Assembly (NCBI GenBank): GCA_028716665.1
Contig: JAQUPP010000001.1
Location: forward strand, 282,860 to 346,859
Source: Patescibacteria group bacterium
GTDB lineage: Bacteria; Patescibacteriota; Patescibacteriia; UBA2591; JAQUPP01
DNA length: 64,000 nucleotides
Direction: 5' to 3'
Shown: one piece after another, positions 1 through 64,000 of the stretch
Position numbering within the stretch: position 1 is the first letter of the stretch
Layout of the letters: the number at the start of each line of letters is the position of its first letter
Position numbers and translations under genes: made by a program
Notes under the pieces: generated by a model
Seen by the model: the letters and a program-made list of their open reading frames with translations, nothing else
Told to the model about the DNA's origin: nothing
Databases searched by the model: none

Positions 1-828
1 AGTGTTCTAGCCGGACTTCAAGCATCTGAGCTGATTATTTTGGCCGCCAGACCTTCTATCGGAAAAAGCGCCTTGGCTCTTGATATTGCCAGACGCGCGG
101 CCGTTTATCATAAAATTCCGGTGGGAATTTTCAGTTTTGAAATGTCAAAAGATCAAATTTGCGACAGAATAATTTGCGCTCAAGCAGGGGTTAATCTTTG
201 GAAAATCAGAACAGGAAATATTGCCAAAGACGGCGACGGAGATTTTAAAAAATTGGGAGAAGCTTTCAGTGTTTTGGCTGAAACGCCTATTTTTATTGAT
301 GATTCGCCAACCGCGAGCGTGAATGAAATCAGAACAAAAGCCAGAAGATTGCAATCAGAACACGGACTCGGTTTATTGATTATAGATTATTTACAATTAA
401 TGGAAGGCGCCAGCGGTACTGAAAATCGTGTTCAAGAAGTTTCAGAAATTTCTCGAGCGCTTAAAGCTATTGCCCGTGAACTTAATATTCCGGTCTTGGC
501 TCTTTCTCAGCTTTCCCGCGCCACGGAAGCGAGAACTCCGGCTATTCCCAAATTGGCTGACTTAAGAGAAAGCGGCAGTTTGGAACAAGACGCTGACGTG
601 GTTCTCTTTATTTATCGGAAAGCAATGGATAAAAGCATTAAATTTTGTCCGCCTGAAGAAAAAAATGTTGCGGAAATTCATATTGGCAAACATCGTCACG
701 GCCCGGCCGGAGGAATTGTTAAATTATATTTTGAAGCGGAAACAGCCAGTTATAAAAATTTAGACAAAAAAATGTTAGATAATTTGGAAGGAGATAGCAG
801 TGATATTGAAGAATCAGGGCCATTCTAA
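1..828 (+). CDS. dnaB: Replicative DNA helicase DnaB, C-terminal RecA-like domain (5' end lies outside the window)
   Basis: In-frame from base 1; Walker A 'GKSALALD'; DnaB motifs 'LLIIDYLQLM' and 'SQLSR...ESGSLEQDADVVLFIYR'; TAA stop at 826-828. Confidence 0.9.
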   Translation, partial: SVLAGLQASELIILAARPSIGKSALALDIARRAAVYHKIPVGIFSFEMSKDQICDRIICAQAGVNLWKIRTGNIAKDGDGDFKKLGEAFSVLAETPIFIDDSPTASVNEIRTKARRLQSEHGLGLLIIDYLQLMEGASGTENRVQEVSEISRALKAIARELNIPVLALSQLSRATEARTPAIPKLADLRESGSLEQDADVVLFIYRKAMDKSIKFCPPEEKNVAEIHIGKHRHGPAGGIVKLYFEAETASYKNLDKKMLDNLEGDSSDIEESGPF

Positions 829-1006
829 AGAGTTTTGTCTTCGGACGTTAAGTCGGAGCAACAAAACCTTCCCCCTCCTTTATCCCAATGATAAATTTTC
901 GATAATCGTTAGGATAAAAGGCGAAGCCGCTTCGCTTACGGAATATTGTAAAATAAAAGGCTTTCGATGGAGTAAAGGAGGGGGCGTAAATTTCGACAAA
1001 TTTAGT

Positions 1007-1615
1007 ATGTTCTACCCAAAAGACATAAAAAATTTAATTGAGGAATTCAGTAAATTCCCCGGCATAGGACCGAAGTCAGCTCAGCGGTTCGTTTTTTATT
1101 TATTAAGAAAAAGTCCGGAAGATATAAAAAAATTGATTTTGAGTCTTGAAGGAATTAAAAATATTCACATTTGCAGCGTTTGCGGAAATTTTTCCGATCA
1201 AAATATTTGTTCCATTTGCCAAGATAAAAATCGCGATCATTCGGTGGTGGCGGTCATTGCCGAGCCGCAAGATTTAATGGCCATAGAAAAAACAGGAGAA
1301 TATCAAGGAACTTATCACGTTCTTGGCGGCTTGATTGACATGATTGAAAACAAAAGTCCGGAACAAATTAAAATAAAAGAATTATTGACAAGATTGAAAA
1401 ATTCTCCGATTAAAGAATTAATTTTTGCTTTAAACGCCACCATAGAAGGCGAAAGCACAATACTTTATATTACTAATTTAATCAAGGAAGATAAAATTTT
1501 AAGCAGTAAAATAAAACTAACCAGAATAGCGCGCGGCTTGCCTTTGGGAGGAGAACTAGAATATGCGGACGAAATTACTTTAACCGAAGCGCTAAAAGGA
1601 AGAAGGGGAGTTTAA
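1007..1615 (+). CDS. recR: Recombination protein RecR
   Basis: 'MFYPKDIKNLIEEFSKFPGIGPKSAQRFVFYLL' matches the RecR N-terminus/HhH; C4 zinc finger 'CSVCGNFSDQNICSIC'; Toprim region. ORF-track start at 800 is a GTG extension through intergenic DNA; ATG at 1007 gives a canonical ~200 aa RecR. Confidence 0.9.
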   Translation: MFYPKDIKNLIEEFSKFPGIGPKSAQRFVFYLLRKSPEDIKKLILSLEGIKNIHICSVCGNFSDQNICSICQDKNRDHSVVAVIAEPQDLMAIEKTGEYQGTYHVLGGLIDMIENKSPEQIKIKELLTRLKNSPIKELIFALNATIEGESTILYITNLIKEDKILSSKIKLTRIARGLPLGGELEYADEITLTEALKGRRGV

Positions 1616-1643
1616 AAAATATGATAGGCGTATAACTATAGGA

Positions 1644-1672
1644 TTGACAAAAAGTTTAAAATTTGCTACAAT
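1644..1672 (+). promoter_or_regulatory. Sigma70-type promoter (TTGACA-N17-TACAAT) of the conserved 'GGxTTGACAAAA...TGCTAnAAT' family
   Basis: ttgaca at 1644-1649, 17-nt spacer, tacaat at 1667-1672, upstream of the 1745 gene. Confidence 0.5.
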
Positions 1673-1744
1673 TTTAGAGTAAAATAGAAGCACAAATTAA
1701 AGGTTAAAGATATCATTAAATTTTTAAAAGTAAATAAAAAATAT

Positions 1745-2581
1745 ATGGAAAAAAATCATTTAATCCATAAAGAATTTACTAATAACATTGAAGGTGGTGG
1801 GAATGTTAAAAAAAATGTTAAAGAAGAAGCAAAAGGATATGATTTAGAAAGAGACAAGTTGTTGGCAGCAATAGAAAAAGATGAGTTCGCCCTTATGGAT
1901 GTCTCGGCTGAACTTAGAAATGATAAAGAAGTTATTTTGGCAGCAATAAAACAAGATAGTCAGGCTCTTCAACATGCCTCAAAGGAACTTAGGAATGATA
2001 AAGAATTTATTTTAGCGGCAATAAAAGCAGATGGCCCTTCTAAGCGTTATATTCTTCAATATGCCTCAGAGGAACTTAAAAATGACAAAGATATTGTTTT
2101 GGCAGCAGTGAAACAAGATAGTAGGGCTCTTGAATATTCTTCAGATGAATTTAGAAATGATAAAGAAATTATTTTAGCGGTAATAAAAGCAAGAGCAGCT
2201 AATTTTTCTAACTCTTCTGACGATTTGGGTCTTGGATATGCCTCAGAGGAACTTAAAAATGACAAAGATATTGTTTTGGCAGCAGTGAAACAAGATGGCC
2301 ATGCTCTTCAATATGCCTCAGAGGAACTTAAAAATGACAAAGATATTGTTTTGGCAGCAATAAAACAAGACTACTATGCCTTTGAACATGCCTCAAAGGA
2401 ACTTAGGAGTGATAAAAAATTTGTTTTGGCAGCAATGACAAAAACAGTCAATACCTTTCTATATGCCTCAGAGGAACTTAGGAATGATAAAGAAGTTATT
2501 TTGGCGGCAGAGAAATGTGGCTACCCGACGGATGACGAAAGGACAAAGCACAATTTAGATGATGGCCTCTATGGATATTAG
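1745..2581 (+). CDS. DUF4116-like tandem-repeat protein (eight ~25-34 aa 'ELRNDKEIILAAVKQDGxALQYAS' repeats)
   Basis: Strongly periodic protein repeats visible in the translation; the ORF ends at an in-frame TAG (2579-2581) that is followed by 31 more in-frame repeat-like codons. Confidence 0.7.
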   Translation: MEKNHLIHKEFTNNIEGGGNVKKNVKEEAKGYDLERDKLLAAIEKDEFALMDVSAELRNDKEVILAAIKQDSQALQHASKELRNDKEFILAAIKADGPSKRYILQYASEELKNDKDIVLAAVKQDSRALEYSSDEFRNDKEIILAVIKARAANFSNSSDDLGLGYASEELKNDKDIVLAAVKQDGHALQYASEELKNDKDIVLAAIKQDYYAFEHASKELRSDKKFVLAAMTKTVNTFLYASEELRNDKEVILAAEKCGYPTDDERTKHNLDDGLYGY

Positions 2582-2745
2582 AATAATAAAGAAATTATTT
2601 TAGCGGCGGTGAGAGAAAATCCAGACGCTATTATTGAAGCTTCTATAGAAATACAAGATAAATTAAAAATTATTTAAGTAGACTGGATGACTACTTAGCA
2701 TTTATGCTTCAATTTTGTTCCGATCCGCTAGCTGGCGTCTTAAAG

Positions 2746-2777
2746 AATCCCAACGTTTTGCGTTGGGATTCTTTTTT
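2746..2777 (+). terminator. Rho-independent terminator
   Basis: aatcccaacg/cgttgggatt stem followed by a T-run. Confidence 0.7.
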
Positions 2778-2794
2778 GTGATTAATTTTATTAG

Positions 2795-2823
2795 TTGACA
2801 TAATGCTTTTTTTCTTGTATTAT
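2795..2823 (+). promoter_or_regulatory. Sigma70-type promoter (TTGACA-N17-TATTAT); the predicted transcript is near-leaderless for femAB
   Basis: ttgaca 2795-2800, tattat 2818-2823, ATG at 2833. Confidence 0.5.
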
Positions 2824-2832
2824 GAAATCAAG

Positions 2833-3795
2833 ATGACAATTGCTTCTATCAATAATCAAAAAGAATGGGACGATTTTGTTCTCTTAAACGGAGAACAATT
2901 TTTACAATCTTGGCAATGGGGAGAATTCCAAAAAAATCTCGGCCGAAAAATTTGGCGTATGGCTGTTTACGAAGGCAATGAAATTATCGCCGCCGCTTTA
3001 ATCATAAAATATCAATTGCCATTTAATAAAAATTATTTTTATTCTCCGCGCGGGCCAATACTGAAAGAATCTGGAATATGGAATTTAGAATATGGAATAT
3101 TATTGGAAAAAATAAAAGAATTGGCTAAGCAAGAAAATGCGATTTTTTGGCGAATTGAGTCTCCAAATTCCAAATTCTATATTCCAAATTCTAAGCGGAT
3201 TTCTGATGTCCAACCGTCAAAAACAGTGATTCTGGATTTAAAAAAGACAAGTGATGAAATTTTTACCAAAATGCATTCTAAAACCAGATATAATATTCGT
3301 TTAGCCGAAAAACAAGGCGTAAAAATATATGAAAAAACAGGAGAAGGAGCGGAAGTTTTTTTAAAACTTCTTAAAGAAACTTCTCTGCGCGATCAATTCA
3401 GGGCGCACCCGGATAATTATTATTCTCATCTTTTGAATTTTAATCCGCAATTTGTCAGATTGTACGTGGCCGAATATGAAAATAAAATTTTGGCAGCCAA
3501 TTTGATGATTTTCTCTTCAAAAACGGTGACTTATCTTCACGGCGCTTCTTCAAATCTTCATCGCAATGTGATGGCACCTTATCTTTTGCATTGGTTTATT
3601 ATTCAGGAAGCTGTTAAAAACGGTTATTTTTATTATGATTTTTGGGGAATAGACGAAAAAAAATGGCCGGGTGTAACTCGTTTTAAAAAAGGATTTAACG
3701 GTGAAGAAGTTATTTATCCGGGAACTTTTGATTTACCATTTTCTAATTTTTGGTACACTATATATAGGGTCGGAAGGGTAGTAAAAAAGATATAA
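2833..3795 (+). CDS. FemAB-family peptidoglycan interpeptide-bridge aminoacyltransferase
   Basis: Length and motifs resemble FemA/FemX ('KTRYNIRLAEKQGV', 'LYVAEYENKILAANLMIFSSKTVTYLHGASS', 'RFKKGFNG'). Contains two in-frame heptamer-repeat patches: 3072-3098 'SGIWNLEYGILL' and 3163-3195 'SPNSKFYIPNSK'. Confidence 0.75.
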   Translation: MTIASINNQKEWDDFVLLNGEQFLQSWQWGEFQKNLGRKIWRMAVYEGNEIIAAALIIKYQLPFNKNYFYSPRGPILKESGIWNLEYGILLEKIKELAKQENAIFWRIESPNSKFYIPNSKRISDVQPSKTVILDLKKTSDEIFTKMHSKTRYNIRLAEKQGVKIYEKTGEGAEVFLKLLKETSLRDQFRAHPDNYYSHLLNFNPQFVRLYVAEYENKILAANLMIFSSKTVTYLHGASSNLHRNVMAPYLLHWFIIQEAVKNGYFYYDFWGIDEKKWPGVTRFKKGFNGEEVIYPGTFDLPFSNFWYTIYRVGRVVKKI

Positions 3796-3901
3796 ATTAA
3801 ACAGTTTTTGGTTATTAGTTCTTAGTTTTAGTTTATTAGTTTCCAGTTTCAAAATGAATAACCAAATAACCATAACCGTCAACTAAAAACTACAAACTAT
3901 T

Positions 3902-4807
3902 ATGGTCTCCTTGCTTCTGTCAATAATTATCGGTTTTTTTCCATCAAATAATTTGAGTAATTTTAATTTTTTAAAAGACGCAGTTAAAACACCGGTTAAT
4001 ATTTCCGAGTTTCCTTATTCATTCGGTCCAAAATTAACGGCCAAGAGTGCCATTGTTATAGATGTTGATTCGGGTAAAGTTCTATTTGAAAAAAATTCTG
4101 AAGAAAAATTGCCCATTGCCAGTATTACCAAATTGATGACTGCCTTGGTTTTTTTGGAAAATAAAACAAAAACTTGGAATGATACGATAGAAGTAAAAAA
4201 AGAAGATTCGGTGGGAAGTGGAGGATTGTCAAATCAACTCGAACCGGCAAGTTTGGCGGTCAAAGAAGGAGATATTTTAACAGTTAAAGATATTTTTTAC
4301 GGAGGACTGATAAAATCAGCCAATAATGCCATGAAAATTTTAGCTCGCGTAGTATCAAATGACAGCGGAAAAAATTTTATTGACTTAATGAATAATAAAG
4401 CGCAAGATTTATCAATGCTTAACACGCACTTTGAAGAACCGACCGGACTTGATCCGAAAAATTATTCTACGGCTCGAGATTTGGCAAAATTAATTGTTGA
4501 AGCAATGGAGAGGTCGGAAATCAGAGAAGCGCTTGAAAAAAAAGATTATGATGTTCAAATAATAAAATCGGATAAATCTTTGACTCATCTTCATATTCAA
4601 AACACTGACAAATTGCTGGGAAGTTTTATCAATATTAAAGGAGCTAAAACCGGTTATATTAATGAAAGTGATTATTGTTTAGCCGCTTTAAGCCAAATAG
4701 ACAATCATAATTTGGCAGTAATAATTTTGGGGGCAAAAACAAGTGAAAATAGATTTCAAGAAGCAAAAAGTTTAATTTTTTGGGCTAATCAACAATTGAA
4801 CAAATAA
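3902..4807 (+). CDS. D-alanyl-D-alanine carboxypeptidase (peptidase S11, PBP5/6-like)
   Basis: Active-site 'SITKLMT' (SxxK), 'SAN' in 'IKSANNAM', 'KTG' in 'GAKTGYI'; N-terminal signal/TM. Confidence 0.8.
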   Translation: MVSLLLSIIIGFFPSNNLSNFNFLKDAVKTPVNISEFPYSFGPKLTAKSAIVIDVDSGKVLFEKNSEEKLPIASITKLMTALVFLENKTKTWNDTIEVKKEDSVGSGGLSNQLEPASLAVKEGDILTVKDIFYGGLIKSANNAMKILARVVSNDSGKNFIDLMNNKAQDLSMLNTHFEEPTGLDPKNYSTARDLAKLIVEAMERSEIREALEKKDYDVQIIKSDKSLTHLHIQNTDKLLGSFINIKGAKTGYINESDYCLAALSQIDNHNLAVIILGAKTSENRFQEAKSLIFWANQQLNK

Positions 4808-4827
4808 ACAAATAATTTTAAATATAT

Positions 4828-5643
4828 ATGAAACGTCCGATTGTCATCGCTAATTGGAAAATGCAACTGGGATTAAAGGAAGGAGAGTCCTTAATGGATG
4901 ACATTTTGAATCGTCTTGGAAAAATAAAAACAATTGCGGAAAAAGTTGATATTATTTTTTGTCCGCCATTTTTTGCCTTGGAATCTATTTCAAAAAAATT
5001 AAAAGGCAGCTTCTCTTTGCTTAACAGAAAAAATCAAATGACTAATTTATTTTTGGGAGCACAGGATTGTTTTTGGGAGCATAAAGGAGCTTTTACCGGA
5101 GAAATTTCTCCTGATCAATTAAAAGAATTAGGTTGTCAATATGTTATTATCGGCCATTCGGAGCGCAGACAGAATTTGGGAGAAACCGATGAAATGGTTC
5201 ATCACAAAATAAAAACAGTTTTGGAAAGCGAATTAACTCCGATTCTTTGTGTTGGCGAGACTTTTGAAGAACGTCAAAATGGAGCCAAAGATTACGTGAT
5301 TATCAATCAAGTTACCAGAGCTCTAGAGGGAAATGTTTTAAAAGCGGATCAGGAAATAATTGTCGCTTACGAACCGATTTGGGTTATTGGCAGCGGCCAA
5401 GTCGTGACCCAAGAAGAAGCCCAATACACAAATCAAGTTATTCAACAAAGAATGATTGATTTTTATCCTTTACCGTTAATAAAAAATAACATTCGTTTAC
5501 TTTACGGCGGCGGAATTGACTCAACAAATGTCGGTCAATTTATTGAGAAAGACATTATTGACGGAATTTTAGTCGGCAATACGAGTTTAAAAGCGGAAGA
5601 ATTCGTTAAAATGATTGAGGCTATCGGTCTTAAAACTAAATAA
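4828..5643 (+). CDS. tpiA: Triosephosphate isomerase
   Basis: 'IANWKMQ', 'IIGHSERR', 'VAYEPIWVIGSG', 'LYGGGI'. Confidence 0.9.
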   Translation: MKRPIVIANWKMQLGLKEGESLMDDILNRLGKIKTIAEKVDIIFCPPFFALESISKKLKGSFSLLNRKNQMTNLFLGAQDCFWEHKGAFTGEISPDQLKELGCQYVIIGHSERRQNLGETDEMVHHKIKTVLESELTPILCVGETFEERQNGAKDYVIINQVTRALEGNVLKADQEIIVAYEPIWVIGSGQVVTQEEAQYTNQVIQQRMIDFYPLPLIKNNIRLLYGGGIDSTNVGQFIEKDIIDGILVGNTSLKAEEFVKMIEAIGLKTK

Positions 5644-5658
5644 TAATTTAAATTTCAA

Positions 5659-5967
5659 ATGTTAATCAATATTATTCTCTTCATTATTTTTATATTTTCT
5701 CTCGGAGGCATTATTTTTATAATTAAACCGAAATTGCCCTTGATATCCAATCTTGATTTATCTCAAGTCCCCCAGGAAAAAATTGCTCAAGTTAAAAAAG
5801 ATCTTTTAGATAAAAAAATAGACAGGCAAATTATTGAAGTGGTGTATAGGCTTAGAATAAAAAGAGATAATTTGAAAATAAACACGAAAAATGTTTTTTG
5901 GAAACTGAAAAATTTATCATCAAAAATTGCCTTCAAGGCCCTTGCTTTTTTTAGAAAAAAGAAGTAG
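5659..5967 (+). CDS. Small hypothetical membrane protein
   Basis: N-terminal TM helix with a K/R-rich tail; sits at the position SecG often occupies after tpiA but has no SecG motif. Confidence 0.3.
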   Translation: MLINIILFIIFIFSLGGIIFIIKPKLPLISNLDLSQVPQEKIAQVKKDLLDKKIDRQIIEVVYRLRIKRDNLKINTKNVFWKLKNLSSKIAFKALAFFRKKK

Positions 5968-5992
5968 AATATTTAAAATAGTTATCCGATTT

Positions 5993-6064
5993 GCCCAAGT
6001 AGCTCAGTGGTAGAGCAACTCCATGGTAAGGAGTAGGTCGTCGGTTCAATCCCGACCTTGGGCT
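5993..6064 (+). tRNA. tRNA-Thr (anticodon GGT)
   Basis: Cloverleaf folded by hand: acceptor gcccaag/cttgggc, anticodon arm actcc-atGGTaa-ggagt, T-arm gtcgg-ttcaatc-ccgac; no encoded CCA. Confidence 0.85.
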
Positions 6065-6069
6065 TTTTT

Positions 6070-6152
6070 GGGTGGGTAGCAAAGTAGTCAAATGCGGCAG
6101 ACTGTAAATCTGCTGGCTTCGGTCTTCGTAGGTGCAAATCCTACCCCACCCA
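6070..6152 (+). tRNA. tRNA-Tyr (anticodon GTA), long variable arm
   Basis: Acceptor gggtggg/cccaccc; anticodon arm gcaga-ctGTAaa-tctgc; class-II variable arm; T-arm gtagg-tgcaaat-cctac. Confidence 0.85.
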
Positions 6153-6156
6153 CTTT

Positions 6157-6227
6157 GCCGTCCTAGCTCAACTCCGACGTTTTAGAGTCGGAGTCCCGAC
6201 CTCCAATGGAGCGTCGGGATGGACAGG
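6157..6227 (+). pseudogene. tRNA-like remnant: the first 15 nt of tRNA-Thr(TGT), 'gccgtcctagctcaa', fused to a ~56-bp double-hairpin repeat element
   Basis: 18-nt direct repeat 'tttgccgtcctagctcaa' (6154-6171 and 6250-6267); hairpins ctccgac..gtcggag and tcccgac..gtcggga; the 3' 'ggacagg' is a degenerate acceptor strand. Confidence 0.6.
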
Positions 6228-6252
6228 AAATTTATTATGATTTAAATTTTTT

Positions 6253-6324
6253 GCCGTCCTAGCTCAATGGTAGAGCAACAGTTTTGTAAACTGTAGGTTC
6301 TCGGTCCGATCCCGAGGGACGGCT
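6253..6324 (+). tRNA. tRNA-Thr (anticodon TGT)
   Basis: Acceptor gccgtcc/ggacggc; anticodon arm acagt-ttTGTaa-actgt; T-arm ctcgg-tccgatc-ccgag. Confidence 0.85.
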
Positions 6325-6367
6325 TATAAATAATTTTTTAATTTTATTTAATTGTTAATTCAAATAT

Positions 6368-6523
6368 ATGTCTCAAGAAAATTTGATTAAATTAGAATGT
6401 ACAGAGTGCCACAAGATAAACTATTATTCTAAAAAGAATAAAAAGACAATTAAGGAACGTCTTCAATTGAAAAAATATTGCCGTTCTTGCCGAAAACACG
6501 TTTTGCACAAAGAAACGAAATAG
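6368..6523 (+). CDS. rpmG: 50S ribosomal protein L33
   Basis: 51-aa ORF '[51 protein letters not shown]' with the L33 CxxC...CxxC zinc ribbon; absent from the ORF track because it is under 60 aa; conserved rpmG-tRNATrp synteny. Confidence 0.85.
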
Positions 6524-6563
6524 TAGTTTTATTTAATGGTAAAATAAACCCCGCCAGAGCTTT

Positions 6564-6634
6564 GGGGGTGTCGTTCAATGGTAGAATAGCGGTCTCCAAA
6601 ACCGTTGATGAGGGTTCGATTCCTTCCACCCCCG
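6564..6634 (+). tRNA. tRNA-Trp (anticodon CCA)
   Basis: Acceptor gggggtg/caccccc; anticodon arm gcggt-ctCCAaa-accgt; T-arm gaggg-ttcgatt-ccttc. Confidence 0.85.
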
Positions 6635-6922
6635 TGGCATTGGCGGGTAATTATTATCGGAAATATAATTTCTTTTATTTCCGTTTTTATTTTTTCTTGA
6701 CAAATTCTGATAAAATGTTATAGTTTCAATAACTAAAACAACCCACGCAGCAAATCCGAATAAAATTTTTAAAAATAGAAAGCCATTTGCGCGGTACACG
6801 CCTTCGGCTTCATCTATTTTAAAAAATAGTTTATTAATTGATTTGTACGGGGTGCTCCAATTTGTAGCGAAATTTTTAAAAGAAAAAATTTCGAAAAATT
6901 GGGCAAAATAGGAGGTATTTTT

Positions 6923-7621
6923 ATGAAAAGAAAGGAAATTGTAGTTTTAAGTTTAGGAGGATCAATTATCCTCACTAAAGAAGGTCGGCCGGACATTCCC
7001 TTTTTAAAAAGTTTCAAGGAATTAATTGAAACTGAAATTAAAAAAGGGAAACAGTTTATTATTGTTACCGGCGGTGGATCACTTTGCCGTATTCTTAATG
7101 AAGAAATGGCAAAAGATTTCTCCGTTTCTCCGGAAAATTTGGATTGGTTGGGTATTAGCGTCACCAGAGTTAACGCTCAATTAATAAAAATTGTTTTTGG
7201 CGATTTGGTGATGCCGGAAGTAGTTACTGACCCGACAAAGAAAATTGTTTTTAACAAAAAAATTCTTTTGTCCGGCGGTTGGAAACCGGGCCGATCCACT
7301 GATTTTGTGGCGACAAAATTAGCCGAGGTTTATGAGGCAAATACGGTAATAAATCTGAGCAATACTGATTATGTTTATGACAAAGATCCGCGGAAATTTT
7401 CTGACGCTCAGCCAATTAAAAAAATTAATTGGAGCCGTTTTCGCAAGGAAATTGTTGGCACAAAATGGGTGCCGGGTTTAAATAAGCCTTTTGACCCAAT
7501 TGCCAGTAAATTGGCAGAGAAATTAGGCCTTACAGTCGCTTGTTTAAAGGGGACTGATCTCCAGAATTTAGCCAATTTTTTGGAAGGAAGACCTTTCAAC
7601 GGCACAGTAATTGAAAAATAA
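6923..7621 (+). CDS. pyrH: UMP kinase, archaeal-type (amino-acid-kinase fold)
   Basis: 'VLSLGGS', 'IIVTGGGS', 'ISVTRVNAQL', 'GGWKPGRSTDFVATKLAE', 'INLSNTDYVYDKDP', C-terminal 'GTVIE': collinear with archaeal PyrH; SD 'ggaggt' 8 nt upstream of the ATG at 6923. Confidence 0.75.
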   Translation: MKRKEIVVLSLGGSIILTKEGRPDIPFLKSFKELIETEIKKGKQFIIVTGGGSLCRILNEEMAKDFSVSPENLDWLGISVTRVNAQLIKIVFGDLVMPEVVTDPTKKIVFNKKILLSGGWKPGRSTDFVATKLAEVYEANTVINLSNTDYVYDKDPRKFSDAQPIKKINWSRFRKEIVGTKWVPGLNKPFDPIASKLAEKLGLTVACLKGTDLQNLANFLEGRPFNGTVIEK

Positions 7622-7634
7622 AAATTAAAACAAA

Positions 7635-7665
7635 AGAGGCGGTCATCAAAACCGCCTCTTTTTCT
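7635..7665 (+). terminator. Rho-independent terminator
   Basis: agaggcggt/accgcctct stem plus T6. Confidence 0.8.
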
Positions 7666-7666
7666 A

Positions 7667-7695
7667 TTGACAAAACCCAAAAAATATGCTATTAT
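7667..7695 (+). promoter_or_regulatory. Sigma70 promoter with extended -10 (TTGACA-N17-TGcTATTAT), conserved family
   Basis: ttgaca 7667-7672, 'aaaatatgc' spacer, tattat 7690-7695. Confidence 0.55.
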
Positions 7696-7733
7696 TTAAA
7701 CATAATAACCGTTCTTAAAAAAGGGAGGGGAAA

Positions 7734-8363
7734 ATGTTTAATCAGATATTACTAATAGTGAAAATAGCAGCACTAGTGGTTGTTGTGAGCTGTTGGATTG
7801 TATGTGTTGTGGCAAGGAACAACAAAAGTATAAGTTGGAAGGTCTGCATAATTGCCATAGGTACGTCGGTTGCTACTACTGTTATGATGAGTATTTTTGA
7901 GTTTAAACATGGCGATAAGGTGGGGTTTTGCTTTTTAATAGCTTGGACAGTTCTTTTTTTGTTCTTTTTTAAGATGAGTATATTAAAACTTAAAAAGATT
8001 AAAGAAGCTAATCTTATTGGATCTACTAAAACAGGTATAATTCCAAGTTTATATGAGGGAGACACTCTGACGTATAACCTTAAGGGACTTGATCTTCCGA
8101 GACAAGAGGGTGAGTCAGATTGGGAATACCGTCAACGGGTTTTCCCCGAGTTGTACTTCAAAAAGGGATTTACTGTGGCTATTTCAATGCTTATGGGTTG
8201 CAGTGTAACGGAGCTAAGTGACACAGAAAAGATGGTTCTTCTTTCCTCTATGCCCAATGAACCTGAGAACATGAATAGTCATGGGAGGAAGCAGTTTCTT
8301 TTCCAGCTTAAGAATTTCGCTCGAGGTTTTTCAGAAGACCCGCTTAAAACTCGCTCAAAATAA
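7734..8363 (+). CDS. Hypothetical membrane protein
   Basis: Three N-terminal TM helices; strong SD 'gggagggg'; no recognisable domain. Confidence 0.4.
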   Translation: MFNQILLIVKIAALVVVVSCWIVCVVARNNKSISWKVCIIAIGTSVATTVMMSIFEFKHGDKVGFCFLIAWTVLFLFFFKMSILKLKKIKEANLIGSTKTGIIPSLYEGDTLTYNLKGLDLPRQEGESDWEYRQRVFPELYFKKGFTVAISMLMGCSVTELSDTEKMVLLSSMPNEPENMNSHGRKQFLFQLKNFARGFSEDPLKTRSK

Positions 8364-8377
8364 TAAGTAAATAATCA

Positions 8378-8411
8378 GGAGCCTTTCTATACATAATGGA
8401 AGGCTCCTTTT
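8378..8411 (+). terminator. Rho-independent terminator
   Basis: ggagcctt...aaggctcc stem followed by TTTT. Confidence 0.7.
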
Positions 8412-8552
8412 GCATTTGGAAAAAAGTTTCAAGATAAATGTAGATATAGATATTTTCATAAAGAAGTATAGAAAATAAATTACTAATTTTAATAAAAATA
8501 AAAATCTATTTATTACGAGTTCTTATTACTTTTTTAAAAAGTAATGTAGGTG

Positions 8553-8580
8553 TTGACTTTAAGAAAAAAAATAGTATAAT
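8553..8580 (+). promoter_or_regulatory. Sigma70-type promoter (TTGACT-N16-TATAAT) for dnaJ
   Basis: Read directly from the sequence. Confidence 0.45.
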
Positions 8581-8611
8581 TAAAATAAATATTAATTTAG
8601 AATTCTAATTT

Positions 8612-9763
8612 ATGACTGACTACTACAAAATATTGGGGGTTGATAAGGGCGCTTCGGAAGAAGAAATAAAGAGGGCTTATCGCCAGGCGGCGCAAAAATA
8701 TCATCCGGATAAACCGGGTGGTAATGCGGAAAAATTCAAAGAAATAAGCGAAGCTTATCAAACTCTTTCTGATCCTGAAAAAAGAAAGTTGTATGAAGAA
8801 TACGGCTCGGCTTTTAAAAATGCCAAAACTCAAGGCGGTTTTAGCGGTTTTGATAATTTCCGTGATTTTGCCAGTTATGCCGAGGCAATGAAAAATCAAG
8901 GCGAAAGAGGAAATGCTTATGGCGGAGAAGATTTTGGTTTTGGAGATTTGGGAGATATTTTCAACAGTTTTTTTTCGTCCCAAGGACGACCAGCCTCGGG
9001 CTGGGGCTTCGGTCAAACCCATCAATCAAGGACACAACATGGCAGGAATATTGAAATAGAAATAACGGTTAATTTTTTTGAATCGGTTTTTGGTGTTGAA
9101 AAAGATATTGAATTTGAAAAATATGTTAAATGCGAAAAATGCAGTGGCAACGGTTTGGAACCGGGCAGCAAATTTTCCACTTGTAAAACTTGCAACGGAC
9201 AAGGACAAGTAATTAAAACTCAATCAACATTTTTAGGAACTTTTCAAAGCGCTGAAGTTTGCTCGTCATGTCACGGCGAAGGACAAATTGCGGAAAAAAA
9301 ATGCAGTCATTGCCGGGGCGAAGGCAGAGTAAAACAATTTTCAAAAATTAAAATAAAAATTCCAGCCGGAATCAGCAGCGGGCAGACAATCAGATTATCG
9401 GGTCAGGGCGAAGCGGGTAAAAAAAGCGGCCGAGCCGGAGATTTATATGTTAGAGTTAAAGTAACTTCAGATATTCGTTTCAATCGCCAAGGAGATGATA
9501 TTTTATCCGAAAAAGAAATTTCCGTTTCTCAAGCAATTTTGGGCGGAGTGGTTGAAGTGGAAACCATTGACGGAATGGTAAAATTAAAAATTGCGCCCGG
9601 TACTACATCGGGTCAAGAAATCCGTTTAAAAGGAAGAGGAGTTATTCATTTGAATTCTCACGGCCGAGGCGATCATATTGTTACGGTTAAAATTCAAATA
9701 CCCAAGTCATTAACCAGAAAGCAAAAAGATATTTTAGAAACCTTGTCCAAAGAAGGATTGTAA
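8612..9763 (+). CDS. dnaJ: Chaperone DnaJ (J-domain, G/F region, four CxxCxGxG zinc-finger repeats, C-terminal domains)
   Basis: 'DYYKILGV...HPDK' J-domain with HPD; 'CEKCSGNG', 'CKTCNGQG', 'CSSCHGEG', 'CSHCRGEG'. Confidence 0.95.
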
Positions 9764-9793
9764 TTTTTTTTGTTAATGTTAAAATAATATAAT

Positions 9794-10102
9794 ATGCCCA
9801 GTAATACAACTTCCAGTATATTCTTCTATTACGTTTATGTTTTGGAAAGCTCCAAAGATAGGGAAAAGTATATTGGGTTTACCTCAAATCTCAAGAAAAG
9901 GATAGAAGAACATAAAAAAGGCCTATCTTCCGCCACTAAACTACGTTTACCCTTAAAGCTTATTTATTATGAGGCATGCTCAAATTTACAAGATGCCAAA
10001 CGCCGTGAACAATATCTAAAAGGCACCCAAGGACGTCGATTCCTTGGTTTAAGACTTCAAGAGTATAAACGCAATCAGAAAGCGTTTGGCTCTGGAAGAT
10101 GA
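9794..10102 (+). CDS. GIY-YIG nuclease-superfamily small protein (YhbQ/UPF0213-like)
   Basis: 'FYYVYVLESSKDREKYIGFTSNLKKRIEEH' GIY-YIG core. Confidence 0.65.
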   Translation: MPSNTTSSIFFYYVYVLESSKDREKYIGFTSNLKKRIEEHKKGLSSATKLRLPLKLIYYEACSNLQDAKRREQYLKGTQGRRFLGLRLQEYKRNQKAFGSGR

Positions 10103-11426
10103 TATACTGGGTATGGATATTACCATCAATGCAGAATGGTTAGTAACAATCATCACTCATCCGCTTTTTCCGCTGATTTCGATGATGATTTTAGCTATTT
10201 TAGGGCTATTATTTTTATCATTGATTTTCAGGATTACTATGCATAATTATAGTAAGCGTCTTCAGGATCAATACGTGTCCAAACAAGAATATGTTCTATT
10301 GGCTCTTGATGTGCCAAGGAATAACGAGCAAGGACCGGAAGCAGTGGAAAGAATGTTCGCTTATCTGTCCGGCGCCAAAGGTACCGGACCGGCAGAACTT
10401 CCTATTTCCGTAGAAATTATTAGTGTGGCATCCCATATTCAATTTCTTATCAGAATTGCGTCTCAATTTCGAGATTTGGCCGAAGCGGCGATTTATGCGT
10501 CTTATCCGGACGCTGAGATAGTAGAAGTGGAAGATTACACAAAAGAAATGCCCGATAAATTTCCGAATGATAAATATGATTTATGGGGAGCGGATTTCAC
10601 TCTTTACAATAAAAATGCTTATCCGATCAGGACATATACAAATTTCGAACATACCATGAGCGGAGAGTTAAAAGATCCAATGATTGATATGTTGGAAATT
10701 TTAGGAAAACTGCAAGAAGGCGAACAAGTTTGGATACAGATTATTATTAAAGTTTCTGCCAAGGGAACCAAAAAAGAATCAGAAACTGTGATTAAAAAAA
10801 TAATGGGAGAAAAAGTTAAATCGCAAAAAACAATTTCCGAACAGTTAATTAATATACCGATTGAATTTTTACAAGCCGCGACTATTATAACTCCTCCGAC
10901 TGCGGGTTCAAGTTCGCCGGAAAAACAAAAAACGGTTTCTCCGGGAGAAAGAAAAATTATTGAAGCGATTCAAAATAAAGCTTCTAAAATTTCTTTTGAA
11001 ACAAAAATGAGAATAATTTATATCGCGGAAAAAGAAGTATTCAATAAATCCAGAGGAGTAATTGGTGTTTTGGGTGCTTTAAATACGGTTAATACTTTGG
11101 ATATGAATGGATTGATGCCGGATAAAACGGCAAAAACGCTTATTAATATGTATGAAACCAGCAAGTCTTCCAGTCCCAAACAGACGGCGATTATGGCCGC
11201 TTATAAGAAAAGAGGGGGTAACTGGAAAATTGAATCGCAATCCCAAAAAGATTGGAAAAAGTTTTTAGATTTTTTGACTATTTCATCACCAAGTAAAAAA
11301 GATATTTTAAATATTGAAGAATTGGCAACGCTTTATCATTTTCCGGTTATTGCTTCAAGAGTTCCTTTGGTTAAGAAAACAGGCAGTAAACGAGGAGAAC
11401 CGCCATTTAGTTTACCAACAAAATAA
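10086..11426 (+). CDS. Hypothetical membrane-anchored protein (446 aa; one N-terminal TM pair)
   Basis: Long ORF with no recognisable motif; start ambiguous (overlaps the previous gene by 17 nt; ATG at 10113 is an alternative). Confidence 0.4.
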   Translation: MALEDDILGMDITINAEWLVTIITHPLFPLISMMILAILGLLFLSLIFRITMHNYSKRLQDQYVSKQEYVLLALDVPRNNEQGPEAVERMFAYLSGAKGTGPAELPISVEIISVASHIQFLIRIASQFRDLAEAAIYASYPDAEIVEVEDYTKEMPDKFPNDKYDLWGADFTLYNKNAYPIRTYTNFEHTMSGELKDPMIDMLEILGKLQEGEQVWIQIIIKVSAKGTKKESETVIKKIMGEKVKSQKTISEQLINIPIEFLQAATIITPPTAGSSSPEKQKTVSPGERKIIEAIQNKASKISFETKMRIIYIAEKEVFNKSRGVIGVLGALNTVNTLDMNGLMPDKTAKTLINMYETSKSSSPKQTAIMAAYKKRGGNWKIESQSQKDWKKFLDFLTISSPSKKDILNIEELATLYHFPVIASRVPLVKKTGSKRGEPPFSLPTK

Positions 11427-11430
11427 TTTT

Positions 11431-12105
11431 ATGTTATATATTGTTGCCACTCCTATTGGAAATTTACAGGACGTTACCCTAAGAGCATTAGAAATATTGA
11501 AAGAGGCAGATTTTATACTTTGCGAAGACACTCGTCATAGCCGAATTTTTTTAGATCATTATCAAATAAAAATTCCAACCATCAGTTATCACCAGCATTC
11601 CAAATTATCTAAAATGGACTATATTTTGGAATTGATTCAACAGGGTAAAAATTTGGCCTTGATTTGTGATGCCGGCACACCCGGTATTTCCGACCCGGGA
11701 AATAAACTAATCAGTCATTTGGTTGCGCAATTACCTGATTTGAAAATTATTTCCATTCCCGGACCGGCTGCTGTTATTTCAGCTTTAAGCATCTCCGGAT
11801 TTGAAACCGACAAATTTATTTTTTTAGGTTTTCCTCCTCATAAAAAGGGGAGGAAAACATTTTTTGAACAAGCAGCTGAATTCAAATATACTCTTGCTTT
11901 TTATGAATCGCCTTATCGGATTTTAAAAGCTTTAAATGAAATGGCGAATTTGGAAAATTTTAAAGACAGGGAATTAATGGTTGCCAGAGAATTGACGAAA
12001 AAATTTGAAAGTATTTATCGGGGAACGGCTGAGAATATAATAAACAACCTGCCCAAGAACGAAATCAAAGGAGAATTTGTGGTCGTGGTCAGGGCTAAAA
12101 AATAA
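11431..12105 (+). CDS. rsmI: 16S rRNA (cytidine1402-2'-O)-methyltransferase RsmI (tetrapyrrole-methylase fold)
   Basis: 'MLYIVATPIGNLQDVTLRALEILKEADFILCEDTRHS', 'GTPGISDPG'; start 4 nt after the upstream stop (the 11314 extension is an artefact). Confidence 0.85.
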   Translation: MLYIVATPIGNLQDVTLRALEILKEADFILCEDTRHSRIFLDHYQIKIPTISYHQHSKLSKMDYILELIQQGKNLALICDAGTPGISDPGNKLISHLVAQLPDLKIISIPGPAAVISALSISGFETDKFIFLGFPPHKKGRKTFFEQAAEFKYTLAFYESPYRILKALNEMANLENFKDRELMVARELTKKFESIYRGTAENIINNLPKNEIKGEFVVVVRAKK

Positions 12106-12136
12106 TTTTTTGTTTTTTAAAAATTATTGTAATTTA

Positions 12137-12166
12137 AAACCCGCGCTATTATATAGCACGGGTTTG
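12137..12166. terminator. Bidirectional hairpin terminator between convergent genes
   Basis: aaacccgcgct...agcacgggttt. Confidence 0.6.
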
Positions 12167-12173
12167 ATAAGAA

Positions 12174-12893
12174 TTACAAATGAGAATTCCAGGTCGGAGT
12201 AATTTTTTCAGCTATTTTCGGATTATAAGCGCTGAATTGACTGGCGATTGCCACTCCGACAAGTGAGCCGACAATATCAAAAACAGTATTTTGCCAATGA
12301 ATATTTTCTTTTTTTGGGAAAAACAGCAGTTGATTTGCAGTCCAAGAAATATCAGGAATAGTAGTGGCAAAAAAAGTGTAACAAAATAAATCTTTATCAG
12401 AAATAACGCCCGGTGGTTCAATAGTTTTTTCCATAGCATAATGAGCTCCGCTGATTATGCCATTCACCCCAAATCTCAGCCAATTATTTTTTCTGTATTC
12501 TGTGGTGATTTGTTGCAAAAAGTGAGATTCGGGTTTACGATATACGAGCATAATACCTACCCCGATAAAAGACCCCCCTACATCGGAGATAAAATCTCTT
12601 ACAGAAAATCCATCATTTATCAAAGGATAAAAACCGCTTGTTGTTTCATAGGTTATTCCGAAAACAACAGAACTCATAAACGCGTAAGAAAGCAGTTGAG
12701 AATATTGTTCTGTCGGCCATTCTGATTTATCGGCAAGGCAAATATATGAAGTAAAACCAAGATGAGCGAAACAGTGCCAAGCTTTATCTGAGGCCCAAGA
12801 ATCTTCTTCAGTCGGTGTGAAAATAAAACAGGCAGTCTTAACAGGAATAATTAAACTGATAATGATTAATCCCCAAAATAGAATTTTATTCAT
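12174..12893 (-). CDS. Membrane protein, putative VanZ-like family (two repeated halves)
   Basis: Polytopic; 'SDKAWHCFAHLGF' and 'RDFISDVGGSFIGV' resemble VanZ-like motifs; strong SD 'aaggaggaaaaaatg'. Confidence 0.35.
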   Translation of the reverse strand: MNKILFWGLIIISLIIPVKTACFIFTPTEEDSWASDKAWHCFAHLGFTSYICLADKSEWPTEQYSQLLSYAFMSSVVFGITYETTSGFYPLINDGFSVRDFISDVGGSFIGVGIMLVYRKPESHFLQQITTEYRKNNWLRFGVNGIISGAHYAMEKTIEPPGVISDKDLFCYTFFATTIPDISWTANQLLFFPKKENIHWQNTVFDIVGSLVGVAIASQFSAYNPKIAEKITPTWNSHL

Positions 12894-12951
12894 TTTTTCC
12901 TCCTTTTAAAGATCTATTTAAACTATAACAAACTATATAAAATAATCAAAT

Positions 12952-14469
12952 ATGAATAATAAATTTTATATCACTACTCCCATTTATTACGTTAATGATA
13001 AGCCTCATGTCGGAGGAGCATACACGACAATCGCGGCTGATGTTTTAGCGCGATTTCATCGAATGAAAGGCGATCAAGTTTTTTTCTTGACCGGCACTGA
13101 CGAGCATGGTGAAAAAATAGCTATTTCCGCTGAAGCCAATCATAAAACTCCAAAAGAATGGTGCGATGAAAATTCCGCCAAATATGAAGAAGCTTGGGAT
13201 GTTTTAAAAATTTCTCATGATAATTTTATCAGAACCACGGATCCAAAGCATGAAAAAGCAGTAGTGAAAGTTTTGGAAAAATTATTTGAAAAAAAATTAA
13301 TTTATACAGGAACCTACCAGGGGCTTTATTGTATAGATTGCGAAAGATATTATACGCCCAAAGAATTGGTTGACGGTAAATGTCCGTTTCATCATCATGA
13401 ATTAGTAACACTCTCAGAAGATTGTTACTTTTTTAAATTATCAGCCTTTCAGGATATTTTGTTAAAATTGATTTCCAGTAATGAATTTTTAATTGAACCG
13501 GAAGAAAGAAAAAATGAAATTTTAGGTTTTTTAAAATCTGAAAAATTAGAAGACTTGGCTGTTTCCAGAAAAAAGGTAAAATGGGGTATTGAATTCCCAC
13601 TGAACAAAGAACAAACTATTTATGTTTGGGTTGACGCATTGTTTAATTATTTATCAGGTATTGATTGGGATGGCGACGTTAAAAAATTGCCGAAATTTTG
13701 GCCGCCGGAGGTGCAATTAATCGGCAAGGATATTTTACGTTTTCATGCCGTAATGTGGCCGGCACTTCTTTTGGCTCTGGAATTGCCTTTGCCGAAAAAA
13801 CTTTTTGCTCACGGATTTTTTACCGTTAATGGCCAAAAAATGTCCAAATCTTTAGGCACGGGAGTTAATCCGGAAGAATTAGCTGTAACTTTTGGCGCTG
13901 ATTCTCTAAGATGGTTATTGCTTTCTTTATTTCCTTTTGGCCAGGACGGAGATCTCTCAGAGTCAAGACTTTATGATAAATATAATTCCGATTTATCCAA
14001 TGGTTTAGGAAATTTAGTCAGACGAGTTTTGACTTTAGCTCAAGACGGCTCGGAATTTGTCTCTTCCAAAATTATTAATGTTGAATTCAAAGAAAAAATT
14101 GATTCTGTTTGGCAAAAATACGAAAAAGCTTTGGACGGACTGCATTTTGAAATAGCTATTGCGCAAATCAATGATTTGATTTTTTTCTGCGATAAATATA
14201 TCAATCAGGAAGAACCTTGGAAATTGTCAAAAACAAATCCGGAAAAACTGAAAGATGTATTATATAATCTACTTGAATCTTTACGACATTTATCATGTTT
14301 GGCTTGGCCGTTTATGCCGGATAAGAGTAATTTAATATTGGAATCTTTGGGAATTTTAAATCAGGAACACAAGAAAAGTCTTTCAGAAATAAAAAAATTC
14401 GGTGAAGTAAATTTTGAAAAAGTCAGCCAAGGAAAAGTTTTATTTCCGAAAATTGAGAGTGTTAAATAA
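12952..14469 (+). CDS. metG: Methionyl-tRNA synthetase (short form, no C-terminal EMAP domain)
   Basis: 'YYVNDKPHVGGAYTTIAADVLARF' (HIGH-type), zinc knuckle 'CIDCERYYT...CPFHHHE', 'KMSKSLGT'. Confidence 0.9.
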   Translation: MNNKFYITTPIYYVNDKPHVGGAYTTIAADVLARFHRMKGDQVFFLTGTDEHGEKIAISAEANHKTPKEWCDENSAKYEEAWDVLKISHDNFIRTTDPKHEKAVVKVLEKLFEKKLIYTGTYQGLYCIDCERYYTPKELVDGKCPFHHHELVTLSEDCYFFKLSAFQDILLKLISSNEFLIEPEERKNEILGFLKSEKLEDLAVSRKKVKWGIEFPLNKEQTIYVWVDALFNYLSGIDWDGDVKKLPKFWPPEVQLIGKDILRFHAVMWPALLLALELPLPKKLFAHGFFTVNGQKMSKSLGTGVNPEELAVTFGADSLRWLLLSLFPFGQDGDLSESRLYDKYNSDLSNGLGNLVRRVLTLAQDGSEFVSSKIINVEFKEKIDSVWQKYEKALDGLHFEIAIAQINDLIFFCDKYINQEEPWKLSKTNPEKLKDVLYNLLESLRHLSCLAWPFMPDKSNLILESLGILNQEHKKSLSEIKKFGEVNFEKVSQGKVLFPKIESVK

Positions 14470-14488
14470 TTAACTAATTTTAAAATTT

Positions 14489-15001
14489 ATGACATTTTTT
14501 GATTTAGTTTTATTATTAGTCCTTTTTGGTTTTATTTGGTTTAATTTTTGGCAAGGCTTGGTTACCAGTCTGGGCGGAATTATCAGTTTAATTTTGGGCG
14601 TAACTTTTGCCACCCGTTGGTATGATATAATTGCTTCAAATTTTTTAGTTTCAATAATTCATAATCAGAATATTTCAAGGCTTATTGCTTTTATTCTGAT
14701 TTTTATTATTGCTCGTTTTATTGTAATTTTAATATTCAAAATTATAAATAAAATTTTTGATTTACTGTCTCTGATTCCGTTTCTACAACCCATTAATCAT
14801 TTAGGCGGAGGAATTTTTGGTTTAATAGAAGGAGGACTGTCGATTGGTCTAGTTTTAGATTTTTTAAGCAAATTTCCTTGGGGGAATTGGTTGGCTAAAC
14901 TTTTAGCCTCTTCAAATATTGCTCCGATTCTGGTAAAATTCAGTCATATTTTATCTCCGCTTTTGCCCGAAGTTTTCAAACAAATTAAATCTTTAATATA
15001 A
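14489..15001 (+). CDS. CvpA-family membrane protein (putative)
   Basis: Four TM helices with an N-terminal 'FDLVLLLVLFGFIW' pattern typical of CvpA. Confidence 0.45.
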   Translation: MTFFDLVLLLVLFGFIWFNFWQGLVTSLGGIISLILGVTFATRWYDIIASNFLVSIIHNQNISRLIAFILIFIIARFIVILIFKIINKIFDLLSLIPFLQPINHLGGGIFGLIEGGLSIGLVLDFLSKFPWGNWLAKLLASSNIAPILVKFSHILSPLLPEVFKQIKSLI

Positions 15002-15027
15002 TTTGATAATAATTTAAAATTAAGCCT

Positions 15028-17121
15028 ATGAAAAAAATCGCTCCTTTAACCAAAGTAAAAAAAAGAGATGGCCAATTGGCGCCGTTTGATCAAAGTCGAA
15101 TTGAAAACGCAATTTTTAAGGCCATTACGGCTGTTTCCGGAAAAGACGGGAACATATCAAAAAAATTATCCGCTAAAGTGGTTAAAATTATTGGACGACG
15201 TTTTAGAGATATTATTCCAAGCGTGGAAGACATTCAAAATATCGTTGAAGAAGTTTTAATTTTATCGGATTTGGTTAAAGAAGCTAAAGCTTATATTTTA
15301 TATCGAGAACAACACAGTAATATAAGAGACATGGCTTTGTCCATGGAAAACGTGGCAGTCGTGGATCAATATTTGGGCGAAAAAGATTGGGAAGTGAAAG
15401 AAAATGCCAATATGAGTTATTCTCTTCAAGGCTTGAATAACTATATTTCAAACACCATTACAAAAAATTATTGGTTGCATAAAATTTATCCGGGGGAAAT
15501 TCGCGATGCGGTTAAAAGCGGCGATTTTCATCTTCATAATTTAGGCATTTTGGCTCCTTATTGCATGGGTTGGGATCTCTATGATTTTTTATCTCAGGGT
15601 TTCACTGGTGTTTTTGGAAAAATTTCTTCAAAACCGCCGAAACATTTCAGAGCTGCCTTGGGTCAGATAGTTAATTTTATTTATACTGTTCAAGGGGAAT
15701 GCGCCGGCGCGGTCGCTTTTTCTTCTTTCGATACTTTCCTTGCTCCTTTTATCAGATATGACAAATTAACTTATCCGCAAGTCAAACAAGCAATGCAGGA
15801 ATTTTTATTTAATTGCAATGTTCCAACTAGAGTTGGTTTCCAGACGCCTTTTGAAAATGTAACTATTGATTTGACTCCGCCCGAGGCCCTGGCAAAATCA
15901 CCGGTAATTATCGGGGGCAAACTTCAAAAAGAAACTTATGGTGAATTCCAAAAAGAAATGGATATGTTTAATCGGGCTTTTGCCGAAGTAATGTGCGAGG
16001 GAGATGCTCATTCCAGAATTTTTACTTTTCCGATTCCGACTTACAATATCACTAAAAATTTTGATTGGGAAAATCCGGCCTTAAAACCTCTTTGGGAAAT
16101 GACGGCAAAATTCGGCATACCTTATTTTTCTAATTTTATTAATTCTGATTTAAACCCGGAAGATGTCCGTTCAATGTGCTGCCGTCTCAGATTGGAAACA
16201 AAAACACTTCATCATCGCGGCGGCGGACTTTTTGGTTCAGCTCCATTGACCGGTTCTATCGGTGTGGTAACAATTAATCTTCCAAGAATCGGTTATTTGG
16301 CCAAAACTGATCAAGAATTTTTTGAGAAACTTGGTCGAGTGATGGATTTAGCCAGAGAAAGTTTGGAAATTAAAAGAAAAACTTTGGAAGAATTGATTGA
16401 AAAAGGACTTTATCCTTATTCCAAATTTTATTTGCGAAATATCAAACAATTGCGCGGCAATTATTGGGCCAATCATTTCTCAACCATCGGATTAATCGGC
16501 ATGAATGAAGCATTGATTAATTTTATGGGCGAAAATATTGTTTCAAAGCCAGGCAGAGAATTCGCTCTAAAAGTTTTAGATTTTATGCGCGAGAAATTGG
16601 TGACATACCAAAATGAGACCGGTAATATTTATAATTTGGAAGCTACTCCGGCTGAAGGGACAAGTTATCGCTTGGCTAGACAAGACAAAAAAATATATCC
16701 GGATATTATCACTGCCGGAAAAGAAGTGCCGTATTATACTAACTCCACTCAATTCCCGGTTAATGATCAAAACGGATTATTTGAGATTTTAAAAGCTCAA
16801 GATGGTTTTCAGACAAAATATAACGGTGGCACGGTTTTTCATGCTTTTTTGGGAGAAAGAATCAATGATATCTCGGTGGTAAAAACAATAATTAAAAAAG
16901 TTTTTGAGAATTTCCGTTTACCGTATTTTACCTTGTCGCCGACATTCAGTATTTGTCCGAATCACGGTTATTTAAGCGGTGAACAATTCAAATGTCCGCA
17001 ATGCGGCGCTGAAAACGAAGTTTATTCTCGCGTGGTCGGTTATTATCGTCCGGTTCAACAATGGAACAAAGGGAAGCAAGAAGAATATCAAGACAGACAA
17101 GAATTTGATATTACTCTATAA
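15028..17121 (+). CDS. nrdD: Anaerobic ribonucleoside-triphosphate reductase (class III), with ATP-cone and C-terminal glycyl-radical domain
   Basis: ATP-cone 'VKKRDGQLAPFDQSRIENAIFKA'; C-terminal 'CPQCGAENEVYSRVVGYYRPVQQWNKGKQEE' (zinc ribbon plus glycyl-radical motif). Confidence 0.9.
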   Translation: MKKIAPLTKVKKRDGQLAPFDQSRIENAIFKAITAVSGKDGNISKKLSAKVVKIIGRRFRDIIPSVEDIQNIVEEVLILSDLVKEAKAYILYREQHSNIRDMALSMENVAVVDQYLGEKDWEVKENANMSYSLQGLNNYISNTITKNYWLHKIYPGEIRDAVKSGDFHLHNLGILAPYCMGWDLYDFLSQGFTGVFGKISSKPPKHFRAALGQIVNFIYTVQGECAGAVAFSSFDTFLAPFIRYDKLTYPQVKQAMQEFLFNCNVPTRVGFQTPFENVTIDLTPPEALAKSPVIIGGKLQKETYGEFQKEMDMFNRAFAEVMCEGDAHSRIFTFPIPTYNITKNFDWENPALKPLWEMTAKFGIPYFSNFINSDLNPEDVRSMCCRLRLETKTLHHRGGGLFGSAPLTGSIGVVTINLPRIGYLAKTDQEFFEKLGRVMDLARESLEIKRKTLEELIEKGLYPYSKFYLRNIKQLRGNYWANHFSTIGLIGMNEALINFMGENIVSKPGREFALKVLDFMREKLVTYQNETGNIYNLEATPAEGTSYRLARQDKKIYPDIITAGKEVPYYTNSTQFPVNDQNGLFEILKAQDGFQTKYNGGTVFHAFLGERINDISVVKTIIKKVFENFRLPYFTLSPTFSICPNHGYLSGEQFKCPQCGAENEVYSRVVGYYRPVQQWNKGKQEEYQDRQEFDITL

Positions 17122-17173
17122 TAGAATTTTTAATTTTAAATTTTCAATCCGCCAACTTTAAAATAGTGGCGGA

Positions 17174-17905
17174 TTGGATTTAAACAGCATTATTATGATA
17201 TTCAAGGGTTGGCGAAAAGAGTCTTTTATTGAATGGCCGGGCAAAATTACGACGGTCGTTTTTGTCGGAGGATGTAATTTTTGCTGCCCTTTTTGTTATA
17301 ATAGAACTTTAGTCTTGCATCCTCAAGAATTACCTGACATTGACGAGAAAGAGGTTCTGCAATATTTGGAAGAAAATAAAAAAATGATTGAAGGTGTGGT
17401 AATCACCGGAGGAGAACCGCTTACTTCATTTAATTTGAAGTCTCCTTTGATTGAATTTATTAAAAAAGTTAAAGAATTAGAATTGGTAGTTGGGATTGAA
17501 ACCAACGGGACAAATCCGGCCGCGATTGAATATTTGATAAAAAATAAACTGATTGATTACATAGCCATGGATATTAAAGCGCCGCTGGAATCAAAAAAAT
17601 ATCAACAGCTTTCTCAAAAATCGGTTAATTTGGGAAATATCAAAAAAAGCATTAAAATGATTATCGCCTCAAAACTTGATTATGAATTTAGAACTACGGT
17701 TGTCCCGGGCTTGTTGAATCAAGATGATATTTTAAAAATTGCCAAACAAATAAAAGGCGCCAAGAAATATGCCTTGAACCAATTTAATCCTAAAGACGTA
17801 ATAGATAAAAAGACAGGATTGATAAAACCGTATTCCAAAAAATGGTTTAATGAAACTGCTAAAAAAATAAAACCGTATTGTCTTCAAATAGAAGCGAGAA
17901 TATGA
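17174..17905 (+). CDS. nrdG: Anaerobic RNR-activating radical-SAM protein
   Basis: 'GGCNFCCPFCYN' CxxxCxxC cluster; directly follows nrdD. Confidence 0.85.
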   Translation: MDLNSIIMIFKGWRKESFIEWPGKITTVVFVGGCNFCCPFCYNRTLVLHPQELPDIDEKEVLQYLEENKKMIEGVVITGGEPLTSFNLKSPLIEFIKKVKELELVVGIETNGTNPAAIEYLIKNKLIDYIAMDIKAPLESKKYQQLSQKSVNLGNIKKSIKMIIASKLDYEFRTTVVPGLLNQDDILKIAKQIKGAKKYALNQFNPKDVIDKKTGLIKPYSKKWFNETAKKIKPYCLQIEARI

Positions 17906-17991
17906 TTGTTCAAAAACTGGGATTGTATCCTTTGAAATAAGGGTTTATAATATAATTATTAGTTAAAGTTAATAAAATTATCTTAAAATTT

Positions 17992-19383
17992 ATGTTCAAA
18001 AAAATATTTAGGAACAATGAACCAATAGATAATTCTTTGGGGGCAGATGAAGCCCAAGTTATCTGGACGGAAAAACCGAGAGAACAAAAAAAATCACCAC
18101 CCTTTTTAACTTTTACTTTGGCGCTTCGACCGGTGGTAGTGATAATTATGATCAGTATTTTAATCGGTGCTGCCGCTGGCGCGGTAACAGGATTTTATGC
18201 CGGCAGTTACGCATTGACTAAATTTGTTTCTTACTCTACTCCGACTATTCTTCACTCTTCGTCTCAGGTTGCGACTCAAAGCCAAATAGATCCAACCAAT
18301 ACAATCGCACCGATTATTTTAGGCAATCAAGAGGAGAGCGACATTGTTTCCGCAGTTAAAAAAACCAGCCCAGCCGTGGTTAATGTTATTGTTTCAAAAT
18401 ATGTAACCACTTATTATAGCGATACTACCAGTCCTTTTGATGAATTATTCAATGACTGGTTTGGACAGAGCACGCCTACTCCAACTCCAAATAGCAGTCA
18501 AAAACAAAAACAAGAAGTCGGCGGCGGAACAGGATTTGTTGTTTCTTCCAAGGATGGTTTGATTTTGACCAACAAGCATGTGGCCAGCGATGAAACCGCA
18601 GAATACACGGTTGTGACAAATGACGGGAAAAAATATGACGCGAAAATTTTAGCCCAAGATCCATTTAATGACATTGCCATTTTAAAGATTGAAATTAAGG
18701 ATTTACCTGAAGTTAAATTGGGTGATTCTGAAAAAATTCAAATTGGTCAAACAGTTATTGCTATCGGTAATGCTTTGGGCGAATACAGAAACACGGTTAC
18801 CAAGGGCGTGATCAGCGGTGTCGGCAGACGGGTGGTGGCTGGTGATAATGCCGGTCTGTCAGAAGTCTTGGAAAATGTAATCCAAACAGATGCGGCGATT
18901 AATTTGGGTAATTCCGGCGGACCATTAATTAATACTCATGGCGAAGTGATTGGTATCAATACCGCCATTAACAGTCAGGGGCAAATGATAGGTTTTGCCA
19001 TTCCGATCAATCAGGCCAAGCAAGTGATTGAAAGCGTCAAAAAATACGGTAAGATTGTCAGGCCGTATTTGGGCGTAAGGTATGTTTTAATTAATGAAGA
19101 AATAGTTAAAAAAAATAATTTATCCGTTAATTACGGGGCTTTAGTTTTGCGCGGCAGTGATCAGACTGAATTGGCCATTATCCCGGGCGGACCGGCCGAT
19201 AAAGCGGGTATTGAAGAAGGCGATATTATTTTAGAAGTTAATGGCGCAAAAATTACTGAAGAGAATTCTTTAAGCAAAACGATTCAAAATCTTAAACCCG
19301 GAGATGAAGTGGAATTAAAAATTTTACACAAAGGCGCGGAAAAAACAGTTAAGGTGGAATTAGAAGAATATTTACCCCGTTAG
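17992..19383 (+). CDS. HtrA/DegP-family serine protease with PDZ domain, N-terminal membrane anchor
   Basis: Catalytic 'GNSGGPLIN', His in 'TNKHVA', C-terminal PDZ 'GDIILEVNGAKI'. Confidence 0.85.
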   Translation: MFKKIFRNNEPIDNSLGADEAQVIWTEKPREQKKSPPFLTFTLALRPVVVIIMISILIGAAAGAVTGFYAGSYALTKFVSYSTPTILHSSSQVATQSQIDPTNTIAPIILGNQEESDIVSAVKKTSPAVVNVIVSKYVTTYYSDTTSPFDELFNDWFGQSTPTPTPNSSQKQKQEVGGGTGFVVSSKDGLILTNKHVASDETAEYTVVTNDGKKYDAKILAQDPFNDIAILKIEIKDLPEVKLGDSEKIQIGQTVIAIGNALGEYRNTVTKGVISGVGRRVVAGDNAGLSEVLENVIQTDAAINLGNSGGPLINTHGEVIGINTAINSQGQMIGFAIPINQAKQVIESVKKYGKIVRPYLGVRYVLINEEIVKKNNLSVNYGALVLRGSDQTELAIIPGGPADKAGIEEGDIILEVNGAKITEENSLSKTIQNLKPGDEVELKILHKGAEKTVKVELEEYLPR

Positions 19384-19513
19384 AAATTTAACAAAAAATT
19401 TTCTTTTTAAAACAACCAGAGCCAGAGGCGTCTTCGCTCTTGGACTTTCTGCATCAGGAATCGATTGATGAATTTCTGATGGGGCAAAGGATAAAATCAT
19501 TCTGACAAATTAA

Positions 19514-19544
19514 AAAAGAGTCCCGATTTTTTGGGACTCTTTTG
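19514..19544. terminator. Bidirectional terminator hairpin
   Basis: agagtcccgattttttgggactct. Confidence 0.7.
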
Positions 19545-19551
19545 ATTTACG

Positions 19552-20022
19552 TTATTGAAAAAAGAATTTTTTGAGAAGACCAATAACTTCTTCGTTTTGT
19601 TTTATCATTTGATCATGCTGTTGTACTATCTGTTCATTTTGATAATAAATAGCTCTAAGATAATCTATAGTGGCAAGATCATACATATTACATGGACGAT
19701 TATCCCCATCTATCTTAGTTATCATCTTCCTCTGATGTTCTGCTATTTGTAACGCGTCCATTTTCTCCAACTGATTATGATCTGTCTTAGAGGAGATGAT
19801 CGGTAAAGAAGTTGACCTGGGCTTTATTATAGGAATAATCCTTTTCTGGCGAGTGGGCCACGCAGTAGCTGATGTACTTGGTTTAGACTGATTATTAACA
19901 GATTGAGTAATAAAGGGATTATTTGTATCCTTGCGACATTCGGTTGCAGATACAAATGAAACCGTTCCAATCGCGCATAAACTTATTACTGAAATTACCA
20001 GTATTGTGAGAATTTTTCTCAT
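19552..20022 (-). CDS. Hypothetical secreted protein
   Basis: Signal peptide; perfect SD 'aaaggaggaaaaaatg'. Confidence 0.45.
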   Translation of the reverse strand: MRKILTILVISVISLCAIGTVSFVSATECRKDTNNPFITQSVNNQSKPSTSATAWPTRQKRIIPIIKPRSTSLPIISSKTDHNQLEKMDALQIAEHQRKMITKIDGDNRPCNMYDLATIDYLRAIYYQNEQIVQQHDQMIKQNEEVIGLLKKFFFQ

Positions 20023-20034
20023 TTTTTCCTCCTT

Positions 20035-20556
20035 TTATTTTAAACTATAAATAATAGTTCCTTTAAATGCCTGTTTGTTTGGAGTTGCTGAAGGAATTAT
20101 TATTGTTAAGCAAAGCTTCGCTTTTCCTCCAAGCTTGTATGAAGAACCAATCAGAGTCGAGTAACTCTTTTTATTTGAGTACGCTTTAAAGCTAATTGCC
20201 TCATTGATCGAGATATCTCCTTTACCGATAGTTTTTCCAATTCCAATACTTGTTGTGTATTGTATGGGTTCAAACGAAGGGTCCACATTTATTTTTTCAA
20301 CAGCACTTAAAGAATATCCCTTACTTAAAGGATAAGCGCAGATTGCTTGAAAATCCAAAAGTGAATTTTCTATTTTTTCTGCTTTCAGCCTTAAATTCAA
20401 TTTTCCTTCTTTATATGGCTGGCTTAATGTAACCAAGCGATTTGTTTTTCCCTGGTTATACATCGCGCCTATTTCAAAATCAATCGCCCTTAGCGGTAAA
20501 GTCAATACAAATAAAGCGATAAGTACGCAAAAAATCTTTATCTTATTGATTCTCAT
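20035..20556 (-). CDS. Hypothetical secreted beta-rich protein
   Basis: Signal peptide 'MRINKIKIFCVLIALFVLTLPLRA'; SD 'aaggaggaaag' precedes the ATG at 20556 (the ORF-track start at 20592 is likely an extension). Confidence 0.45.
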   Translation of the reverse strand: MRINKIKIFCVLIALFVLTLPLRAIDFEIGAMYNQGKTNRLVTLSQPYKEGKLNLRLKAEKIENSLLDFQAICAYPLSKGYSLSAVEKINVDPSFEPIQYTTSIGIGKTIGKGDISINEAISFKAYSNKKSYSTLIGSSYKLGGKAKLCLTIIIPSATPNKQAFKGTIIYSLK

Positions 20557-20702
20557 CTTTCCTCCTTTTGTAAAAGTACTATATTTCCCCAAACCATTTT
20601 TGTTTGGTTACTATTATTTAAGCAAATTTTTCGGTTTTTGTCAACCCTCTCGCCTAAAACGCTGATAAACAATTAATTTTGTATTTTTCGAATCTCTAAA
20701 TT

Positions 20703-20735
20703 AAAAAAGAGTCCTGATTATAAGGACTCTTTTTG
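20703..20735 (-). terminator. Rho-independent terminator
   Basis: agagtcct...aggactct stem plus T-run on the minus strand. Confidence 0.65.
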
Positions 20736-20740
20736 TTTAT

Positions 20741-21055
20741 TTAGGATGAAAAATATACAGCATATAAATAGAATATCCACCAGAATACCGCTGTTTCAAA
20801 AAATAATAAAACAAACACTACCCATTTTTTAACCCTGAGTTCAGTGGCAATGGCAATAACCCTGACAATAATGGTGGCAATAATAAGAATGGCAAGAATA
20901 ACAAAGACGATCCAGATTTTAGGGGGCGCGATAAAAGGGACAACAAAGGCGATAAACAACAGAGTGCTGATTGGGGTGAACAAGATTGCCATAATTACGG
21001 CAGTTGGAATACAGTGGACCAGAATTGAAATCAGTTTTTTCATTCTTCCTCCCAT
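20741..21055 (-). CDS. Small hypothetical membrane protein (three to four TM helices)
   Basis: ORF with hydrophobic helices; no recognisable motif. Confidence 0.4.
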   Translation of the reverse strand: MGGRMKKLISILVHCIPTAVIMAILFTPISTLLFIAFVVPFIAPPKIWIVFVILAILIIATIIVRVIAIATELRVKKWVVFVLLFFETAVFWWIFYLYAVYFSS

Positions 21056-21064
21056 ACATTTAAC

Positions 21065-21274
21065 TCAACCAATGAATCTTTTTGTTTCCCAAGGTAATTT
21101 TGAAGAATCTTTTTCTAGTTCAGCTTGAGCAGATATCGCGCATCTATAGTTTCTTTCTTCCTTAGAAATTGGGCGGAATCCTTTTAAAAAGTTTTTTCGT
21201 TTTTCACTGACAGAAATGTTTTTAAGTATTTCTTTTAATTTTCCTAATTTCGTCACCTTCTTTAACTTTTTCAT
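21065..21274 (-). CDS. Small basic hypothetical protein
   Basis: SD 'aaaggaggaaaag' before the ATG at 21274. Confidence 0.35.
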   Translation of the reverse strand: MKKLKKVTKLGKLKEILKNISVSEKRKNFLKGFRPISKEERNYRCAISAQAELEKDSSKLPWETKRFIG

Positions 21275-21381
21275 CTTTTCCTCCTTTTTGAAAATAACTG
21301 TTTTCAATTATAAATGAAGCTAAAAAAAAGTCAAATTAACAGGGGATTGCTTTTCTCTTACAATGATTTATAATAATTAAT

Positions 21382-22471
21382 ATGCAGGAATTAATCGCTG
21401 AATTAAAAGATTTTAAGCAGAGGCTCGGAAAGGTCCGAGACTGTCTTTGACATTGATAAAAAAAAGCAAAAAATAAAGGAAATTGAATTTGAAATGGCTG
21501 AACCGGATTTTTGGCAAAACAGAACAGTGGCGGAAAAAAAATCGCGTGAATTCAGCCAATTAAAAGAAGAAGTGGAAAAATGGGAGAAAATAGAAAAGTC
21601 GGTTAGAGATTTCTTGGAAATAGCCCAAGAAGACGAGAAAGATCAATCAGTAAATTTAAGAGAAGACATTAAAGAGCAATTGAATTTAATCAGAAAAGAA
21701 TTGGAAAATTTGGAAAAAACCACTTTTTTCAGCGGAAAATACGACAAAGAAAATGTGATTTTATCAATTTTTGCCGGCGCGGGCGGAGTGGATGCGCAAG
21801 ATTGGGCAGAAATGCTTTTGAGAATGTATTTGAGATATATTGAGAAAAAAAATTGGCGGGCGGCGATTATTGATCAATCGCGCGGCACTGAAGCGGGAAT
21901 AAAAAGCGTTACTTTGGAAATTCAGGGAAATTATGTTTACGGTTTTTTAAAAGGCGAAGCAGGAGTTCATCGTTTGGTGCGCATTTCTCCTTTTGATGCG
22001 GAAAAAATGCGCCACACTTCTTTCGCTTTGATTGAAATTTTACCGGAAATAGAAGAGGTGGAAATTGAAATTAATCCTGATGATTTAAGAATGGATACTT
22101 TTTTGGCTTCCGGACACGGCGGACAAAACGTTCAAAAAACAGAATCGGCCATCAGAATCACTCATTTGCCGACAAAAATTTCCGTCAGTTGCCAATCAGA
22201 AAGAAGTCAATCTCAAAACAAAGAAAAAGCTCTTAAAATTTTAAAATCAAAACTTTTCAGATATTATCAGGCTGAGCAGGAAGAAGAAAAAGAACGGCTG
22301 AGGGGTGAATTCAAATCCGCGTCTTGGGGGAATCAAATTCGTTCTTATGTTATTCATCCGTATAAAATGGTTAAAGATTTGCGGACCGGTTATGAAACAT
22401 CAGATGCTCAAAAAATTTTAGACGGCGAACTGGATGAAATAATTGAAAGTTATCTTAAATTTAAAAAATAA
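21382..22471 (+). CDS. prfB: Peptide chain release factor 2, expressed through a programmed +1 ribosomal frameshift at CUU UGA C (21445-21451)
   Basis: ORF0 'MQELIAELKDFKQRLGKVRDCL' ends at TGA 21448-21450; the +1 frame continues 'DIDKKK...MAEPDFWQN' into the 21494 ORF; RF2-specific 'SPF' and universal 'GGQ' motifs present. Confidence 0.9.
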
Positions 22472-22498
22472 TACAATTGACTCAATAATTGATTTTAT

Positions 22499-23239
22499 AT
22501 GTATCCAACAAGCCGAAAGACTGTCAATCAAATGGAGAAAGAAATTATTCGACGCGCTAAAAGTTTTTTGGGTAAAAATTTAGTTGCTTTATTGGCGGAA
22601 GGAAGTTATGGCAGTTATGATTTTGTGGAAGGGTATAGCGATTATGATCTTTCAATTTTTGTTAAAAATTTTAATAAAATTAAAGAAATTAATTTTACAG
22701 ATATATCTGAGAGATATCATATAGATATTCAATGCGTTGTTAGGTCATATGAAGATTTTCAAAATAGAGTAAAAAATAATCATAAAGCCACAAGATTTAT
22801 CGGTAATTTGGACTTAATCAATATAAAAAAGAAAAAAACAAGATTATTGGTCGGAATGAATATCGCTAATTCGGTGCCCGATATTAAAAAAATAATTAAG
22901 AGGGATTTAGGTTGCGAATTAAGAGCGGAATATTATCATGCCACAAATCTGAATCCCAGTTGGAATATTTACAGAAGAGAACCGAGAAAGTGGGTTAATT
23001 ATATTATCAATCTCAGTGATAGGCTCTTGTTAAGCAAGGGAGTAATATCCAAGAAAGACGATATACCGAAAATGCTGGCCAAATATTATCCGTATTTTAG
23101 GGGCATAAAGTATATCAGAGAAGCGCTTGTTTTAAGAAAAACAAAAAGAGTTTTGAAATTAAATGAAACAGAAAAGAAACACTTGAAAAATATATTAAAT
23201 CAATTTTTAGAAGAATATAAAAGACAAGTTTTTTGCTAG
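22499..23239 (+). CDS. Nucleotidyltransferase-domain protein (Pol-beta superfamily, ANT/KNTase-like architecture)
   Basis: 'LLAEGSYGSYDFVEGYSDYDLSIFV' (GS...DxD). Confidence 0.45.
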   Translation: MYPTSRKTVNQMEKEIIRRAKSFLGKNLVALLAEGSYGSYDFVEGYSDYDLSIFVKNFNKIKEINFTDISERYHIDIQCVVRSYEDFQNRVKNNHKATRFIGNLDLINIKKKKTRLLVGMNIANSVPDIKKIIKRDLGCELRAEYYHATNLNPSWNIYRREPRKWVNYIINLSDRLLLSKGVISKKDDIPKMLAKYYPYFRGIKYIREALVLRKTKRVLKLNETEKKHLKNILNQFLEEYKRQVFC

Positions 23240-23275
23240 ATATTCGTAATGTATAATTTTTTAAAATAATTTATT

Positions 23276-25114
23276 ATGTGTGGAATTGTAGGTTATATTG
23301 GCTTGAAAAATGGAGTGCCAATTGCGATGCAAGGACTCAAAAGATTGGAATACCGAGGATATGACTCGGCCGGTTTAGCCGTGCTAACAAAAAATGGAAT
23401 TAATTCAATCAAAGTTAAGGGCAGAGTCAAAGATTTGGAAGAAAAAATCGGGCAAGAACAATTATCCAGTAATTTGGTAATTGCCCACACTCGCTGGGCC
23501 ACTCACGGAGAACCGAATGAAATTAACGCTCATCCGCATTTTGATTGTAAAAAAGAAATATTCTTGGTTCATAATGGAATTATTGAAAATTATCGAACTT
23601 TAAAAAAATGGCTGGAACAACGCGGTCATAATTTTTATTCAGAAACCGACACAGAGGTGATTGCGCATTTAATTGAAGAATATTATCAAAAAGATTTATT
23701 AACCGCAACGCAAAAAGCTCTAAGTTTGATTGACGGCGCTTATGGTTTGGCTATTATTTCTTCCCGCGAACCGGATAAATTGGTTGTCGCAAAAATGGGC
23801 AGTCCTTTGATTATCGGTTTAATAGGGGAGGGAGAATATCTGGTGGCTTCGGATCCGGCCGCAGTTGTTGAATATACTCGTAAGGTAATTTATTTGGCTG
23901 ACGGAGAAATCGCTGTTTTAACTCGAGACGGTTATCAGGTTACTACGGTTGACAATCAACCGATTCAGAAAAAAGCGGATGAAGTTTCTTGTGATCTGTC
24001 GCAAATAGAAAAAGGCGGTTTTGATCATTTTATGTTGAAAGAAATTTTTGAGCAGCCGGAAACGATTAAAAATGCTATTCGCGGCAGAGTTTTAATAAAT
24101 GAAAATAAAATTCAATTGGGCGGTATCACGGATTGGTTGGATTTTTTAACCAATGTAAAAAGAGTGGTGTTTTTGGCCTGCGGAACTTCTTGGCATGCCG
24201 GAATGATCGGCGAATATTTATTTGAGCATTTAGCCTCTTTACCGGCCGAAATTGAATATGCTTCTGAATTCAGATATAAAAATGTACCCATTAATAATGA
24301 AACGGCTTATTTTGTTATTTCTCAATCCGGAGAAACGGCGGACACGTTGGAGTCGCTTCGAAAAATAAAAAAAGCCGGTGGACACGTTTTTGGAATTGTA
24401 AACACGGTTGGTTCAACAATTGCTCGGGAAACCGATGCCGGAATTTATTTGCATGCCGGACCGGAAATCGGAGTTGCCTCAACCAAAGCCTTTACTTCGC
24501 AAGTTACGGTTTTGGCGGAATTGGCCTTGCTCTTGGGAATAAATAGGAATAAAATAAAGAAAGAAGAAATAGAATCAAGAATTAAAGCAATCAGTGAGAT
24601 TCCGGAAAAAATAAAAATAATTCTTGATAAAAATGAAGAAATTAAAAAAATCGCCAAAAAATATTATAAGTTTAATAATTTTCTTTACTTGGGTCGCGGT
24701 TATAATTTTCCAACCGCCTTGGAAGGAGCTTTAAAATTAAAAGAAATTTCTTATATTCATGCCGAAGGTTATCCGGCGGCGGAAATGAAACATGGGCCGA
24801 TTGCCCTGATTGATAAAAATATGCCGGTAGTGGTCATCGCCACTGACACAGAGGATGTTATTTATCAAAAAGTCGTCAGTAATATTGAAGAAGTGAAAGC
24901 TCGAGGGGGAAATATTATCGCCATTGCCACTGAAGGGAATGGAGAAATTAATAAAATGGCGGAAAATGTCATTTATGTTCCCAAAACCAATGGATTTTTA
25001 ACCCCGCTTTTAAGCGTTATCCCGCTTCAATTATTGGCTTATCATATGGCTGTTTTAAGAGGCTGTGATGTGGATAAACCCAGAAATTTAGCCAAGAGTG
25101 TGACTGTAGAATAA
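23276..25114 (+). CDS. glmS: Glutamine--fructose-6-phosphate aminotransferase
   Basis: N-terminal 'MCGIVGYIG' with nucleophile Cys2, two SIS domains, C-terminal 'KSVTVE'. Confidence 0.95.
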   Translation: MCGIVGYIGLKNGVPIAMQGLKRLEYRGYDSAGLAVLTKNGINSIKVKGRVKDLEEKIGQEQLSSNLVIAHTRWATHGEPNEINAHPHFDCKKEIFLVHNGIIENYRTLKKWLEQRGHNFYSETDTEVIAHLIEEYYQKDLLTATQKALSLIDGAYGLAIISSREPDKLVVAKMGSPLIIGLIGEGEYLVASDPAAVVEYTRKVIYLADGEIAVLTRDGYQVTTVDNQPIQKKADEVSCDLSQIEKGGFDHFMLKEIFEQPETIKNAIRGRVLINENKIQLGGITDWLDFLTNVKRVVFLACGTSWHAGMIGEYLFEHLASLPAEIEYASEFRYKNVPINNETAYFVISQSGETADTLESLRKIKKAGGHVFGIVNTVGSTIARETDAGIYLHAGPEIGVASTKAFTSQVTVLAELALLLGINRNKIKKEEIESRIKAISEIPEKIKIILDKNEEIKKIAKKYYKFNNFLYLGRGYNFPTALEGALKLKEISYIHAEGYPAAEMKHGPIALIDKNMPVVVIATDTEDVIYQKVVSNIEEVKARGGNIIAIATEGNGEINKMAENVIYVPKTNGFLTPLLSVIPLQLLAYHMAVLRGCDVDKPRNLAKSVTVE

Positions 25115-25117
25115 AAT

Positions 25118-25642
25118 ATGCCTAAAATGAGATTTAAAATATTATTTTTTGTTTTATTAATCCTTCTATTTTTAGTTGATTTTTTTGTAGTGGGAAATTA
25201 TGATTCGATTTGCCGCCAGCATAAAGGTTATAATTACAATTATTTTTCTGATGGGGTAACATTTAAACCTGTCGCTCAATTCGGGTTAGAAAGAATTCAA
25301 TATAATTTTAAAAACTTTTTTATTTTTTGGATATCTCCGCCTATTGCTCAAACATTCAGTAATTTAAAAGAATTTATTACTTGTGATGGAAATACGGCGG
25401 CGGAAAATATTTTTCATTTTGTCGGATTCTTTATTTTGACTCTTGTCCTTTTATATTTATTCCGTATTAATATCTGGTATACGTTATTGATTGTTGTCAT
25501 ATTTAATATTTTTCATGAATATGTGGCGGAAGGAGTTTGCTGTGATCCTTCGTTTTTAGATCTTTGGCTGGACAGCGGCGGCATTGCTTTGGGTGTTTTG
25601 TTTTTCTTTTTCAAGAGAGTTATATGGCTGTTTCGAGAATAG
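25118..25642 (+). CDS. Hypothetical membrane protein
   Basis: ORF with TM helices; no assignable motif. Confidence 0.35.
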   Translation: MPKMRFKILFFVLLILLFLVDFFVVGNYDSICRQHKGYNYNYFSDGVTFKPVAQFGLERIQYNFKNFFIFWISPPIAQTFSNLKEFITCDGNTAAENIFHFVGFFILTLVLLYLFRINIWYTLLIVVIFNIFHEYVAEGVCCDPSFLDLWLDSGGIALGVLFFFFKRVIWLFRE

Positions 25643-27087
25643 TTTTTTATTGTTTGCTATTTTTTATCGGGGGCATTGGATTAGCCTCTTTTTTCTATCT
25701 GCCATTTTTCGTTTATTTGCCGGTATTTTTATTAATTTTATTTTTTTGCGTTTTAAAAAGGCCATTTAGAAATATTTGGCCTTTTGTCTTTTTTGTCATC
25801 TTTTTTACTTTGGGTGTTATTCGTTATAATTTAAGTTTTCCAAAAATTGATGAAAATAACGTGGCTTTTTACAATAACACAAATCTTATTTTTGAGGGAC
25901 AAGTTATCAGTGAGCCGGATGTGAAAACGGACAAAACCCAACTGACTGTCGGTAAAATAAATAATAATCAATTTAAAGGTAAGGTTCTAATTTCTGCACC
26001 GCTTTATTCTGATTATCAATATGGCGATTTATTGGAAGTTGATTGTCAACTTAAGGGCGTGCTTGATAATGGATTTAAAAATAATGCGGCAATTGTTAAT
26101 GATATTTATTCGGTTTGTTATTTTCCAAAAATAACAAACTTAAATCATAATCAGGGAAATTTTTTATATCAAAAAATATTTTTATTTAAAAATCAGGTAA
26201 AGAATCTAATTGACCAAAGTTTTTCCGAACCCCAAGGATCTGTTTTTTCCGCTTTATTATTGGGGCTTCAGCGCCAAATTCCTCAAGAAGTCAGAAATTG
26301 GTTTTCTACAACCGGTACAACCCATATTTTATCAGTTTCCGGATTGCATGTGGCGATTTTATCTCAATTGATAATGATTTTTATTGTCAGTGTTTTATTG
26401 ATTCGCCGTCAAATAGCTTTTTGGCTGGCGGCAATATTAATTATATTTTTTGTTATTTTGGTTGGTGCGCCCGCCGCGGCAGTTCGAGCGGCGATTATGG
26501 GCTTGGGTATTCTCTATGCCCAGAAAATCGGCCGTCCCCAGTCAGGATTAAGAATTGTTATTTGGGCTGCGGCGATTATGCTTTTAATTAATCCGAAACT
26601 TTTAGTTCTAGACATCGGCTTCCAATTATCGTTCGCTTCAATTTTGGGTTTAATATTTTTTACTCCGATTTTTAATCAATATTTTAAAAAAATACCCAAT
26701 CTTAGGTATTTACCGATTAAGGATTGCTTGTCAGCCACTTTCAGCGCTCAGGTTTTTGTCTTTCCTTTGATTTTATATTATTTCGGCACCTTATCGCTAG
26801 CCGCGCCTTTGGCGAATATTTTAATTTTGCCCATTATTCCGGTTTTAATGTTTTTGGGAATATTTTTTATTTTATTCGGAACAATTTCTGTTTTTTTGGC
26901 GAAAATTTTATTTTGGCCGATTTGGCTCGGTCTAACCTTTTTGATTTTAACGGTGAAAATAATCGCCAAGATTTTTTATTTTTCGCCCATCATTATCAAT
27001 TTTCCTTTGATTGCCGCTTTAATTTTATATTTTTTTATTGTTTGGTGGTTAATTTATGCTCAAAAAACTCAGTCCAAAAATTCTTAA
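25624..27087 (+). CDS. comEC: ComEC/Rec2 competence channel (DUF4131 and Competence domains only)
   Basis: 'TGTTHILSVSGLHVAILSQ' Competence-domain signature; many TM helices. Confidence 0.8.
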   Translation: MAVSRIVFYCLLFFIGGIGLASFFYLPFFVYLPVFLLILFFCVLKRPFRNIWPFVFFVIFFTLGVIRYNLSFPKIDENNVAFYNNTNLIFEGQVISEPDVKTDKTQLTVGKINNNQFKGKVLISAPLYSDYQYGDLLEVDCQLKGVLDNGFKNNAAIVNDIYSVCYFPKITNLNHNQGNFLYQKIFLFKNQVKNLIDQSFSEPQGSVFSALLLGLQRQIPQEVRNWFSTTGTTHILSVSGLHVAILSQLIMIFIVSVLLIRRQIAFWLAAILIIFFVILVGAPAAAVRAAIMGLGILYAQKIGRPQSGLRIVIWAAAIMLLINPKLLVLDIGFQLSFASILGLIFFTPIFNQYFKKIPNLRYLPIKDCLSATFSAQVFVFPLILYYFGTLSLAAPLANILILPIIPVLMFLGIFFILFGTISVFLAKILFWPIWLGLTFLILTVKIIAKIFYFSPIIINFPLIAALILYFFIVWWLIYAQKTQSKNS

Positions 27088-27949
27088 AATAATCATTTTC
27101 TCAGTCACCGGACTTTTATTGATTAATCTGGTTATTTTGGGTTATTGGTTGATTTTGACCCAGAATAATTATAATTCTTTAAGAGTTGTTTTTTTTGATG
27201 TCGGGCAAGGCGACTCAGCCTTGATACAGACGCCGGAAGGGAAGAATATTCTAATAGACGGCGGGCCGGACAAAAATGTTATTTATAAATTGGATAAATA
27301 TATTCCCATTACTCGCCGAAAAATTGATTTAATGATTTTGACTCATCCGGACCCCGATCATCTGATCGGCCTGGTTGAAGTTCTGCGACGCTGGCCGGTT
27401 GATCAAATCGTAACCAACAATACTGAAGAAACTGACTCTCTTTATTTCGAATGGAAGAAATTAATTCAAGAAAAAAATATTACGCCTGTTATTATTTCAG
27501 AACAGCGAAAAATTTGGTTGAATGATAAAATTTATTTGGATTTTTTGTGGCCGATTCAAGAGTTGGCCGGTCAATCCAATAAAGACGATAATAATCCCAA
27601 TTCTTTGGTTTTTAAGTTGGTTGATAATCAAAATAAAATTCTTTTTACCGGCGACGCCACCAGTGAAATAGAAAAAATATTATTGGACAATAATTATGAT
27701 TTGCAATCACAGGTTTTAAAAGTCGGGCATCACGGTTCCAAATATTCTTCGGATTTGAATTTTTTGGAAAAAATCAGCCCGATTTACGGCGTTATTTCGG
27801 TTGGCCAAAATAATAAATTCGGACATCCCAGCTTGAGGGCTTTAACAAGCTTGGAAGAAGTTGGCGCAGAAATATTAAGAACAGATCAAAACGGCGACAT
27901 TGTTTTTATTGACAAAAACGGGAAATTAATCTTAAAAATTGAGAAATAA
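27056..27949 (+). CDS. Metallo-beta-lactamase domain protein corresponding to the ComEC C-terminal MBL domain, encoded as a separate overlapping ORF
   Basis: 'VVFFDVGQGDSALIQTPEGKNILIDGGPD', 'LTHPDPDHLIGL', 'VGHHGSKYS'; N-terminal TM; different frame from the comEC ORF, with a 32-nt overlap. Confidence 0.75.
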   Translation: MLKKLSPKILKIIIFSVTGLLLINLVILGYWLILTQNNYNSLRVVFFDVGQGDSALIQTPEGKNILIDGGPDKNVIYKLDKYIPITRRKIDLMILTHPDPDHLIGLVEVLRRWPVDQIVTNNTEETDSLYFEWKKLIQEKNITPVIISEQRKIWLNDKIYLDFLWPIQELAGQSNKDDNNPNSLVFKLVDNQNKILFTGDATSEIEKILLDNNYDLQSQVLKVGHHGSKYSSDLNFLEKISPIYGVISVGQNNKFGHPSLRALTSLEEVGAEILRTDQNGDIVFIDKNGKLILKIEK

Positions 27950-27999
27950 TTCATATTTCGGCCATTGATTAATCGTGTGATTGTTATAAAATATCTCTT

Positions 28000-28725
28000 A
28001 TGACATTGTCCATTGTTATCCCGGTTTACAATGAAAAGAAAACGATTTTGGAAATTTTAAAACGCCTTGAAGTGGTAAATTTTGGCTGTGATTACGAAAT
28101 TATTATTATTGACGATTGTTCTACTGACGGCACTGCTGCTTTATTAAAATCCGAAATTCTAAATCCAAAATCCGAAACAAATTCCAAATTCCAAATTCTA
28201 AATTCTAAAATCAGAATTTTTTTTCAAAATAAAAATTCTGGCAAGGGAGCGGCATTGAGACGCGGATTCCAAGAGGCGAGCGGTGAAATAATTGTTGTTC
28301 AGGACGCGGATTTGGAATATAATCCACAAGATTTACCAAAACTTATTCAACTGATTCTGGAAGGAAAAACGGATATAGTTTACGGTTCGCGGTTTTTAAT
28401 TAAACAAAAAGCAAAATATAAAATATTTTATTGGGGTAATCGTTTGATCGCCTTTTTGTTTTTTCTTTTTTACGGTCAGAAAATTACCGATCCCTGGACT
28501 TGCTATAAAGTTTTTAAAAAATCAATTACCCAAAATTTAAAATTAGAATCAAATGGTTTTGAGATGGAGCTTGAGATGACGGCTAAATTTTTGCGTAGAG
28601 GTTATAAAATTTTAGAACTGCCTATTTCATATCGAAGCCGAACTTATACTGAAGGAAAAAAAATCAAATGGATTGATGGAATAAAGGCTATTTTTACTAT
28701 TATTAAGTATAAATTTCATGATTGA
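28000..28725 (+). CDS. Family-2 glycosyltransferase (DPM1/GtrB-like)
   Basis: 'LSIVIPVYNE', 'IIIIDDCSTDGT', 'VVQDADLEY' (DxD). Carries an in-frame heptamer-repeat patch 28151-28212 'ILNPKSETNSKFQILNSKIRIFF'. Confidence 0.85.
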   Translation: MTLSIVIPVYNEKKTILEILKRLEVVNFGCDYEIIIIDDCSTDGTAALLKSEILNPKSETNSKFQILNSKIRIFFQNKNSGKGAALRRGFQEASGEIIVVQDADLEYNPQDLPKLIQLILEGKTDIVYGSRFLIKQKAKYKIFYWGNRLIAFLFFLFYGQKITDPWTCYKVFKKSITQNLKLESNGFEMELEMTAKFLRRGYKILELPISYRSRTYTEGKKIKWIDGIKAIFTIIKYKFHD

Positions 28726-29344
28726 ATTTTTTAAAAATTATTTTTCTTTACCGATTAAACAATATTTTTATATTAACGTTATTCCGGAGTATAATATTGC
28801 CGGAATTTTTGATTCTTTATATTTTTATTTTATTATTATTTTGGCTATTGTTATAATTATTATTTTTAGTAGAATTTTTTTAATTAAATATCGCCACAAG
28901 ATAAATTTTAATAAAACTTTTTTATATTTTCTGTTGATTTTTTGGCTGATTACTTCTTTACGCTGGTTTGGTATTGAAGCAGAATTGTTAAAAAAAGATT
29001 TTAAAGAATTATTCGGACAAAATTTAGCTGTTCAACGCACCAATTTAACAATAAGAGCAATGCGGTCAACGGAATTACCGCCAAATTGGTATGATTTGTA
29101 TGATTTTTTGCAATTTGTCCAAAAAGAAATTCCTGTTGGAAAGACCGCTTATTTTTTACCCGATGATAATACTTTAAAATTTTGGACAAAATATTGGCTT
29201 TATCCGAATTTATGGGTTGAAACTACCTATTTGTTCAGGGCAGATTATATTCTTGTTTTTAATTTAGAAATAAAAGAAATACCTAAAAATTTTGAAAAAT
29301 ATCGCGAATTTGCGCCAAATCAATTCATTTTAAAAAAGATTTAG
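28718..29344 (+). CDS. Hypothetical membrane protein
   Basis: ORF in a glycosyltransferase operon context. Confidence 0.35.
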   Translation: MIEFFKNYFSLPIKQYFYINVIPEYNIAGIFDSLYFYFIIILAIVIIIIFSRIFLIKYRHKINFNKTFLYFLLIFWLITSLRWFGIEAELLKKDFKELFGQNLAVQRTNLTIRAMRSTELPPNWYDLYDFLQFVQKEIPVGKTAYFLPDDNTLKFWTKYWLYPNLWVETTYLFRADYILVFNLEIKEIPKNFEKYREFAPNQFILKKI

Positions 29345-29346
29345 AT

Positions 29347-30705
29347 ATGAATATATTGAAATTAATTTTATTTTTATTCATTCCCGGTTTATTAGGCTGG
29401 GGTATTTTAAGACCATTAATAGGTCAAAAAGAAAAATTTAATTTTTTTAAATTAATGATTTTGTCTTTTGGCTTGGGCACCGGAATACTTACTTTTTTAA
29501 TGTTTTTTTGGGGATTTTTAAATTTGCCTATTAAATATTTTATAATTTTTATTTCAATTTTGGCCGGTTTGATTTTAATATTTTACATATTCTTGGGCGG
29601 GCGTTGGAAAATGCCGAAAATTAAAATGCGCCGGTTTGATTTTAATTGGTTGGAAATGATTTTAATTTTAATTATTCTTTTCCAGGTTTTTTATGTTTTT
29701 TCCACCAGTATGATGCGGCCGATTATAAATTTTGACGCTGTAGCCAATTACGGTCTTAAGGCAAAAATGATTTTTTATGAAATTAAAAACTTTTTCAACT
29801 TGGATTCCAATATATTTTTAGGCGGCGATTCGCATATTAATTATCCTCTTCATATTCCTTTGTTGATGGCTTGGACTTATTTCGGCATGGGCCAGGTAAA
29901 TGATGTTTTAGTAAACATAATTTTTGCTTTTTATTTTTTGGCTTTAATCGGTTTTGTTTATTTAAGTTTAAAAGAAAAAATCGGCCGTCAAAATTCTTTG
30001 ATTTTTACCATGTTTTTGGCTACTCTGCCGCTTTTAAATTATCACGGTTTTAACGCTTATTGCGATTTGCCCTTGGCTTTTTATTTTACCGTGGCCGCCA
30101 TTTCCTTGTTTAAATATTTTAAAAATAAAAACAAAACCGACCTGATTTTGGCCGGTATTTTTGCCGGATTAACAACCTGGATTAAAAACGAAGGATTGAT
30201 TTTGGCCGGTATTTTAATTATTGTTTTCGTAATTTATTTGATTCTTGAAAAAATAATAAAATTTAAATTTAAAAGTTTTTTGTTGTTTATTTTTTGTTTT
30301 TTGATTTTCTTTTTGCCATGGTTTCTTTTTAAAATAATTTTCGGTTTCGGTTACAGCAATCTTTCTCCGGAGGCCGTATTTTTAAACGGTTTTCATCCCG
30401 AAATTTTTTCAAAAATTTTGGAGCAATTATTTATTTTTCATTCTTTCCATATTTGGCCTGGCATTTTTTTGATAATTTTAATTTTAAATTGGCGACAAGT
30501 TTTTATTAAACCTAATATTTATTTGTTTTTAATTATTTTTGGCGCTTTGACCGGTTTTTTATTTATTTATCTTTTTACTTCGGCTTATCAATTTGTGATA
30601 GATAGCACGGCCAGCAGCCGCAATTTATTGGTTATTATGCCGTTAACCGTTTTTTTGGCAGGCCTGCTTTATAAGGGTGGTAAGAAAGAGGAAAATTTGT
30701 TATAA
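29347..30705 (+). CDS. Polytopic membrane protein, putative GT-C-type (ArnT/PMT-like) glycosyltransferase
   Basis: More than 10 TM helices; follows a GT2 that would make a lipid-linked sugar donor. Confidence 0.35.
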   Translation: MNILKLILFLFIPGLLGWGILRPLIGQKEKFNFFKLMILSFGLGTGILTFLMFFWGFLNLPIKYFIIFISILAGLILIFYIFLGGRWKMPKIKMRRFDFNWLEMILILIILFQVFYVFSTSMMRPIINFDAVANYGLKAKMIFYEIKNFFNLDSNIFLGGDSHINYPLHIPLLMAWTYFGMGQVNDVLVNIIFAFYFLALIGFVYLSLKEKIGRQNSLIFTMFLATLPLLNYHGFNAYCDLPLAFYFTVAAISLFKYFKNKNKTDLILAGIFAGLTTWIKNEGLILAGILIIVFVIYLILEKIIKFKFKSFLLFIFCFLIFFLPWFLFKIIFGFGYSNLSPEAVFLNGFHPEIFSKILEQLFIFHSFHIWPGIFLIILILNWRQVFIKPNIYLFLIIFGALTGFLFIYLFTSAYQFVIDSTASSRNLLVIMPLTVFLAGLLYKGGKKEENLL

Positions 30706-30715
30706 TTAAGTCATT

Positions 30716-31489
30716 ATGAATGTTTTTTATTGGTTCTTCAGTTTTATTTTTGGCTTGTCAATCGGCAGTTTTTTGAACTGTTTGATTTGGCGTTTGCATA
30801 TTAAAAAATCAATTCAAGGACGTTCTGTTTGTCCTGATTGCGGCCATCAAATTGCCGGGTATGATAATATTCCTGTTTTAAGTTTTATTTTTTTAAAAGG
30901 GCGTTGCCGTCATTGCCATCAAAAAATTTCTTGGCAGTATCCGATAGTTGAATTGGCGACTGGTCTTCTTTTTGTATTTTCTTTTTTAATTTTAGATTCC
31001 AGGCTTCATATTTTAGACTCTATATTTTATATTTCACTTTTTCGCTATTGGATTATCTCAGCCGTTTTAATCTTTACTTTTGTTTATGATTTTAAATATC
31101 TTGAAATTGAAGATGTTGTTCTTCTGCCTTCGGCCGGAATAGTTTTTGTCTTGGATTTATTGCTCGGTTATTCGGCGATTAAAATATTTTTAACTGTTTT
31201 AATCGCTGTTCTTTTTTTTCTTCTCCAATATTGGATAACCAAAGGCAAAGGAGTTGGACTGGGCGATTATAGAATCGGTATTTTTATGGGCATGGCTTTG
31301 GGTAATTGGTCACAGTTGGCAGTGGCGATTTTTATTTCTTACATTGTCGGCACTTTAATCAGTTTAATTTTATTGATTGGCAAAAAGAAAGGAATAAAAA
31401 GCATGATTCCCCTGGGGCCGTTTTTGGCTATCGGAACATTTGCCGCAATTTTTTACGGTCAACAAATAATTAATTGGTACTTGTATTAG
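30716..31489 (+). CDS. pilD: Type IV prepilin peptidase (A24 family)
   Basis: N-terminal zinc motif 'CPDCGHQ...CRHCHQKI', catalytic 'GLGDYRI' region. Confidence 0.9.
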   Translation: MNVFYWFFSFIFGLSIGSFLNCLIWRLHIKKSIQGRSVCPDCGHQIAGYDNIPVLSFIFLKGRCRHCHQKISWQYPIVELATGLLFVFSFLILDSRLHILDSIFYISLFRYWIISAVLIFTFVYDFKYLEIEDVVLLPSAGIVFVLDLLLGYSAIKIFLTVLIAVLFFLLQYWITKGKGVGLGDYRIGIFMGMALGNWSQLAVAIFISYIVGTLISLILLIGKKKGIKSMIPLGPFLAIGTFAAIFYGQQIINWYLY

Positions 31490-31499
31490 AATTTAGAAT

Positions 31500-32069
31500 A
31501 TGGCAAATAAAAATATACTAAAACCGATTCCAAATTCCAATCCGCCAGCTGGCGGACCAAATTCCGGTAAAAGAGCTTTCACTCTTATTGAGCTTGTTGT
31601 TGTTATCAGTATTACAGCTTTAATTGCCGGGATGGTTTTTGCCAATATGAGAAGCGGCGGTCGTTCCGTAAATATTAATTCCGACGCGGAAAAATTAGCA
31701 GGAGTTATTAAACAGGCCCAAATGATGTCTTTAAGCGGCCAGCAAATTAATGGGATCAGGCCGGACGATGGATACGGCGTTTATATTACAACTAATTCTT
31801 ATAAACTTTTTGTTAATGATAATTTAGGCTCCAGTCATTTATATGAAGCCGAAGATACGGTTGTTCAATCTTTTGATTTTACTCAGTATGTGGAAGCGAG
31901 TCCGACCGGAACGACCATAATTTTTATTCCACCTCAGAGTACAATTTATGTTGATGGAAGCCAACTTGGGGATCCGAAAACATTAATCCTCACTCAAACT
32001 CAAGAAAATTTAAATGCTTATGTGAGAATTAAGGCTTATGGCGAAGTTGATGTCCGCAAGTCGCCATAG
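31500..32069 (+). CDS. Type IV pilin-like protein with a 27-aa leader 'MANKNILKPIPNSNPPAGGPNSGKRA|FTLIELVVV'
   Basis: FTLIEL with Glu+5 and a hydrophobic helix; the leader DNA carries the heptamer repeat and the CCGCCAGCTGGCGG palindrome. Confidence 0.8.
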   Translation: MANKNILKPIPNSNPPAGGPNSGKRAFTLIELVVVISITALIAGMVFANMRSGGRSVNINSDAEKLAGVIKQAQMMSLSGQQINGIRPDDGYGVYITTNSYKLFVNDNLGSSHLYEAEDTVVQSFDFTQYVEASPTGTTIIFIPPQSTIYVDGSQLGDPKTLILTQTQENLNAYVRIKAYGEVDVRKSP

Positions 32070-32114
32070 TAATCAAAATCTTAAAAATTATTTTAGAAAT
32101 CAAAATTATAAATT

Positions 32115-32645
32115 ATGAAACGCAGCGCGCAAAGTTTAATTGAGACCATTGTTGCTATTGGCATGATCACGGTCGCCATAGTGGCTATTTTATCTGTAGG
32201 TTTAAGCAATTTAATGTTAAGCGGACAAACCTCGGAAAGAGTGATAGCGACAAATTTGGCTCGCGAAGGGGTTGAAATTATTAATGCCATCAGGAGTAGC
32301 CAAAGATTGGATCCGGATCAAACCTGGCCTTATGGTATGACAAATGGCAATTGGATAGTTGATTACGACGATTCCAGTTTAACCGCAGCCGATTCCGCTA
32401 CAATTGGTGCATGTGATAATTGCAGTCTTTATATAACCGGTAATGATGTTTATACTCGTGATTCCGGCAGTAATACATTAACGATTTATCGCAGATTAAT
32501 TAATATTTCTGATGGCGATATTTTAGGCGGAAATTGTCTTAACGTGGGAGATTGCGAAAAAATAATTACCTCCACGGTTTATTGGACAGAGAGAGGAAGA
32601 CCGCACAGTATTGAACTTAAAACTCATTTAACAGATTGGAGATAA
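32115..32645 (+). CDS. Minor pilin / pseudopilin-like protein (non-canonical 'KRSA|QSLIETIVAIG')
   Basis: Glu at +5 of a hydrophobic N-terminal helix; small size. Confidence 0.6.
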   Translation: MKRSAQSLIETIVAIGMITVAIVAILSVGLSNLMLSGQTSERVIATNLAREGVEIINAIRSSQRLDPDQTWPYGMTNGNWIVDYDDSSLTAADSATIGACDNCSLYITGNDVYTRDSGSNTLTIYRRLINISDGDILGGNCLNVGDCEKIITSTVYWTERGRPHSIELKTHLTDWR

Positions 32646-32703
32646 AGATGGAATCTAGAATATGGAATTTAGAATTTAGAATAAAAAACAAAAAATTTAA
32701 AAT

Positions 32704-33762
32704 ATGGAAGAAAGAACAATAATAAAATCATTTACTGATTTGATGGTGTGGCAGGAAAGCCATAAGCTTATTTTATTGATTTATAAAATTACCAAAAAAT
32801 TTCCAAAAGAAGAACTTTTTGGTTTAACAAATCAAATGCGTCGAGCCGGAGTTTCAATTACGTCTAATATCGCTGAAGGATTTTCCAGACAAAGTTTTAA
32901 AGAAAAATTACAGTTTTATTATATGGCTCTTGGCTCACTGACTGAAGTCCAAAATCAATTTTTAATAGCCAAAGATTTAAAATATTTAGATCAAATAGAG
33001 TTTAGAGAAGCTATTGGGCAAATAACAAGCGTTCATAAATTATTGAATGCTTTTATTAAAAAATCTAAATTGATTCTAAGTTCTAATCCAAATTCCAAAT
33101 TCCAAATTCCAAATTCTAGTAATAAGGGTTTCACCCTCATTGAGCTTTTGATTTCTTTAAGTATTTTAGTAGTAGTGATCTTATCAGCAGTTGGTATTTA
33201 TATTAATATTATCGGCACGCGCAGTAAAAGTTTGGGGCAATTGAATCTTCAGGAAGATGGGCAGTATATCATGAGCTTGATTGTGAAAGATATCCGCGCC
33301 AATAAAATAGATTATGATGAATATGGCGATAGTGATGAGAAAGATTGCGGAATTATAAACGTGAGCACCCTGAAAGTAGGAGACAATACTTCATCAAGAG
33401 TGGCAAAATTATGTTTACTTGATTTTAGTGCGACGCCGAATAAAATCAGATATAAAAGATGTCTTGATCCGAATAATGCAAACAGAGGTGTCCTAAAAAT
33501 ATGCAGAGGTGTTGACTGCACGACCAATGATTGTCCCTCCACGGGCGATACTTATCAAACAATAACTATGGCTAATTTGGGTGTTGAGCGCCTTGATTTT
33601 TATATCAATCCGTTTACTAATCCTTTTACGGCCGGTTCTATTACTTATATTCATCCTCGGGTTACTATAATTTTAAAATTAAAATCTTTAATTGAGAAAC
33701 CCGGTGAAAAACAAATAATTCTTGAGCAGACGGTTCCCCAGAGATACGAGCTCAAAAAATAG
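32704..33762 (+). CDS. In-frame fusion ORF: N-terminal four-helix-bundle protein (PF05635, '23S rRNA IVS'/Avd-like, ~120 aa), a heptamer-repeat-encoded linker 'SSNPNSKFQIPNSSNK', then a type IV pilin ('GFTLIELLISLSILVVV...')
   Basis: Family signature 'VSITSNIAEGFSR' in the N-terminal half; canonical prepilin cleavage/helix motif at aa ~142; the linker is a 4-unit 'ccaaatt' tandem (33088-33119). Confidence 0.7.
   Translation: MEERTIIKSFTDLMVWQESHKLILLIYKITKKFPKEELFGLTNQMRRAGVSITSNIAEGFSRQSFKEKLQFYYMALGSLTEVQNQFLIAKDLKYLDQIEFREAIGQITSVHKLLNAFIKKSKLILSSNPNSKFQIPNSSNKGFTLIELLISLSILVVVILSAVGIYINIIGTRSKSLGQLNLQEDGQYIMSLIVKDIRANKIDYDEYGDSDEKDCGIINVSTLKVGDNTSSRVAKLCLLDFSATPNKIRYKRCLDPNNANRGVLKICRGVDCTTNDCPSTGDTYQTITMANLGVERLDFYINPFTNPFTAGSITYIHPRVTIILKLKSLIEKPGEKQIILEQTVPQRYELKK
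33088..33119. repeat. AAATTCC/AAATTCT heptanucleotide tandem repeat (4 units); member of a dispersed family
   Basis: 'ccaaattccaaattccaaattccaaattctag'. Confidence 0.9.
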
Positions 33763-33821
33763 AATTTGGAATTTAGAATATAGAATTTAGAAAAAATAAA
33801 AATAAGAAAATAACATAAAAT

Positions 33822-34598
33822 ATGGAAAATAAAAATATACTAAAACTGGTTCCAAATTCCAATCCGCCAGCTGGCGGACCAAATTCTAGTAAAGATGGTC
33901 TTTCCATAATTTTAATTCTTTTGATTATTTCTTCTATTTTAACGGGCACGGTTATCGTTGGAGAAACTATTGTTAGACATACGCAGATAGTCAAAGGCGC
34001 TGAAGTTTCCGAAAAAGCCTTTTTTGCCGCTGAAACCGCGGTTGAAAAAGCGATTTATGGAGTGTTTAAAAATTACGCCAGTGTTACCACCGTTACCGAG
34101 GGCAGTATAATTTATGGCGCGACTTCCGCGACTTATTCAGCCAGTGTTAGCATCGACGTTGAAAATCCCGATACGGGTATTGATATAACAAATAGTGATC
34201 CTTGGATAATTTCTTTGGGAGAAGGAGAATCCTTTCAATTGAATTTGGATCTAAACAGCACGGCTTATCCTACGGCCTTGAGAATTGATCGGACGGGCGA
34301 TGGTTTTGGTGATTTGATTTTTTATCAATGTACCGCTTCCAGTAACGGATGTTCTTCTACGGAAAATCAAATTTTTTACTCGAATTTTACCGGACAGGAT
34401 ATTACTTTTAGTCCGTCTATTCCGACAAATTATTATCGAATTAGAATAAATAATTCAGGCGGAACCGGCACTTATACTTTAAAACCAAATTCCGCTACCC
34501 TGCCGATTGGTGTAAATATCACGGCGGAAGGATTCTATGGCGGTTACGAACGTCAGATAAATGACAATTATCCGAAGTGGCAGAAATTCGGGATATAA
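33822..34598 (+). CDS. Pilin-like protein with a duplicated leader 'MENKNILKLVPNSNPPAGGPNSSKDG'
   Basis: The first 23 codons are nearly identical at DNA level to the 31500 gene, including the CCGCCAGCTGGCGG palindrome; a hydrophobic helix follows. Confidence 0.6.
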   Translation: MENKNILKLVPNSNPPAGGPNSSKDGLSIILILLIISSILTGTVIVGETIVRHTQIVKGAEVSEKAFFAAETAVEKAIYGVFKNYASVTTVTEGSIIYGATSATYSASVSIDVENPDTGIDITNSDPWIISLGEGESFQLNLDLNSTAYPTALRIDRTGDGFGDLIFYQCTASSNGCSSTENQIFYSNFTGQDITFSPSIPTNYYRIRINNSGGTGTYTLKPNSATLPIGVNITAEGFYGGYERQINDNYPKWQKFGI

Positions 34599-34705
34599 TT
34601 TTTTTAATGTTTTTATCCACCCTTAAAGAATTGTAAATTTTATAATTAGTAATATACTTAATAGTATAATAATTAAAATTCTCAGAAAGAATTTTTAATA
34701 AAAAT

Positions 34706-37700
34706 ATGAAAATTTCCAATAAAGCGATAACTAATAAATTTTTAGTAAAAAGTTTTTTTATCGCTATTTTAATTATCAGTGCCAGCGCAATGGTTGTTTT
34801 TGCCTGGACAGAACCGACTTTAAGTCCGCCGGACGGAAATACTTCGCCGCCGATTAATGAGGGTTTAACCAGCCAGGGCAAGCTGGGTAATTTAGGTGTT
34901 GGAACAACAAGTCCGATAGAAAAACTTGAAATATATTCCGGAAATATTAATATTCGCCGTCCGGATAATAGCGCTACTATGGGCCTTCTTTTTTCTCAAG
35001 GAGTTAATGATTTATGGAGAACTTATATAACCAATGATAGCGCATCTGACTTAAGATTCCGGGCAGGCGCTACCGACCATATGACAATTCAATATTCTAC
35101 TGGCAATGTCGGCATCGGAACAACAGTTCCAGGATATCCATTGACAGTCAATGGCATTGTCCAAATTGGAACTAATTTATATCTTAATGGCGGAACGACA
35201 AAATATCTTTATGCCTCAGGGAGTGAATTAAGGATTGGAAGCCTCGGCGGCGGTGGTTTTATTTCATTTTACGGCAATGACGGTTCAAATCGCGAAATGA
35301 TGAGAATGACAGGCGCGAATTTGGGTATCGGGACAACAATTCCGGCATACAAGTTAGATGTGGTAGATAATACAAATGATATTAATGTTGGAGTTCGCGC
35401 AACGGCTGCTTCTAAAGCCGTTTATCTTAGATTAGAAGGTACTCACACTACCTATGGTGGTGTTATATATAAGACATCGGGGGCTGATACTTGGAAATTG
35501 GGAAATTTCGGAGATACTGCCGATTCCTTTAATATTTATACAGCAGGTTCAAATAGAATGACAGTATTATCCGGTGGCAACATCGGCATCGGGACAACAA
35601 TCCCGACTACGGTCTTAGATATTAATGGTGCTTTAACCGCTCGAGGTATGGCTGCTCCTTCAACTTCACCTGCGGGTCAAGGCAGAATATATTTTGATTC
35701 AACGGCCAATGTATTTAAGGTTTCAGAACATGGTGGCGTTTATACTAATCTTGTGGGTGGAAATTATTGGACCCGCGATAGTGGAAATGGATATCTTTAT
35801 TCTACGACTCTTACTGACAAAGTCGGTATCGGGACAACGGTTCCGGGGTATAAATTACAGATCAACAATACAGCAAAATCCGGGGCTGATAATGCGTTAG
35901 TCGCGATTAGCAGTTCTGATGCGACAAATCCTTTTCAATTTATTATTGGTAGGTCTGCGGCAGGAGCAGATTCTTATTACTCACTCCAATCAGTCGAGCA
36001 GAATACTGGTTATCGGGATATCGTGTTGCAACCAAATGGCGGCAATGTCGGAATTGGAACAACGGATCCGGGAGCGTATAAATTAAATGTAAATGGACAA
36101 ATTTTAGCCACTAGCTATATTCGCAGTGATAGTTATGTCCAAAGTCGTTCAACCACTCCTTATCTTGATTTATATCAAGATGGACAACAAGAGTGGAAAA
36201 TTGGACAACTTACAGCTGGCAGTAAAACTTTAACATTACAAGCTACTGGAGCAGCATCTCCAGATGTAATGACTTTATTGTCAACGGGTAATGTCGGTAT
36301 TGGGACAACAGTACCGGTTTCACCGTTGCATATTTATAAAGCAGTTGGCGGTGGAGGTATTACTACTTTTCTTACATTAGATCCGCATAGCGGAACCAAT
36401 GAAGATGGTTCAGCTATTGATTTTATTACTTCAACAGATACGGCAACTGTGGGAACTAAAATTGCAGGGGTGCGCGATGCGGCAGGTGCGTATGCTTCTT
36501 TAAGATTTACAACAAGAGGTTCAGATGGATTATTAGAACGAGTCAGAATAGCAAATAACGGCAAAGTCGGCATCGGGACGACAATACCGGGATATAAACT
36601 TGATGTTTGGGATTCCGGAGATGCGGCTATAACCAGAATTAATAATAATAACACAACCCATTACTATACCGGTTTGCGATTAGACAGAGAAGCTTCAGAG
36701 AAATGGTTTGTGGGTATGAATGCCACTGCCAGTAATGATAATTTAGTATTCAGGCGAGCAGGCACTACTGATGATATGGTAATCAGCACGAGCGGTTATG
36801 TCGGCATTGGAACAACCGCGCCAATATCGCAATTATCCGTAGCCATACCATACGCAAAAACCGATACCACAGAGCGCGATGCAATTAACATGGTGACCAA
36901 TGATACAAATCCCTTTAAACTGAATTTTTCAATTACAGGAGCGGCCACCATAGCCAATCGAGCGGCAATTTTACAAACCAGCGATAGTGGCTTGGCTTAT
37001 GGCGGAAATTTAATTCTTCAACCGAATACGGGCAATGTCGGTATTGGGACAACTGGACCAAGTGCTAATAAATTAGTTGTTGATGGCGGCGGACTTACTT
37101 TTCAAGGCGGCGGTTCTCATTATATTACCGGTTTAACGCCATTGGGAGCTGGCGATCCTGATACTTATGCCGCGAATAAAGGTTATGTTGATGCTATCGC
37201 AACGGGCAGTGTTGGTCTTTGGCAAGGTAGTATGACTGGCAATATTTATAAGGCTAATTCCGGCAATGTCGGCATCGGAACGACAGTGCCAGTAGAATTA
37301 TTGCATCTTAAAAAAGACCAAGCAGCTTATACAAATATAAAAATTGAAAATGCCAATTCTGCTGGAGCTGCGCAGGTATTTATGATTAATGATTTAGGTA
37401 GTGCCTACACTCAAGGACTATATGGTTCTACTCATGACGCCTATGGTGCCGTTTCTGCAAATGGTGGATTTACATATTTTAATGGGGCTGGTGGATTAAC
37501 CCTAATGGCAGATAATGCTGCGGGAATTATTAAATTTGCTACAGGAGGTAATAGTGAAAAGGTTCGAATTAATAGTACTGGTTATGTCGGCATCGGAACA
37601 ACAAACCCCTTAGAAAAACTTGAAGTATATTCTGGGAATATTCGTACTCACCGACCGGATAATAGCACCACCATGGGCTATCTTTACGCTCAAGCAGGCA

Positions 37701-38752
37701 CTGATTTATGGAGAACCTATACAACAAATGATAGCGCATCTGATTTAAGATTCCGAGCAGGCGCTACCGACCACATGGCAATTAAATATTCTACCGGCTA
37801 TGTCGGTATTGGAACGACAGGCCCGACACATAATTTACAAGTAAATGGGTATAATACTACTGGTACAAGCGTTGTTAATACAAAGGGGAACTATGATTTT
37901 TATGCTCCGGCTGGTCAATATCCTAGAGATTTGGGATTTGGGGTGATAGCCGGACCTGTTACGGGTAATGTTAATTTATATGGCCTTACTGACTGGAAAA
38001 GTGGTTATGGCGGTTATATAGGTGCTTGGTCAGATGTTACTGCTGCAACCGAGGGGAATACTAATGCGGCAGGTGTTGTTTCTATTTTACGAGGAAGTCC
38101 AACTAACAGTAATGCCTTTGGTTTTTATTCTGATTTGTCTAATTTTTCTGGGGCAGGAGGTAATACAAAATATGGTATTTATAGTACTGGAGAAACTTAT
38201 GATTATTTTGCCGGCAATGTTGGTATTGGGACAACGGTACCTTCTAATCTTTTAAGTGTTTGGGGGCAATTGGCTGTTGGTGAAATAGACATGCTAGATG
38301 CTCCTGATGGTGATAGAAATATTACAAATGTTAATAAACTTACCGTTGCAACCATTGATCCGGTCTATGAAATTAATGGTAAAAAGTATGCGACTTATGC
38401 CGCTTCAATTGCTGGCGGAGTGAAAGAAGAATACACCGGCAAAGCAAAACTTTTTGAAACAAAAACTTCAGAATACGAATACATAATTGATTTTAATAAA
38501 ATAGAGATTGGCTCTGACTTATGGGTTTGGAGGAATGCAGTGGATTTCTCGCGCGATAACGTGGATATATTGATTACCCCTTATGGAGAATCAGCTGATA
38601 TATATTATTTGATTGAAGGCGATAAAATAATTATTCGCGGCGACAAAATGGTTGAATTTTCTTACCGTTTAACCGGCAAAAGATTTGATTGGCAAAATTG
38701 GCCAACCTTATCTAAAGACCAAAATGAAAAAGCTTCATTTATTATCAAATAG
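34706..38752 (+). CDS. Giant secreted surface protein (1348 aa) with more than 15 copies of a Gly-rich 'xGNVGIGTT(I/V)PxxKLxVxG' repeat; phage-tail-fibre/beta-helix-like
   Basis: Signal peptide; the periodic repeats are readable in the translation; internal ~230-bp duplication (34901-35128 versus 37601-37828). Confidence 0.7.
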   Translation: MKISNKAITNKFLVKSFFIAILIISASAMVVFAWTEPTLSPPDGNTSPPINEGLTSQGKLGNLGVGTTSPIEKLEIYSGNINIRRPDNSATMGLLFSQGVNDLWRTYITNDSASDLRFRAGATDHMTIQYSTGNVGIGTTVPGYPLTVNGIVQIGTNLYLNGGTTKYLYASGSELRIGSLGGGGFISFYGNDGSNREMMRMTGANLGIGTTIPAYKLDVVDNTNDINVGVRATAASKAVYLRLEGTHTTYGGVIYKTSGADTWKLGNFGDTADSFNIYTAGSNRMTVLSGGNIGIGTTIPTTVLDINGALTARGMAAPSTSPAGQGRIYFDSTANVFKVSEHGGVYTNLVGGNYWTRDSGNGYLYSTTLTDKVGIGTTVPGYKLQINNTAKSGADNALVAISSSDATNPFQFIIGRSAAGADSYYSLQSVEQNTGYRDIVLQPNGGNVGIGTTDPGAYKLNVNGQILATSYIRSDSYVQSRSTTPYLDLYQDGQQEWKIGQLTAGSKTLTLQATGAASPDVMTLLSTGNVGIGTTVPVSPLHIYKAVGGGGITTFLTLDPHSGTNEDGSAIDFITSTDTATVGTKIAGVRDAAGAYASLRFTTRGSDGLLERVRIANNGKVGIGTTIPGYKLDVWDSGDAAITRINNNNTTHYYTGLRLDREASEKWFVGMNATASNDNLVFRRAGTTDDMVISTSGYVGIGTTAPISQLSVAIPYAKTDTTERDAINMVTNDTNPFKLNFSITGAATIANRAAILQTSDSGLAYGGNLILQPNTGNVGIGTTGPSANKLVVDGGGLTFQGGGSHYITGLTPLGAGDPDTYAANKGYVDAIATGSVGLWQGSMTGNIYKANSGNVGIGTTVPVELLHLKKDQAAYTNIKIENANSAGAAQVFMINDLGSAYTQGLYGSTHDAYGAVSANGGFTYFNGAGGLTLMADNAAGIIKFATGGNSEKVRINSTGYVGIGTTNPLEKLEVYSGNIRTHRPDNSTTMGYLYAQAGTDLWRTYTTNDSASDLRFRAGATDHMAIKYSTGYVGIGTTGPTHNLQVNGYNTTGTSVVNTKGNYDFYAPAGQYPRDLGFGVIAGPVTGNVNLYGLTDWKSGYGGYIGAWSDVTAATEGNTNAAGVVSILRGSPTNSNAFGFYSDLSNFSGAGGNTKYGIYSTGETYDYFAGNVGIGTTVPSNLLSVWGQLAVGEIDMLDAPDGDRNITNVNKLTVATIDPVYEINGKKYATYAASIAGGVKEEYTGKAKLFETKTSEYEYIIDFNKIEIGSDLWVWRNAVDFSRDNVDILITPYGESADIYYLIEGDKIIIRGDKMVEFSYRLTGKRFDWQNWPTLSKDQNEKASFIIK

Positions 38753-38780
38753 AATAATTAATAATCTAATTATAAAATAT

Positions 38781-39398
38781 ATGAACAAAAAAATTATTTG
38801 GATAATTATAATTGTCGTGGTGATTATTGGCGCAGTTATCGTTATTTTAAATCTTCCCAAAAAATCAACTATTCCTGCCACAGGCCAGGGAGAAAAAACA
38901 ACTCCCGTGGTAGTTCCTGAAGGAACTGTAGCCGCCCCGGAATTAAATCTTTCGCAAATTGTAGAACCGAAAGCGATTGTGCCTGGTGCCAGTCCGGTTA
39001 CCGGAGAAGGAAAAATTTTAACTGATGAAGGAAAAATAGCCAGTCCGGAGGGCGTTGCCCCGGGGGCGAAAGAAACCCCAAAACCATCCGCGCCGATTGA
39101 AGAAAATAAAATTCCTAAATCAGCTTTGACGATAAAAGTGAGCGCTCAAAATGGTTATGAACCTTCTCAATTTCGGGCCAAGGCCGGCCAAGTAGTAACT
39201 CTTTGCTTAGTGGGACTTGATGATAAATCGCATAGTCTTAATTTTCGTCATCCGAGTTTAAGCGGGCTGGTGATTACTATTATTGGAACAGAAACAAGAT
39301 GTCTTACCTTTAATGCGCCGATCGCGGGAACTTATGAATTTGCTTGCAGCAATCCGGATCATTCCAAGGAAGTTGGCCAAATGTTTATTACAGAGTAA
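38781..39398 (+). CDS. Membrane-anchored azurin-like cupredoxin (type-1 copper protein)
   Basis: N-terminal TM, Pro/Glu/Thr-rich linker, copper ligands His ('DKSHSLNF'), Cys/His ('FACSNPDH'), Met ('GQMF'); compare azurin C-x-x-P-G-H. Confidence 0.7.
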   Translation: MNKKIIWIIIIVVVIIGAVIVILNLPKKSTIPATGQGEKTTPVVVPEGTVAAPELNLSQIVEPKAIVPGASPVTGEGKILTDEGKIASPEGVAPGAKETPKPSAPIEENKIPKSALTIKVSAQNGYEPSQFRAKAGQVVTLCLVGLDDKSHSLNFRHPSLSGLVITIIGTETRCLTFNAPIAGTYEFACSNPDHSKEVGQMFITE

Positions 39399-39418
39399 CT
39401 TTAAAGGGTTTTGCCCTT

Positions 39419-41194
39419 ATGATTAAAAAAAATAGTAAAAAATTTAGAATAAAACATTTTTTACTATTTTTTATTTTTATAATTTTAGTTTTGCTTGCGA
39501 TAATTTTGCTTGCCAAAAACGCTCAAGCGCCGGGATTTTTTTATAATACTGAACCGCAGCCGGAAACAAAATCTAACCCTGAGCCTGTCAAAGGGACTAA
39601 CTCTGAGCCCGTCGAAGGGGCGAAAAATTCTCTTTCCGAATATTCTTCGGCCACTTTTAGTGATTCATTCTCGGGCCAGGCTTGGTTGGATACAACTCGG
39701 ACCAATTTATATTTTGATTGGACCAGCCAAAATCTTATTTTCCCGCCGGTTTTAGATACTGAAGAAGTTTCGGCCGGTGATTTTTTAATTAATTTTATTC
39801 CGGAAAAAATCAGTTCTGAAGGTGATTTTGCTCTGTTTGTCGGCACTCACCGCATCAGTCAGAAAAAACAATTGTTGATTTGGCAGATTAAAGAAAATCA
39901 CTGGTCAAAATTTGATGTTTCGACTTTGCTCAACATCAACCCTGAGTCTGCCGAACGGGTTGACTTTTCAACTTTAGGTCTTAGTGATACCGCGTCAATT
40001 CTCGGTTTGGAAAAAATTACTTCATCTTCAAATTGGCTGCTTTTCAGCCAAGACCCTTCAACCAACACTTCGGCCGTGAGCTCAGTGCCAAACGGCTCAG
40101 GGCAAGCCAACAATCTTAAAATTGATATTTTAAAAATTACGGATTCAGAAACAGATCATCCACGGATTGAATTAATAGCTGAAAAATCATGGCCGATTTC
40201 ATCTTTTAAAGATATTCAAATAGAATGCGGCGAAAAAAATTGTTTAATTGCCATCAGCGAGCCGTTAACTATTTTTAAAGTTGACACTAATGGCAGTTTA
40301 ACGACTTTAGAAAATTTGACAAAATCTTTAAAAGAAAATAATCCTGATCAAGTGGTTATTTCTAAGGGATTATCAGCGGAAAATTGGCTGGTGGTTCTAT
40401 CTAAGAAAATTCCGCGTCAGTCCGCGTCAAGTCCGTCTGAGTCCGCGCCTTTGTATCAATATGAGATTAATGAAATTAAAAATGAAACTCTAAATAACAA
40501 AGGTATCACTTTTACGGCCGAATATCCGGGCCGGCCGTCACTTTTAATTTTAAAAAATAAAAACATTTTTCTTTTTTGGGGAAGTTATTTTACTCAGGCC
40601 TATGAAATTACTCCTCAAAATAAACTGATTGATTTATCCGGCGATTTTGGTTGGCGAATTTCAGCCAATAAGCCGTTTCATCTTTATCAACTTTCTCATT
40701 CAATTTACATAAAAAATGAAGACCGTTCCATTATTCGCTGGGGAGGCGGAACCAATGTCAGAATTGATCCGAAATTTTGGTTTACTTTTAATCCCGATTT
40801 TTTAAAAATTATTCCTTATCCTCAAAATCAAGATTCAGGCTATCTTATTGCCGGGGTACCGTCAGGCGGAACAAAAATTTATCAATTTAACGATTTGGGT
40901 TTTGATTTATCCAAACCTCGCCAAATCGTTTCCGCTAAAATTAATTTTTCCGTAACTGAAATTAAAGCGGCTCAAATCACCAATTTACAAGGCAAAATAG
41001 ACAGCGCTCAAACAGAATATTGGCTTTCAAATGATGGCGGAAAAAATTGGGAAAAAGCGGAAATAGGCAAGCCGGTTATTTTTAAGACAGTTGGCAATGA
41101 CCTTCGCTATAAAATTATTTTAACGCCAAATTCCAATGATTCTTATACTGTCCCGGTTTTAAACTCAATCTATCTTTGGTATTGGTATAAATAG
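39419..41194 (+). CDS. Hypothetical membrane-anchored extracellular protein (592 aa)
   Basis: N-terminal TM followed by a large non-repetitive domain; no recognisable motif. Confidence 0.4.
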   Translation: MIKKNSKKFRIKHFLLFFIFIILVLLAIILLAKNAQAPGFFYNTEPQPETKSNPEPVKGTNSEPVEGAKNSLSEYSSATFSDSFSGQAWLDTTRTNLYFDWTSQNLIFPPVLDTEEVSAGDFLINFIPEKISSEGDFALFVGTHRISQKKQLLIWQIKENHWSKFDVSTLLNINPESAERVDFSTLGLSDTASILGLEKITSSSNWLLFSQDPSTNTSAVSSVPNGSGQANNLKIDILKITDSETDHPRIELIAEKSWPISSFKDIQIECGEKNCLIAISEPLTIFKVDTNGSLTTLENLTKSLKENNPDQVVISKGLSAENWLVVLSKKIPRQSASSPSESAPLYQYEINEIKNETLNNKGITFTAEYPGRPSLLILKNKNIFLFWGSYFTQAYEITPQNKLIDLSGDFGWRISANKPFHLYQLSHSIYIKNEDRSIIRWGGGTNVRIDPKFWFTFNPDFLKIIPYPQNQDSGYLIAGVPSGGTKIYQFNDLGFDLSKPRQIVSAKINFSVTEIKAAQITNLQGKIDSAQTEYWLSNDGGKNWEKAEIGKPVIFKTVGNDLRYKIILTPNSNDSYTVPVLNSIYLWYWYK

Positions 41195-41227
41195 AATTTT
41201 CTGATAATTTAAAATTGAAAAATCAAA

Positions 41228-41599
41228 ATGGAAAATGACAATGTAAATTTTAAAAATGAATTCAAAAAACGCCTTTATAACTGGGTTTTAAGATTAATCA
41301 AGTTTATAGACAAGCTTCCCAAAGACTCCGTATGTAATGTCTTGGGAAAACAGCTTCTAAGAAGTGGAACAAGCATTTTGGCAAATTATATTGAGGCAAA
41401 CTCAGCCAGCTCAAAGAAAGATTTTATTAATTTTTTCACTCATTCTTTAAAATCAGCCAATGAATCTAAGGTTTGGCTGACATTATTAAGAGATACTGAC
41501 AAAGGAGATAAAAATGAATTGCAGTGGTCATTAAAAGAACTGATAGAAATAGCCAATATTCTGGCTTCCAGCATTTTAACTCTCAAGGGTAAGAAATAA
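41228..41599 (+). CDS. Four-helix-bundle protein (PF05635 / TIGR02436, '23S rRNA IVS' / Avd-like)
   Basis: 'LRSGTSILANYIEANSASSKKDFINFF' family signature; 123 aa. Confidence 0.7.
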   Translation: MENDNVNFKNEFKKRLYNWVLRLIKFIDKLPKDSVCNVLGKQLLRSGTSILANYIEANSASSKKDFINFFTHSLKSANESKVWLTLLRDTDKGDKNELQWSLKELIEIANILASSILTLKGKK

Positions 41600-41673
41600 T
41601 TTTGACATTTTGAATTGTAATTTTAATTTTTGATATTTACATTTTGCATTTTTTAATTATCCACTTTATATTA

Positions 41674-41702
41674 TTGACCCACCCATAAAAAGGGGATACA
41701 AT
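41674..41702 (+). promoter_or_regulatory. Sigma70-type promoter (TTGACC-N17-TACAAT) for the giant fibre gene
   Basis: Read directly from the sequence. Confidence 0.45.
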
Positions 41703-41751
41703 ATAAGAGTAAAGTTAGTATTTTTAAGTATAAAATTGATTGTTTAAATAT

Positions 41752-44700
41752 ATGAAAAAACAAATATTTTCTTCAAAAATTATTTATTTTTCGATTTTTT
41801 TAATTTTAATTTGTTTTTCTTATTGGGGAGTAGAAAAAGTAAGGGCAGCTGATCCGCTGGACAATGATCAGATTGATATGCTGAAATATTTAGACATGAA
41901 TGAGCACGGGATTTTTAATTTAGCTACTCCGGTAGATGATGATAACGCCGCGACACAAGGATATGTTAAATCAGTAGTTTTAACAAATACTGGTTGGACG
42001 GCTACTGACAGCTATATTTATTTAACTACTATTGGTAATAGCGTCGGTATTGGAACAACAATTCCGGTCGCAAAATTGGAAGTTGCCAATAATTATAGCA
42101 GCACGGCAACGCTACCTTCGGCTAATATTGGTATAGTTGGGCGTAATTATACAGGTTCCGGCGCTGATGTTATTGGTGTCTATGGACAAGGAAAAACCAA
42201 TGACGCTTCTTATAACAGTTATGGCGGTTATTTTTATGGCACTTATAGCAGTAATAGAAATAAAGCGATTGGTATTTATGCTTATGGAAATGATTATGCG
42301 GCTATTTTGGATGGTACTGTCGGAATCGGATCATCAATACCGGCTACAAAATTAGATGTTAATGGCAATATTGCGGCGAATACCTATTATTCTCGTGGTG
42401 ATCCAATCGGTTATTTTCTTAATCCTGCCGCAGGTGGTACGGGTTGGGGATTATATTCCAATGGTTCTGTATATGCTTCTGGAAGTGATGATAATTATTT
42501 TGCCGGAAGCGTCGGAATTGGAATAACAAATCCGGGAGCAAAACTTTCAATCGTAACACCGGATACCAATTATTCAACAATATGGTCTAATAACGGTGGT
42601 GCAAATAATGAATATCTTTCTTTATATCAAACTGTTGATGATTTTATATTTACTTCCAATAAAAATGGTTCAGGAGTTCGTAAGGGTATAGGAATTACTG
42701 CCACAGGTGCGGATAATACCATGCCTAGTGGAATATATTTAAAAACAGACGGTTATGTCGGAATAGGAACAACAATTCCGGGTTTTAATCTTGATGTTTA
42801 TGGTTCAGGGGTTGTGGCATCGCAAATTGTAAGCACTAATAATTATTCAGCTCAATATATTAAAGGTGGTCAGAGCGGAGATGTACGCTGGGGATTATTT
42901 AGCGGATATCCGAATGTGGGAGATTTTACAATCAGAGAGACAGGAGTTGCTGATTATTTGACAGTCAAAAAAACTACCGGCAATGTCGGTATTGGGACGA
43001 CGATTCCAGGCATGGTATTAACAGTTAATACGAGTACTAATGATCAAGGTATTCAAATTCAAGGAGCAGCATCAAATATTAGTCCTGTACTTAAATTCGC
43101 AACTTCGGCAGGTACTGCTTATGCTCGTATTGGTATTGCGGGTGCAGCTGGTAATTTAGCTACAAACAGTGGTCAAAATGATTTAGTTATTAGAACAGAA
43201 GGTACTCAAAAACTTCATCTTGCTCCAGGAGCCGTTATTACTGAAACTTTGCTTTCTACTGGTTATGTCGGCATTGGAACAACAATCCCATCAACAAATC
43301 TTGATGTTAATGGCCAAATAAAAATCAGAGGAGGGGTACCTGGCGCTGGTAAAATTTTAATTTCGGATGCAGTTGGTTTAGCTACTTGGTCTCCTGCCAC
43401 TTCTATCAGCGATGGCGACTGGACAATTTCCGGCAATAATCAATATTCTGCTGTTTCCGGCAACGTCGGTATTGGGACAACGGATCCGACGGCAATTTTA
43501 CAAATTAATAAATCCACTGGCGGTAGTGGACAAAAATGGTTGATTCTTTCTACGACTGGAGCTTCCAGTGAAGGAATGGTTTTTAGAACTGACAATGGTG
43601 ATATTAATCGTATCACGTCTTATGGTGATTTGTATTTAGAATCCAATAATGGTTCAGGTGCTACTTTAGGACTTGATAGTGGTGGTCATTCTAGTTTTGG
43701 AGGTTATGTTTATGCACCCAGTTTGACTGTAGGTGGACTGGACATTACCCCACCGACAGAGGGAGCTATTATTTCCGGCAATGTCGGTATCGGGGTGACG
43801 GATCCAGTTAGTAAATTAGCAATTTTATCCGGAGCGGGTGTTGGCGGAATTTCAATCGGCACTGATGAAACTTATGCTGCTGTAGCTGCTCCCGACGGCG
43901 GAGCAATAATTGAAGGCAATGTCGGTATCGGTTATACAACTGCTTCTATAGATAAATTAAGAGTTAATGGTTCTATTATGTCTACGGGTCCTGCTGGTGG
44001 GAGTCCGTTGCTTACATCGGCTATTAGAATGTCAGTGGAAGGATCCGGAGCTTATGGACAAGTTCAAACTTATAATTCTGTGCCCTTAGTGTTAAACCCC
44101 ACAACTGCGGGCGGTAATGTCGGTATTGGCGTGACAAATCCGGGTAATAAATTAAGTGTTTATGGAGGCACAATAGGTGCTTATAATTTTGACGGAACCG
44201 ATGGTCTATTAATTGAAGGATATAGCGCTTCAGCTAGCGATGATGCAATGATGCAATTTCATACTTCGGGAGCGCTTTATAAAATGGGAATAGATTATTC
44301 TGATGAAGGAAAATTTAAGCTTACTTATGGTAGTGAAGATAATGGACAGACACAAATTGTAATGACTGGCTCCGGTAAGGTTGGAATTGGATTAGCAAAT
44401 CATACTCCGTTATCCAAACTGGACGTGTCGGGTAATATGGCTATTGGTTCTTATGCCGGGGCTAGCGCCGCACCTTCAAATAGTTTAATAGTTAGTGGCA
44501 ATATTGGTATTGGAACAACAGCACCGGGAATAGATTTAGCTATTGGCGATACTGATACCGGTTTAGATTGGGCGAGTGATGGTAATTTAAAAGTAATGAC
44601 TAATAATTCAGAAAGAATAAGAATCGCTTCAGATGGTAAGGTTGGAATTGGAACAACCGGGCCGGTAAATCCACTTCATATTTATTCGTCATCATCTTCT

Positions 44701-45963
44701 GTAATTCCATTGAGAGTTGACGATTATTATTATACTTATTCAATAGGAGCTGGAACTTTTTCATCGCCCAATACAAATGGATGGCAATTATACAAAGCAA
44801 GCTCGGAAACTTATTATGACAGCGTAGTGGGTGGGCATCATTTTTTGACCTCAGGATCTGAAAAAGTTACATTTACGAGTGATGGTAAGCTTGGAATCGG
44901 AACAGCTACGCCAGCAACATATTTAGACATCAAAGGAACACAAGTTGCCGGAAGCTACGGAGATGCCGCAACAGCGATAAAGATTAATATGACAAATGAT
45001 GCTTCATCAATCTATGGTGGAATTGCATGGAAGGACAGCGAAACAGCGGCCGAGACTTGCGGGATTTATCCTATGCGTTCGGGCGGAGTGAATTATTTCG
45101 ATTTTTTAAATACAGGTACAGTTTATATGAGGTTATTAGGCGGAACAGGAACAATCTTGAATGACAACAGCGCTGACTTGGATTTTCGCGTAGAAAGCAA
45201 TGATAACGCAAATATGTTTTTTGTTGATGGTGGGGCAAATACAGTAACAGTAGGATATAACGGATCACTTGGTTCTAAATTTAATGTTTATTCGGCGACA
45301 AATAACACAACACAATTTACCGGTCATCTATTGAATGTCAGAGCAGGAGATGGAACCACTAATACAATTAGTGAAATTGATTTCGGAGTAGCCAATACAG
45401 TAGCACCAGTTATTATCGGAAGTAAAGTTATAGACGGTTCCGGTGCTACAAAGGGAGATTTTTATATCGGGACAAGAGATTCGACAGATGGAGCAACGCT
45501 TCCAACAGAAAGATTAAGAGTAACAACCGCTGGCAAAGTCGGTATCGGGATAACAAATCCGGGACAAGCATTGGATGTTACTGGAACTATTCGCCAATCA
45601 GCTTGTAAAACAGCCGGTACTCTTTCCGCAAATACTTCAGGTGATATTATTTGTACATCTGATGAGCGATTGAAAAATATTTATGGATATTATCAAGGCG
45701 GACTTGCCGCGCTTTCCGCAATTAATCCGATAAAATTTTCTTATAAAGGAGAAGATTTCGTTCATGTGGGATTCTCGGCGCAGAATGTAAAAAGTGTTTT
45801 ACCTGAAGCCAGCGCCTTGCAGGATAGCGGTTATTGGAGCTTGGACGATACATCAATTACGGCATTAACTGTAAATGCCATCAAAGAACAACAAAAAGAA
45901 ATCGAAGATTTGAAAAATGTTGTCTGTCAATTAAAACCCGATGCAGATGTCTGCAATAAGTAA
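41752..45963 (+). CDS. Giant tail-fibre-like surface protein (about 1400 aa) with a C-terminal peptidase-S74 intramolecular-chaperone (autoproteolytic) domain
   Basis: Signal peptide; N-terminal 'IFNLATPVDDDNAATQGYVKS' tail-fibre-like motif; many GNVGIGTT repeats; C-terminal 'CTSDERLKNIYGY...HVGFSAQNVKSVLPEAS...ITALTVNAIKEQQKEIEDLKN' matches the endosialidase-chaperone domain. Confidence 0.75.
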   Translation: MKKQIFSSKIIYFSIFLILICFSYWGVEKVRAADPLDNDQIDMLKYLDMNEHGIFNLATPVDDDNAATQGYVKSVVLTNTGWTATDSYIYLTTIGNSVGIGTTIPVAKLEVANNYSSTATLPSANIGIVGRNYTGSGADVIGVYGQGKTNDASYNSYGGYFYGTYSSNRNKAIGIYAYGNDYAAILDGTVGIGSSIPATKLDVNGNIAANTYYSRGDPIGYFLNPAAGGTGWGLYSNGSVYASGSDDNYFAGSVGIGITNPGAKLSIVTPDTNYSTIWSNNGGANNEYLSLYQTVDDFIFTSNKNGSGVRKGIGITATGADNTMPSGIYLKTDGYVGIGTTIPGFNLDVYGSGVVASQIVSTNNYSAQYIKGGQSGDVRWGLFSGYPNVGDFTIRETGVADYLTVKKTTGNVGIGTTIPGMVLTVNTSTNDQGIQIQGAASNISPVLKFATSAGTAYARIGIAGAAGNLATNSGQNDLVIRTEGTQKLHLAPGAVITETLLSTGYVGIGTTIPSTNLDVNGQIKIRGGVPGAGKILISDAVGLATWSPATSISDGDWTISGNNQYSAVSGNVGIGTTDPTAILQINKSTGGSGQKWLILSTTGASSEGMVFRTDNGDINRITSYGDLYLESNNGSGATLGLDSGGHSSFGGYVYAPSLTVGGLDITPPTEGAIISGNVGIGVTDPVSKLAILSGAGVGGISIGTDETYAAVAAPDGGAIIEGNVGIGYTTASIDKLRVNGSIMSTGPAGGSPLLTSAIRMSVEGSGAYGQVQTYNSVPLVLNPTTAGGNVGIGVTNPGNKLSVYGGTIGAYNFDGTDGLLIEGYSASASDDAMMQFHTSGALYKMGIDYSDEGKFKLTYGSEDNGQTQIVMTGSGKVGIGLANHTPLSKLDVSGNMAIGSYAGASAAPSNSLIVSGNIGIGTTAPGIDLAIGDTDTGLDWASDGNLKVMTNNSERIRIASDGKVGIGTTGPVNPLHIYSSSSSVIPLRVDDYYYTYSIGAGTFSSPNTNGWQLYKASSETYYDSVVGGHHFLTSGSEKVTFTSDGKLGIGTATPATYLDIKGTQVAGSYGDAATAIKINMTNDASSIYGGIAWKDSETAAETCGIYPMRSGGVNYFDFLNTGTVYMRLLGGTGTILNDNSADLDFRVESNDNANMFFVDGGANTVTVGYNGSLGSKFNVYSATNNTTQFTGHLLNVRAGDGTTNTISEIDFGVANTVAPVIIGSKVIDGSGATKGDFYIGTRDSTDGATLPTERLRVTTAGKVGIGITNPGQALDVTGTIRQSACKTAGTLSANTSGDIICTSDERLKNIYGYYQGGLAALSAINPIKFSYKGEDFVHVGFSAQNVKSVLPEASALQDSGYWSLDDTSITALTVNAIKEQQKEIEDLKNVVCQLKPDADVCNK

Positions 45964-46054
45964 TCTATTGATTATTAAAGAATTAACGAGTTATGAAAAT
46001 AAAGAACATAAGCTAATTTCTAATTTTCAATTTCTAATTTCTATTGAATTTTAA

Positions 46055-46433
46055 ATGAATCAATTTTCAAACCCGAAAAACAAGGAATATAATTTAGAAG
46101 AAAGAACAGCCAAATTCAGCGAAGACATAATAGAATTCATAAGAAGCATTAAGAGAGACGATATTAATCGTAATATTATTACTCAATTAGCGCGTGCCAT
46201 AACTTCAATCGGCGCTAATTATTGCGAAGCTAATGCTTCCAGCTCAAAAAAGGATTTTCGCAATAAAATATATATTTGCAAAAAAAGAGGCCAATGAAGC
46301 AAAATATTGGTTAAGGATATTGGCTAAATATCATCCTGAATTGAAAGAAAAAATAAGAATTTTTTGGCAAGAAGCCCATGAATTTCATCTGATTTTTCAG
46401 AAAATTACCAACACCCTGGATAAAAAAGTTTAA
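46055..46433 (+). pseudogene. Four-helix-bundle (PF05635) gene disrupted by a frameshift in an A7 run near 46270 (two overlapping ORFs, 46055-46297 and 46233-46433)
   Basis: 'ITSIGANYCEANASSSKKDFRNK' continues in the +1 frame as 'IYIAKKEANEAKYWLRIL...'; paralogue of the 41228 gene. Confidence 0.6.
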
Positions 46434-46537
46434 AAATTAAAGAATTGAAAATTTAATAAAAATTAAAAATTAGAAATTGAAAATTAATTAAGTATTTATA
46501 ATCCGTTAATTTATAAATTAATAATCTAATTAAAGTT

Positions 46538-47140
46538 ATGAACAAAAAAACAATTTTGACAATCGTCATTATCGTGATACTCGTGGTGGTTGGTATTATT
46601 CTCGTGAAGAATATGCCTGCGCAAAAAACCATTAAAACAACCGTGCCAAAAGAAACGGTTACGCCAGGGACAACTCCAAATGTTGAAACCCCGATCGCTC
46701 CGGTTGAAGGAGCCAAACAAGCCGCGCCTGGGACAAGTTTTGTCACCAAGGAAGGCGAAGTTGTTACTCCGGAAGGAACGCCGGTTAAGCAAGATGCTTT
46801 GCCTGGTGCGCCTGAAGCGCCGAAACAATCAAAATCTTTAACTGAAACAGAAATTCCCGCCGGTTCAGTTCAATTAAACGTAACTGCCAGCGGTTTTACT
46901 CCGAATGAATTTTCCGTCAAAGCCGGTCAAGTTGTCACTTTAACCGTTACTGCCGGTGATGAGAAAACTCACGTTTTTAAATTTGATGACGCCAGTTTAT
47001 CCGCCGTGGCAATCGGTATTGCCGGACACGAAACTCGGGCGATTACTTTTAAAGCACCAGCCAAGGGAGATTATTCTTTCTTTTGTGATGTTCCGGGTCA
47101 TTCCCAGAGAGGCGAGAAAGGCGTGATGCATGTTAAATAG
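46538..47140 (+). CDS. Membrane-anchored azurin-like cupredoxin, paralogue of the 38781 gene
   Basis: 'EKTHVFKF', 'FFCDVPGH', 'GVMHV' ligands; N-terminal TM; conserved 5' region 'attaataatctaatta..atgaacaaaaaaa' shared with 38760-38790. Confidence 0.7.
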   Translation: MNKKTILTIVIIVILVVVGIILVKNMPAQKTIKTTVPKETVTPGTTPNVETPIAPVEGAKQAAPGTSFVTKEGEVVTPEGTPVKQDALPGAPEAPKQSKSLTETEIPAGSVQLNVTASGFTPNEFSVKAGQVVTLTVTAGDEKTHVFKFDDASLSAVAIGIAGHETRAITFKAPAKGDYSFFCDVPGHSQRGEKGVMHVK

Positions 47141-47221
47141 ATTAACGAGTTAACGGATTAATGAATTAAAGAATTTATAACTCGTTAATACGTTAATTCA
47201 TAATTAACAATTTAATTAAAA

Positions 47222-47262
47222 TAGAGGATGAGCTTTTTTAAGCCACATCCTCTATTTAATTT
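47222..47262 (+). terminator. Rho-independent terminator
   Basis: tagaggatg...catcctcta stem followed by TTTAATTT. Confidence 0.6.
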
Positions 47263-47312
47263 GAATTAATTTAAAATCCCTCCACTTGATATTTTGAAGC
47301 GGAGGGATTGTT

Positions 47313-49001
47313 TTAATTTACAAGTTTTACAAATTTCAAACTTTTCTTTCCGATTTTCAGGAAATAAATTCCTGAATTAATCGTTTTCCCTAACTCATCT
47401 TCGCCATCCCAAACTGATTCTTTCGGCGATAATTTTTTGACAACCCTTCCGGATATGTCATAGATAGTCGCTTCCGATTCTGAACCCATATTTACAATAT
47501 GCAGTTCTTTTTGGAATGGGTTTGGCCAAACGGAGAAATCTGTGGTTATCTGAATTTTTTCTTCCGTTTCTGCGATGCCGATAATTTCTTCATCCGATGT
47601 CCAGCTAAAATTGTCTAAACAAAAACAATTTTGCGGTATGGGAAATTGTCCCCTGAATTCAACTGTGACGATAGTATCCATTCTTGGAGTAAAAAATTCT
47701 CCTTTTTTGCCCGTATATCGGAAAGTTTTTCCTTTGTTATCAGAAATTACAATCGTATCTCCATCTGCCAAATCAAGATAATTGAAATGAAATCTTGTGC
47801 CCTTGATTCCGCCATTTGAGAAACAATAATGTTTTTCTTTAATCGTGTCATTGATAGTAGGATTCCAATATGGATGATAATAATCATCCGACCGACCAAA
47901 GTACCAATAATATGGGAAATTATTAGTTTTCAGATACTCGTCCCAATTGGTATTTACACTGGATGAAAGCCCATTATAAGTCGTATCGTAATTTCTAGCT
48001 GTCTGCGGGAAATAAATACCAATTACTTCTTGAAGTTTTTGTGAGGCTGGATCATAAACAATCATCTCATCAATATCTTTGACGATGTTATTAGCTATTG
48101 CTCTGATTGAAACAGAAAGTAATGGATCATCGCGAAGTTTTATAGCAAAACTTCCCAATCTTGTTCTTTCGTTAATATATCCTACGTCGTTAATTAGAAT
48201 TTCATCATCGATAATTTGTTGTTTAACACTATCTGATTCTGTTTTTAGAATCAATGCTAAACTGTTAATATCCTGAGTTAATTGATCTATTCCCGAAGTT
48301 TTGATTGCCGAGAATCCATCTGTCTTAGCAAGCGCTACGGCCAAACTTTCTTGACACCAAGATGGATTTTCAAGCAGTCTAATGAAATAAGTCAATCTCT
48401 GGGGGGCATTAGCAGTTGTCCAGCAACCTACTGTCAAATCTACGAGACTTAATAATTCTTGTTGAACTTCCCACTGCTGCATCTGACAGGCCATTAATCC
48501 GAGAATATTGATGTTTTGACCGATTGCTTGTTTTACTCCCGTAATCGCTGTTTTAAATCTTTTATTGGGAATACTCATCCAATCAAAAGGATTTTTATCC
48601 TGAATGATACCATGCCAATTACAGCCATGGCCGTAGAGTATTAGGGCATATTTAGATGTGGTACCCATTTTTTGAATCGCCGCTTGCGAAAATTTTATCA
48701 GTTCGTTTTCATCAGCCATATTAATTTCAGAATCAATAATTTCTTCTACTGATGAATCCCCAAATAAATAATATCTTCGAGTTGGTATGCTGTCGTCAAA
48801 AGCATCTATTTCTATGGCGACATTTACTGGATAAGATTTACCCACGAAATCCATATTACTAATTATGGATTTACAATATTTTTCAGTAATTTCTTGTAAA
48901 TTACCATCCCCACAGATATAGAAAAGCATTGTCCAATCTGCTGTTGCTTTTGGTGTAAAGTTAGAAACTTGTAATAAAATTGTAAAGAACAGGTTAAACA
49001 T
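47313..49001 (-). CDS. Secreted clostripain-like (C11, clan CD) cysteine peptidase with a T9SS-type C-terminal sorting domain
   Basis: 'WTMLFYICGDGNLQ' C11 N-terminal motif; catalytic His 'LILYGHGCNWHG' and Cys 'LGLMACQMQ'; C-terminal 'WPNPFQKELHIVNMG..ATIYDISGRVVKKL....GIYFLKIGKKSLKFVKLV' resembles the Por_Secre_tail domain; SD 'aagggggat'. Confidence 0.7.
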   Translation of the reverse strand: MFNLFFTILLQVSNFTPKATADWTMLFYICGDGNLQEITEKYCKSIISNMDFVGKSYPVNVAIEIDAFDDSIPTRRYYLFGDSSVEEIIDSEINMADENELIKFSQAAIQKMGTTSKYALILYGHGCNWHGIIQDKNPFDWMSIPNKRFKTAITGVKQAIGQNINILGLMACQMQQWEVQQELLSLVDLTVGCWTTANAPQRLTYFIRLLENPSWCQESLAVALAKTDGFSAIKTSGIDQLTQDINSLALILKTESDSVKQQIIDDEILINDVGYINERTRLGSFAIKLRDDPLLSVSIRAIANNIVKDIDEMIVYDPASQKLQEVIGIYFPQTARNYDTTYNGLSSSVNTNWDEYLKTNNFPYYWYFGRSDDYYHPYWNPTINDTIKEKHYCFSNGGIKGTRFHFNYLDLADGDTIVISDNKGKTFRYTGKKGEFFTPRMDTIVTVEFRGQFPIPQNCFCLDNFSWTSDEEIIGIAETEEKIQITTDFSVWPNPFQKELHIVNMGSESEATIYDISGRVVKKLSPKESVWDGEDELGKTINSGIYFLKIGKKSLKFVKLVN

Positions 49002-49131
49002 TTTATCCCCCTTTGTTTGAAAATGACCCTTTTTCGAGTCATTTATTGCCAAGCGAGCGAGGGAAAAGAAAATTTATTTTCTTTTCCGAGCGAGCGCTGG
49101 CAACACAGGGTCTAGTACCCTTTATAAATTA

Positions 49132-49160
49132 ATCTTAGCATAAAATTTTGATTTTGTCAA
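49132..49160 (-). promoter_or_regulatory. Conserved-family promoter on the minus strand (TTGACA-N17-TAAGAT) driving the C11 peptidase gene
   Basis: Reverse-complement of 49155-49160 is TTGACA; spacer 'aaatcaaaattttatgc'. Confidence 0.5.
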
Positions 49161-49213
49161 TCCCTTAAAAGATCGACAATAAAGCCTTTTCAGGGTTAAA
49201 AAGAAAAAGGGGG

Positions 49214-49242
49214 CTGACAAAACCATTAAAATATGCTTAAAT
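49214..49242 (+). promoter_or_regulatory. Conserved-family promoter (CTGACA-N17-TTAAAT), divergent from the previous one
   Basis: 'gggggctgacaaaaccattaaaatatgcttaaatga'. Confidence 0.5.
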
Positions 49243-49285
49243 GATAATAGTTGAACTAATAAGATTTATTATTTATAAAAATATT

Positions 49286-51343
49286 ATGCGCAATAAAATG
49301 AAGTCCGCCAAAGCCCTTGGCAAAAGTGGAAAAAAATTAATTTTATCTTCAAAACTTATTTATTTTCTGGTTTTTTTATTTGTTATTTGTTTGGGAATAG
49401 AAAGAGCGGGAGCAACCGTGCCGAGTCAATATATTATTTCCGACAAAGCGATAAAAATGGGAAATACCACGCCCTTGAAAATTTTTAATTTAGGCACTCC
49501 GGAAGAATCCACGGATGCCACGACAAAACAATATGTTGATTCAATTGCCACGGGCACGGGCGCGATTGGTCTTTGGATGTCCAATGGTGTTGATATTTAT
49601 AATAATAATTCCGGCAACGTCGGTATCGGATCAACAATACCTTCTGCCAAACTGGATGTTGCGGGAGATATTCGTTCAAAAGGAATTTCAAGTTTTCTCA
49701 TAAATACTCAGAATGAGGGTATTGCAATTTTATATCCCGAAACTGCCAATACATATACCCGAATCGGTCCGACCGGTTTTTCTCCAAGTCTTGCAAGCGG
49801 CGCAGATGATTTGGCAATTGTTGGTAAATTGGAAGTAGCGGGAATAGGTTATTTTAACTATAATGTCGGTATCGGAACAACCGGACCAACGCATCATTTG
49901 GAAGTTATTGAGAGAAATGATGGATATGGAGATTGGAGTCATGGTGTTTTGCCTTTTCAACCGGCGGGTGTTTTTATTCAAGCCAGCAATGTTAATTCAG
50001 CCGGTCTTTATGGCGAAGGTTATACTCGAGGTGTTTGGGGAGTGGCGCGAGCCAATGGAGGAAGTGGCTATGGTATTTTGGGAGAAATGGGAAGCGGAGA
50101 ATGCTCTTGGCCTCTTGATGATGCAACGGGTGGCGCTATTGTTGGTGTGACTAATTGTTCATCAGGTAATTCTGGGGTAGCAATAAGGGCAACTGTATTA
50201 ACCGGTGTTGAAGGGTATGGCATTTATTCTCAAGGAAATTTAAGTAAAAATTATTTTGAAGGCAATGTCGGTCTTGGATCGACAACACCGGCCGCTGATT
50301 TGGATATTAACGGTAATGCTCAATTGAATATTCTTTATGATCGCGTTAATTCAAATTATCATCTTGATCTTGGCGCAAATACATTTACCAGTTCTTTGAC
50401 TGTTGCCGGTAATATTGGTATTGGCGTGACGAATCCCGGATATAAATTAAGTATGGCTGACACTGGCAGTTATATTGGGGCGAGTTTTAAATTTGGCGGA
50501 TCTTATGTTCCGGTAAATATAGTTGGCGGTACAAATGTGGGAGCCTATTGGCGTGAAAATTTTATTGGTTCAAATATTGATTTAGATACGACTACTGGAA
50601 AACCCAAAACCAGTGTAAATGGTTATCGAGGAGGAGCGATCGGATTTGCTCCCGATCCCGGGCAAGGACAAATTCATTTTTTTACCAATGCGGGTTCTAC
50701 TGCCGGAACGGTCTTGTCTGAAAGAATGGTTATAGACAGCGCGGGTAATGTCGGTATTGGAATGGCGCCTTCGTACATACTTGATGTTACGGGCGGTCAT
50801 GGAGCAAAAGTCGCAAGATTTACGGGAGGCACCAGCGGAGATAAAAGTTTGTATATGTATGCGGATAGTGGCGGCTCCGGCATAACTGATGCGGATACTT
50901 ACAAAGAATTAATTTATCTTAAGCCGGCGGATAATTCTATAAATTTTTACAATAATGGCAGCGGCCCGAACGTGACGATAAATGCTACCGGCAAAGTCGG
51001 TATCGGAACAACCGCGCCGAATTCCACTCTTCATGTTAATGGTTCTTTCACGAGAGCAATAGTAACCAAAACTTCAACTTATACGGCAACCGCTTCGGAC
51101 GATATTATATTATGTGATGCATCCGGAGGAGGTTTTGTAATTACTCTTCCCACCGCAGTGGGTATTGCCGGAAGAGAATATACGATAAAAAAAATAGACA
51201 GTTCAGCAAATCAGTGCGGTTATACCACGACATCAGGTCAGACAATAGATGGAGTTGCGCTGACTTATCAATTAGGCACTCAATGGCAGACAAGAACAAT
51301 GGTTTCAGATGGAACGAATTGGATAAGATTGTCAAATATTTAA
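49286..51343 (+). CDS. Large tail-fibre-like surface protein (~685 aa) with GNVGIGTT repeats
   Basis: Signal/TM; 'IFNLGTPEESTDATTKQYVDS' tail-fibre-like N-terminal motif; repeats; the ORF-track start at 49241 overlaps its own promoter. Confidence 0.65.
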   Translation: MRNKMKSAKALGKSGKKLILSSKLIYFLVFLFVICLGIERAGATVPSQYIISDKAIKMGNTTPLKIFNLGTPEESTDATTKQYVDSIATGTGAIGLWMSNGVDIYNNNSGNVGIGSTIPSAKLDVAGDIRSKGISSFLINTQNEGIAILYPETANTYTRIGPTGFSPSLASGADDLAIVGKLEVAGIGYFNYNVGIGTTGPTHHLEVIERNDGYGDWSHGVLPFQPAGVFIQASNVNSAGLYGEGYTRGVWGVARANGGSGYGILGEMGSGECSWPLDDATGGAIVGVTNCSSGNSGVAIRATVLTGVEGYGIYSQGNLSKNYFEGNVGLGSTTPAADLDINGNAQLNILYDRVNSNYHLDLGANTFTSSLTVAGNIGIGVTNPGYKLSMADTGSYIGASFKFGGSYVPVNIVGGTNVGAYWRENFIGSNIDLDTTTGKPKTSVNGYRGGAIGFAPDPGQGQIHFFTNAGSTAGTVLSERMVIDSAGNVGIGMAPSYILDVTGGHGAKVARFTGGTSGDKSLYMYADSGGSGITDADTYKELIYLKPADNSINFYNNGSGPNVTINATGKVGIGTTAPNSTLHVNGSFTRAIVTKTSTYTATASDDIILCDASGGGFVITLPTAVGIAGREYTIKKIDSSANQCGYTTTSGQTIDGVALTYQLGTQWQTRTMVSDGTNWIRLSNI

Positions 51344-51443
51344 ATTTAAGATATTTTAAAAGGGTGGGTCGGTAATGGGCTTGCCCTTTTCTTTTTGTAA
51401 AGCTGCAAATTAATTCCTAAAGCCTAAAAAGATAATAACGGGC

Positions 51444-51472
51444 TTGACAAAACGTCTAAAATATGCTTAAAT
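51444..51472 (+). promoter_or_regulatory. Conserved-family promoter (TTGACA-N17-TTAAAT; alternative TATAAT at 51475)
   Basis: 'acgggcttgacaaaacgtctaaaatatgcttaaatgatataat'. Confidence 0.5.
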
Positions 51473-51560
51473 GATATAATAAATAGCTTGAACAATAATG
51501 TTTAGCTAAATAAAACTCGCCTACGCTTAGAAAGTTACGGCGTGGCAAGAAGGAGGAAAA

Positions 51561-52436
51561 ATGTTCTTTAAAATTTTACTAATTGTAGTTTTATCGGTTT
51601 TATTATCAGGATCTGTTTTTTCACAATCTGATTGGGTAGGAGTAGATTCAAATAATGCGCCATCAGCTATTAAAGCGCGTTATTCAAAGGATTGGTTTCG
51701 CAACACAAATACTGTAGAGATTTCTCAAGAACACGGGAATCTTTTTAACAGCCGGCAAAGCCTAAAAATCACCTATATATCAGGGAATATGCAATGCGGG
51801 GACTGTATGTTTATGAAAGTGTTTAACCCGCCAATTCAGATTCAAAGTGATACTCTTTTTTTGAATGCCGAGATTAAAGGTTTCCAAAATGACGATTCAG
51901 TTTATCAAATCAGGGTACATCCCTTCATGTTAAATAATGATAGTATTTTTGAGGCCGACAATTCCATGTGGACAGATACGTCTTGGACACAAGAGGAATG
52001 CGGGCCATTCAGGAAAGAATACAATTATGGTCTTTTTCCTAGAACGATAGATACTCTATTTTTTACTATTAACATATTGGTAAATGATGTTTCTAATCCT
52101 TATGGTATTTACATGGATAATATTTGGTATCTGGACTCTAATGGGGAACAGGTTATAATTGATTCTTGTGGAGAAGATATTGCCGCGGAAGAACCGGGGA
52201 AAATAAAGGATTTAGTTTCTGCTTTCCCAAATCCGTTCTACGATTTTTGCAAATTCAATGCGCCGGCAAATTCTTTGATTGAGATTTACAACCTCAGCGG
52301 TCAAAAAGTTAAGATGATTAAGAATTTTTCTTGGAACGGCCGGGATGAAAATGGCAAAAAATTGCCAAGAGGAATGTATTTTGCAAGTTTTAAAATTGGC
52401 GATAAAACTATGGTGAAGAAATTAGTTTTGATATGA
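51561..52436 (+). CDS. Secreted protein of unknown function with a T9SS-type C-terminal sorting domain
   Basis: Signal peptide; C-terminal 'FPNPFYDFCKFNAPANSLIEIYNLSGQKVKMI...GMYFASFKIGDKTMVKKLVLI'; strong SD 'aggaggaaaaatg'. Confidence 0.6.
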   Translation: MFFKILLIVVLSVLLSGSVFSQSDWVGVDSNNAPSAIKARYSKDWFRNTNTVEISQEHGNLFNSRQSLKITYISGNMQCGDCMFMKVFNPPIQIQSDTLFLNAEIKGFQNDDSVYQIRVHPFMLNNDSIFEADNSMWTDTSWTQEECGPFRKEYNYGLFPRTIDTLFFTINILVNDVSNPYGIYMDNIWYLDSNGEQVIIDSCGEDIAAEEPGKIKDLVSAFPNPFYDFCKFNAPANSLIEIYNLSGQKVKMIKNFSWNGRDENGKKLPRGMYFASFKIGDKTMVKKLVLI

Positions 52437-52566
52437 TGATTACTTATTATGTTGCGGGCAGGATGAAAACCTGCCCGTTTTTTTATTCATATAAAAATGT
52501 AAATATTTTATGTAGAAATTAGTAAATAATAAAACGTAGTATTCATCAGTATTCTAGGTGAGGGGC

Positions 52567-52595
52567 TTGACAAAAATCAAAAAATATGCTAATAT
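52567..52595 (+). promoter_or_regulatory. Conserved-family promoter with extended -10 (TTGACA-N17-TGcTAATAT)
   Basis: 'aggggcttgacaaaaatcaaaaaatatgctaatattta'. Confidence 0.55.
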
Positions 52596-52599
52596 TTAT

Positions 52600-52880
52600 A
52601 TAGAAAATAAAATAAATTCTTCACTTTTCTGTCTATCAGCGACAAAACCAGTCATCCCTCCTAACTGGGAAGTAGTCGCAATTCAAGGTTGATCTTGTTT
52701 GTCAAGCGTAGGCCTTGGGCTGATAGACATAAAAGTGGAGGATTTAAGGGAAGAGGTCATTGGCCTTGCCCCGTAGTGAACTGAGCTTGTCGAAGTTCTA
52801 CTACTGGGGTTCAAATCCAATGGCGGGTATTTGTACAAAGTTCATTTAAAATTAAAAACTAAAAAAGTAGTTTCGAAGAA
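52600..52880 (+). ncRNA. Candidate structured non-coding RNA or long structured 5' leader (~280 nt) with no plausible ORF
   Basis: 11-bp long-range helix tgtctatcagc (52631-52641) / gctgatagaca (52718-52728) enclosing nested hairpins gcgac...gtcgc and ccagt-catccctcctaa-ctgg (CCUCC loop); T-loop-like 'ggggttcaaatcc'; lies downstream of a strong promoter. Confidence 0.4.
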
Positions 52881-52897
52881 GAAGGAGGAGGACAAAG

Positions 52898-53002
52898 ATG
52901 CCAGGAATGAATTATCTGATAGTAATTTTAATAATTTTTATATTAGTAATTCATTTTACATTAGAGAATAGAAAAAATAGGAGAAAAAGGAGGATAAAAT
53001 GA
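52898..53002 (+). CDS. Small hydrophobic peptide (34 aa) whose stop overlaps the next start (ATGA)
   Basis: Strong SD 'gaaggaggagg' 6 nt upstream; 'MPGMNYLIVILIIFILVIHFTLENRKNRRKRRIK'. Confidence 0.4.
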   Translation: MPGMNYLIVILIIFILVIHFTLENRKNRRKRRIK

Positions 53003-53373
53003 AAAAACTTTTGATAGTAATGGGTATATTAGTGATATGTCTTTTTGCAGGGTGTACACAAACTCCAACACAGGTGACAACCACGCCAGAGTCAAAAATA
53101 GTGGAATTTCCCGATCTTGACATAACCGTTACTTTTTATTATGCCAAACCAGGAGAATTGCCAAAGATTAAAATAGATAATCATAATGAAAATGGCGCAG
53201 ATGTCCTGATTGAGAAGGAGACAAATGAATATGAGGAGTGGCTAAATGTCTTTCATGAAAACATAGGAGGAAATTCCTCGGTTATTAAAAACAAAGAATT
53301 CATACCAGGGAAAAAACACAAAATAACCATTAAATGCGAAGAAGTTACTCGAACAGGATATGTAACTCCGTAA
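52999..53373 (+). CDS. Lipoprotein of unknown function
   Basis: Signal peptide with lipobox 'LFAGC'. Confidence 0.5.
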   Translation: MKKLLIVMGILVICLFAGCTQTPTQVTTTPESKIVEFPDLDITVTFYYAKPGELPKIKIDNHNENGADVLIEKETNEYEEWLNVFHENIGGNSSVIKNKEFIPGKKHKITIKCEEVTRTGYVTP

Positions 53374-53438
53374 TAATAAAGAGCTCGAGATTTTAATCAA
53401 GTAAGATTAAAATTGAGAGCTCTTTTTTCTTACAAAAA

Positions 53439-54032
53439 CTAATTGTATAAACTCATGGTTTTTTCTATTCCTTGTTCCAGAGCCGCAGAGATTGCTTCAA
53501 CAGTTGATTCTTCTGTTTGTTTGAGAAGTTTTTTTTCGCCGACAGAGAAATTTTTTAAAACTAAATCCATAGCTTTCTCCGACGCTTTGGTCGGAGTCCC
53601 GACCCCTTGGCGTCGGGATTGATTTTGAGCGGAGTGATTAATGCCGATTCTGAATCTGACGAAATTTTTCGTTTTTAAATTATCAATAATTGACTGAACG
53701 CCATTATGACCGGCAGACGAGCGATTTATGGAAATCCGAATTTTTCCCAATGGCAAATCCATATCATCATGAATAACCCACAGATTGGAATTTGGAATTT
53801 GGAATTTAGAATTTAGAATTTTAACCGCCAGTCCGGATTCGTTCATAAATGTGGTTGGAATAACCAAACAAACTTCGCCTTTTTTTGAGATTTCAGCTTT
53901 AAAATTTTTGTTCAATTTGAAAGTTGGAAAATCAAAAGTTTTGGCAAAATCCATTACTATTTTTTGCCCGATATTATGGCGGGTATTTTTATATTGTTCG
54001 CCCGGATTTCCCAGACCGATAATAAAAATCAT
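53439..54032 (-). CDS. pth: Peptidyl-tRNA hydrolase carrying an in-frame ~14-aa repeat-element insertion
   Basis: 'IIGLGNPGEQYKNTRHNIG', 'PTTFMNESG', 'HDDMDLPLGKIR', 'GHNGVQSI', 'RFRIGI'; insertion 'SAQNQSRRQGVGTPTKAS' encoded by the double-hairpin element (53577-53620); heptamer tandem (5 units) at 53786-53823. Confidence 0.85.
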   Translation of the reverse strand: MIFIIGLGNPGEQYKNTRHNIGQKIVMDFAKTFDFPTFKLNKNFKAEISKKGEVCLVIPTTFMNESGLAVKILNSKFQIPNSNLWVIHDDMDLPLGKIRISINRSSAGHNGVQSIIDNLKTKNFVRFRIGINHSAQNQSRRQGVGTPTKASEKAMDLVLKNFSVGEKKLLKQTEESTVEAISAALEQGIEKTMSLYN

Positions 54033-54043
54033 AATATTTATTA

Positions 54044-55375
54044 TTAACCTATTAAATTCATTCTAATGGGAGTTCCTTCAAATTGCCAGTGCTTTCTTAT
54101 TTCTTTTTCCAAAATATTTATTTGAGCCGGATTGATTAATTTTCTTTTTAATGTATTGCGCGAAGCTTTTAGATTGAATGTCGGAGGCTTTGCCGAGTTT
54201 TGACTGATTTTGATTTTTTTCCAAATTTTTTGCTCGAATTTTTTATCGCTGATAACTTTTTTGAAAAATTCAGTAAGTTCTTCTTTCTCAATCAAGCGGT
54301 TGGAATTTTTTTCCACTTGCTCAATAAGATTGAAAATTATGTTTACATTTTTTCCCGTTTTGGCCGAGATAAAGACGATCGGCGCAAAGCTGGCTTGAGC
54401 GAAAACTTGCTGGTAATATCTGATAAACTTGTCAAATTTAGCTTCAAAATTGGAAATTTCATCGCATTTGTTAATGACCAAAATCAATCCCTTGCCCGTT
54501 TCCGTGGCCAAGTTTAACAATGATTTGTCTTGGTGGCTGATAATTTCTTTAACATCAAAAACATCAATAATAATATCGGCTTTTTGAGCGGCAAAAATTG
54601 ATTTTTTAACTCCGGTTTGTTCAATCTCTGATTGAATTTTTCTTTTTCTGCGAACACCGGCCGTGTCAACCAAAGTGATGAATTTTTCATTATGGCAAAT
54701 TAAAATATCTTGCGGCTCGCGGGTGGTGTGGGGGATATTGGAAACGATTACCCGTTCTTCTCCGATTAATTTATTTATCAAAGTTGATTTGCCGACATTC
54801 GGTTTGCCGAAAATCGCAACTTTCGTGCTGGACGGCGCGGATGTTTCAAATTTTTCCGGTTGATCGCCGAAAGATTCAAGCGTTTTTATGATTTCATCCA
54901 ATAAATCTCCGGTCCCGATGCCGGTAACGGCCGAAACAGGGTAAGCTTGATTGGTTCCTAATCTTTGCCATTTGAGTTCGTCAAGAAAATTTCTTTTTTT
55001 CAAAGAATCCGCTTTATTGAAAATTACAAAAAACGGTTTTTTGGATTTTTTTATTATCTGGCTTAATTTTAATTCAAAGTGAGAAATTTTTTCATTAACA
55101 TCCAAAACAAAAAGAAGAAGATCCGCTTCTTTAATCGCTACGGAAACTTGTTTTTCAACTTCTCTTTCCAGACTCGACGGTTCTGATTTTTCATTAATCA
55201 ATCCGCCGGTGTCAATCAAAATGAATTTTTTGGTTTGCCAAGAACAGATATCATAATTTCTGTCCCTGGTTGTTCCGGGCATTGACGAAACAAGCGCCTT
55301 TGATTTTGAAATCAGGCGATTAAATAAACTCGATTTTCCGACATTGACTTGACCCACTAAAGCAACTTTATACAT
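54044..55375 (-). CDS. der: Ribosome-biogenesis GTPase Der/EngA (tandem GTPase domains plus KH-like domain)
   Basis: Two P-loops 'GQVNVGKSSLFNRL' and 'GKPNVGKSTLINKL'. Confidence 0.9.
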   Translation of the reverse strand: MYKVALVGQVNVGKSSLFNRLISKSKALVSSMPGTTRDRNYDICSWQTKKFILIDTGGLINEKSEPSSLEREVEKQVSVAIKEADLLLFVLDVNEKISHFELKLSQIIKKSKKPFFVIFNKADSLKKRNFLDELKWQRLGTNQAYPVSAVTGIGTGDLLDEIIKTLESFGDQPEKFETSAPSSTKVAIFGKPNVGKSTLINKLIGEERVIVSNIPHTTREPQDILICHNEKFITLVDTAGVRRKRKIQSEIEQTGVKKSIFAAQKADIIIDVFDVKEIISHQDKSLLNLATETGKGLILVINKCDEISNFEAKFDKFIRYYQQVFAQASFAPIVFISAKTGKNVNIIFNLIEQVEKNSNRLIEKEELTEFFKKVISDKKFEQKIWKKIKISQNSAKPPTFNLKASRNTLKRKLINPAQINILEKEIRKHWQFEGTPIRMNLIG

Positions 55376-55385
55376 AATATTTTTT

Positions 55386-56792
55386 TTATTTTTCCCCCAG
55401 AACAATTAAAAAGTCATAATCATAACTACTGGTAAGAGTTTTTAAATTAGCCGGCATTTCTTGAATAATTTCGGCATTTAAATTTTCTTGAAGCTGGCTG
55501 AGCGCTCCCGGTTGATTGGATTTTTTCGGGAAAATAACGGTTTTTGTCCAATCTTGGGTCGGAGTATTGCCGGTAAAGACAACTTCATAACTGTCGGACA
55601 AAAGCGTATCTCCGATTTCTTTAGCCAAATTATTGATCGTAGTGCCGTTTAAAACAATAATCTTTGGAATGGCAATAATTTCCGGTGTTTCAGGGGTGGT
55701 GTTGGAAACAAATGTTTCCGGATTGAAAATATTTTTAGCCATCGCGGCCAATTCTTTGAAATCTCCGGTTCTTGTTTTTAAAATATAAGCGCCATTTGAA
55801 GCAATTTCATTTTTCAGCGGTCCCTTTGGGTCAATTTCGATTATTTGACTGCTGATATTTCCTTGTTCCACGGCTAAAAGCAATTTGGCCAATTTGACGG
55901 TTTCATTAAAACTTAGATTTGAACTGACGTTATCTTTGAAAAGATTATAAAATCTTAAAATTTTCGCCGGCTGGGACAGTAAATTCAATTTTTCCACTTT
56001 TTGTTTAATGGCGGAAATTATTTTTTGCTGCCGCTTGGAGCGGGCGAAATCAGAACCTTCATTATTTGATCCGTGTCTTGAACGGGCGAATACCAGGGCT
56101 CTGTCGCCATCCATTGTTTGCAAGCCTTTTTCAAATTTTATCACCCGATAGTTGTATCCCGCGCCGGGAAATTGATAATCAACAAAAGTTTTATCAACGT
56201 TCACTTCAACTCCTCCCAATTCGTCAACGATTTTTTTAAAAATATTGAAATCAACTCTTACCCAATAATGAATGGGAATATTGAAGATATTACTCACGAC
56301 TTGCGAAGCCAATTTGCCTCCATTGCCATTTTTCATCCCCAATGAATTGGCAGCATTTATTTTTTGCCAATCATAACCGGGAATCGGCACATATAAATCG
56401 CGGGGGATGGACAAAAGAGACAGTTGTTTTGTTGATGGTTTATAGCTGGCTAAAATCATGGTATCGGTCAAATAAGGTCCGTCATGATTCTCTCCGCCAA
56501 TGCCAAGAATTAAAATGTTAACTCGGTTTGAAAGTTCTCCTTGAAGTATTTGATCTCTGCTGATAATCAGATTGACCGCGTTTTTCCAAAAAGAAATTCG
56601 TCCCATATCGTTTATTAAACTGCTTTGCGAAATAATGGTATTGGTTGAGAATAAAGCAATAATTACTGCCAACACTACCAGTATTCTAAAAATCGGACGA
56701 GACAGTCTGATTTTTTTTGGTTGAATTTTAGCTTGAGGAATATCTTGGTTATCCTCAAGATTTTTAATTAAATCAATTTTATGGCTTGTCAT
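55386..56792 (-). CDS. LytR-CpsA-Psr (LCP) family cell-envelope polymer transferase with C-terminal LytR_C-like domain
   Basis: N-terminal TM; 'DTMILASY', 'LLSIPRDLYV'. Confidence 0.8.
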   Translation of the reverse strand: MTSHKIDLIKNLEDNQDIPQAKIQPKKIRLSRPIFRILVVLAVIIALFSTNTIISQSSLINDMGRISFWKNAVNLIISRDQILQGELSNRVNILILGIGGENHDGPYLTDTMILASYKPSTKQLSLLSIPRDLYVPIPGYDWQKINAANSLGMKNGNGGKLASQVVSNIFNIPIHYWVRVDFNIFKKIVDELGGVEVNVDKTFVDYQFPGAGYNYRVIKFEKGLQTMDGDRALVFARSRHGSNNEGSDFARSKRQQKIISAIKQKVEKLNLLSQPAKILRFYNLFKDNVSSNLSFNETVKLAKLLLAVEQGNISSQIIEIDPKGPLKNEIASNGAYILKTRTGDFKELAAMAKNIFNPETFVSNTTPETPEIIAIPKIIVLNGTTINNLAKEIGDTLLSDSYEVVFTGNTPTQDWTKTVIFPKKSNQPGALSQLQENLNAEIIQEMPANLKTLTSSYDYDFLIVLGEK

Positions 56793-56989
56793 CGAGAGTC
56801 ATTTTTAAACATAATAACAGTAGTAATATTATAGCAAAAAATCAAAATTGAGCAAGGAATATTAAATTTGTAATTCGTAGCAAGAAAACAAAGGACTGTG
56901 GATAACCTGGTTGTTTTAATCGTGGATAAGTTTATAATAAGATTTAAAGAGTCCTATTTTAGTAAAGGTTTTTTAATTTTAAATTATTT

Positions 56990-57475
56990 ATGGAAAAGAA
57001 GAATAAAAAAGGTTTTACCTTAATTGAGTTGTTAGTTGTCGTGGCGATTATGGGTTTAATGGCTGCCTTAGCTATTATTTCTTTAAATCAAGCCAGAGCC
57101 AAAGCTCGAGATGCTCGTCGCGTCGCGGATGTTAAACAAATCCAGACCGCGTTAGAATTGTATTATATGGATAAAGATAAATATCCAGATGCTCCTGCTC
57201 CTACTGTTTTGGATGGAAGTAAATGTTTAGGTAACGGTGGTTTTGCCGCACAAGGTTCTTGCACCGCTCCTATTTATATGGGTTTAATCCCGACAAATCC
57301 TGCTCCGATGAATGATGGCTCTTGCTCTACTCCTAACTCAAGTTATACTTACGCGATTGATGGTGGCGCTACTAACACAAGTTATCATATCCGATGGTGT
57401 CTTGGTGCCAAAACTGGCGAATTAGGCGCTGGAATTCATCATGCTACTCCGGCCGGTTTAGTCGATGGTTTATAA
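56990..57475 (+). CDS. Type IV pilin (major-pilin-like), canonical 'KKG|FTLIELLVVVAI'
   Basis: Short positively charged leader, G-F cleavage site, Glu+5, 'ALELYY' region. Confidence 0.85.
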   Translation: MEKKNKKGFTLIELLVVVAIMGLMAALAIISLNQARAKARDARRVADVKQIQTALELYYMDKDKYPDAPAPTVLDGSKCLGNGGFAAQGSCTAPIYMGLIPTNPAPMNDGSCSTPNSSYTYAIDGGATNTSYHIRWCLGAKTGELGAGIHHATPAGLVDGL

Positions 57476-57500
57476 TCTAGAACAGATTTAAATTTCTCTC

Positions 57501-57977
57501 ATGAAAAAAAGCGGATTTGGTTTTTTGAAAGTATTCATTGTTATTATTATTATAATCGGTTTAACTGTTGTTATTGTTAAAGCGATTATTGGCGGAGAAA
57601 TGGGGCTTAGAGATGCGGAACGCCTTTCCGATATTAGACGACTCAGAAATGCTTTACAACTTTATTATTTAGATCAAGGAATATATCCAATTAATAATAT
57701 TCCGCAAGGTTTAGGTGGAAAATGTTTAGACAATAGTCCGCAAGGTTTTAATGAATCTTGCGGACAAGTTGTTTATATGGAAATAGTTCCAACTGCTCCA
57801 TTTCCAAGAACAGAGGGAGTATGCGGCCAAGAAAATAATTCTTACGATCAAGACTATACTTATTTTGCCAAATTCGATGGCTCAAGTTACGCAATCAGAT
57901 ATTGTTTGGCAAAGAAAGTGGCTAATATGAAAGCCGGTTTGCACTGGGCAACTTCCAAAAATATCGCTGATCCGTAA
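57501..57977 (+). CDS. Pilin-like paralogue with a non-canonical N-terminus
   Basis: Hydrophobic N-terminal helix; C-terminal fold motifs shared with the 56990 gene ('RLRNALQLYY', 'IRYCLA'). Confidence 0.55.
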   Translation: MKKSGFGFLKVFIVIIIIIGLTVVIVKAIIGGEMGLRDAERLSDIRRLRNALQLYYLDQGIYPINNIPQGLGGKCLDNSPQGFNESCGQVVYMEIVPTAPFPRTEGVCGQENNSYDQDYTYFAKFDGSSYAIRYCLAKKVANMKAGLHWATSKNIADP

Positions 57978-57999
57978 TTGTCCGTTAATTTGCGCGAAT

Positions 58000-59394
58000 A
58001 TGGTTATTAATTTCAAGAATTTATCAAAGACGTTAGATAAAATTATAGAAGCCGGCTGGCTTCTAATTTTTGGTTTAAGCCCGATATTTTTTTGTCCTTG
58101 GGTTTACGGCACTTGGCAAGTCGGAGAATATTTTTTATTTCAAGTTTTAACGGAAATTATTTTATTTGTCTGGCTGATAAGAATCATTATTCAGCCCAAG
58201 TCTGATTTGCCTTGGATGGAAATATATAAGAAATACTGGCAAAAAATTAAATTTATTTTGCCGGCGATTATTTTTATCATTATTCTCGGTCTGGCGACAA
58301 TTTTTTCCAGATCTCCTTACCATAGTTTTTGGGGTTATTATCAACGTAAAATGGGGTATATCAGCTGGCTTCATTTTTTTGCTTTTTTTTCGATTTTATT
58401 TTTTAATCTTAAAAATAAAAAACAGATCGACAGAATTTTTTATGTCATTATTGGCGCTCTAACCGCCGTGGTTATTTACGGTTTTTTGCAAATTTTGGGA
58501 TTTGATCCGTTTTATTGGAGTGAGTCGCCATTTTTCAGTTACAGAATTTTTTCCACATTAGGACAACCCAATTTTTTAGCTTCTTGGCTTTTATTGGTGA
58601 TGCCGATAATTTTTTGGGCATTATTGAAAGCCAAAGAACATTTATCAAACAATAATCTTTTTGATAGAATTTTTAAAAGACCCCTGATTGCTTGTTTGCT
58701 ATTCGGATCTGTTATTATTTTAGTTTTAACTCAAAGTCGCGGAGGATGGATTGGTTTTTTTATTGCTTTTTTCTTTTTCAGTATTATTTGGGCTTATTTT
58801 CAAAAACAAAAACGTTTATCATTGATTTTATTGATTTTATTGGCAGTAATTATTTTATTTGTTATTTATTTGAATTTTAATCCCGTCACTCCGCGAGAGA
58901 GCGATTCTTTTTTAATCTCTCGTTTGAAAACTCTGACTAATTTTTCCGAGACCGGCCAGCTTAGGTTAATTTGGTGGAAAATAAGTTTGGGTCTGATCGA
59001 GAAAGCGCCGATTTTAGGATATGGACCGGAAATTCAAAGATTTCTTTTTATTCCTTATTATCAGCCTGATTTTGCGGTTTTGGAAGCGATTAACAGTTAT
59101 CCGGATCGGGCGCATAATGACATTTTGGACACGCTTTTAATCTCAGGTTTTTTGGGCTTAATCAGTTATTTGTTCTTGATTGGCAGCGCTTTTTATTTTG
59201 GGTTAAGAAAAATAAATCAATTAATCAAACAACCGGTTAACCGGGCCGCCATATTAGTTCTGCTTACGGGCCTAATCGGTTATTTTGTTTCTTTGCAGTT
59301 TTCTTTCCATGTCATTCCAACGGCTGTTTATTTTTGGGGTTACCTGGCGATTGTATTGAAATCGTATTTATTAACGGAAGAAAAAGATGAATAA
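58000..59394 (+). CDS. O-antigen-ligase (Wzy_C) domain membrane protein; candidate pilin O-oligosaccharyltransferase (PglL/TfpO-like)
   Basis: About 12 TM helices; Wzy_C-like 'RAHNDILDTLLISGFLGL'; immediately downstream of pilin genes. Confidence 0.55.
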   Translation: MVINFKNLSKTLDKIIEAGWLLIFGLSPIFFCPWVYGTWQVGEYFLFQVLTEIILFVWLIRIIIQPKSDLPWMEIYKKYWQKIKFILPAIIFIIILGLATIFSRSPYHSFWGYYQRKMGYISWLHFFAFFSILFFNLKNKKQIDRIFYVIIGALTAVVIYGFLQILGFDPFYWSESPFFSYRIFSTLGQPNFLASWLLLVMPIIFWALLKAKEHLSNNNLFDRIFKRPLIACLLFGSVIILVLTQSRGGWIGFFIAFFFFSIIWAYFQKQKRLSLILLILLAVIILFVIYLNFNPVTPRESDSFLISRLKTLTNFSETGQLRLIWWKISLGLIEKAPILGYGPEIQRFLFIPYYQPDFAVLEAINSYPDRAHNDILDTLLISGFLGLISYLFLIGSAFYFGLRKINQLIKQPVNRAAILVLLTGLIGYFVSLQFSFHVIPTAVYFWGYLAIVLKSYLLTEEKDE

Positions 59395-59396
59395 CT

Positions 59397-60338
59397 ATGA
59401 GAATTAATAAAATTATTTTAATAGCAGTAATAATTATTTTATTCGGCTCAAGCCTGTGGTTTTTTAATGTTAAAATTTTACTGGCTGATCATTATTTAAA
59501 AGAAGCAATTGCTTATCGTAAGGGGAACAGCTGGCCGGTTTCTTTATTAAATTATGAGAAAGTTTTATTATATCAACCCAAAGAACCGTATTATCAGCAA
59601 TTTTGGGCAATGAATTTATTAAGCGGGTTGGATTTTTATAAAAGCACTGATTCAAAAATTAAAATTCTCGACTTGGCCATTGACCAGATGAAAAAAATTC
59701 CTGAGAGAGACCAGGTTTTTGAGGTTAAAACGTATTTGGCCAGAATATATGGTCAAAAAGCGAAATTAACTAAGAATCAAAATGATTTTTTATTGGCCGA
59801 AAATACCCTTGAACAAGCGGCGGAAATGTCGCCCAAAATGGCGGCAATTTACAATGATTGGTGCCAGGTAAAAATTTATCAGGAAAATTGGTCTCAAGCT
59901 TTGAAAATGTGCGAAAAATCACTTTCTTTATATCCTGATTTGAATAATCCTCAAATGAATGATCTTCATCGCGAGATGGTGAAGTCTGAATTATCCACTC
60001 TCTATGATAAATTCGGCCAAATTTATTTTAATTTAAAAGATTATAAAAAATCAGAAGAAGCGTATAGTCAGGTTCTAGAACTTATGCCTTTGGGTCGGAT
60101 TGATGTTTGGAAAAAGATCGCCGACATTTATTATATTCGAGGCGATTTGGATACGGCTATTCAAAAAAATATGCACGGTTATGATTTAAATCTTGAAGAT
60201 CCGACATGGCCATTGGCGATCGGTGTGCTTTATAAAGAAAAAGGTAATTTAGAAATGGCTCGCAAATATGGACAAGAAGCTTTGAAATTAGTGCCGGAAG
60301 ATCCTCAAATTAAAGAATTTTTAGAAAAATTAAAATAA
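59397..60338 (+). CDS. TPR-repeat protein with N-terminal TM anchor
   Basis: Repeated 34-aa helical hairpins with an 'A..Y......G....A' pattern. Confidence 0.55.
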   Translation: MRINKIILIAVIIILFGSSLWFFNVKILLADHYLKEAIAYRKGNSWPVSLLNYEKVLLYQPKEPYYQQFWAMNLLSGLDFYKSTDSKIKILDLAIDQMKKIPERDQVFEVKTYLARIYGQKAKLTKNQNDFLLAENTLEQAAEMSPKMAAIYNDWCQVKIYQENWSQALKMCEKSLSLYPDLNNPQMNDLHREMVKSELSTLYDKFGQIYFNLKDYKKSEEAYSQVLELMPLGRIDVWKKIADIYYIRGDLDTAIQKNMHGYDLNLEDPTWPLAIGVLYKEKGNLEMARKYGQEALKLVPEDPQIKEFLEKLK

Positions 60339-60355
60339 GTATAAATTATTAAATA

Positions 60356-61288
60356 ATGTTTATGAATTTATTTGGAATTAAAAAAAAGATTAAAAATATA
60401 CTCCCGGAAAATTGTTTTCGTCAATTTAAATATTTCTATCGCAGATATGTTGTTCGGCGGAAAAGCGCGGTTTTTTATCTTTCTTATCAATGTAATTACA
60501 AATGTCCTTACTGTATTATCAGTCGCGCCGGCTATTCGGATATATATCCGAAGAAATGTGAACATTCTTGGAGCGAGTGGGTGGATATTTTTAAAAAATT
60601 GCCGCCATTGATTATTAGTTTGAGCGGCGGAGAGCCATTTCTTAATCTGGGCATCATTGATTTGATCAATAATTTACCCTCCAAACATATTGTCAATATT
60701 ACCACCAATTTATCTCTGCCGGTTGATGAATTTATTAATAGGGTTTCTAGAAAAATACAGATAACGGCAAGTCTTCATCTTTATGAAGCAGACGTGGAAA
60801 TTTTTAAAGAGAGGGTATTGAAATTAAAAAAAGCGAATTTTAGCGTATTCATTAATTTTGTCGGTTATCCTCAAAAGATTTCTCTCATACCGGAATTAAA
60901 ATTATTTTTTGAAAAACACGGAGTCCATTTTAATGTTGATCCGTATATTGACCCCGCTTATAAATATTCATCTCAAGAAATTGAATTAATAAAGAAATAT
61001 GCTAAAAAATTTCGCAAAATGGGTTTTAAAGATAATACGGGTCCTCAAAAATGTTATGCCGGTTCAATGCATTTTATAATTTTGCCCAACGGTGATTGTT
61101 ACGCTTGTCAATCCGGATTTTATTACAATACGTCAAAATTATATAAACATTTTGACGTCAGCAAGGATTTTTGTTTAGGCAATCTTTTTTCGGGTACATT
61201 CAAATTTTGGAACAAACCCGTCATTTGCTCTTTGCCTTGCAATGAAGCCTGCGACATAGAATCTGCTTTTGTTCGCCGTTTGAATTAG
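60356..61288 (+). CDS. Radical SAM protein with C-terminal Cys-rich SPASM/twitch-like domain
   Basis: 'CNYKCPYC' CxxxCxxC; C-terminal 'CYACQSG', 'CSLPCNEAC'. Confidence 0.65.
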   Translation: MFMNLFGIKKKIKNILPENCFRQFKYFYRRYVVRRKSAVFYLSYQCNYKCPYCIISRAGYSDIYPKKCEHSWSEWVDIFKKLPPLIISLSGGEPFLNLGIIDLINNLPSKHIVNITTNLSLPVDEFINRVSRKIQITASLHLYEADVEIFKERVLKLKKANFSVFINFVGYPQKISLIPELKLFFEKHGVHFNVDPYIDPAYKYSSQEIELIKKYAKKFRKMGFKDNTGPQKCYAGSMHFIILPNGDCYACQSGFYYNTSKLYKHFDVSKDFCLGNLFSGTFKFWNKPVICSLPCNEACDIESAFVRRLN

Positions 61289-61314
61289 TTAATTTTTATT
61301 TTTTCGAAAAAACA

Positions 61315-62766
61315 ATGGCTAAAATAATACTTATTGATCCCCAAGGTTGGCAGGGAGCGGTCAATAAACAAATAGCATATCCTAATATAGGAATTGCTTA
61401 TCTTGCTTCGGCGTTGCAAAAAAACGGTCATAATCCGTCAATTATTGATTTAAATAATAAAGATCTTGATTATCAACAGGTATTTAAGATTATAGAAGAC
61501 GGAGCGGCTGATCTTGTCGGATTCTCGGTAAAAACAGCCACCATGAAAAACGCAGAATTATTGGCCAAAGAAATAAAAAAGAAATGGCCGAAATTGCCTT
61601 TAATGGTCGGCGGTTCTCACGCAACCTTGTGTTGGCAAGAATTAATACAAAAAGATATTTTTGATATAGTTTTTGTCGGCGAAGGAGAACAAGTAATTCC
61701 GGTTGTCTGTCAATATTTGGACGAACAAAAACCAATTGAAGATTTGCCAGGAGTGATTACGAAAAAAAATTTTCAAAATAAATTAAATTCAGTTCCGCCT
61801 CTGATTGAAAATTTAGATGAACTTGCTTTTCCGGACTACGATTTTTTTCCAAAAAATATCCAAGAATTTATTCGTTCTGCTTATCCGTTATTAACCAGTC
61901 GGGGATGTGTCTACAATTGTATCTATTGCAGTGTCCCCTTAATCAGCGGAAGAATTTTCAGGAAAAGATCGCCCCAAAACGTTATTGAAGAGTTAAAATG
62001 GGCGATTGATAAATATAATATTAAAGGATTTGAGATTATTGATGATAATTTTAATTTTGACGTTGACCGAACTAAAGAAATTTGCCGGTTATTGATTCAA
62101 AACGATTTTAAATTTAAATGGTCTTGCCCAAATGGCGTGAGAGCGGATCGCGTTGATAAAGAATTGGCCGATCTGATGTTTAAATCAGGTTGTTACAGCG
62201 TTAATGTCGGCATAGAGAGCGGCGACCCAAAGGTTTTTACTAATATTAAAAAAGGAGAAACTTTAGATCAGATTAAAAAGGGAATTGAAATTTTCAAACA
62301 AGCCGGTTTACTTGTTACGGGATTTTTTATAATCGGCTTACCTGACGATTCAATCGAGTCTCAGAAAAAATCCATAGATTTTGCCCACCAACTCGGCATA
62401 GATGCTTTTTTCAGCATGTTGGTTCCTTATCCCAAAACAGAAGTTTGGAATTGGGCGCATAGAAATAATTTTTTTATCGGCAATCCGCAAGACGCGCTTC
62501 ATTTTGCCGACAGTAAAGATAAAGTCAATATTATTTTTGAAACAAAAGATTTTTCCAAAGAAGACAAAGCATTGGTTTATGAAATGGTAAATACCAAATT
62601 CGGACGCTTTGGCGTGTTGATTCCCAAAAACACGCCTTTTCTGCAATATTTAAAACAAGCCTGTTTATTGACTTGGAAATACAACAGATTGAATTTAAGA
62701 GATCAATATTTTTTATTTAAAAATATAATCAACAAATTAAGGCGTAAATTTAAAATTCATTTTTAG
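61315..62766 (+). CDS. B12-binding-domain radical SAM protein (class B)
   Basis: N-terminal cobalamin-binding Rossmann-like domain; 'TSRGCVYNCIYCSVP' cluster. Confidence 0.75.
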   Translation: MAKIILIDPQGWQGAVNKQIAYPNIGIAYLASALQKNGHNPSIIDLNNKDLDYQQVFKIIEDGAADLVGFSVKTATMKNAELLAKEIKKKWPKLPLMVGGSHATLCWQELIQKDIFDIVFVGEGEQVIPVVCQYLDEQKPIEDLPGVITKKNFQNKLNSVPPLIENLDELAFPDYDFFPKNIQEFIRSAYPLLTSRGCVYNCIYCSVPLISGRIFRKRSPQNVIEELKWAIDKYNIKGFEIIDDNFNFDVDRTKEICRLLIQNDFKFKWSCPNGVRADRVDKELADLMFKSGCYSVNVGIESGDPKVFTNIKKGETLDQIKKGIEIFKQAGLLVTGFFIIGLPDDSIESQKKSIDFAHQLGIDAFFSMLVPYPKTEVWNWAHRNNFFIGNPQDALHFADSKDKVNIIFETKDFSKEDKALVYEMVNTKFGRFGVLIPKNTPFLQYLKQACLLTWKYNRLNLRDQYFLFKNIINKLRRKFKIHF

Positions 62767-62824
62767 CATGTTATGACTCCGATAATGCCGTAAATTGCTC
62801 ACAAATTTTAATTATTTATTGATT

Positions 62825-63919
62825 ATGAAAATTGCCATTGATGCCCGACCGTTAACGGCAGGGGAACCGGTCGGCAAAGAAAAATTTACTATTAATGTTT
62901 TGGAGGAGTTATTTAGATTGGATAAATCTAACCAATATATTCTTTATTTAAATCAAGAATATAAGAAGCCCTTGCCGACTAATTTTTCTCCGCGAATAAT
63001 TAAAGTGCCGGATATTTTTTGGCACTTTTTTGTGTTAATTGATTTAATTTTTAAAAAGCCGAATTTATTTTTCGCGCCAATAAGCTATATTATTCCCGCT
63101 CTGAATTTCTTCGGCAAAAATATTATCGTTATTTATGATTTGTGCGTTTTTTTGCCGTTTCAGACCGGTTCGAGTTTTAAAACTAAGTTTATTGAAAAAA
63201 TGTTTTTGCGGTTTGCTATGCGAAATGCAAAAAAAATTATAACTATTTCAGAGAGCACAAAAAAAGATATTATAAAATATTTTCCGATTGCGCCGGAAAA
63301 TATATCGGTGATTTATCCGGCCGTTGCCGATAGTTTCAGGTTTATCGATGACCGTCAAAAACGTAAATCTGTCTTGGATAAATTCAGTTTGCCGGAAAAA
63401 TTTATCCTTTTTGTCGGAACATTGGAGCCGAGAAAAAATTTAGTAAGATTAATTTCAGCTTATCATAAATTGACAGATGGTTGCCCGTTGGTGATTGTCG
63501 GCAAAAAGGGATGGGATTATCAAGAGATATTTGACAAAATCAAAGAGCTGAATTTGGGGGAGAAGGTTATTTTCTTAAATTATGTTTCCAATGAAGATTT
63601 GCCATATCTATATAATGGCGCCGTTTGCTTCGTCTATCCCTCGCTTTATGAGGGTTTTGGGCTGCCGATTTTAGAAGCAATGGCTTGCGGAACACCCACT
63701 GTCACCTCGAATATATCATCCTTGCCTGAAGCAGCCGGTGAAGCGGCAATTTTGGTTGATCCTTGCAATATAGACGATATAACAAGGGATTTGAGTAAAA
63801 TTTTGACTGATGAAAATTTGCGTCAAGATTTACGAGAAAAAGGCCTTAAACAAGCTCAAAAATTTTCTTGGCAAAAAACTGCTCAAGAAGTTTTGAAAGC
63901 ACTTCAAGATATTAAATAA
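62825..63919 (+). CDS. Family-4 glycosyltransferase
   Basis: 'EGFGLPILEAMACGTPTVTSNISSLPE' GT4 signature. Confidence 0.85.
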   Translation: MKIAIDARPLTAGEPVGKEKFTINVLEELFRLDKSNQYILYLNQEYKKPLPTNFSPRIIKVPDIFWHFFVLIDLIFKKPNLFFAPISYIIPALNFFGKNIIVIYDLCVFLPFQTGSSFKTKFIEKMFLRFAMRNAKKIITISESTKKDIIKYFPIAPENISVIYPAVADSFRFIDDRQKRKSVLDKFSLPEKFILFVGTLEPRKNLVRLISAYHKLTDGCPLVIVGKKGWDYQEIFDKIKELNLGEKVIFLNYVSNEDLPYLYNGAVCFVYPSLYEGFGLPILEAMACGTPTVTSNISSLPEAAGEAAILVDPCNIDDITRDLSKILTDENLRQDLREKGLKQAQKFSWQKTAQEVLKALQDIK

Positions 63920-64000
63920 TCCCTTTATTTTTGGTAAAAACATTACGGATTTTTAGGGTCAACCCTAATGCGTCTCATCCGTTGGCTGTATAAAATTTTT

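What the first reader, a model, noticed from the sequence alone, without database searches (positions are those of the whole stretch)
3072..53831. Dispersed AAATTCY heptanucleotide tandem-repeat family, often in-frame inside genes and adjoining a CCGCCAG(CTGGCGG) core
I found at least ten loci with 2-5 tandem units of AAATTCC/AAATTCT or their complement GGAATTT/AGAATTT. Two are inside femAB (3072-3098 and 3163-3195, encoding 'SGIWNLEYG' and 'SPNSKFYIPNSK'), one inside GT2 (28151-28212, 'NSKFQILNSKI'), one in the 4HB-pilin linker (33088-33119, 4 units, 'NPNSKFQIPNSS') and one inside pth (53786-53823, 5 units, 'NSKFQIPNSN'). Both long pilin leaders carry copies (31527-31565 and 33847-33888) flanking the perfect palindrome CCGCCAGCTGGCGG. 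Three intergenic copies sit just upstream of pilin genes (31486-31502, 32647-32681, 33761-33790). In pth the tandem is followed by 'aaccgccag', a half-site of the palindrome. A 7-bp unit changes reading frame when it slips, so these are potential phase-variation switches. Alternatively they are footprints of a small mobile element or binding sites for one factor. That identical peptides ('SKFQIPNS') are tolerated inside unrelated enzymes is remarkable.
Basis: seen in the sequence. Interest (0 to 1): 0.7.

Follow-up and report, generated by a model that had tools for sequence, protein, structure and literature searches.

The report
Heptamer-array arms of four-helix-bundle cassettes
The scattered AAATTCY 7-base repeats are real, and they are the paired arm repeats of a widespread foldback element whose complete form carries a small four-helix-bundle (23S-rRNA-intervening-sequence-type) gene, which gives the long-unexplained heptamer repeats of bacteria a candidate protein partner.

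Summary
In detail: (AAATTCY)2+ occurs 13 times against 0.07 expected, and period 7 is the only enriched repeat period in the window. The arrays come as inverted pairs, with GGAATTT-type upstream and AAATTCY downstream. One pair brackets a PF05635/TIGR02436 four-helix-bundle (4HB) ORF fused in frame to a pilin. Two further 4HB genes in the window sit between inverted arrays of other heptamers. In 55 4HB loci from many phyla, 29 have period-7 arrays on both sides, against 0 of 272 shifted controls. Annotated 4HB genes of Nostoc, Trichormus, Riemerella and Picosynechococcus show the same. Close relatives (83-90% protein identity) differ exactly at the patches: no arrays, the same arrays, or, in femAB, both arms swapped for another heptamer family. 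A 16-nt palindrome, TCCGCCAGCTGGCGGA, sits at one identical junction in three independent arrays. Orthologous pilins lack the 4HB, and the cassette lies between heptamer units that were already there. Four assemblies of the same population show no unit-number variation. The pth "half-site" is native coding sequence. Best reading: an IVS-like heptamer-arm element family with ORF-less derivatives surviving in tolerant sites, not primarily a phase switch. The mechanism is inferred.

The parts
3072..3098 (+). 5' arm inside femAB (GGAATAT GGAATTT AGAATAT GGAATAT; encodes SGIWNLEYG)
   Evidence: It pairs with 3163-3195 in the predicted fold (-38.1 kcal/mol, z -4.5). It is absent in orthologue L186, replaced by the TTCTAAT family in L187, and carries the palindrome in L183.
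3163..3195 (+). 3' arm inside femAB (AAATTCC AAATTCT ATATTCC AAATTCT; encodes SPNSKFYIPNSK)
   Evidence: The 64 nt between the two arms are native femAB sequence, conserved in all orthologues.
3802..3899 (+). Intergenic ORF-less hairpin built from a third heptamer family (TAGTTTT ... AACTAAA)
   Evidence: There is a 21-nt (3-unit) length difference from relative L183. The predicted fold is no more stable than shuffles (z -0.35).
28151..28212 (+). Solo, partly degenerate AAATTCY array inside GT2 (encodes NSKFQILNSKI)
   Evidence: The protein is about 13 aa longer here than the solved homologue 5mlz. The array is conserved with unit substitutions in relative L192 3392-3450, and the protein length is the same.
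30716..31489 (+). Prepilin peptidase (context: it would remove the array-bearing pilin leaders)
   Evidence: Pfam A24_N_bact and Peptidase_A24.
31486..31502 (+). Upstream arm (AGAATTT AGAATAT) overlapping the start codon of pilin 1
31527..31565 (+). Downstream arm inside the pilin-1 leader, with the nested 16-nt palindrome TCCGCCAGCTGGCGGA at 31541-31556 (encodes PNSNPPAGGPNS)
   Evidence: The junction is identical to those in L183 femAB and L188 pth.
32647..32681 (+). Upstream (G-rich) arm of the complete cassette. It contains the former pilin start codon, which now opens a 5-codon mini-ORF at 32662-32679.
32704..33087 (+). Four-helix-bundle ORF (PF05635 / TIGR02436), intact and without its own stop codon
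   Evidence: Pfam 1.3e-37. TIGR02436 1.4e-37; the score is below the cut-off of the DGR Avd equivalog.
33088..33119 (+). Downstream (C-rich) arm, (AAATTCC)3 AAATTCT, translated as the linker NPNSKFQIPNSS
   Evidence: The arms pair in the fold of 32640-33125 (z -3.35).
33120..33762 (+). Pilin moiety. The prepilin cleavage motif is G|FTLIEL, with the G at 33127-33129.
   Evidence: N_methyl motif. Orthologues P0242, P0243 and P0248 are pilins without a 4HB, with leader MKEKNILKFIPNSN.KG.
33761..33790 (+). Upstream arm (AGAATTT GGAATTT AGAATAT AGAATTT) ahead of pilin 4
   Evidence: In relative L192 only one unit (TAGAAT) stands here.
33847..33888 (+). Downstream arm in the pilin-4 leader, with the palindrome at 33863-33878
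   Evidence: In the predicted fold the outer arms pair around it (z -3.57).
41202..41652 (+). Second cassette: degenerate TGAAAAT-type arm (41202-41260), 4HB ORF (41228-41599), ATTTTNA-type arm (41597-41652)
   Evidence: I18; PF05635 3e-18.
46013..46486 (+). Third cassette: CTAATTT arm (46013-46056), frameshifted 4HB pseudogene (46055-46433), AAATTAG-type arm (46443-46486)
   Evidence: (I1: 36 nt, 83% complementary). An intact orthologue sits at the syntenic site in L189.
53785..53823 (-). Solo 5-unit AAATTCY array inside pth (encodes NSKFQIPNSN)
   Evidence: It aligns without a gap to solved Pth structures. It is absent in P0123/P0124, present in P0125, and carries the palindrome in P0122/L188.

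Best explanation
The AAATTCY/GGAATTT arrays are the arm repeats of a family of foldback elements built from heptanucleotide tandem arrays.

**Anatomy.** The complete element is: a G-rich heptamer array (median about 34 nt), about 16 nt, a roughly 120-codon four-helix-bundle ORF (PF05635/TIGR02436, the '23S rRNA intervening-sequence protein' family, related to DGR Avd), about 14 nt, then the reverse-complement C-rich array. The window holds three such cassettes, each with its own heptamer. The GGAATTT family surrounds the one cassette whose arrays are regular and whose 4HB ORF matches the family models best; the TGAAAAT cassette also has an open 4HB ORF, but its arms are degenerate. The GGAATTT family also has ORF-less derivatives: three short inverted pairs and two solo arrays.

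**What is shown.**
- The architecture recurs across phyla.
- Arrays are gained, lost, swapped between heptamer families as complementary pairs, and invaded by a 16-nt palindrome at one fixed position, all within the divergence of close relatives.
- The 4HB cassette entered the pilin gene exactly between heptamer units that already existed in the leader.

**What is inferred.**
- The copies that persist are those in tolerant places: intergenic DNA, pilin leader peptides that the adjacent prepilin peptidase would cleave off, and variable segments of enzymes. There selection keeps them free of stop codons and in frame.
- The arms pair in the transcript and are processed by RNase III, as shown for the heptamer-bearing Coxiella 23S IVS.
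- Spread occurs by recombination or template switching between arrays.
- The 4HB protein may act on its own arms.

I read the elements as mainly selfish or neutral, not as a dedicated host switch.
For: 1. **Local architecture.** Three PF05635 ORFs in the window are each bracketed by inverted heptamer arrays.

2. **Generality.** Among 57 4HB loci chosen by protein similarity only, from Patescibacteria, Bacteroidota, Clostridia, Acidobacteriota, Verrucomicrobiota and others:
   - There are 175 period-7 arrays, against 8, 9, 17, 0 and 2 for periods 5, 6, 8, 9 and 10. Of the 175, 118 lie within 300 nt of the ORF, a zone holding 16% of the bases.
   - Of the 55 loci with both flanks available, 36 have a period-7 array within 150 nt upstream, 34 downstream and 29 on both sides. 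Shifted controls give 11, 16 and 0 of 272. Other ORFs in the same loci give 3, 4 and 0 of 45.
   - In 44 of 56 loci the flanking inverted repeat scores above the 99th percentile of same-locus controls.
   - Polarity is fixed: G exceeds C in the upstream arm in 39 of 44 loci.

3. **Cultured organisms.** RefSeq-annotated 'four helix bundle protein' genes show the same arms, such as CAGGAGT...ACTCCTG, in Nostoc punctiforme, Trichormus variabilis, Riemerella and Picosynechococcus.

4. **Turnover at identical sites in relatives.**
   - femAB: L186 has no arrays, L183 has the same arms plus the palindrome, and L187 has both arms replaced by mutually complementary TTCTAAT / GAAAATT arrays.
   - pth: the array is absent, present, or present with the palindrome.

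5. **The insertion site.** Empty-site pilins read ...AGAAT ATG [24 nt] ATTCCAAATTCCAAT.... The window has the cassette in place of those 24 nt.

6. **Recurrent read-through fusions.** Many other Patescibacteria proteins are 4HB-pilin or 4HB-X fusions with heptamer-coded linkers such as NSKFKIQNS and SPNSKFQIPNS.

7. **Folding.** The arms pair in predicted folds: the cassette at z -3.35, femAB at z -4.5 and the pilin-4 leader at z -3.57.

8. **Literature.** The Coxiella 23S IVS has tandem GACAGAT heptamers ahead of its S23p ORF, and the RNase III 5' cut falls at the first repeat (PMC4990558).
Against: - No transposase, recombinase or reverse transcriptase was found among the 23 window ORFs scanned against Pfam or NCBIfam, so how the elements move is unknown.
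- Mismatches between arms show no G.U bias (57 sense-strand wobbles against 53 antisense). There is therefore no nucleotide-level sign that RNA pairing is under selection.
- Several AT-rich arm pairs fold no better than shuffles.
- Solo arrays far outnumber cassettes. Only 4 of 120 metagenome loci that contain (AAATTCY)4 also hold a 4HB gene. Arrays may therefore arise independently of the 4HB gene.
- Closely related 4HB proteins (58-68% identity) carry different heptamers, which argues against a simple fixed protein-heptamer code.
- In femAB the arms flank native coding sequence, which a simple insertion cannot produce.
- Only 64 kb of a contig of about 640 kb was examined.
Confidence: 0.6

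Rival explanations
1. Contingency loci. The arrays are slipped-strand mutational hot spots, and changes in unit number switch genes on and off. Inside ORFs the switch would act by frameshift; upstream of the pilin genes it would act by changing promoter or 5'-UTR spacing.
For: - Three arrays lie within about 60 nt of pilin start codons. Surface structures are classic targets of phase variation.
- Heptamer number varies between relatives: a 21-nt difference at 3802-3849.
- Heptamer number varies among Coxiella strains, 2 against 3 units (PMC4990558).
- 7-bp repeats control hmw1A in H. influenzae (PMC8262952).
Against: - Four assemblies of the same population, from different samples, are identical at every array.
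- The intragenic arrays sit in pth (essential), femAB and GT2, where a frameshift would be a plain loss of function.
- Differences among relatives inside genes keep the reading frame.
- The model does not explain the inverted pairing, the flanked 4HB genes, or the wholesale exchange of both arms.
Confidence: 0.12
2. A host-used cis-regulatory regulon. The arrays are binding sites, as RNA or DNA, for one trans-acting factor that co-regulates pili, cell-wall and glycosylation genes. The likeliest factor is the 4HB protein encoded between the same repeats, whose relatives form pentamers. Alternatively the arrays are RNase III processing signals.
For: - The heptamer that brackets the 4HB ORF with the best family match recurs at seven other places in 64 kb. 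The arms of the 4HB pseudogene have no clear dispersed copies in the window.
- In relative L189 the orthologous 4HB is intact, and its AATTTCT family is dispersed.
- Avd-family proteins bind nucleic acids (established knowledge from DGR work).
- Median arm length is 34 nt, about 5 units.
- Upstream arms are purine-rich and often resemble Shine-Dalgarno sequences, for example CAGGAGT.
Against: - Arrays are present or absent among close relatives at the same genes, which is unlike a conserved regulon.
- The unit-number distribution in 142 arrays falls off monotonically from the search minimum, with no preference for 5.
- No binding data exist.
- Related 4HB proteins have different heptamers.
Confidence: 0.2
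3. Invertons. The inverted arrays are recombination sites, and the DNA between them flips, switching the pilin 5' ends, the 4HB gene or the femAB segment on and off.
For: Inverted repeats flank the start codons of two pilin genes and one intragenic segment. Inversion switches, including intragenic ones, are known in other bacteria (my own knowledge).
Against: - ORF orientation relative to the arm strand asymmetry is fixed in 39 of 44 loci.
- The spacers are only 24-64 nt at three of the pairs.
- No invertase was found among the 23 window ORFs scanned.
- Every assembly and every relative shows the same orientation.
Confidence: 0.04
4. Chance low-complexity sequence in an AT-rich genome.
For: The window has 33-40% G+C and many A/T-rich repeats.
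Against: - 13 matches against 0.07 expected.
- Enrichment is specific to period 7.
- The same arrays occur in contigs of 55-70% G+C.
- The palindrome junctions are identical at independent sites.
Confidence: 0.01

Closest known systems
ORF-bearing intervening sequences (IVS) of 23S rRNA (Leptospira, Coxiella, Brucella, Xanthomonas; S23p = PF05635)
   Same: The ORF family is the same and sits inside a stem formed by inverted flanks. In Coxiella, tandem heptamers (GACAGAT x3, number variable) precede the ORF, and RNase III cuts at the first repeat (PMC4990558).
   Different: No rRNA is involved here. The cassettes lie between, ahead of or inside protein-coding genes. The arms are long heptamer arrays on both sides. 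ORF-less and solo derivatives are dispersed, some translated in frame.
Dispersed heptanucleotide tandem repeats of bacteria: cyanobacterial STRR (my own knowledge), TAACTGA of Beggiatoaceae, cyanobacteria and Bacteroidetes (PMC4679880), GGACCGG x4 elements of Geobacter metallireducens (PMC2700814), and the general excess of heptamer repeats reported with SPADE (10.1101/309039)
   Same: One or a few dominant heptamers per genome. Arrays have 2-6 units and are scattered between and inside genes, often just ahead of start codons. The function is unknown ('no clear clue', 10.1101/309039).
   Different: Those reports do not connect the arrays to PF05635 genes or to an inverted-pair architecture. 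The TAACTGA paper mentions neither S23p nor four-helix-bundle proteins. This case is in Patescibacteria and uses AAATTCY.
Small dispersed repeats (SDR) of Nostoc (Elhai et al. 2008, Genome Res 18:1484; cited from memory, the paper could not be retrieved)
   Same: A very small hairpin-forming sequence found nested inside tandem heptamer arrays, present or absent at orthologous sites, and preserving reading frames.
   Different: The sequence differs (TCCGCCAGCTGGCGGA, 16 nt, a perfect palindrome) and so does the phylum. Here the junction is defined: it replaces the central AATT of one AAATTCC unit (+12 nt, always read as PPAGG). It also occurs in two pseudo-tRNA-Lys copies in relatives.
REPIN-RAYT systems (PMC3116915)
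   Same: A single-copy gene is flanked by inverted copies of a short repeat that is also dispersed many times in the genome as pairs and singlets.
   Different: The 4HB protein is a small helical protein with no nuclease or transposase fold. The repeats are tandem heptamer arrays, not 20-30-nt imperfect palindromes. Relative L189 does carry a Y1_Tnp gene flanked by GGAGGTCGGACCTCC palindromes; none was found in the window.
Simple-sequence contingency loci (for example the 7-bp repeats upstream of hmw1A in Haemophilus influenzae, PMC8262952)
   Same: Short tandem repeats in or near genes for surface structures. The unit length is not a multiple of 3.
   Different: No within-population length variation was seen. 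The arrays lie in essential genes, are arranged as inverted pairs, and are associated with a specific ORF.
DGR accessory protein Avd
   Same: Homologous four-helix-bundle fold family (PF22296 bAvd 1.3e-06; NF033474 31 bits).
   Different: The score is below the equivalog cut-off (31 against 80 bits). No reverse transcriptase or template/variable repeat pair was seen among the ORFs scanned.

Membership tests
23S rRNA intervening sequence (IVS) with S23p ORF | Encodes a PF05635 / TIGR02436 protein | tested here: met
   Three ORFs: 1.3e-37, 3e-18 and 1.7e-08; TIGR02436 1.4e-37.
23S rRNA intervening sequence (IVS) with S23p ORF | ORF enclosed by inverted flanks able to form a stem | tested here: met
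   for the window. 44 of 56 loci elsewhere score above the 99th percentile of controls.
23S rRNA intervening sequence (IVS) with S23p ORF | Located in helix 25 or 45 of a 23S rRNA gene | tested here: not met
   Rfam finds only four tRNAs in the window. The cassettes lie among protein-coding genes.
23S rRNA intervening sequence (IVS) with S23p ORF | Excised from the transcript by RNase III | not testable with these tools
   Only predicted folds are available. Experimental evidence exists for Coxiella only (PMC4990558).
Dispersed heptanucleotide tandem repeats (STRR-like) | Tandem arrays of a 7-nt unit, with one family recurring at many loci | tested here: met
   There are ten arrays of the family at seven places.
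Dispersed heptanucleotide tandem repeats (STRR-like) | Occurrence beyond this genome | tested here: met
   More than 120 metagenome contigs carry (AAATTCY)4, with G+C from 25 to 70%.
Simple-sequence contingency locus (phase variation) | Unit number varies within a population or strain set and toggles expression | tested here: not met
   L001-L005, from 3-4 samples, are identical at all arrays. Read-level data are not available, so rare variants cannot be excluded.
Small dispersed repeat nested in heptamer arrays (SDR-like), for the palindrome | Same short hairpin sequence at independent array sites, with presence/absence between relatives | tested here: met
   The junction AAATTCCA^TCCGCCAGCTGGCGGA^CC is found in the pilin leaders (window), in femAB of L183 and in pth of L188. 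It is absent at the same sites in the window, L190 and L186.
REPIN-RAYT | Flanked gene is a Y1 (HUH) transposase homologue | tested here: not met
   The flanked gene is a 4HB protein. tblastn with the L189 Y1_Tnp finds nothing in the window.
Diversity-generating retroelement | Avd together with a reverse transcriptase and a TR/VR repeat pair | tested here: not met
   The Avd equivalog scores 31 bits against a cut-off of 80. No RT was found among the ORFs scanned. Not every ORF of the window was scanned.
Inverton | Both orientations of the segment between the inverted repeats occur | tested here: not met
   Polarity is fixed in 39 of 44 loci. The orientation is the same in all assemblies and relatives.

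The most novel reading that the evidence does not exclude
PF05635/TIGR02436 four-helix-bundle proteins are the trans-acting partners of prokaryotic heptamer tandem arrays. Each cassette would encode a protein that recognises, stabilises or helps to propagate arrays of its own heptamer, as RNA or DNA. The gene bracketed by its repeats would then seed dispersed ORF-less arrays throughout the genome, in a REPIN/RAYT-like or retroelement-like relationship, and these arrays could overwrite loops of essential proteins. This would explain both the orphan 'S23p/IVS protein' family and the unexplained excess of period-7 repeats in bacterial genomes.
Probability: 0.22. Interest if true: 0.9.

Novelty: new variant of a known kind. 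Interest (0 to 1): 0.72.

Why it matters
Two orphan facts of bacterial genomics have stood apart for decades.

- Heptamer tandem repeats are the most abundant short periodic repeat in prokaryotic intergenic DNA, with 'no clear clue' to their function (10.1101/309039).
- The very common small 'four helix bundle / 23S IVS protein' family has no known role outside DGRs.

The data here tie the two together. The link is strong, holds across phyla and can be tested. They also show a striking kind of evolution: complementary repeat arms written over two variable segments of an enzyme and exchanged for another repeat family in a close relative, and whole cassettes fused in frame to pilins whose leader is presumably cleaved off. 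Tractable hosts with the same architecture exist (Nostoc punctiforme, Trichormus variabilis, Riemerella), so binding, RNase III processing and mobility can be examined directly.

Tried and rejected
- **G.U bias in arm mismatches as a signature of selected sense-strand RNA pairing.** None was found (57 against 53).
- **Arrays prefer five units, matching the pentameric 4HB.** The unit-number distribution simply decays from the search minimum. Only the median arm length of 34 nt is suggestive.
- **Rfam.** No family matches any array.
- **PADLOC.** The 4HB proteins match no defence model.
- **The 'half-site' aaccgccag in pth.** It is native codons for G-L-A-V and is present in the array-less orthologue.
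- **Unit-number polymorphism among co-occurring assemblies.** None was seen. The only differences in L002 are 3 substitutions and one 1-nt indel, all outside the arrays.
- **Most AAATTCY arrays in metagenomes adjoin a 4HB gene.** Rejected. Only 4 of 120 loci hold one, although in 3 of those 4 the gene directly abuts the array.
- **A strict correspondence between 4HB sequence and heptamer.** 58-68% identical proteins carry GGAATTT, GTATTTT, ATGATTT or GAATCAT.
- **Footprint of cassette excision as the origin of the femAB arms.** Rejected, because the arms flank native, conserved coding sequence.
- **Inverton.** Rejected on fixed polarity.
- **Literature.** Elhai et al. 2008 could not be retrieved. 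Seven full-text searches found no paper that generalises the PF05635-heptamer link beyond the Coxiella IVS.

Full report
**1. The observation.** AAATTCYAAATTCY has 13 matches on both strands, against 0.07 expected from dinucleotide-preserving shuffles. Tandem Repeats Finder reports period-7 arrays at 3067-3100, 3162-3193, 28154-28209, 32651-32682, 33087-33116, 33760-33792 and 53785-53821. My own scan for arrays of at least three units found 16 with period 7 against 0.6 expected. Periods 6 and 8 gave 3 against 0.75 and 1 against 0.2, so the seven-base periodicity itself is special. The palindrome CCGCCAGCTGGCGG occurs at 31542 and 33864. Pfam confirms the host genes: FemAB, GT2, Pth, a prepilin peptidase, pilins with the N-methylation motif, and one ORF combining 23S_rRNA_IVP (PF05635) with a pilin. 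The window comes from a Patescibacteria MAG (GCA_028713475.1 and others).

**2. The organisation that was missed.** Read on the + strand, four of the loci are inverted pairs: a GGAATTT/AGAATTT/GGAATAT array followed by an AAATTCY array.
- The femAB pair encloses 64 nt and folds into a stem of about 28 bp (-38.1 kcal/mol, z -4.5).
- Two pairs enclose the start codons and leader codons of pilin genes.
- The fourth pair (32647-32681 and 33088-33119) encloses a complete four-helix-bundle (4HB) ORF. The arms pair in the minimum-energy fold of the whole 486-nt region (z -3.35).

The window has two more 4HB genes. One is at 41228-41599. The other, at 46055-46433, is frameshifted. Each is bracketed by inverted arrays of a different heptamer, TGAAAAT-like and CTAATTT. 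A further ORF-less hairpin built from TAGTTTT units lies at 3802-3899.

**3. Generality.** I fetched 57 loci from GTDB species genomes solely by similarity to the three 4HB proteins.
- They contain 175 period-7 arrays, against 8, 9, 17, 0 and 2 for periods 5, 6, 8, 9 and 10. Of the 175, 118 lie within 300 nt of the 4HB ORF, a zone holding 16% of the bases.
- Of the 55 loci with both flanks available, 36 have a period-7 array within 150 nt upstream, 34 downstream and 29 on both sides.
- Shifted control positions give 11, 16 and 0 of 272. Other ORFs in the same loci give 3, 4 and 0 of 45.
- The flanks are reverse complements of each other: 44 of 56 loci score above the 99th percentile of controls.
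- The heptamer differs from locus to locus, for example GTAGTAA/TTACTAC, TTGACAA/TTGTCAA and GGAATTA/TAATTCC.
- Polarity is fixed. The arm upstream of the ORF is G-rich in 39 of 44 loci. Arms have a median length of 34 nt, end about 16 nt before the start codon and resume about 14 nt after the stop.

The same holds in cultured organisms with RefSeq annotation. 'Four helix bundle protein' genes on plasmids of Nostoc punctiforme PCC 73102 and Trichormus variabilis ATCC 29413 lie between (CAGGAGT/CAGAATT)n and (ACTCCTG/AATTCTG)n. Those of Riemerella lie between GGTTTAA and TTGAACC arrays. In Picosynechococcus PCC 7003 the cassette sits between cas10 and cmr3.

**4. What relatives show.** Other assemblies of the same population are identical at all arrays, so I saw no unit-number variation. 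More distant relatives are informative.
- *femAB.* Orthologues 86-90% identical differ essentially only at the two patches. At the DNA level, L186 has no arrays and L183 has the same arms plus the palindrome inside the 5' arm. L187 has both arms replaced by a different, mutually complementary family: TTCTAATTTTCAATTTCTAATTTCTAAT and ATTGAAAATTTAAAATTGAAAATTGAAAATT.
- *pth.* P0123 and P0124 lack the array, P0125 has it, and P0122 has it with the palindrome.
- *Insertion or replacement.* Against solved structures the pth patch aligns without a gap (LNSKFQIPNSNL against LLTYYNIDITDL). The first femAB patch costs two residues. The GT2 patch adds about 13. The arrays therefore mostly overwrite variable segments rather than simply insert.
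- *The 4HB-pilin.* The orthologous pilins P0242, P0243 and P0248 have no 4HB and a leader MKEKNILKFIPNSN.KG|FTLIEL. At the DNA level the empty site reads AGAAT-ATG-(24 nt)-ATTCCAAATTCCAAT. In the window the 24 nt are replaced by expanded arms plus the 4HB ORF, and the old start codon now opens a five-codon ORF.
- *Other fusions.* Many other Patescibacteria proteins are 4HB-pilin, 4HB-DHFR, 4HB-GT9 or 4HB-LamG fusions whose linkers are heptamer-coded, such as NSKFKIQNS and SPNSKFQIPNS.
- *Another family at the same spots.* Relative L191 carries two 87%-identical copies of an 85-nt foldback with AATTTTC/GAAAATT arms at the positions ahead of pilins 1 and 4 where the window has GGAATTT/AAATTCC arrays.

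**5. The palindrome.** Extended by one base on each side it is the 16-nt perfect palindrome TCCGCCAGCTGGCGGA. In the pilin leaders, in femAB of L183 (on the other strand) and in pth of L188 the junction is identical: AAATTCCA^TCCGCCAGCTGGCGGA^CC. The central AATT of one unit is replaced, a net gain of 12 nt that is always read as PPAGG. The 'half-site' in pth does not: it is native coding sequence. In relatives the same palindrome also sits inside two pseudo-tRNA-Lys copies that flank a GIY-YIG ORF and the true tRNA-Lys.

**6. Mechanism.**
- *Shown.* The element architecture and its cross-phylum recurrence; turnover at fixed sites, including paired exchange of arms; insertion of a cassette between pre-existing units; the fixed palindrome junction; fixed polarity.
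- *Inferred.* Pairing of the arms in RNA and processing by RNase III. This is by analogy with the Coxiella 23S IVS, whose S23p ORF is preceded by GACAGAT heptamers, with the RNase III cut at the first repeat and 2-3 units among strains (PMC4990558). Spread by recombination or template switching between arrays. Persistence only in tolerant places.

Pilin leaders are an obvious safe haven, because the prepilin peptidase encoded next door (30716-31489) would remove everything before G|F.

Points against a selected RNA structure are the absence of a G.U bias in arm mismatches and the weak predicted stability of several AT-rich pairs. Points against a tight dependence on the 4HB gene are that only 4 of 120 metagenome loci with (AAATTCY)4 contain one and that related 4HB proteins have different heptamers. 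In those metagenome loci 57 of 142 arrays lie inside long ORFs, 47 of them with AAATTCY on the coding strand. In-frame 'KFQIPNS' patches are therefore common.

**7. Comparison with what is known.** Dispersed heptamer arrays of unknown function have been described in cyanobacteria (STRR, from my own knowledge), Beggiatoaceae and Bacteroidetes (PMC4679880) and Geobacter (PMC2700814). They are reported as the commonest intergenic periodic repeat in prokaryotes, with 'no clear clue' to function (10.1101/309039). Small hairpin repeats nested in heptamer arrays were described in Nostoc (Elhai 2008, cited from memory). ORF-bearing 23S IVSs define the protein family. In seven full-text searches I found no paper linking PF05635 genes in general to inverted heptamer arrays; only the Coxiella observation comes close. 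The TAACTGA paper mentions neither S23p nor four-helix-bundle proteins. The library covers open-access papers only, so earlier notice elsewhere cannot be excluded.

**8. Verdict.** The phase-variation reading is not supported by the data available, although it cannot be excluded for the pilin-proximal arrays. The mobile-element reading is supported and can be made more specific: these are the arms, and the ORF-less derivatives, of heptamer-array cassettes that carry a four-helix-bundle gene. I rate it a new variant of known kinds, with interest 0.72. The most novel reading the evidence leaves open is that the 4HB proteins are the long-sought partners of bacterial heptamer repeats (probability about 0.2).

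Noticed in passing
window 1616-2856: A 1.2-kb segment between recR and femAB carries an ORF (1745-2581) made of seven DUF4116 repeats, seen as 75/177-nt tandem repeats. It is absent in relatives L183 and L186, where recR abuts femAB.
   Followed up: partly
L184 79-157 and about 510-600; L183 about 390-470; L187 about 5680-5760 and 6110-6190: Two pseudo-tRNA-Lys copies flank a GIY-YIG ORF and the genuine tRNA-Lys(UUU). In them the anticodon-stem segment GCAGCTGCC is replaced by the same palindrome, TCCGCCAGCTGGCGGAC. This looks like a duplicated integration site or another target of the palindrome.
   Followed up: partly
L189 2519-3430: A close relative carries a Y1_Tnp (IS200/RAYT-like) gene flanked by three copies of the palindrome GGAGGTC(C/G)GACCTCC. 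No homologue is present in the window.
   Followed up: partly
L199 (Picosynechococcus sp. PCC 7003 plasmid, NZ_CP016476.1 126543-126899): A 4HB cassette with GGAGATA-type arms is inserted between cas10 and cmr3 of a type III-B CRISPR operon. A CRISPR survey also lists '23S rRNA IVP' among CRISPR-associated genes (PMC10910872, figure legend).
   Followed up: no
L033 1420-3189: A 26-nt unit built of heptamers (AAGGTTTAAAGGTTAAAGGTTTAAAG) recurs every 156 nt or so on both sides of a 4HB gene in a Holophagae MAG. The layout resembles a CRISPR-like interspaced array.
   Followed up: no
P0320, P0322, P0325, P0327, P0296, P0309: 4HB domains are fused in frame to DHFR, LamG-type, GyrI-like, glycosyltransferase-9 and membrane proteins in other Patescibacteria, often through heptamer-coded linkers.
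   Followed up: partly
window 3802-3849 against L183 about 3713: A 21-nt (exactly three heptamers) length difference in the TAGTTTT array between the window and a relative with about 88% nucleotide identity.
   Followed up: yes
window 34706-38752 and 41740-45963: Two giant proteins (1348 and 1407 aa) contain recurring G-IGTT motifs. The second ends in a Peptidase_S74 (endosialidase chaperone) domain. Both are followed by cupredoxin-like genes, and one is followed by a 4HB cassette.
   Followed up: no
L121, L126, L142, L162, L170 (metagenome contigs, 66-70% G+C): AT-rich (AAATTCY)n arrays occur in very GC-rich contigs, some as inverted pairs. This suggests horizontal spread or an active process that writes the arrays, rather than a compositional artefact.
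   Followed up: no

Follow-up and report, generated by a model that had tools for sequence, protein, structure and literature searches.

A twin-hairpin repeat element in a truncated tRNA-Thr copy: a probable insertion scar and a family found across CPR phyla

Introduction

In the 64-kb window studied here (the whole stretch of DNA that was analyzed, from a genome of ~640 kb), 99 nt separate a tRNA-Tyr gene from the following tRNA-Thr(TGT) gene, which raises the question of what this gap contains and how it arose. The order on the plus strand is tRNA-Thr(GGT) (5993-6064), tRNA-Tyr(GTA) (6070-6153), the segment in question (hereafter X), tRNA-Thr(TGT) (6253-6324), rpmG for ribosomal protein L33 (6368-6523) and tRNA-Trp(CCA) (6563-6635). 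An earlier note on this DNA had likened the order to a thrU-tyrU-glyT-thrT-type cluster, and had proposed that a small mobile or recombinogenic element, present a second time in the gene pth, had overwritten a tRNA-Gly gene at X.

Results

Segment X is a truncated copy of the neighboring tRNA gene

The gene order described previously was recovered by ARAGORN, Rfam and open reading frame (ORF) analysis: the tRNA-Thr(GGT) (69.9 bits against the Rfam tRNA model, whose gathering threshold is 29 bits), tRNA-Tyr and tRNA-Thr(TGT) genes are intact, tRNA-Trp was called by both programs, and the rpmG ORF matches PF00471. X itself received no tRNA call from ARAGORN and no RNA family from Rfam on 6154-6252 at E-values up to 10, tRNA-Gly included, which bears out the statement that X is not a tRNA-Gly. 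Read from its left end on the plus strand, X opens with one copy (6154-6171) of an 18-nt direct repeat, tttgccgtcctagctcaa, made up of ttt and nucleotides 1-15 of tRNA-Thr(TGT); the right copy (6250-6267) belongs to the intact gene, whose real 5' end it forms. Between the two lie a 48-nt twin-hairpin element, which we call E (copy 1, 6172-6219), at the D-loop position of the pseudo-copy, and a 30-nt tail, S (6220-6249). The first hairpin of E (6172-6193) is ctccgac-gttttaga-gtcggag, with arms CTCCGAC/GTCGGAG, and the second (6194-6219) is tcccgac-ctccaatggagc-gtcggga, with an upper stem ctcc/ggag and a bulged c. Directly 3' of E stands tgg, the next three D-loop bases of the tRNA, and then acaggaaatttattatgatttaaattt; the AT-rich 27-nt part of S as a whole reads ACAGGAAATTTATTATGATTTAAATTT. 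The 15-nt tRNA copy, the two perfect hairpins and the 18-nt repeat reported before are thus all in the sequence, as is the heptamer ggacagg, which had been read as acceptor-like and turned out to be part of the AT-rich tail, with no support as an acceptor strand.

Rather than a gene, X represents a 5' pseudo-copy of tRNA-Thr(UGU), truncated to 3 upstream nucleotides and tRNA nucleotides 1-18, and the intact tRNA-Thr(UGU) downstream, identical in relatives with and without X, is the one used by the cell. The tail S resembles what the upstream flank of a tRNA gene might be, had it been imported; it holds a sigma70-like match, TGGACA-17-TAAATT at 6220-6248 (a consensus-level match only), that ends 4 nt before the tRNA, and a search of the window and of 253 fetched loci gave no second copy of S. 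That X could be a functional tRNA of an unusual kind, be it a tRNA-Gly, one that is D-armless or one interrupted by a short intron, is extremely improbable. In an RNA fold, GUCC/GGAC flanking E could close a three-way junction, but covariation of a closing stem is absent in the E family, X is missing in close relatives (both below), just 18 nt of X are tRNA-like, neither ARAGORN nor Rfam made a call, and deletion of E restored a tRNA in none of 124 copies with 25 boundary combinations tried per copy.

Close relatives lack X, and a tRNA-Gly as well

Related loci were found through homologues of the triose-phosphate isomerase (TPI) gene just upstream and through the exact RpmG protein, and were aligned with the window. 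In L121 (GCA_028717225.1), whose TPI is 96% identical, TTT alone separates tRNA-Tyr from tRNA-Thr(TGT), and L253 (GCA_041649955.1) has the same clean empty site; it reads CCCACCCAC|TTTGCCGTCC in both, within flanks that are 91-97% identical. L252 (GCA_028690995.1), a second assembly of the same lineage as the window, carries an identical 96-nt insertion. Filled sites (window, L252) and empty sites (L121, L253) make X a presence/absence polymorphism among close relatives. A 62%-identity relative, L122, has the order Thr-Tyr-(insert)-Thr(TGT)-rpmG-Trp, likewise without Gly. Judging from these loci, the lineage started out with the order Thr-Tyr-Thr-rpmG-Trp, and a tRNA-Gly was never part of the cluster at this place. 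The proposal that E overwrote a tRNA-Gly therefore fails, together with the likeness to a cluster that has Gly between Tyr and the second Thr, and the lack of tuf, which had also been remarked on, is irrelevant given this ancestral order. The perfect repeats and perfect hairpin arms speak for a recent gain of X as the probable direction of change; loss from the branch of L121 and L253, by deletion between the 18-nt repeats, would leave an identical pattern. No intermediate, that is, a duplication without E, was present among five related assemblies.

E is a multi-copy family with invariant arms and free upper stems

GTDB genomes, one per species, were scanned with the pattern CCGAC-N3-20-GTCGGAGTCCCGAC-N3-20-GTCGG. 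Far from being unique to its two sites in the window, the family comprises at least 120 loci, mostly in CPR/Patescibacteria, against a chance expectation of ~1; exact arms were demanded, and diverged copies are under-counted in this figure. Among the first 80 loci listed, 63 belong to CPR/Patescibacteria, 7 are unclassified, 6 are from Omnitrophota and 4 from other groups, and the CPR lineages concerned include Paceibacteria, Saccharibacteria and Doudna-, Berkel-, Yanofsky-, Taylor-, Nomura-, Kaiser- and Wolfebacteria, among others. Several genomes contribute at least three loci. At least two matches of the scan look like chance occurrences in high-GC DNA. Two copies of E lie in the window, where GTCGGAGTCCCGAC was found twice (0.05 expected) and each hairpin pattern twice (0.02-0.03 expected), and for both copies the fold z-scores lie between -4.2 and -5.9, whether RNA or DNA is assumed. 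Further CCGAC..GTCGG matches in the window, at 43753, 43892 and 62845, were set aside as ordinary coding sequence of a repeat protein and a glycosyltransferase.

The consensus of the family is CTCCGAC-G..GTCGGAG-TCCCGAC..C-GTCGGGA, with covarying upper stems and a total length of 36-68 nt. Bases outside the search pattern were conserved on the left flank (C in 123/123 copies, T in 108/123) and on the right flank (G in 116/123, A in 102/123). In 112 of 124 copies loop 1 begins with a bulged G (5' side of hairpin 1), and in as many loop 2 ends with a bulged C (3' side of hairpin 2). The first upper-stem pair was Watson-Crick in 100/113 copies for one hairpin and 98/110 for the other (~89%), with C-G, T-A and A-T as alternatives, and long loops added ~3 bp of stem compared with 0.6 in shuffled sequences. 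These patterns define the E unit as a pair of hairpins, both of which have a 7-bp base that does not vary, a single bulged base and an upper stem that is free in sequence but paired. Both strands present the same architecture, hairpin 2 being built like the reverse complement of hairpin 1. An extension into the loops of the pairing between the 3' arm of hairpin 1 and the 5' arm of hairpin 2 was considered and showed no covariation. The flanks of both window copies can pair (GUCC/GGAC and AAAUC/GAUUU), and flanking stems of at least 4 bp are in modest excess over the 123 copies (26 versus ~13 expected); a closing stem or three-way junction around E was nevertheless rejected, there being no covariation from -3:+3 to -10:+10 in these copies. 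With flanks that do not covary, E ends at CTCCGAC...GTCGGGA, and the closing stems at the two window copies are, by the same comparison, incidental.

E has a patchy distribution, which is what mobile DNA would show and a universal functional site would not. With up to 3 mismatches allowed, no copy was found in 294 kb of CPR DNA around rnpB genes that had been sampled independently of E, and carriage by phages was rejected after 0 matches among 2.9 million viral contigs (IMG/VR). Two terminators, at L044 and L080, carry E at their tips, the terminators being identified by consensus match only.

E is carried in frame in protein genes

The second copy in the window, which the earlier note had rightly seen in pth and given as ~45 bp, measures 42 nt (53577-53618, given on the plus strand). 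It lies within the pth ORF (53439-54032, minus strand), where it takes up 14 codons in frame, read as SRRQGVGTPTKASE, and it has the same four arms as copy 1 with different loops. The Pth protein of the window has 9-13 extra residues relative to its relatives, in a variable loop, and at the DNA level the corresponding site holds a single decayed hairpin in L127 and L128 and none in L129. Across the family, about a third of the copies (41/124) lie within long ORFs, as assigned by open-frame length only, and for 32 of these 41 the length is a multiple of 3 (P = 6e-9), so that E copies in ORFs are translated and not spliced. They occur in both orientations and in several reading frames.

E occupies the P12/P15 junction in a few RNase P RNA genes

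Four RNase P RNA (rnpB) genes contain E (L023, L025, L045 and L118), on the sense strand and in exact alignment with helices P13 and P14 of RF00010. A typical CPR rnpB reads GGTGAAACGG|CTAAATCC with nothing between the two blocks, and the four E-bearing genes have exactly E between them, at the peripheral P12/P15 junction. Comparison of the typical with the E-bearing genes shows that E inserted there precisely, with neither duplication of the target nor a tail. The idea that E is the native P13/P14 of this lineage's rnpB was discarded: no P13/P14 hairpin is present there in 49 CPR-type rnpB genes, and among 120 rnpB loci sampled independently of E, exact E occurred in none and a diverged E-like pair in one.

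These counts also bear on the reading that identifies E with the P13-P14 twin hairpin of RNase P RNA, with rnpB as master copy and the dispersed copies as escapees. The exact alignment in four loci speaks for it, and so does the share of rnpB among the listed matches (~4/120), which would come to about one per genome if each genome held ~30 copies. We regard it as very unlikely in view of the 0/120 and the 49 genes without P13/P14, and of loops that differ between copies within one genome. Descent of the E module from, or with, helices P13-P14 is a possibility.

E recurs in broken tRNA copies beside intact genes

The layout of X, namely the 5' fragment of a tRNA with E in its D or anticodon loop, followed by 0-13 further tRNA bases, an unrelated spacer and then the intact gene, was found again for tRNA-Ile (L115), tRNA-Lys (L065), tRNA-Arg (L072), tRNA-Pro (L111), tRNA-Ala (L094) and tRNA-Thr (L032 and L074), with E at anticodon position 35/36 in the latter two. 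Longer pseudo-copies with several hairpin insertions were present in L073, L076, L101 and L046, pseudo-copies with variants of E in L085 and L008, and similar pseudo-copies whose hairpins are unrelated to E in L097, L058 and L122. Exact E has the orientation of the tRNA at all 12 of 12 independent tRNA loci, and an intact copy always adjoins the truncated or degenerate one that bears E. Since no tRNA reappears on deletion of E and the multi-insert copies are degenerate, these are dead tRNA copies.

The earlier note had taken the 18-nt repeat of X for a target-site duplication, and in its full form this reading would have a 78-nt unit (E plus S) transposed into the D-loop part of tRNA-Thr(UGU), with an 18-bp duplication rebuilding the 5' end of the gene. 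We consider this unlikely, and the repeat is probably not a simple target-site duplication. The reading accounts for a perfect repeat that brackets exactly E and S, for the single repeat copy at the empty sites of L121 and L253, and for L072, where the same layout comes with a 17-nt direct repeat from -2 to nucleotide 15 of tRNA-Arg. Against it, E entered rnpB with neither duplication nor tail; tRNA sequence runs 6-13 nt past E in L115, L065, L032 and L111, and continues past it in the window too, with tgg, which places E inside the left repeat and not between the repeats; the tails at tRNA loci share no sequence or length (17 to ~100 nt), S being single-copy; and direct repeats, 10-28 nt long, accompany just 6 of 124 copies, all in tRNA contexts. 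On the 5' side of E there is a weak preference for TYAG and no clear 4-5-nt target motif.

A selected structure or a mobile element?

The invariance of the arms invites a different explanation, in which E is not mobile and is a cis-acting structure kept by selection, a site in RNA or DNA for binding or processing by a conserved CPR factor, X then being a leader that regulates tRNA-Thr and rpmG. The arms are identical across phyla while the upper stems covary, in the four divergent rnpB genes they are as conserved as the P4 core, and the promoter-like match in S stands just upstream of tRNA-Thr, all of which would fit. The same factor would have to do without X in two close relatives and without E in the 294 kb of other CPR DNA, and the structure would have to serve in both orientations and several frames of unrelated ORFs, in a pth copy that is decayed or absent in relatives, and without an Rfam family; we hold this explanation to be distinctly unlikely. 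The identity of the arms across distant phyla could nonetheless mean a selected function or frequent horizontal spread, and it counts against what we regard as the best reading of the data, that E moves at the DNA level, or is at least copied and inserted.

On that best reading, to which we give a probability of roughly 60%, E is a non-autonomous hairpin element that inserts in DNA, and X is its scar at a tRNA gene, beside the intact tRNA-Thr(UGU). The description of the double hairpin as repeated, non-autonomous and mobile or recombinogenic has accordingly held up, with multiple copies in many genomes, site polymorphism and in-frame copies behind it. E was shown to be tolerated where harm is small, that is, in protein surface loops (Pth), the peripheral junction of rnpB, terminator tips and the loops of dead tRNAs.

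No mobilizing enzyme was found: Pfam searches of 150 E-adjacent ORFs gave Y1_Tnp (IS200-like) twice, and the window contains no Y1_Tnp gene. Hairpins other than E, specific to their lineages, flank the Y1_Tnp genes in L025, L068, L142, L150, L168, L198 and L221, and five of these loci are E-free, with the gene adjoining rnpB. An association of E with RAYT (TnpA-REP) transposases was rejected on these grounds, the Y1_Tnp genes having their own different hairpins and being linked to rnpB rather than to E; they and their hairpins are separate RAYT/REP-like systems.

Discussion

The insertion of E can be pictured as follows. The conserved stem bases and bulges may be the recognition features of an enzyme acting in trans on folded single-stranded DNA, by analogy with the HUH/Y1 transposases that act on REP sequences and IS200/IS605 ends, or with the integron integrase IntI on attC. 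DNA shaped like a tRNA would be a preferred target, entered in one orientation only. An insertion into a single-copy tRNA gene would survive only with an intact copy adjacent, and this would be why the broken, E-bearing copy is always seen next to an intact one. At X, the intact tRNA-Thr may have arrived in rescue with its own upstream flank, S, through illegitimate or homology-facilitated recombination; alternatively, a partial duplication of the tRNA may have come first, followed by insertion of E into the dead copy. Either course is likelier for X than target-site duplication, since E elsewhere comes without duplication, tRNA sequence continues past E and tails are unrelated between loci. 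A bolder version, doubtful yet possible, makes E the substrate of an enzyme shared horizontally among CPR phyla, which would insert twin hairpins into loops of folded single-stranded DNA, with precision and no duplication of the target, with hits on single-copy tRNA genes repeatedly forcing the birth or acquisition of replacement copies and leaving scars such as X, a fragment beside an intact gene. No less tentatively, the loops targeted in this version would be the D, anticodon and T loops of tRNAs, terminator tips and the P12/P15 junction of rnpB.

E is a miniature palindromic repeat element without an earlier description in the literature searched, where no paper contained the 14-mer and none joined Patescibacteria to palindromic elements, REPIN or RAYT; it behaves like REP/REPIN sequences and like Rickettsia palindromic elements (RPE), and fails the defining tests of each. 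With REP, BIME and REPIN sequences it shares short imperfect palindromes, a conserved stem with bulged bases, inverted doublets, multiple copies and a non-autonomous nature. The REPs of proteobacteria are lineage-specific and co-evolve with their RAYT transposase, whereas the arms of E are identical across phyla, its density is low and patchy, and a cognate Y1 gene flanked by E was not found among the fetched loci; moreover, a third of its copies are intragenic and translated, unlike the extragenic REPs. RPEs are 100-150 bp long, restricted to Rickettsia and tolerated as extra surface peptide segments. They were reportedly described by Ogata et al. in 2000 as palindromic selfish DNA in frame in protein genes and also in structural RNA genes. 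E resembles them as a palindromic repeat found in frame in ORFs (pth) and in RNA genes (rnpB), and is set apart by its length of 36-68 nt and its range over many CPR phyla, a distinction drawn on length and range and not on sequence comparison. We know of no link between RPEs and truncated tRNA copies.

Other mobile systems offer partial parallels. Classical MITEs differ in that no fixed-length target-site duplication flanks the copies of E. The ends of IS200/IS605 elements, PATEs and attC sites are recognized as hairpins of folded single-stranded DNA, the strand being set by extrahelical bases, as may hold for E by analogy; IS200/IS605 elements and PATEs also insert without target-site duplication, PATEs 3' of a fixed 4-5-nt target and with a strand bias relative to replication, and attC sites have a variable center between conserved stem bases. 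In contrast to IS200/IS605 and attC, no transposase or integrase is linked to E, and E is much shorter than the combined LE and RE of IS608-type elements. Elements that integrate at tRNA genes likewise leave an intact tRNA beside a direct repeat of part of the gene, with breakpoints in D and anticodon loops, but the 'island' at X would be 78 nt long and has no integrase. Classic islands of this type duplicate the 3' part of the gene at the far end of a kilobase-scale island, whereas the duplicate at X is a 5' fragment immediately upstream. Intervening sequences of rRNA and group I introns carried by tRNA genes have been described in Patescibacteria (bioRxiv 10.1101/2025.07.03.662931), and these are similar as insertions into hairpin loops, with position 35/36 used as by E in L032 and L074. 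E copy 1 is 48 nt long as against >200 nt for the group I introns, much too short for their P1-P9 fold, has no Rfam intron match and leaves no intact tRNA on removal; E-bearing copies are in addition truncated or degenerate with an intact copy adjacent, unlike the intron-bearing tRNA genes, and hairpins, pseudogenes and duplications are not mentioned in that preprint.

The wider interest of E lies in the identity of its arms across phyla and in the recurrent pairing of a broken with an intact tRNA gene. CPR/Patescibacteria genomes are tiny and considered streamlined and repeat-poor. Selfish DNA in the form of a twin-hairpin family, 30 nucleotides of which are conserved over many CPR phyla, would mean that these bacteria carry active intragenomic parasites. 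E would account for oddities of annotation such as extra peptide segments, tRNA-like fragments and overlong spacers in tRNA clusters, and could serve as a strain-level marker. The mobilizing activity would hold mechanistic, and possibly technological, interest if it works on folded single-stranded DNA with strict sequence needs. In organisms with a single copy of every tRNA, a broken, hairpin-bearing copy beside an intact one would offer a testable case of mobile DNA driving the turnover of tRNA genes.

Twin hairpins in tRNA pseudo-copies

In the CPR loci compared (254 sources, 127 tRNAs), partial copies of tRNA genes, either 3' or 5', are frequent at no more than 220 nt from their intact counterparts, as seen for tRNA-His (L008), tRNA-Arg (L072), tRNA-Leu (L073 and L077), tRNA-Tyr and tRNA-Trp (both L097) and tRNA-Thr (L223). 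In three of the comparison loci, near full-length pseudo-copies of tRNA-Val(TAC) or tRNA-Arg(TCT) adjoin the intact genes, and their D, anticodon and T loops are simultaneously filled by twin hairpins that are either the element E or E-like (L073:~2420-2760, L076:~540-820 and L101:~6650-6900). The tRNA-Tyr gene of L097 (3434-3517) is followed, ~130-230 nt downstream, by a pseudo-copy whose anticodon loop holds a twin hairpin (CCGCC..GGCGG and TCCCGC..GCGGGA) unrelated to E in sequence; other twin-hairpin families with the same habit of inserting into tRNA pseudo-copies thus appear to exist.

The interval between tRNA-Tyr and tRNA-Thr(TGT) in the more distant relative L122 (62% identity; 5260-5760) contains a 23S_rRNA_IVP (PF05635) ORF (5414-5659), followed by a 5' pseudo-fragment of tRNA-Thr, which carries a non-E hairpin in its D-loop and ends at anticodon position 35/36; anticodon 35/36 is also the reported position of group I introns of Patescibacteria (bioRxiv 10.1101/2025.07.03.662931). 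In the window itself, the tail that follows E (6220-6248) contains a sigma70-type promoter match, TGGACA-17-TAAATT, ending 4 nt before tRNA-Thr(TGT), and a scan of 800 nt returned 6 such matches against 1.9 expected. Further downstream, gene content diverges from that of the close relative L121 despite high identity (its TPI matches that of the window at 96%), since the interval from tRNA-Trp to dnaJ holds an AA_kinase-like ORF (6899-7621) and a membrane-like 209-aa ORF (7734-8363) in the window, whereas in L121 (5856-6206) it holds a single 116-aa ORF.

Look-alikes and possible single-hairpin forms of E

Three further CCGAC...GTCGG matches in the window were rejected as copies of E and are ordinary coding sequence: ORF 41740-45963 encodes a repeat protein of 1407 aa, and two of its internal repeats are the matches at 43753-43787 and 43892-43925, while the match at 62845-62874 lies near the beginning of ORF 62795-63919, which is glycosyltransferase-like. 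In L068, E is accompanied by an extra single hairpin, CTCCGACCGAAAGCGTCGGAG, within a coding region of repeated PAEE-type units ~170-330 nt upstream of position 3650, which suggests that single-hairpin forms of E also exist.

RNase P RNA genes and their neighbours

Among rnpB loci sampled independently of E (L132-L251), and in comparison with L023:5892-6277, GGTGAAACGG directly abuts CTAAATCCTTAC in 49 of 120 (e.g. L150, L152 and L195). Judged from this junction, helices P13/P14 of the bacterial type A specificity domain are missing from the CPR-type RNase P RNA of these loci. In six CPR loci, an IS200-like Y1_Tnp (PF01797) gene lies no more than ~150 nt from rnpB; Y1_Tnp genes were located at L025:7418-7918, L142:1314-2006, L150:~860-1300, L168:1616-2245, L198:6999-7667, L221:353-1021 and L068:3650-4348. 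Every one of these genes has flanking hairpins of its own that are specific to the lineage, exemplified by GTGGGACGTnnnACGTCCCAC in L068, and a RAYT/REP-like system is apparently conserved beside rnpB in CPR bacteria.

Follow-up and report, generated by a model that had tools for sequence, protein, structure and literature searches.

A recurrent fibre–cupredoxin–propeller gene order in Patescibacteria and PF05635 cassettes inserted into it

We analyzed a 64-kb stretch of DNA (the window; all coordinates are positions in it) from an ultra-small Patescibacteria bacterium. With moderate confidence, we interpret the region described below as a conserved Patescibacteria cell-surface module into which unrelated selfish cassettes have been inserted. 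The conserved unit is composed of four genes, which encode a giant fibre protein (FIB-A), a cupredoxin (CUP), a beta-propeller protein (X), and a second giant fibre protein (FIB-B). We established the identities of these proteins, the copper-ligand set of the cupredoxins, and the gene order together with its recurrence. The fibre–cupredoxin–propeller combination appears to be undescribed (no description was found in the literature searched). A preliminary description of the region had likewise been unaware of any described system with its combination; the genes that it listed are all present where it placed them, and its observation is partly confirmed. Its interpretation is partly supported: the cupredoxin is a conserved neighbour of the giant fibre genes, but the four-helix-bundle (4HB) protein is not a third component, and the reading of a three-gene module (4HB protein, giant protein, and cupredoxin) that is present twice does not hold.

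Gene content of the region

The window carries a prepilin peptidase gene (pilD) and four pilin-like genes directly upstream of the module, as previously noted, and a second cupredoxin gene after FIB-B. The features are as follows.

30716 to 31489, + strand: PilD prepilin peptidase (PF06750, 111 bits; Peptidase_A24)
31500 to 32069, + strand: pilin-like protein, cluster c28, with an N_methyl motif at aa 23 to 47
32115 to 32645, + strand: pilin-like protein, cluster c43, without a Pfam match
32649 to 33118, + strand: cassette a (ORF start, 32704; end of the 4HB domain, near 33070)
33069 to 33762, + strand: pilin, cluster c11, with an N_methyl motif at aa 138 to 162 of the long ORF
33822 to 34598, + strand: fourth pilin-like gene, without a Pfam match
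34706 to 38752, + strand: FIB-A, tail-fibre-like (MAT-like) giant protein of 1,348 aa, without an S74 domain
about 38183 to 38752, + strand: CTD-A, the conserved C-terminal domain of FIB-A (about 150 to 190 aa)
38781 to 39398, + strand: CUP1, membrane-anchored type-1-copper cupredoxin of 205 aa (PF13473, 29.8 bits)
39419 to 41194, + strand: X, 591 aa, with an N-terminal transmembrane helix followed by a seven-bladed beta-propeller and, at the C terminus, a beta-sandwich
41208 to 41648, + strand: cassette b, a discrete mobile-type element (ORF, 41228 to 41599; PF05635, 66.4 bits)
41674 to 41702, + strand: promoter-like site of FIB-B (TTGACC, 17 nt, TACAAT)
41752 to 45963, + strand: FIB-B, S74-type tail-fibre-like giant protein of 1,403 aa (PF13884, 34.2 bits)
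46013 to 46487, + strand: cassette c, frameshifted (ORF pieces, 46055 to 46297 and 46233 to 46433; PF05635, 35.1 bits)
46538 to 47140, + strand: CUP2, membrane-anchored type-1-copper cupredoxin of 200 aa (PF13473, 48.7 bits; PF00127, 25.3 bits)
49241 to 51343, + strand: FIB3, a third, shorter fibre-like protein of 700 aa

Recurrence of the gene order

Using a CUP2-type peptide pattern, we retrieved 65 cupredoxin-centred genome loci; the ORF calls in them are crude, each ORF being a segment from stop to stop. The order FIB-A (with CTD-A)–CUP–X was found in 25 of the related loci fetched (14 clusters at 70% CUP identity), and a further fibre follows in 16 of those; this post-X fibre is of the S74 type in L052, L058, L042, and L151. 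Across the 65 loci, 41 of 81 CUP genes have a fibre gene directly upstream (binomial P = 1.6e-14 versus the ORF frequencies there), while fibres make up only 14% of the ORFs, and X lies directly downstream of CUP in 33 of 82 cases (P = 4.6e-18 on the same basis). A reciprocal search from CTD-A recovered CTD-A, Cupredoxin_1, an X of 450 to 500 aa, and a giant fibre, in that order, in three of five informative loci; the closing giant fibre was of the S74 type in one of the three. Within the window, the gaps are 29 nt (FIB-A to CUP1) and 20 nt (CUP1 to X). The module adjoins ligA and gatCA in many lineages.

The arrangement varies among the loci. Tandem FIB–CUP–FIB–CUP arrays occur in L042, L052, L058, and L060, and eight CUP genes precede a Laminin_G_3 giant protein instead. 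The position after FIB-A is occupied by a 4HB gene in L153 and by a Y1 transposase gene in L155, with no CUP there; both loci still carry a CUP gene 3' of FIB-B.

Cupredoxins

Both cupredoxin genes of the preliminary description were verified by profile search (PF13473 cutoff, 27 bits), and the His/Cys/His/Met site that it anticipated is present. The H/C/H/M ligands of CUP1 fall on invariant columns of alignment A1, and those of CUP2 (H145, C183, H188, and M197) show no variation among 25 sequences. The AF2 model of CUP2 (pLDDT, 88.8) has a cupredoxin fold and a transmembrane helix at residues 3 to 24; among PDB structures, Foldseek matched it best to auracyanin (6kol; E = 5e-8; 122 aligned columns) and a copper-bound Cupredoxin_1 protein (4hcf). 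With their N-terminal tether and ligand set, the CUP proteins resemble auracyanin and other tethered type-1 cupredoxins (PF13473/PF00127). Unlike auracyanin, CUP has no respiratory or photosynthetic partner nearby, and its conserved neighbours are giant fibres and the propeller protein.

CUP may alternatively be an ordinary extracytoplasmic electron carrier (e.g., a NirK donor) that is encoded in the same envelope-protein operon as the fibres but is functionally unrelated to them. The invariance of all four type-1 copper ligands and the auracyanin-like architecture (i.e., a transmembrane tether plus a cupredoxin domain) are consistent with this, as are the CUP genes without any fibre neighbour that lie among housekeeping genes, for example, beside TyrRS and ClpP genes (L024, L032, L041, and L045). 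Cupredoxins from bacteria in the Candidate Phyla Radiation (CPR) have been assigned to electron delivery to NirK (PMC5581439; PMC12931201). However, the FIB-A–CUP–X adjacency is kept across the 14 clusters (<70% CUP identity) and was recovered again from the fibre-domain search, and the tandem arrays also argue against this possibility. Within 10 kb in the 65 loci, the conserved neighbour families that we examined, as read from the sequences, are ligA, gatCA, TyrRS, ClpP, pilB/C, and ABC transporter genes, with no NirK, oxidase, or other redox partner among them. We therefore consider a fibre-independent carrier unlikely.

Fibre proteins

The GNVGIGTT-type repeats by which the giant proteins were originally recognized number 12 in FIB-A, 13 in FIB-B, and 5 in FIB3. 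FIB-A matches PHROG tail fibre families (3e-39) and Bdellovibrio Bd2133 (8ond; sequence match, 1.2e-10), FIB-B matches PHROG tail fibre families, 8ond, and T4 gp37 (6f45), and FIB3 matches a PHROG tail fibre family (5e-16). No CUP, X, or 4HB gene adjoins FIB3 in the window. The fibres carry N-terminal secretion signals.

The identification of FIB-B as an S74 protein holds (34.2 bits versus a Peptidase_S74 cutoff of 22 in a profile search); its S74 chaperone/protease domain begins at an SDERLK motif at about 45658 (aa 1303). CTD-A is common to the fibres directly upstream of CUP in many loci (E = 1e-53 to 1e-75), while the rest of these proteins is variable (about 550 to 2,300 aa). The CTD-A family comprises 257 clusters at 50% identity matching at E <= 1e-30, and the match is C-terminal or at most about 30 residues from the C terminus in all 150 matches listed.

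These comparisons do not bear out the proposal that a three-gene module is present twice, having been duplicated as a unit. FIB-A and FIB-B are 26% identical and of different types (i.e., a conserved C-terminal domain without S74 versus S74), CUP1 and CUP2 are 40% identical, and the conserved 591-aa gene at 39419 to 41194 had been omitted. The sequence on which the proposal drew (i.e., a shared 5' flank of both cupredoxin genes) is there, as a 17-nt string, AATTAATAATCTAATTA, followed by ATGAACAAAAAAA.

The secreted, phage-tail-fibre-like mosaic adhesive trimer (MAT) fibres of Bdellovibrio bacteriovorus are also of S74 and non-S74 kinds, and they have a conserved N-terminal domain of about 130 aa (Caulton et al. 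2024, PMC10769870). The likeness extends to the match with Bd2133, to the GNVGIGTTxPxxxL repeat, which fits the published capping-loop consensus V-G-G/N-pi-x-x-P-x-x-x-L (PMC10769870), to the SDxxxK S74 motif in FIB-B, and to the habit of both organisms of living on other bacteria. In contrast, the MAT C-terminal tip is variable, whereas the C-terminal domain is the most conserved part of FIB-A, and a term search for operons in PMC10769870 revealed no cupredoxin or propeller partner.

The strong PHROG tail-fibre matches, the S74 domain, and the T4 gp37 sequence match could also point to a tail-fibre region left over from a prophage or tailocin. This origin is highly improbable, given that no other phage structural genes are present among the ORFs annotated at 21 to 52 kb of the window, that the neighbours encode ComEC, PilD, glycosyltransferases, and a release factor, that the module lies beside ligA and gatCA in many lineages, and that the fibres have secretion signals.

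In phages, tail fibre genes are followed by a gene for an assembly or tip protein (T4 gp37/gp38; Mu and lambda Tfa). Similarly, the chaperone-less FIB-A is immediately followed by small accessory genes, while the S74 fibre, with its own chaperone, usually has no accessory genes after it. Unlike the phage proteins, neither CUP nor X matches a PHROG assembly-protein family, both are membrane anchored, and CUP is a copper redox protein. We draw the parallel as an analogy, without implying homology.

Propeller protein and pilin genes

X, which the preliminary description overlooked, is the real third component of the module. PilY1, encoded in the fimU-pilVWXY1 type of minor-pilin operon of type IV pili, ends in a seven-bladed propeller, and the region resembles that operon in having genes for a prepilin peptidase and four pilin-like proteins, followed by those for a large surface protein and a seven-bladed propeller protein.

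The pilin-like genes have relatives elsewhere. PilD also precedes the locus in L153 and L154. Orthologues of the c28 pilin adjoin FIB-A–CUP in L059, L060, and L062, and the c43 protein groups with proteins that bear GF[ST]L[IV]E in L059 and L062, where the gene order is unchanged. The fourth pilin-like gene, which over its first 78 nt shares 92% identity with the 5' end of the 31500 pilin gene (family D17), keeps its position in L059, L062, and L153 to L155.

One conceivable alternative is a pilus tip like that of fimU-pilVWXY1, with a minor-pilin complex that is built from the four pilin-like proteins and displays FIB-A and/or X. It would account for the propeller fold of X and for PilD and the pilin-like genes directly upstream. 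The module adjoins this minor-pilin set in three lineages; the set is found next to FIB-A–CUP–X in L059, L062, and L153 to L155. However, there are no pilin genes within 10 kb in most module loci. X is membrane anchored in its own right, a Pfam search of it detected no homology to PilY1/PilC, and PilY1 is absent among the fold matches listed. We regard such a tip complex as quite unlikely.

Four-helix-bundle cassettes

The PF05635 assignments of the genes at 32704, 41228, and 46055 were upheld by profile search; the ORF at 32704 to 33762 matches PF05635 at aa 12 to 122 (128.7 bits; cutoff, 33.8) and TIGR02436 (124.7 bits). The three genes are self-contained, inverted-repeat-bounded cassettes of about 440 to 470 bp and do not belong functionally to the module. 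They lie in intergenic gaps and are co-oriented with their neighbours.

Cassette a is flanked by inverted period-7 arrays (32651 to 32682 and 33087 to 33116); its site is empty in L154 and L155 and holds another 4HB type in L153. The reported 4HB-pilin fusion is indeed one ORF with a prepilin N-methylation motif, but it reflects insertion of the cassette at the pilin 5' end, because the orthologous c11 pilins (187 to 224 aa) stand alone in L059, L062, L154, and L155. The c11 pilin has lost its native ATG and is read in frame with the cassette; its translation could start at a TTG at about 33069.

In an alignment of 50 copies of cassette b, column conservation rises from about 0.4 to about 0.85 exactly at 41208 to 41648; the conserved DNA starts 20 nt before the ATG and ends about 48 nt after the stop codon. 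Most copies have terminal inverted repeats of 18 to 31 nt, and RNAalifold found no conserved long-range stem. The promoter-like sequence of FIB-B is conserved 3' of the cassette in L153 and L155. Cassette c is also flanked by inverted period-7 arrays and has a 36-nt inverted repeat (46021 to 46056 and 46451 to 46486; 83% complementary); the frameshift that had been noticed in it corresponds to one extra A in an A-run compared with the intact L153 copy.

The 4HB protein, the giant fibre, and the cupredoxin were proposed to form one three-component system, in which an Avd-like bundle could act on the fibre genes or proteins (e.g., by diversification like that of diversity-generating retroelements [DGRs] or by regulation). 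All three 4HB copies of the window lie within this 14-kb region, and the L153 locus has four 4HB genes. In the cupredoxin-centred loci, a fibre follows the 4HB gene in 7 of 11 cases (P = 2.5e-4, uncorrected for relatedness), and a 4HB gene separates X from FIB-B in the window, L002, L153, L154, L155, L038, and L039. However, PF05635 occurs in only about 11 of the 65 loci, and most module loci have none. Relatives of cassette b at 81 to 95% identity (at least 222 metagenome matches) occupy highly varied contexts: none of 80 loci examined has CUP or X beside them, a fibre gene comes next in 1 of about 78 cases, and the 102 Pfam families present are spread over 116 neighbours. The sharp ends of the conserved DNA around the cassette b ORF and the presence of other selfish genes (GIY-YIG, PDDEXK_3, Y1_Tnp, and HicAB) at similar positions in relatives also argue against the three-component system, which is largely refuted and which we judge very improbable. 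The X to FIB-B junction and the pilin 5' end are repeatedly occupied by 4HB genes, of different types in different lineages, which could reflect site preference or a function.

PF05635 (TIGR02436/bAvd) includes both the Avd protein of DGRs and the ORFs of 23S rRNA intervening sequences, and rRNA insertions in CPR bacteria have been reported to contain it (10.1101/2024.02.27.582315). The cassette ORFs are likewise bracketed by inverted repeats; unlike intervening-sequence ORFs, they lie within protein-coding operons. We rejected a DGR, since the window contains no reverse-transcriptase motif, template/variable repeat pair, or adenine-biased repeat pair, and the Avd models score below their cutoffs (e.g., 27.9 versus 80).

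Proposed function of the module

Under our preferred reading of a cell-surface module with inserted cassettes, FIB-A would be a trimeric phage-tail-fibre-like (Bdellovibrio MAT-like) fibre ending in its conserved domain, and FIB-B, a second fibre, would trimerise with its own S74 autoproteolytic chaperone domain. CUP, a blue-copper (type-1) cupredoxin, would be held by its N-terminal helix on the outer face of the membrane, and X, a seven-bladed beta-propeller protein, would be anchored in a CUP-like manner. By analogy with phage fibres, the membrane-anchored CUP–X pair may nucleate or retain FIB-A via the conserved C-terminal domain. An assembly or anchoring role leaves the invariance of all four copper ligands unexplained; since the copper site is strictly conserved, CUP may also perform surface electron transfer or redox sensing with some partner. 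The fibres would be exported and serve attachment to the host, and the module is probably a host-attachment device.

Gene content of the locus

All the genes named in the preliminary description were recovered in an open reading frame (ORF) listing and in profile searches. The features of the locus are as follows.

Features of the locus (window positions)
32704-33762: four-helix-bundle (4HB) gene and prepilin in one ORF and one frame (cassette a); PF05635/TIGR02436 match at aa 12-122, N-methylation motif at aa 138-162
34706-38752: giant protein FIB-A (FIB1), 1348 aa, 12 GNVGIGTT-type motifs; conserved C-terminal domain (CTD-A) encoded at approximately 38183-38752
38781-39398: Cupredoxin_1 protein CUP1
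39419-41194: protein X, 591 aa, transmembrane (TM) helix and seven-bladed beta-propeller
41228-41599: 4HB gene, the ORF of cassette b (4HB_b)
41752-45963: giant protein FIB-B (FIB2), 1403 aa, 13 GNVGIGTT-type motifs; C-terminal Peptidase_S74 domain with SDERLK at aa 1303
46055-46433: 4HB gene (cassette c), apparently disrupted by one extra A in an A-run (approximately 46283), with the intact copy of the related locus L153 as the reference
46538-47140: Cupredoxin_1 protein CUP2
49241-51343: fibre FIB3

The three 4HB genes listed are the only ones in the 64-kb window. Upstream of the 4HB-prepilin ORF are genes for ComEC, a metallo-beta-lactamase, a GT2 glycosyltransferase, a PMT_2 protein and the prepilin peptidase PilD, together with pilin-like genes. 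The spacing is tight between FIB-A and CUP1 (29 nt) and between CUP1 and X (20 nt), and FIB-B has its own promoter-like site; the promoter and terminator scan gave approximately the shuffled expectation and was informative only for the FIB-B promoter. A PADLOC search for defence systems yielded no credible match (the sole hit was CUP2 to PD-T4-6; E = 0.009; 13.6 bits).

Further downstream lie three copies of a promoter-like element, (C)TTGACAAAA…AAAATATGCT(T)AA(A)T (49208-49242, 51438-51472 and 52561-52595), two of which precede FIB3 and the gene at 51561. The latter gene (51561-52436, + strand; 291 aa) and a clostripain-family peptidase gene (Peptidase_C11; 47313-49052, - strand) both encode a C-terminal Por_Secre_tail/CHU_C type IX sorting domain, which is also found on neighbouring genes in the related loci L153 to L155. 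Since we know of no type IX machinery in Patescibacteria, these domains are unexpected here.

A recurrent four-gene module

The locus had been read as a three-gene module present twice. This reading did not survive comparison of the genes: the giant proteins share 26% identity and differ in kind, the cupredoxins share 40%, and the 591-aa X had been passed over. Starting from a 25-sequence alignment of cupredoxin relatives, we fetched 65 genome loci with 10-kb flanks and clustered their ORFs, for which a crude stop-to-stop calling procedure with shadow filtering was used; many of the loci are short contigs of metagenome-assembled genomes (MAGs), some with unreliable taxon labels. The commonest gene order was fibre, cupredoxin (approximately 200 to 250 aa), X (approximately 450 to 620 aa) and fibre. 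The adjacent upstream gene is a fibre-family member for 41 of 81 cupredoxin genes (fibres, 14% of ORFs; binomial p = 1.6e-14), and the adjacent downstream gene is X for 33 of 82 (X, 7% of ORFs; binomial p = 4.6e-18); these p-values overstate independence because the loci are phylogenetically related. The succession FIB-A (with CTD-A), cupredoxin and X was present in 25 loci (14 clusters at 70% cupredoxin identity), with a fibre next in 16 of them; in several loci, the fibre after X is of the S74 type.

Because these loci had been picked via the cupredoxin, a reverse search was run with CTD-A as the query, and six hits on longer contigs were inspected, five of which were informative. CTD-A, Cupredoxin_1, X and a giant fibre (annotated as S74 in one case) occur together in three of the five; another has CTD-A, a gap holding a 4HB gene and HicAB, and then X; and the last is without both the cupredoxin and X. 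From the identities, the gene kinds, the presence of X and the recurrent order, the window holds one four-gene module (i.e., FIB-A, CUP1, X and FIB-B) with an extra cupredoxin after FIB-B, not two three-gene units. In L153 a 4HB gene takes the place of CUP1, and in L155 a transposase gene does; a cupredoxin still follows FIB-B in both. Some cupredoxins in the fetched loci have no fibre neighbour.

X had also been considered as a second cupredoxin, which proved to be a single-linkage clustering artefact created by one read-through ORF (L021, 499-1731). In eight loci (L004 to L008, L010 and L015 among them), the cupredoxin directly precedes a different giant surface protein (approximately 900 to 1280 aa) that carries Laminin_G_3 domains and, N-terminally, the motif GWGWSENxGWIS, often with a DNA ligase gene next. 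Our literature search found no description of the combination of a non-S74 CTD-A fibre, a cupredoxin, a propeller protein and an S74 fibre, no paper containing the GNVGIGT motif, and none tying cupredoxins of the Candidate Phyla Radiation (CPR) to fibres.

Two kinds of fibre

FIB-B scored 34.2 bits against PF13884 (cutoff, 22), and its SDERLK fits the S74 SDxxxK motif; profile searches found no S74 domain in FIB-A or FIB3. The fibres match phage tail-fibre PHROGs (E = 3e-39, 5e-28 and 5e-16), and sequence matches were also obtained to Bdellovibrio Bd2133 (8ond; 1.2e-10 for FIB-A and 1.2e-4 for FIB-B), to the Bdellovibrio mosaic adhesive trimer (MAT) entry 8ojn (1.2e-3) and to T4 gp37. MAT fibres comprise S74 and non-S74 kinds, with the capping-loop consensus V-G-G/N-pi-x-x-P-x-x-x-L (PMC10769870), with which the GNVGIGTTxPxxxL repeat of the window fibres agrees. 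Among the fetched loci, the N-termini of FIB-A and FIB-B match close relatives only. By sequence similarity, the window fibres are assigned as new members of the MAT/tail-fibre kind.

CTD-A (approximately 150 to 190 aa) is common to the fibres preceding the cupredoxin (E = 1e-53 to 1e-75), which outside this domain vary in length from approximately 550 to 2300 aa. An exhaustive profile search placed 257 clusters at 50% identity in the CTD-A family (E <= 1e-30); the match lies at, or within approximately 30 residues of, the C-terminus in all 150 of the hits listed, in proteins of up to approximately 3200 aa. A Pfam search with CTD-A alone returned nothing even at E <= 1. FIB-A also contains an internal repeat, in that 269 nt near its start (34886-35154) recur near its end (37580-37848; 79% identical), and the protein thus contains two versions of this segment; the mismatches are not adenine biased and fall mostly at third codon positions.

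An auracyanin-like cupredoxin

Both cupredoxins exceed the PF13473 (Cupredoxin_1) cutoff of 27 bits (CUP2, 48.7; CUP1, 29.8), and CUP2 also matches PF00127 (25.3 bits; cutoff, 21.2). The AlphaFold2 cupredoxin model has a pLDDT of 88.8 overall and of 97 to 98 over residues 60 to 200, with an N-terminal TM helix at residues 3 to 24; on the basis of the pLDDT over residues 60 to 200, a conserved Pro-rich, linker-like stretch belongs to the fold. Foldseek matched the model to auracyanin 6kol, 4hcf, plastocyanin and the NosZ CuA domain (probability 1.00 each), the best matches being auracyanin 6kol and copper-bound Cupredoxin_1 4hcf. The ligands H145, C183, H188 and M197 do not vary across the 25 aligned sequences, which include CUP1. 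The model and the invariant ligands thus bear out the cupredoxin fold with a His/Cys/His/Met site that had been proposed, and the protein is predicted to be an auracyanin-like tethered type-1 copper protein. No gene for NirK, an oxidase or another redox enzyme was seen among the conserved gene families inspected in the 10-kb neighbourhoods of the 65 loci. Published proposals for CPR cupredoxins concern them only as donors to NirK (PMC5581439; PMC12931201).

The 5' flank said to be shared by the two cupredoxin genes was confirmed, with the 17-nt AATTAATAATCTAATTA preceding both. Allowing up to two mismatches, it lies a few bases 5' of cupredoxin start codons in the window (38756-38772 and 46516-46532) and in L002 (9913), L066 (9961) and L153 (approximately 15620); the loci outside the window are close relatives, apart from a distant one whose cupredoxin is 38% identical. 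The string may represent a cis-element, or it may simply be one more heptamer array. An identical cupredoxin protein is recorded in the Patescibacteria MAG GCA_028713475.1 and on a 640-kb contig.

Four-helix-bundle genes as independent cassettes

The three 4HB genes scored 128.7, 66.4 and 35.1 bits against PF05635 (cutoff, 33.8) and 124.7, 82.2 and 46.7 bits against TIGR02436 (cutoff, 24), and on these profiles they classify as ordinary PF05635 members. The protein encoded at 41228 has at least 222 confirmed relatives in metagenome contigs, the best 80 at 81 to 95% identity, a conservation well above that of the flanking module genes (X relatives drop to 70% within the same lineage). The cassette context in those 80 loci is varied: CUP or X adjoins it in none, and a fibre is the next gene in one. 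A contig often has more than one copy, the cassette almost always points in the direction of its neighbours, and the 116 neighbouring proteins represent 102 Pfam families (commonest, Laminin_G_3 [8] and PrgI [6]). When 50 copies were aligned with 200-nt flanks, column conservation rose from approximately 0.4 to approximately 0.85 to 0.9 at 41208 and fell again at 41648, which delimits a cassette unit of approximately 440 bp. Most copies of cassette b have terminal inverted repeats of 18 to 31 nt that include the start codon. All three window copies lie between period-7 tandem arrays, with the upstream array repeated downstream in reverse complement; each cassette type has array sequences of its own. 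The same pattern is present in L153 and L038.

Filled and empty sites were found at c11, one of three clusters of pilin-like genes (c28, c43 and c11) upstream of FIB-A. The c11 pilins of L154 (1593-1650) and L155 (1233-1290) are cassette-free and have the uninterrupted leader MKEKNILKFIPNSNKK/GFTLIELL, and the site is filled in the window and in L153 by two different 4HB types. In the window (33069-33125; …SNPNSKFQIPNSSNK/GFTLIELL) and in L153 (2456-2530; MILKNKCYNVKMLKCYNAK/GFTLIELL), the 3' heptamer repeats of the cassette now supply the coding sequence of the prepilin leader. The apparent fusion of a 4HB gene to a pilin is a by-product of insertion. Other selfish genes (i.e., GIY-YIG, PDDEXK_3, a Y1 [IS200-type] transposase and HicAB) occur at similar positions in relatives, and the locus forms a hotspot for insertions. 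The same junctions are found filled by different cassette types, possibly because compact genomes offer few intergenic sites that tolerate an insert, or because the cassettes prefer certain sites. The varied contexts, sharp ends, inverted repeats and filled and empty sites argue that the PF05635 genes are independent cassettes and not, as had been suggested, partners in the module.

The intergenic gaps of L148, L153, L154 and L155 hold those small selfish genes and up to four 4HB genes. Period-7 arrays are also found elsewhere in the window (3067-3193, 3802-3899, 28146-28218 and 53785-53821), one of them inside the GT2 glycosyltransferase gene, where it gives rise to an NSKFQILNSK-type protein insert, and many other loci have similar arrays just before the start codon of the cupredoxin gene. 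A public 17-kb contig covering the downstream half of the locus, JAQTOE010000023.1, stops within 4HB_b (window position approximately 41442), consistent with a multi-copy element breaking the assembly.

Two known associations of this family were weighed. The first, with the Avd protein of diversity-generating retroelements (DGRs), had been raised in the preliminary description, and DGR hallmarks were not found in the window. Scores against Avd models fell below the cutoffs (NF033474, 27.9 and 14.6 bits versus 80; PF22296, 29.3 versus 40), no ORF of >150 aa in the window contains the reverse-transcriptase motif Y[ILVMAC]DD, and the only long repeat, that within FIB-A (34886-35154 versus 37580-37848), has mismatches over all four bases and is not an adenine-biased template/variable pair; we thus reject a DGR. 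The second is with rRNA insertions of CPR bacteria, from which the PF05635 family is already known (10.1101/2024.02.27.582315). Unlike 23S rRNA intervening-sequence elements, all three window copies lie between protein-coding genes. Inverted repeats, differing in sequence by cassette type, surround every copy. RNAalifold detected no conserved long-range stem in 44 copies of cassette b (-2.0 kcal/mol; MFE z-score, -1.2), which lends no support to an RNase III stem of the intervening-sequence kind, and RNAduplex on 70-nt flanks did not separate 4HB genes from control genes (mean, -16.5 versus -19.3 kcal/mol). Since the sequence is AT rich, pairing energy is a poor measure, and the repeat-based flank analysis was informative where RNAduplex energies failed.

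Connection with pilin genes

The locus has matches to prepilin peptidase (PF06750/PF01478) and to the N-methylation motif (PF07963). The order of pilins c28, c43 and c11, a pilin-like gene, FIB-A, CUP and X is repeated in L059 and found in rearranged form in L062, whose cupredoxins are approximately 45% identical to those of the window, and the same pilin-module order occurs in the closer relatives L153 to L155. In most of the other module loci, pilin genes are absent from the 10-kb flanks. The placement of the module inside a type IV pilus locus thus holds in some lineages, where the link is real, and does not define the module. An identity of X with PilY1 is not supported, as X gave no PilY1/PilC Pfam match and PilY1 is not among the fold matches listed; no PilY1/PilC-type protein of a minor-pilin/PilY1 operon was found. 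The 5' ends of two pilin-like genes (31494-31571 and 33816-33893) are 92% identical over 78 nt and encode the leader MxNKNILKxxPNSNPPAGGPNSxK; the remainder of the two genes is unrelated.

Proposed working and significance

Our analyses established what the four module proteins are, with their anchoring or secretion sequences and the set of copper ligands, and further the short gaps between FIB-A, CUP1 and X, the separate promoter-like site of FIB-B and the conserved gene order. By analogy with MAT fibres, the window fibres would serve as surface adhesins for host contact. Trimeric fibres begin folding at the C-terminal end, which in FIB-A is the best-conserved part, and phage fibres depend on an assembly or tip protein whose gene comes next. 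FIB-B would fold using its own S74 chaperone, and FIB-A, which is without S74, may be nucleated and/or retained by the membrane-anchored CUP-X pair encoded right after it, in parallel with the phage arrangement. Such an assembly or retention role leaves the invariant copper site unexplained, so CUP would also be expected to have redox activity at the cell surface, presumably with some further partner. The loci in which another gene fills the CUP1 position, and the cupredoxins that have no fibre neighbour or adjoin a Laminin_G_3 giant protein, also weigh against the proposal.

The most far-reaching reading, which we regard as improbable, is that the tethered blue-copper protein is an integral working part of a fibre-based host-contact apparatus, in which the fibres and the propeller protein would bring it up against the host, to exchange electrons with the host envelope or sense its redox state, and that, separately, the PF05635 cassettes form a small inverted-repeat-bounded mobile-element family that colonises operons and can even supply pilin leader peptides.

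As the Avd-like 4HB genes hitch-hike, a false lead is removed, and finding such genes should be taken to indicate neither a DGR nor a functional partnership.

To our knowledge, the means by which Patescibacteria recognise and hold their hosts are largely unknown. The module provides a recurrent and easily recognised set of concrete candidates for an attachment apparatus, tied to the recently described predatory MAT fibres, and CTD-A alone leads to hundreds of family clusters. The obligate-looking copper ligands are unexpected at a fibre locus; if the host-contact reading were true, the blue-copper protein would give a bacterium with no respiratory chain visible in the window a redox link to its host.
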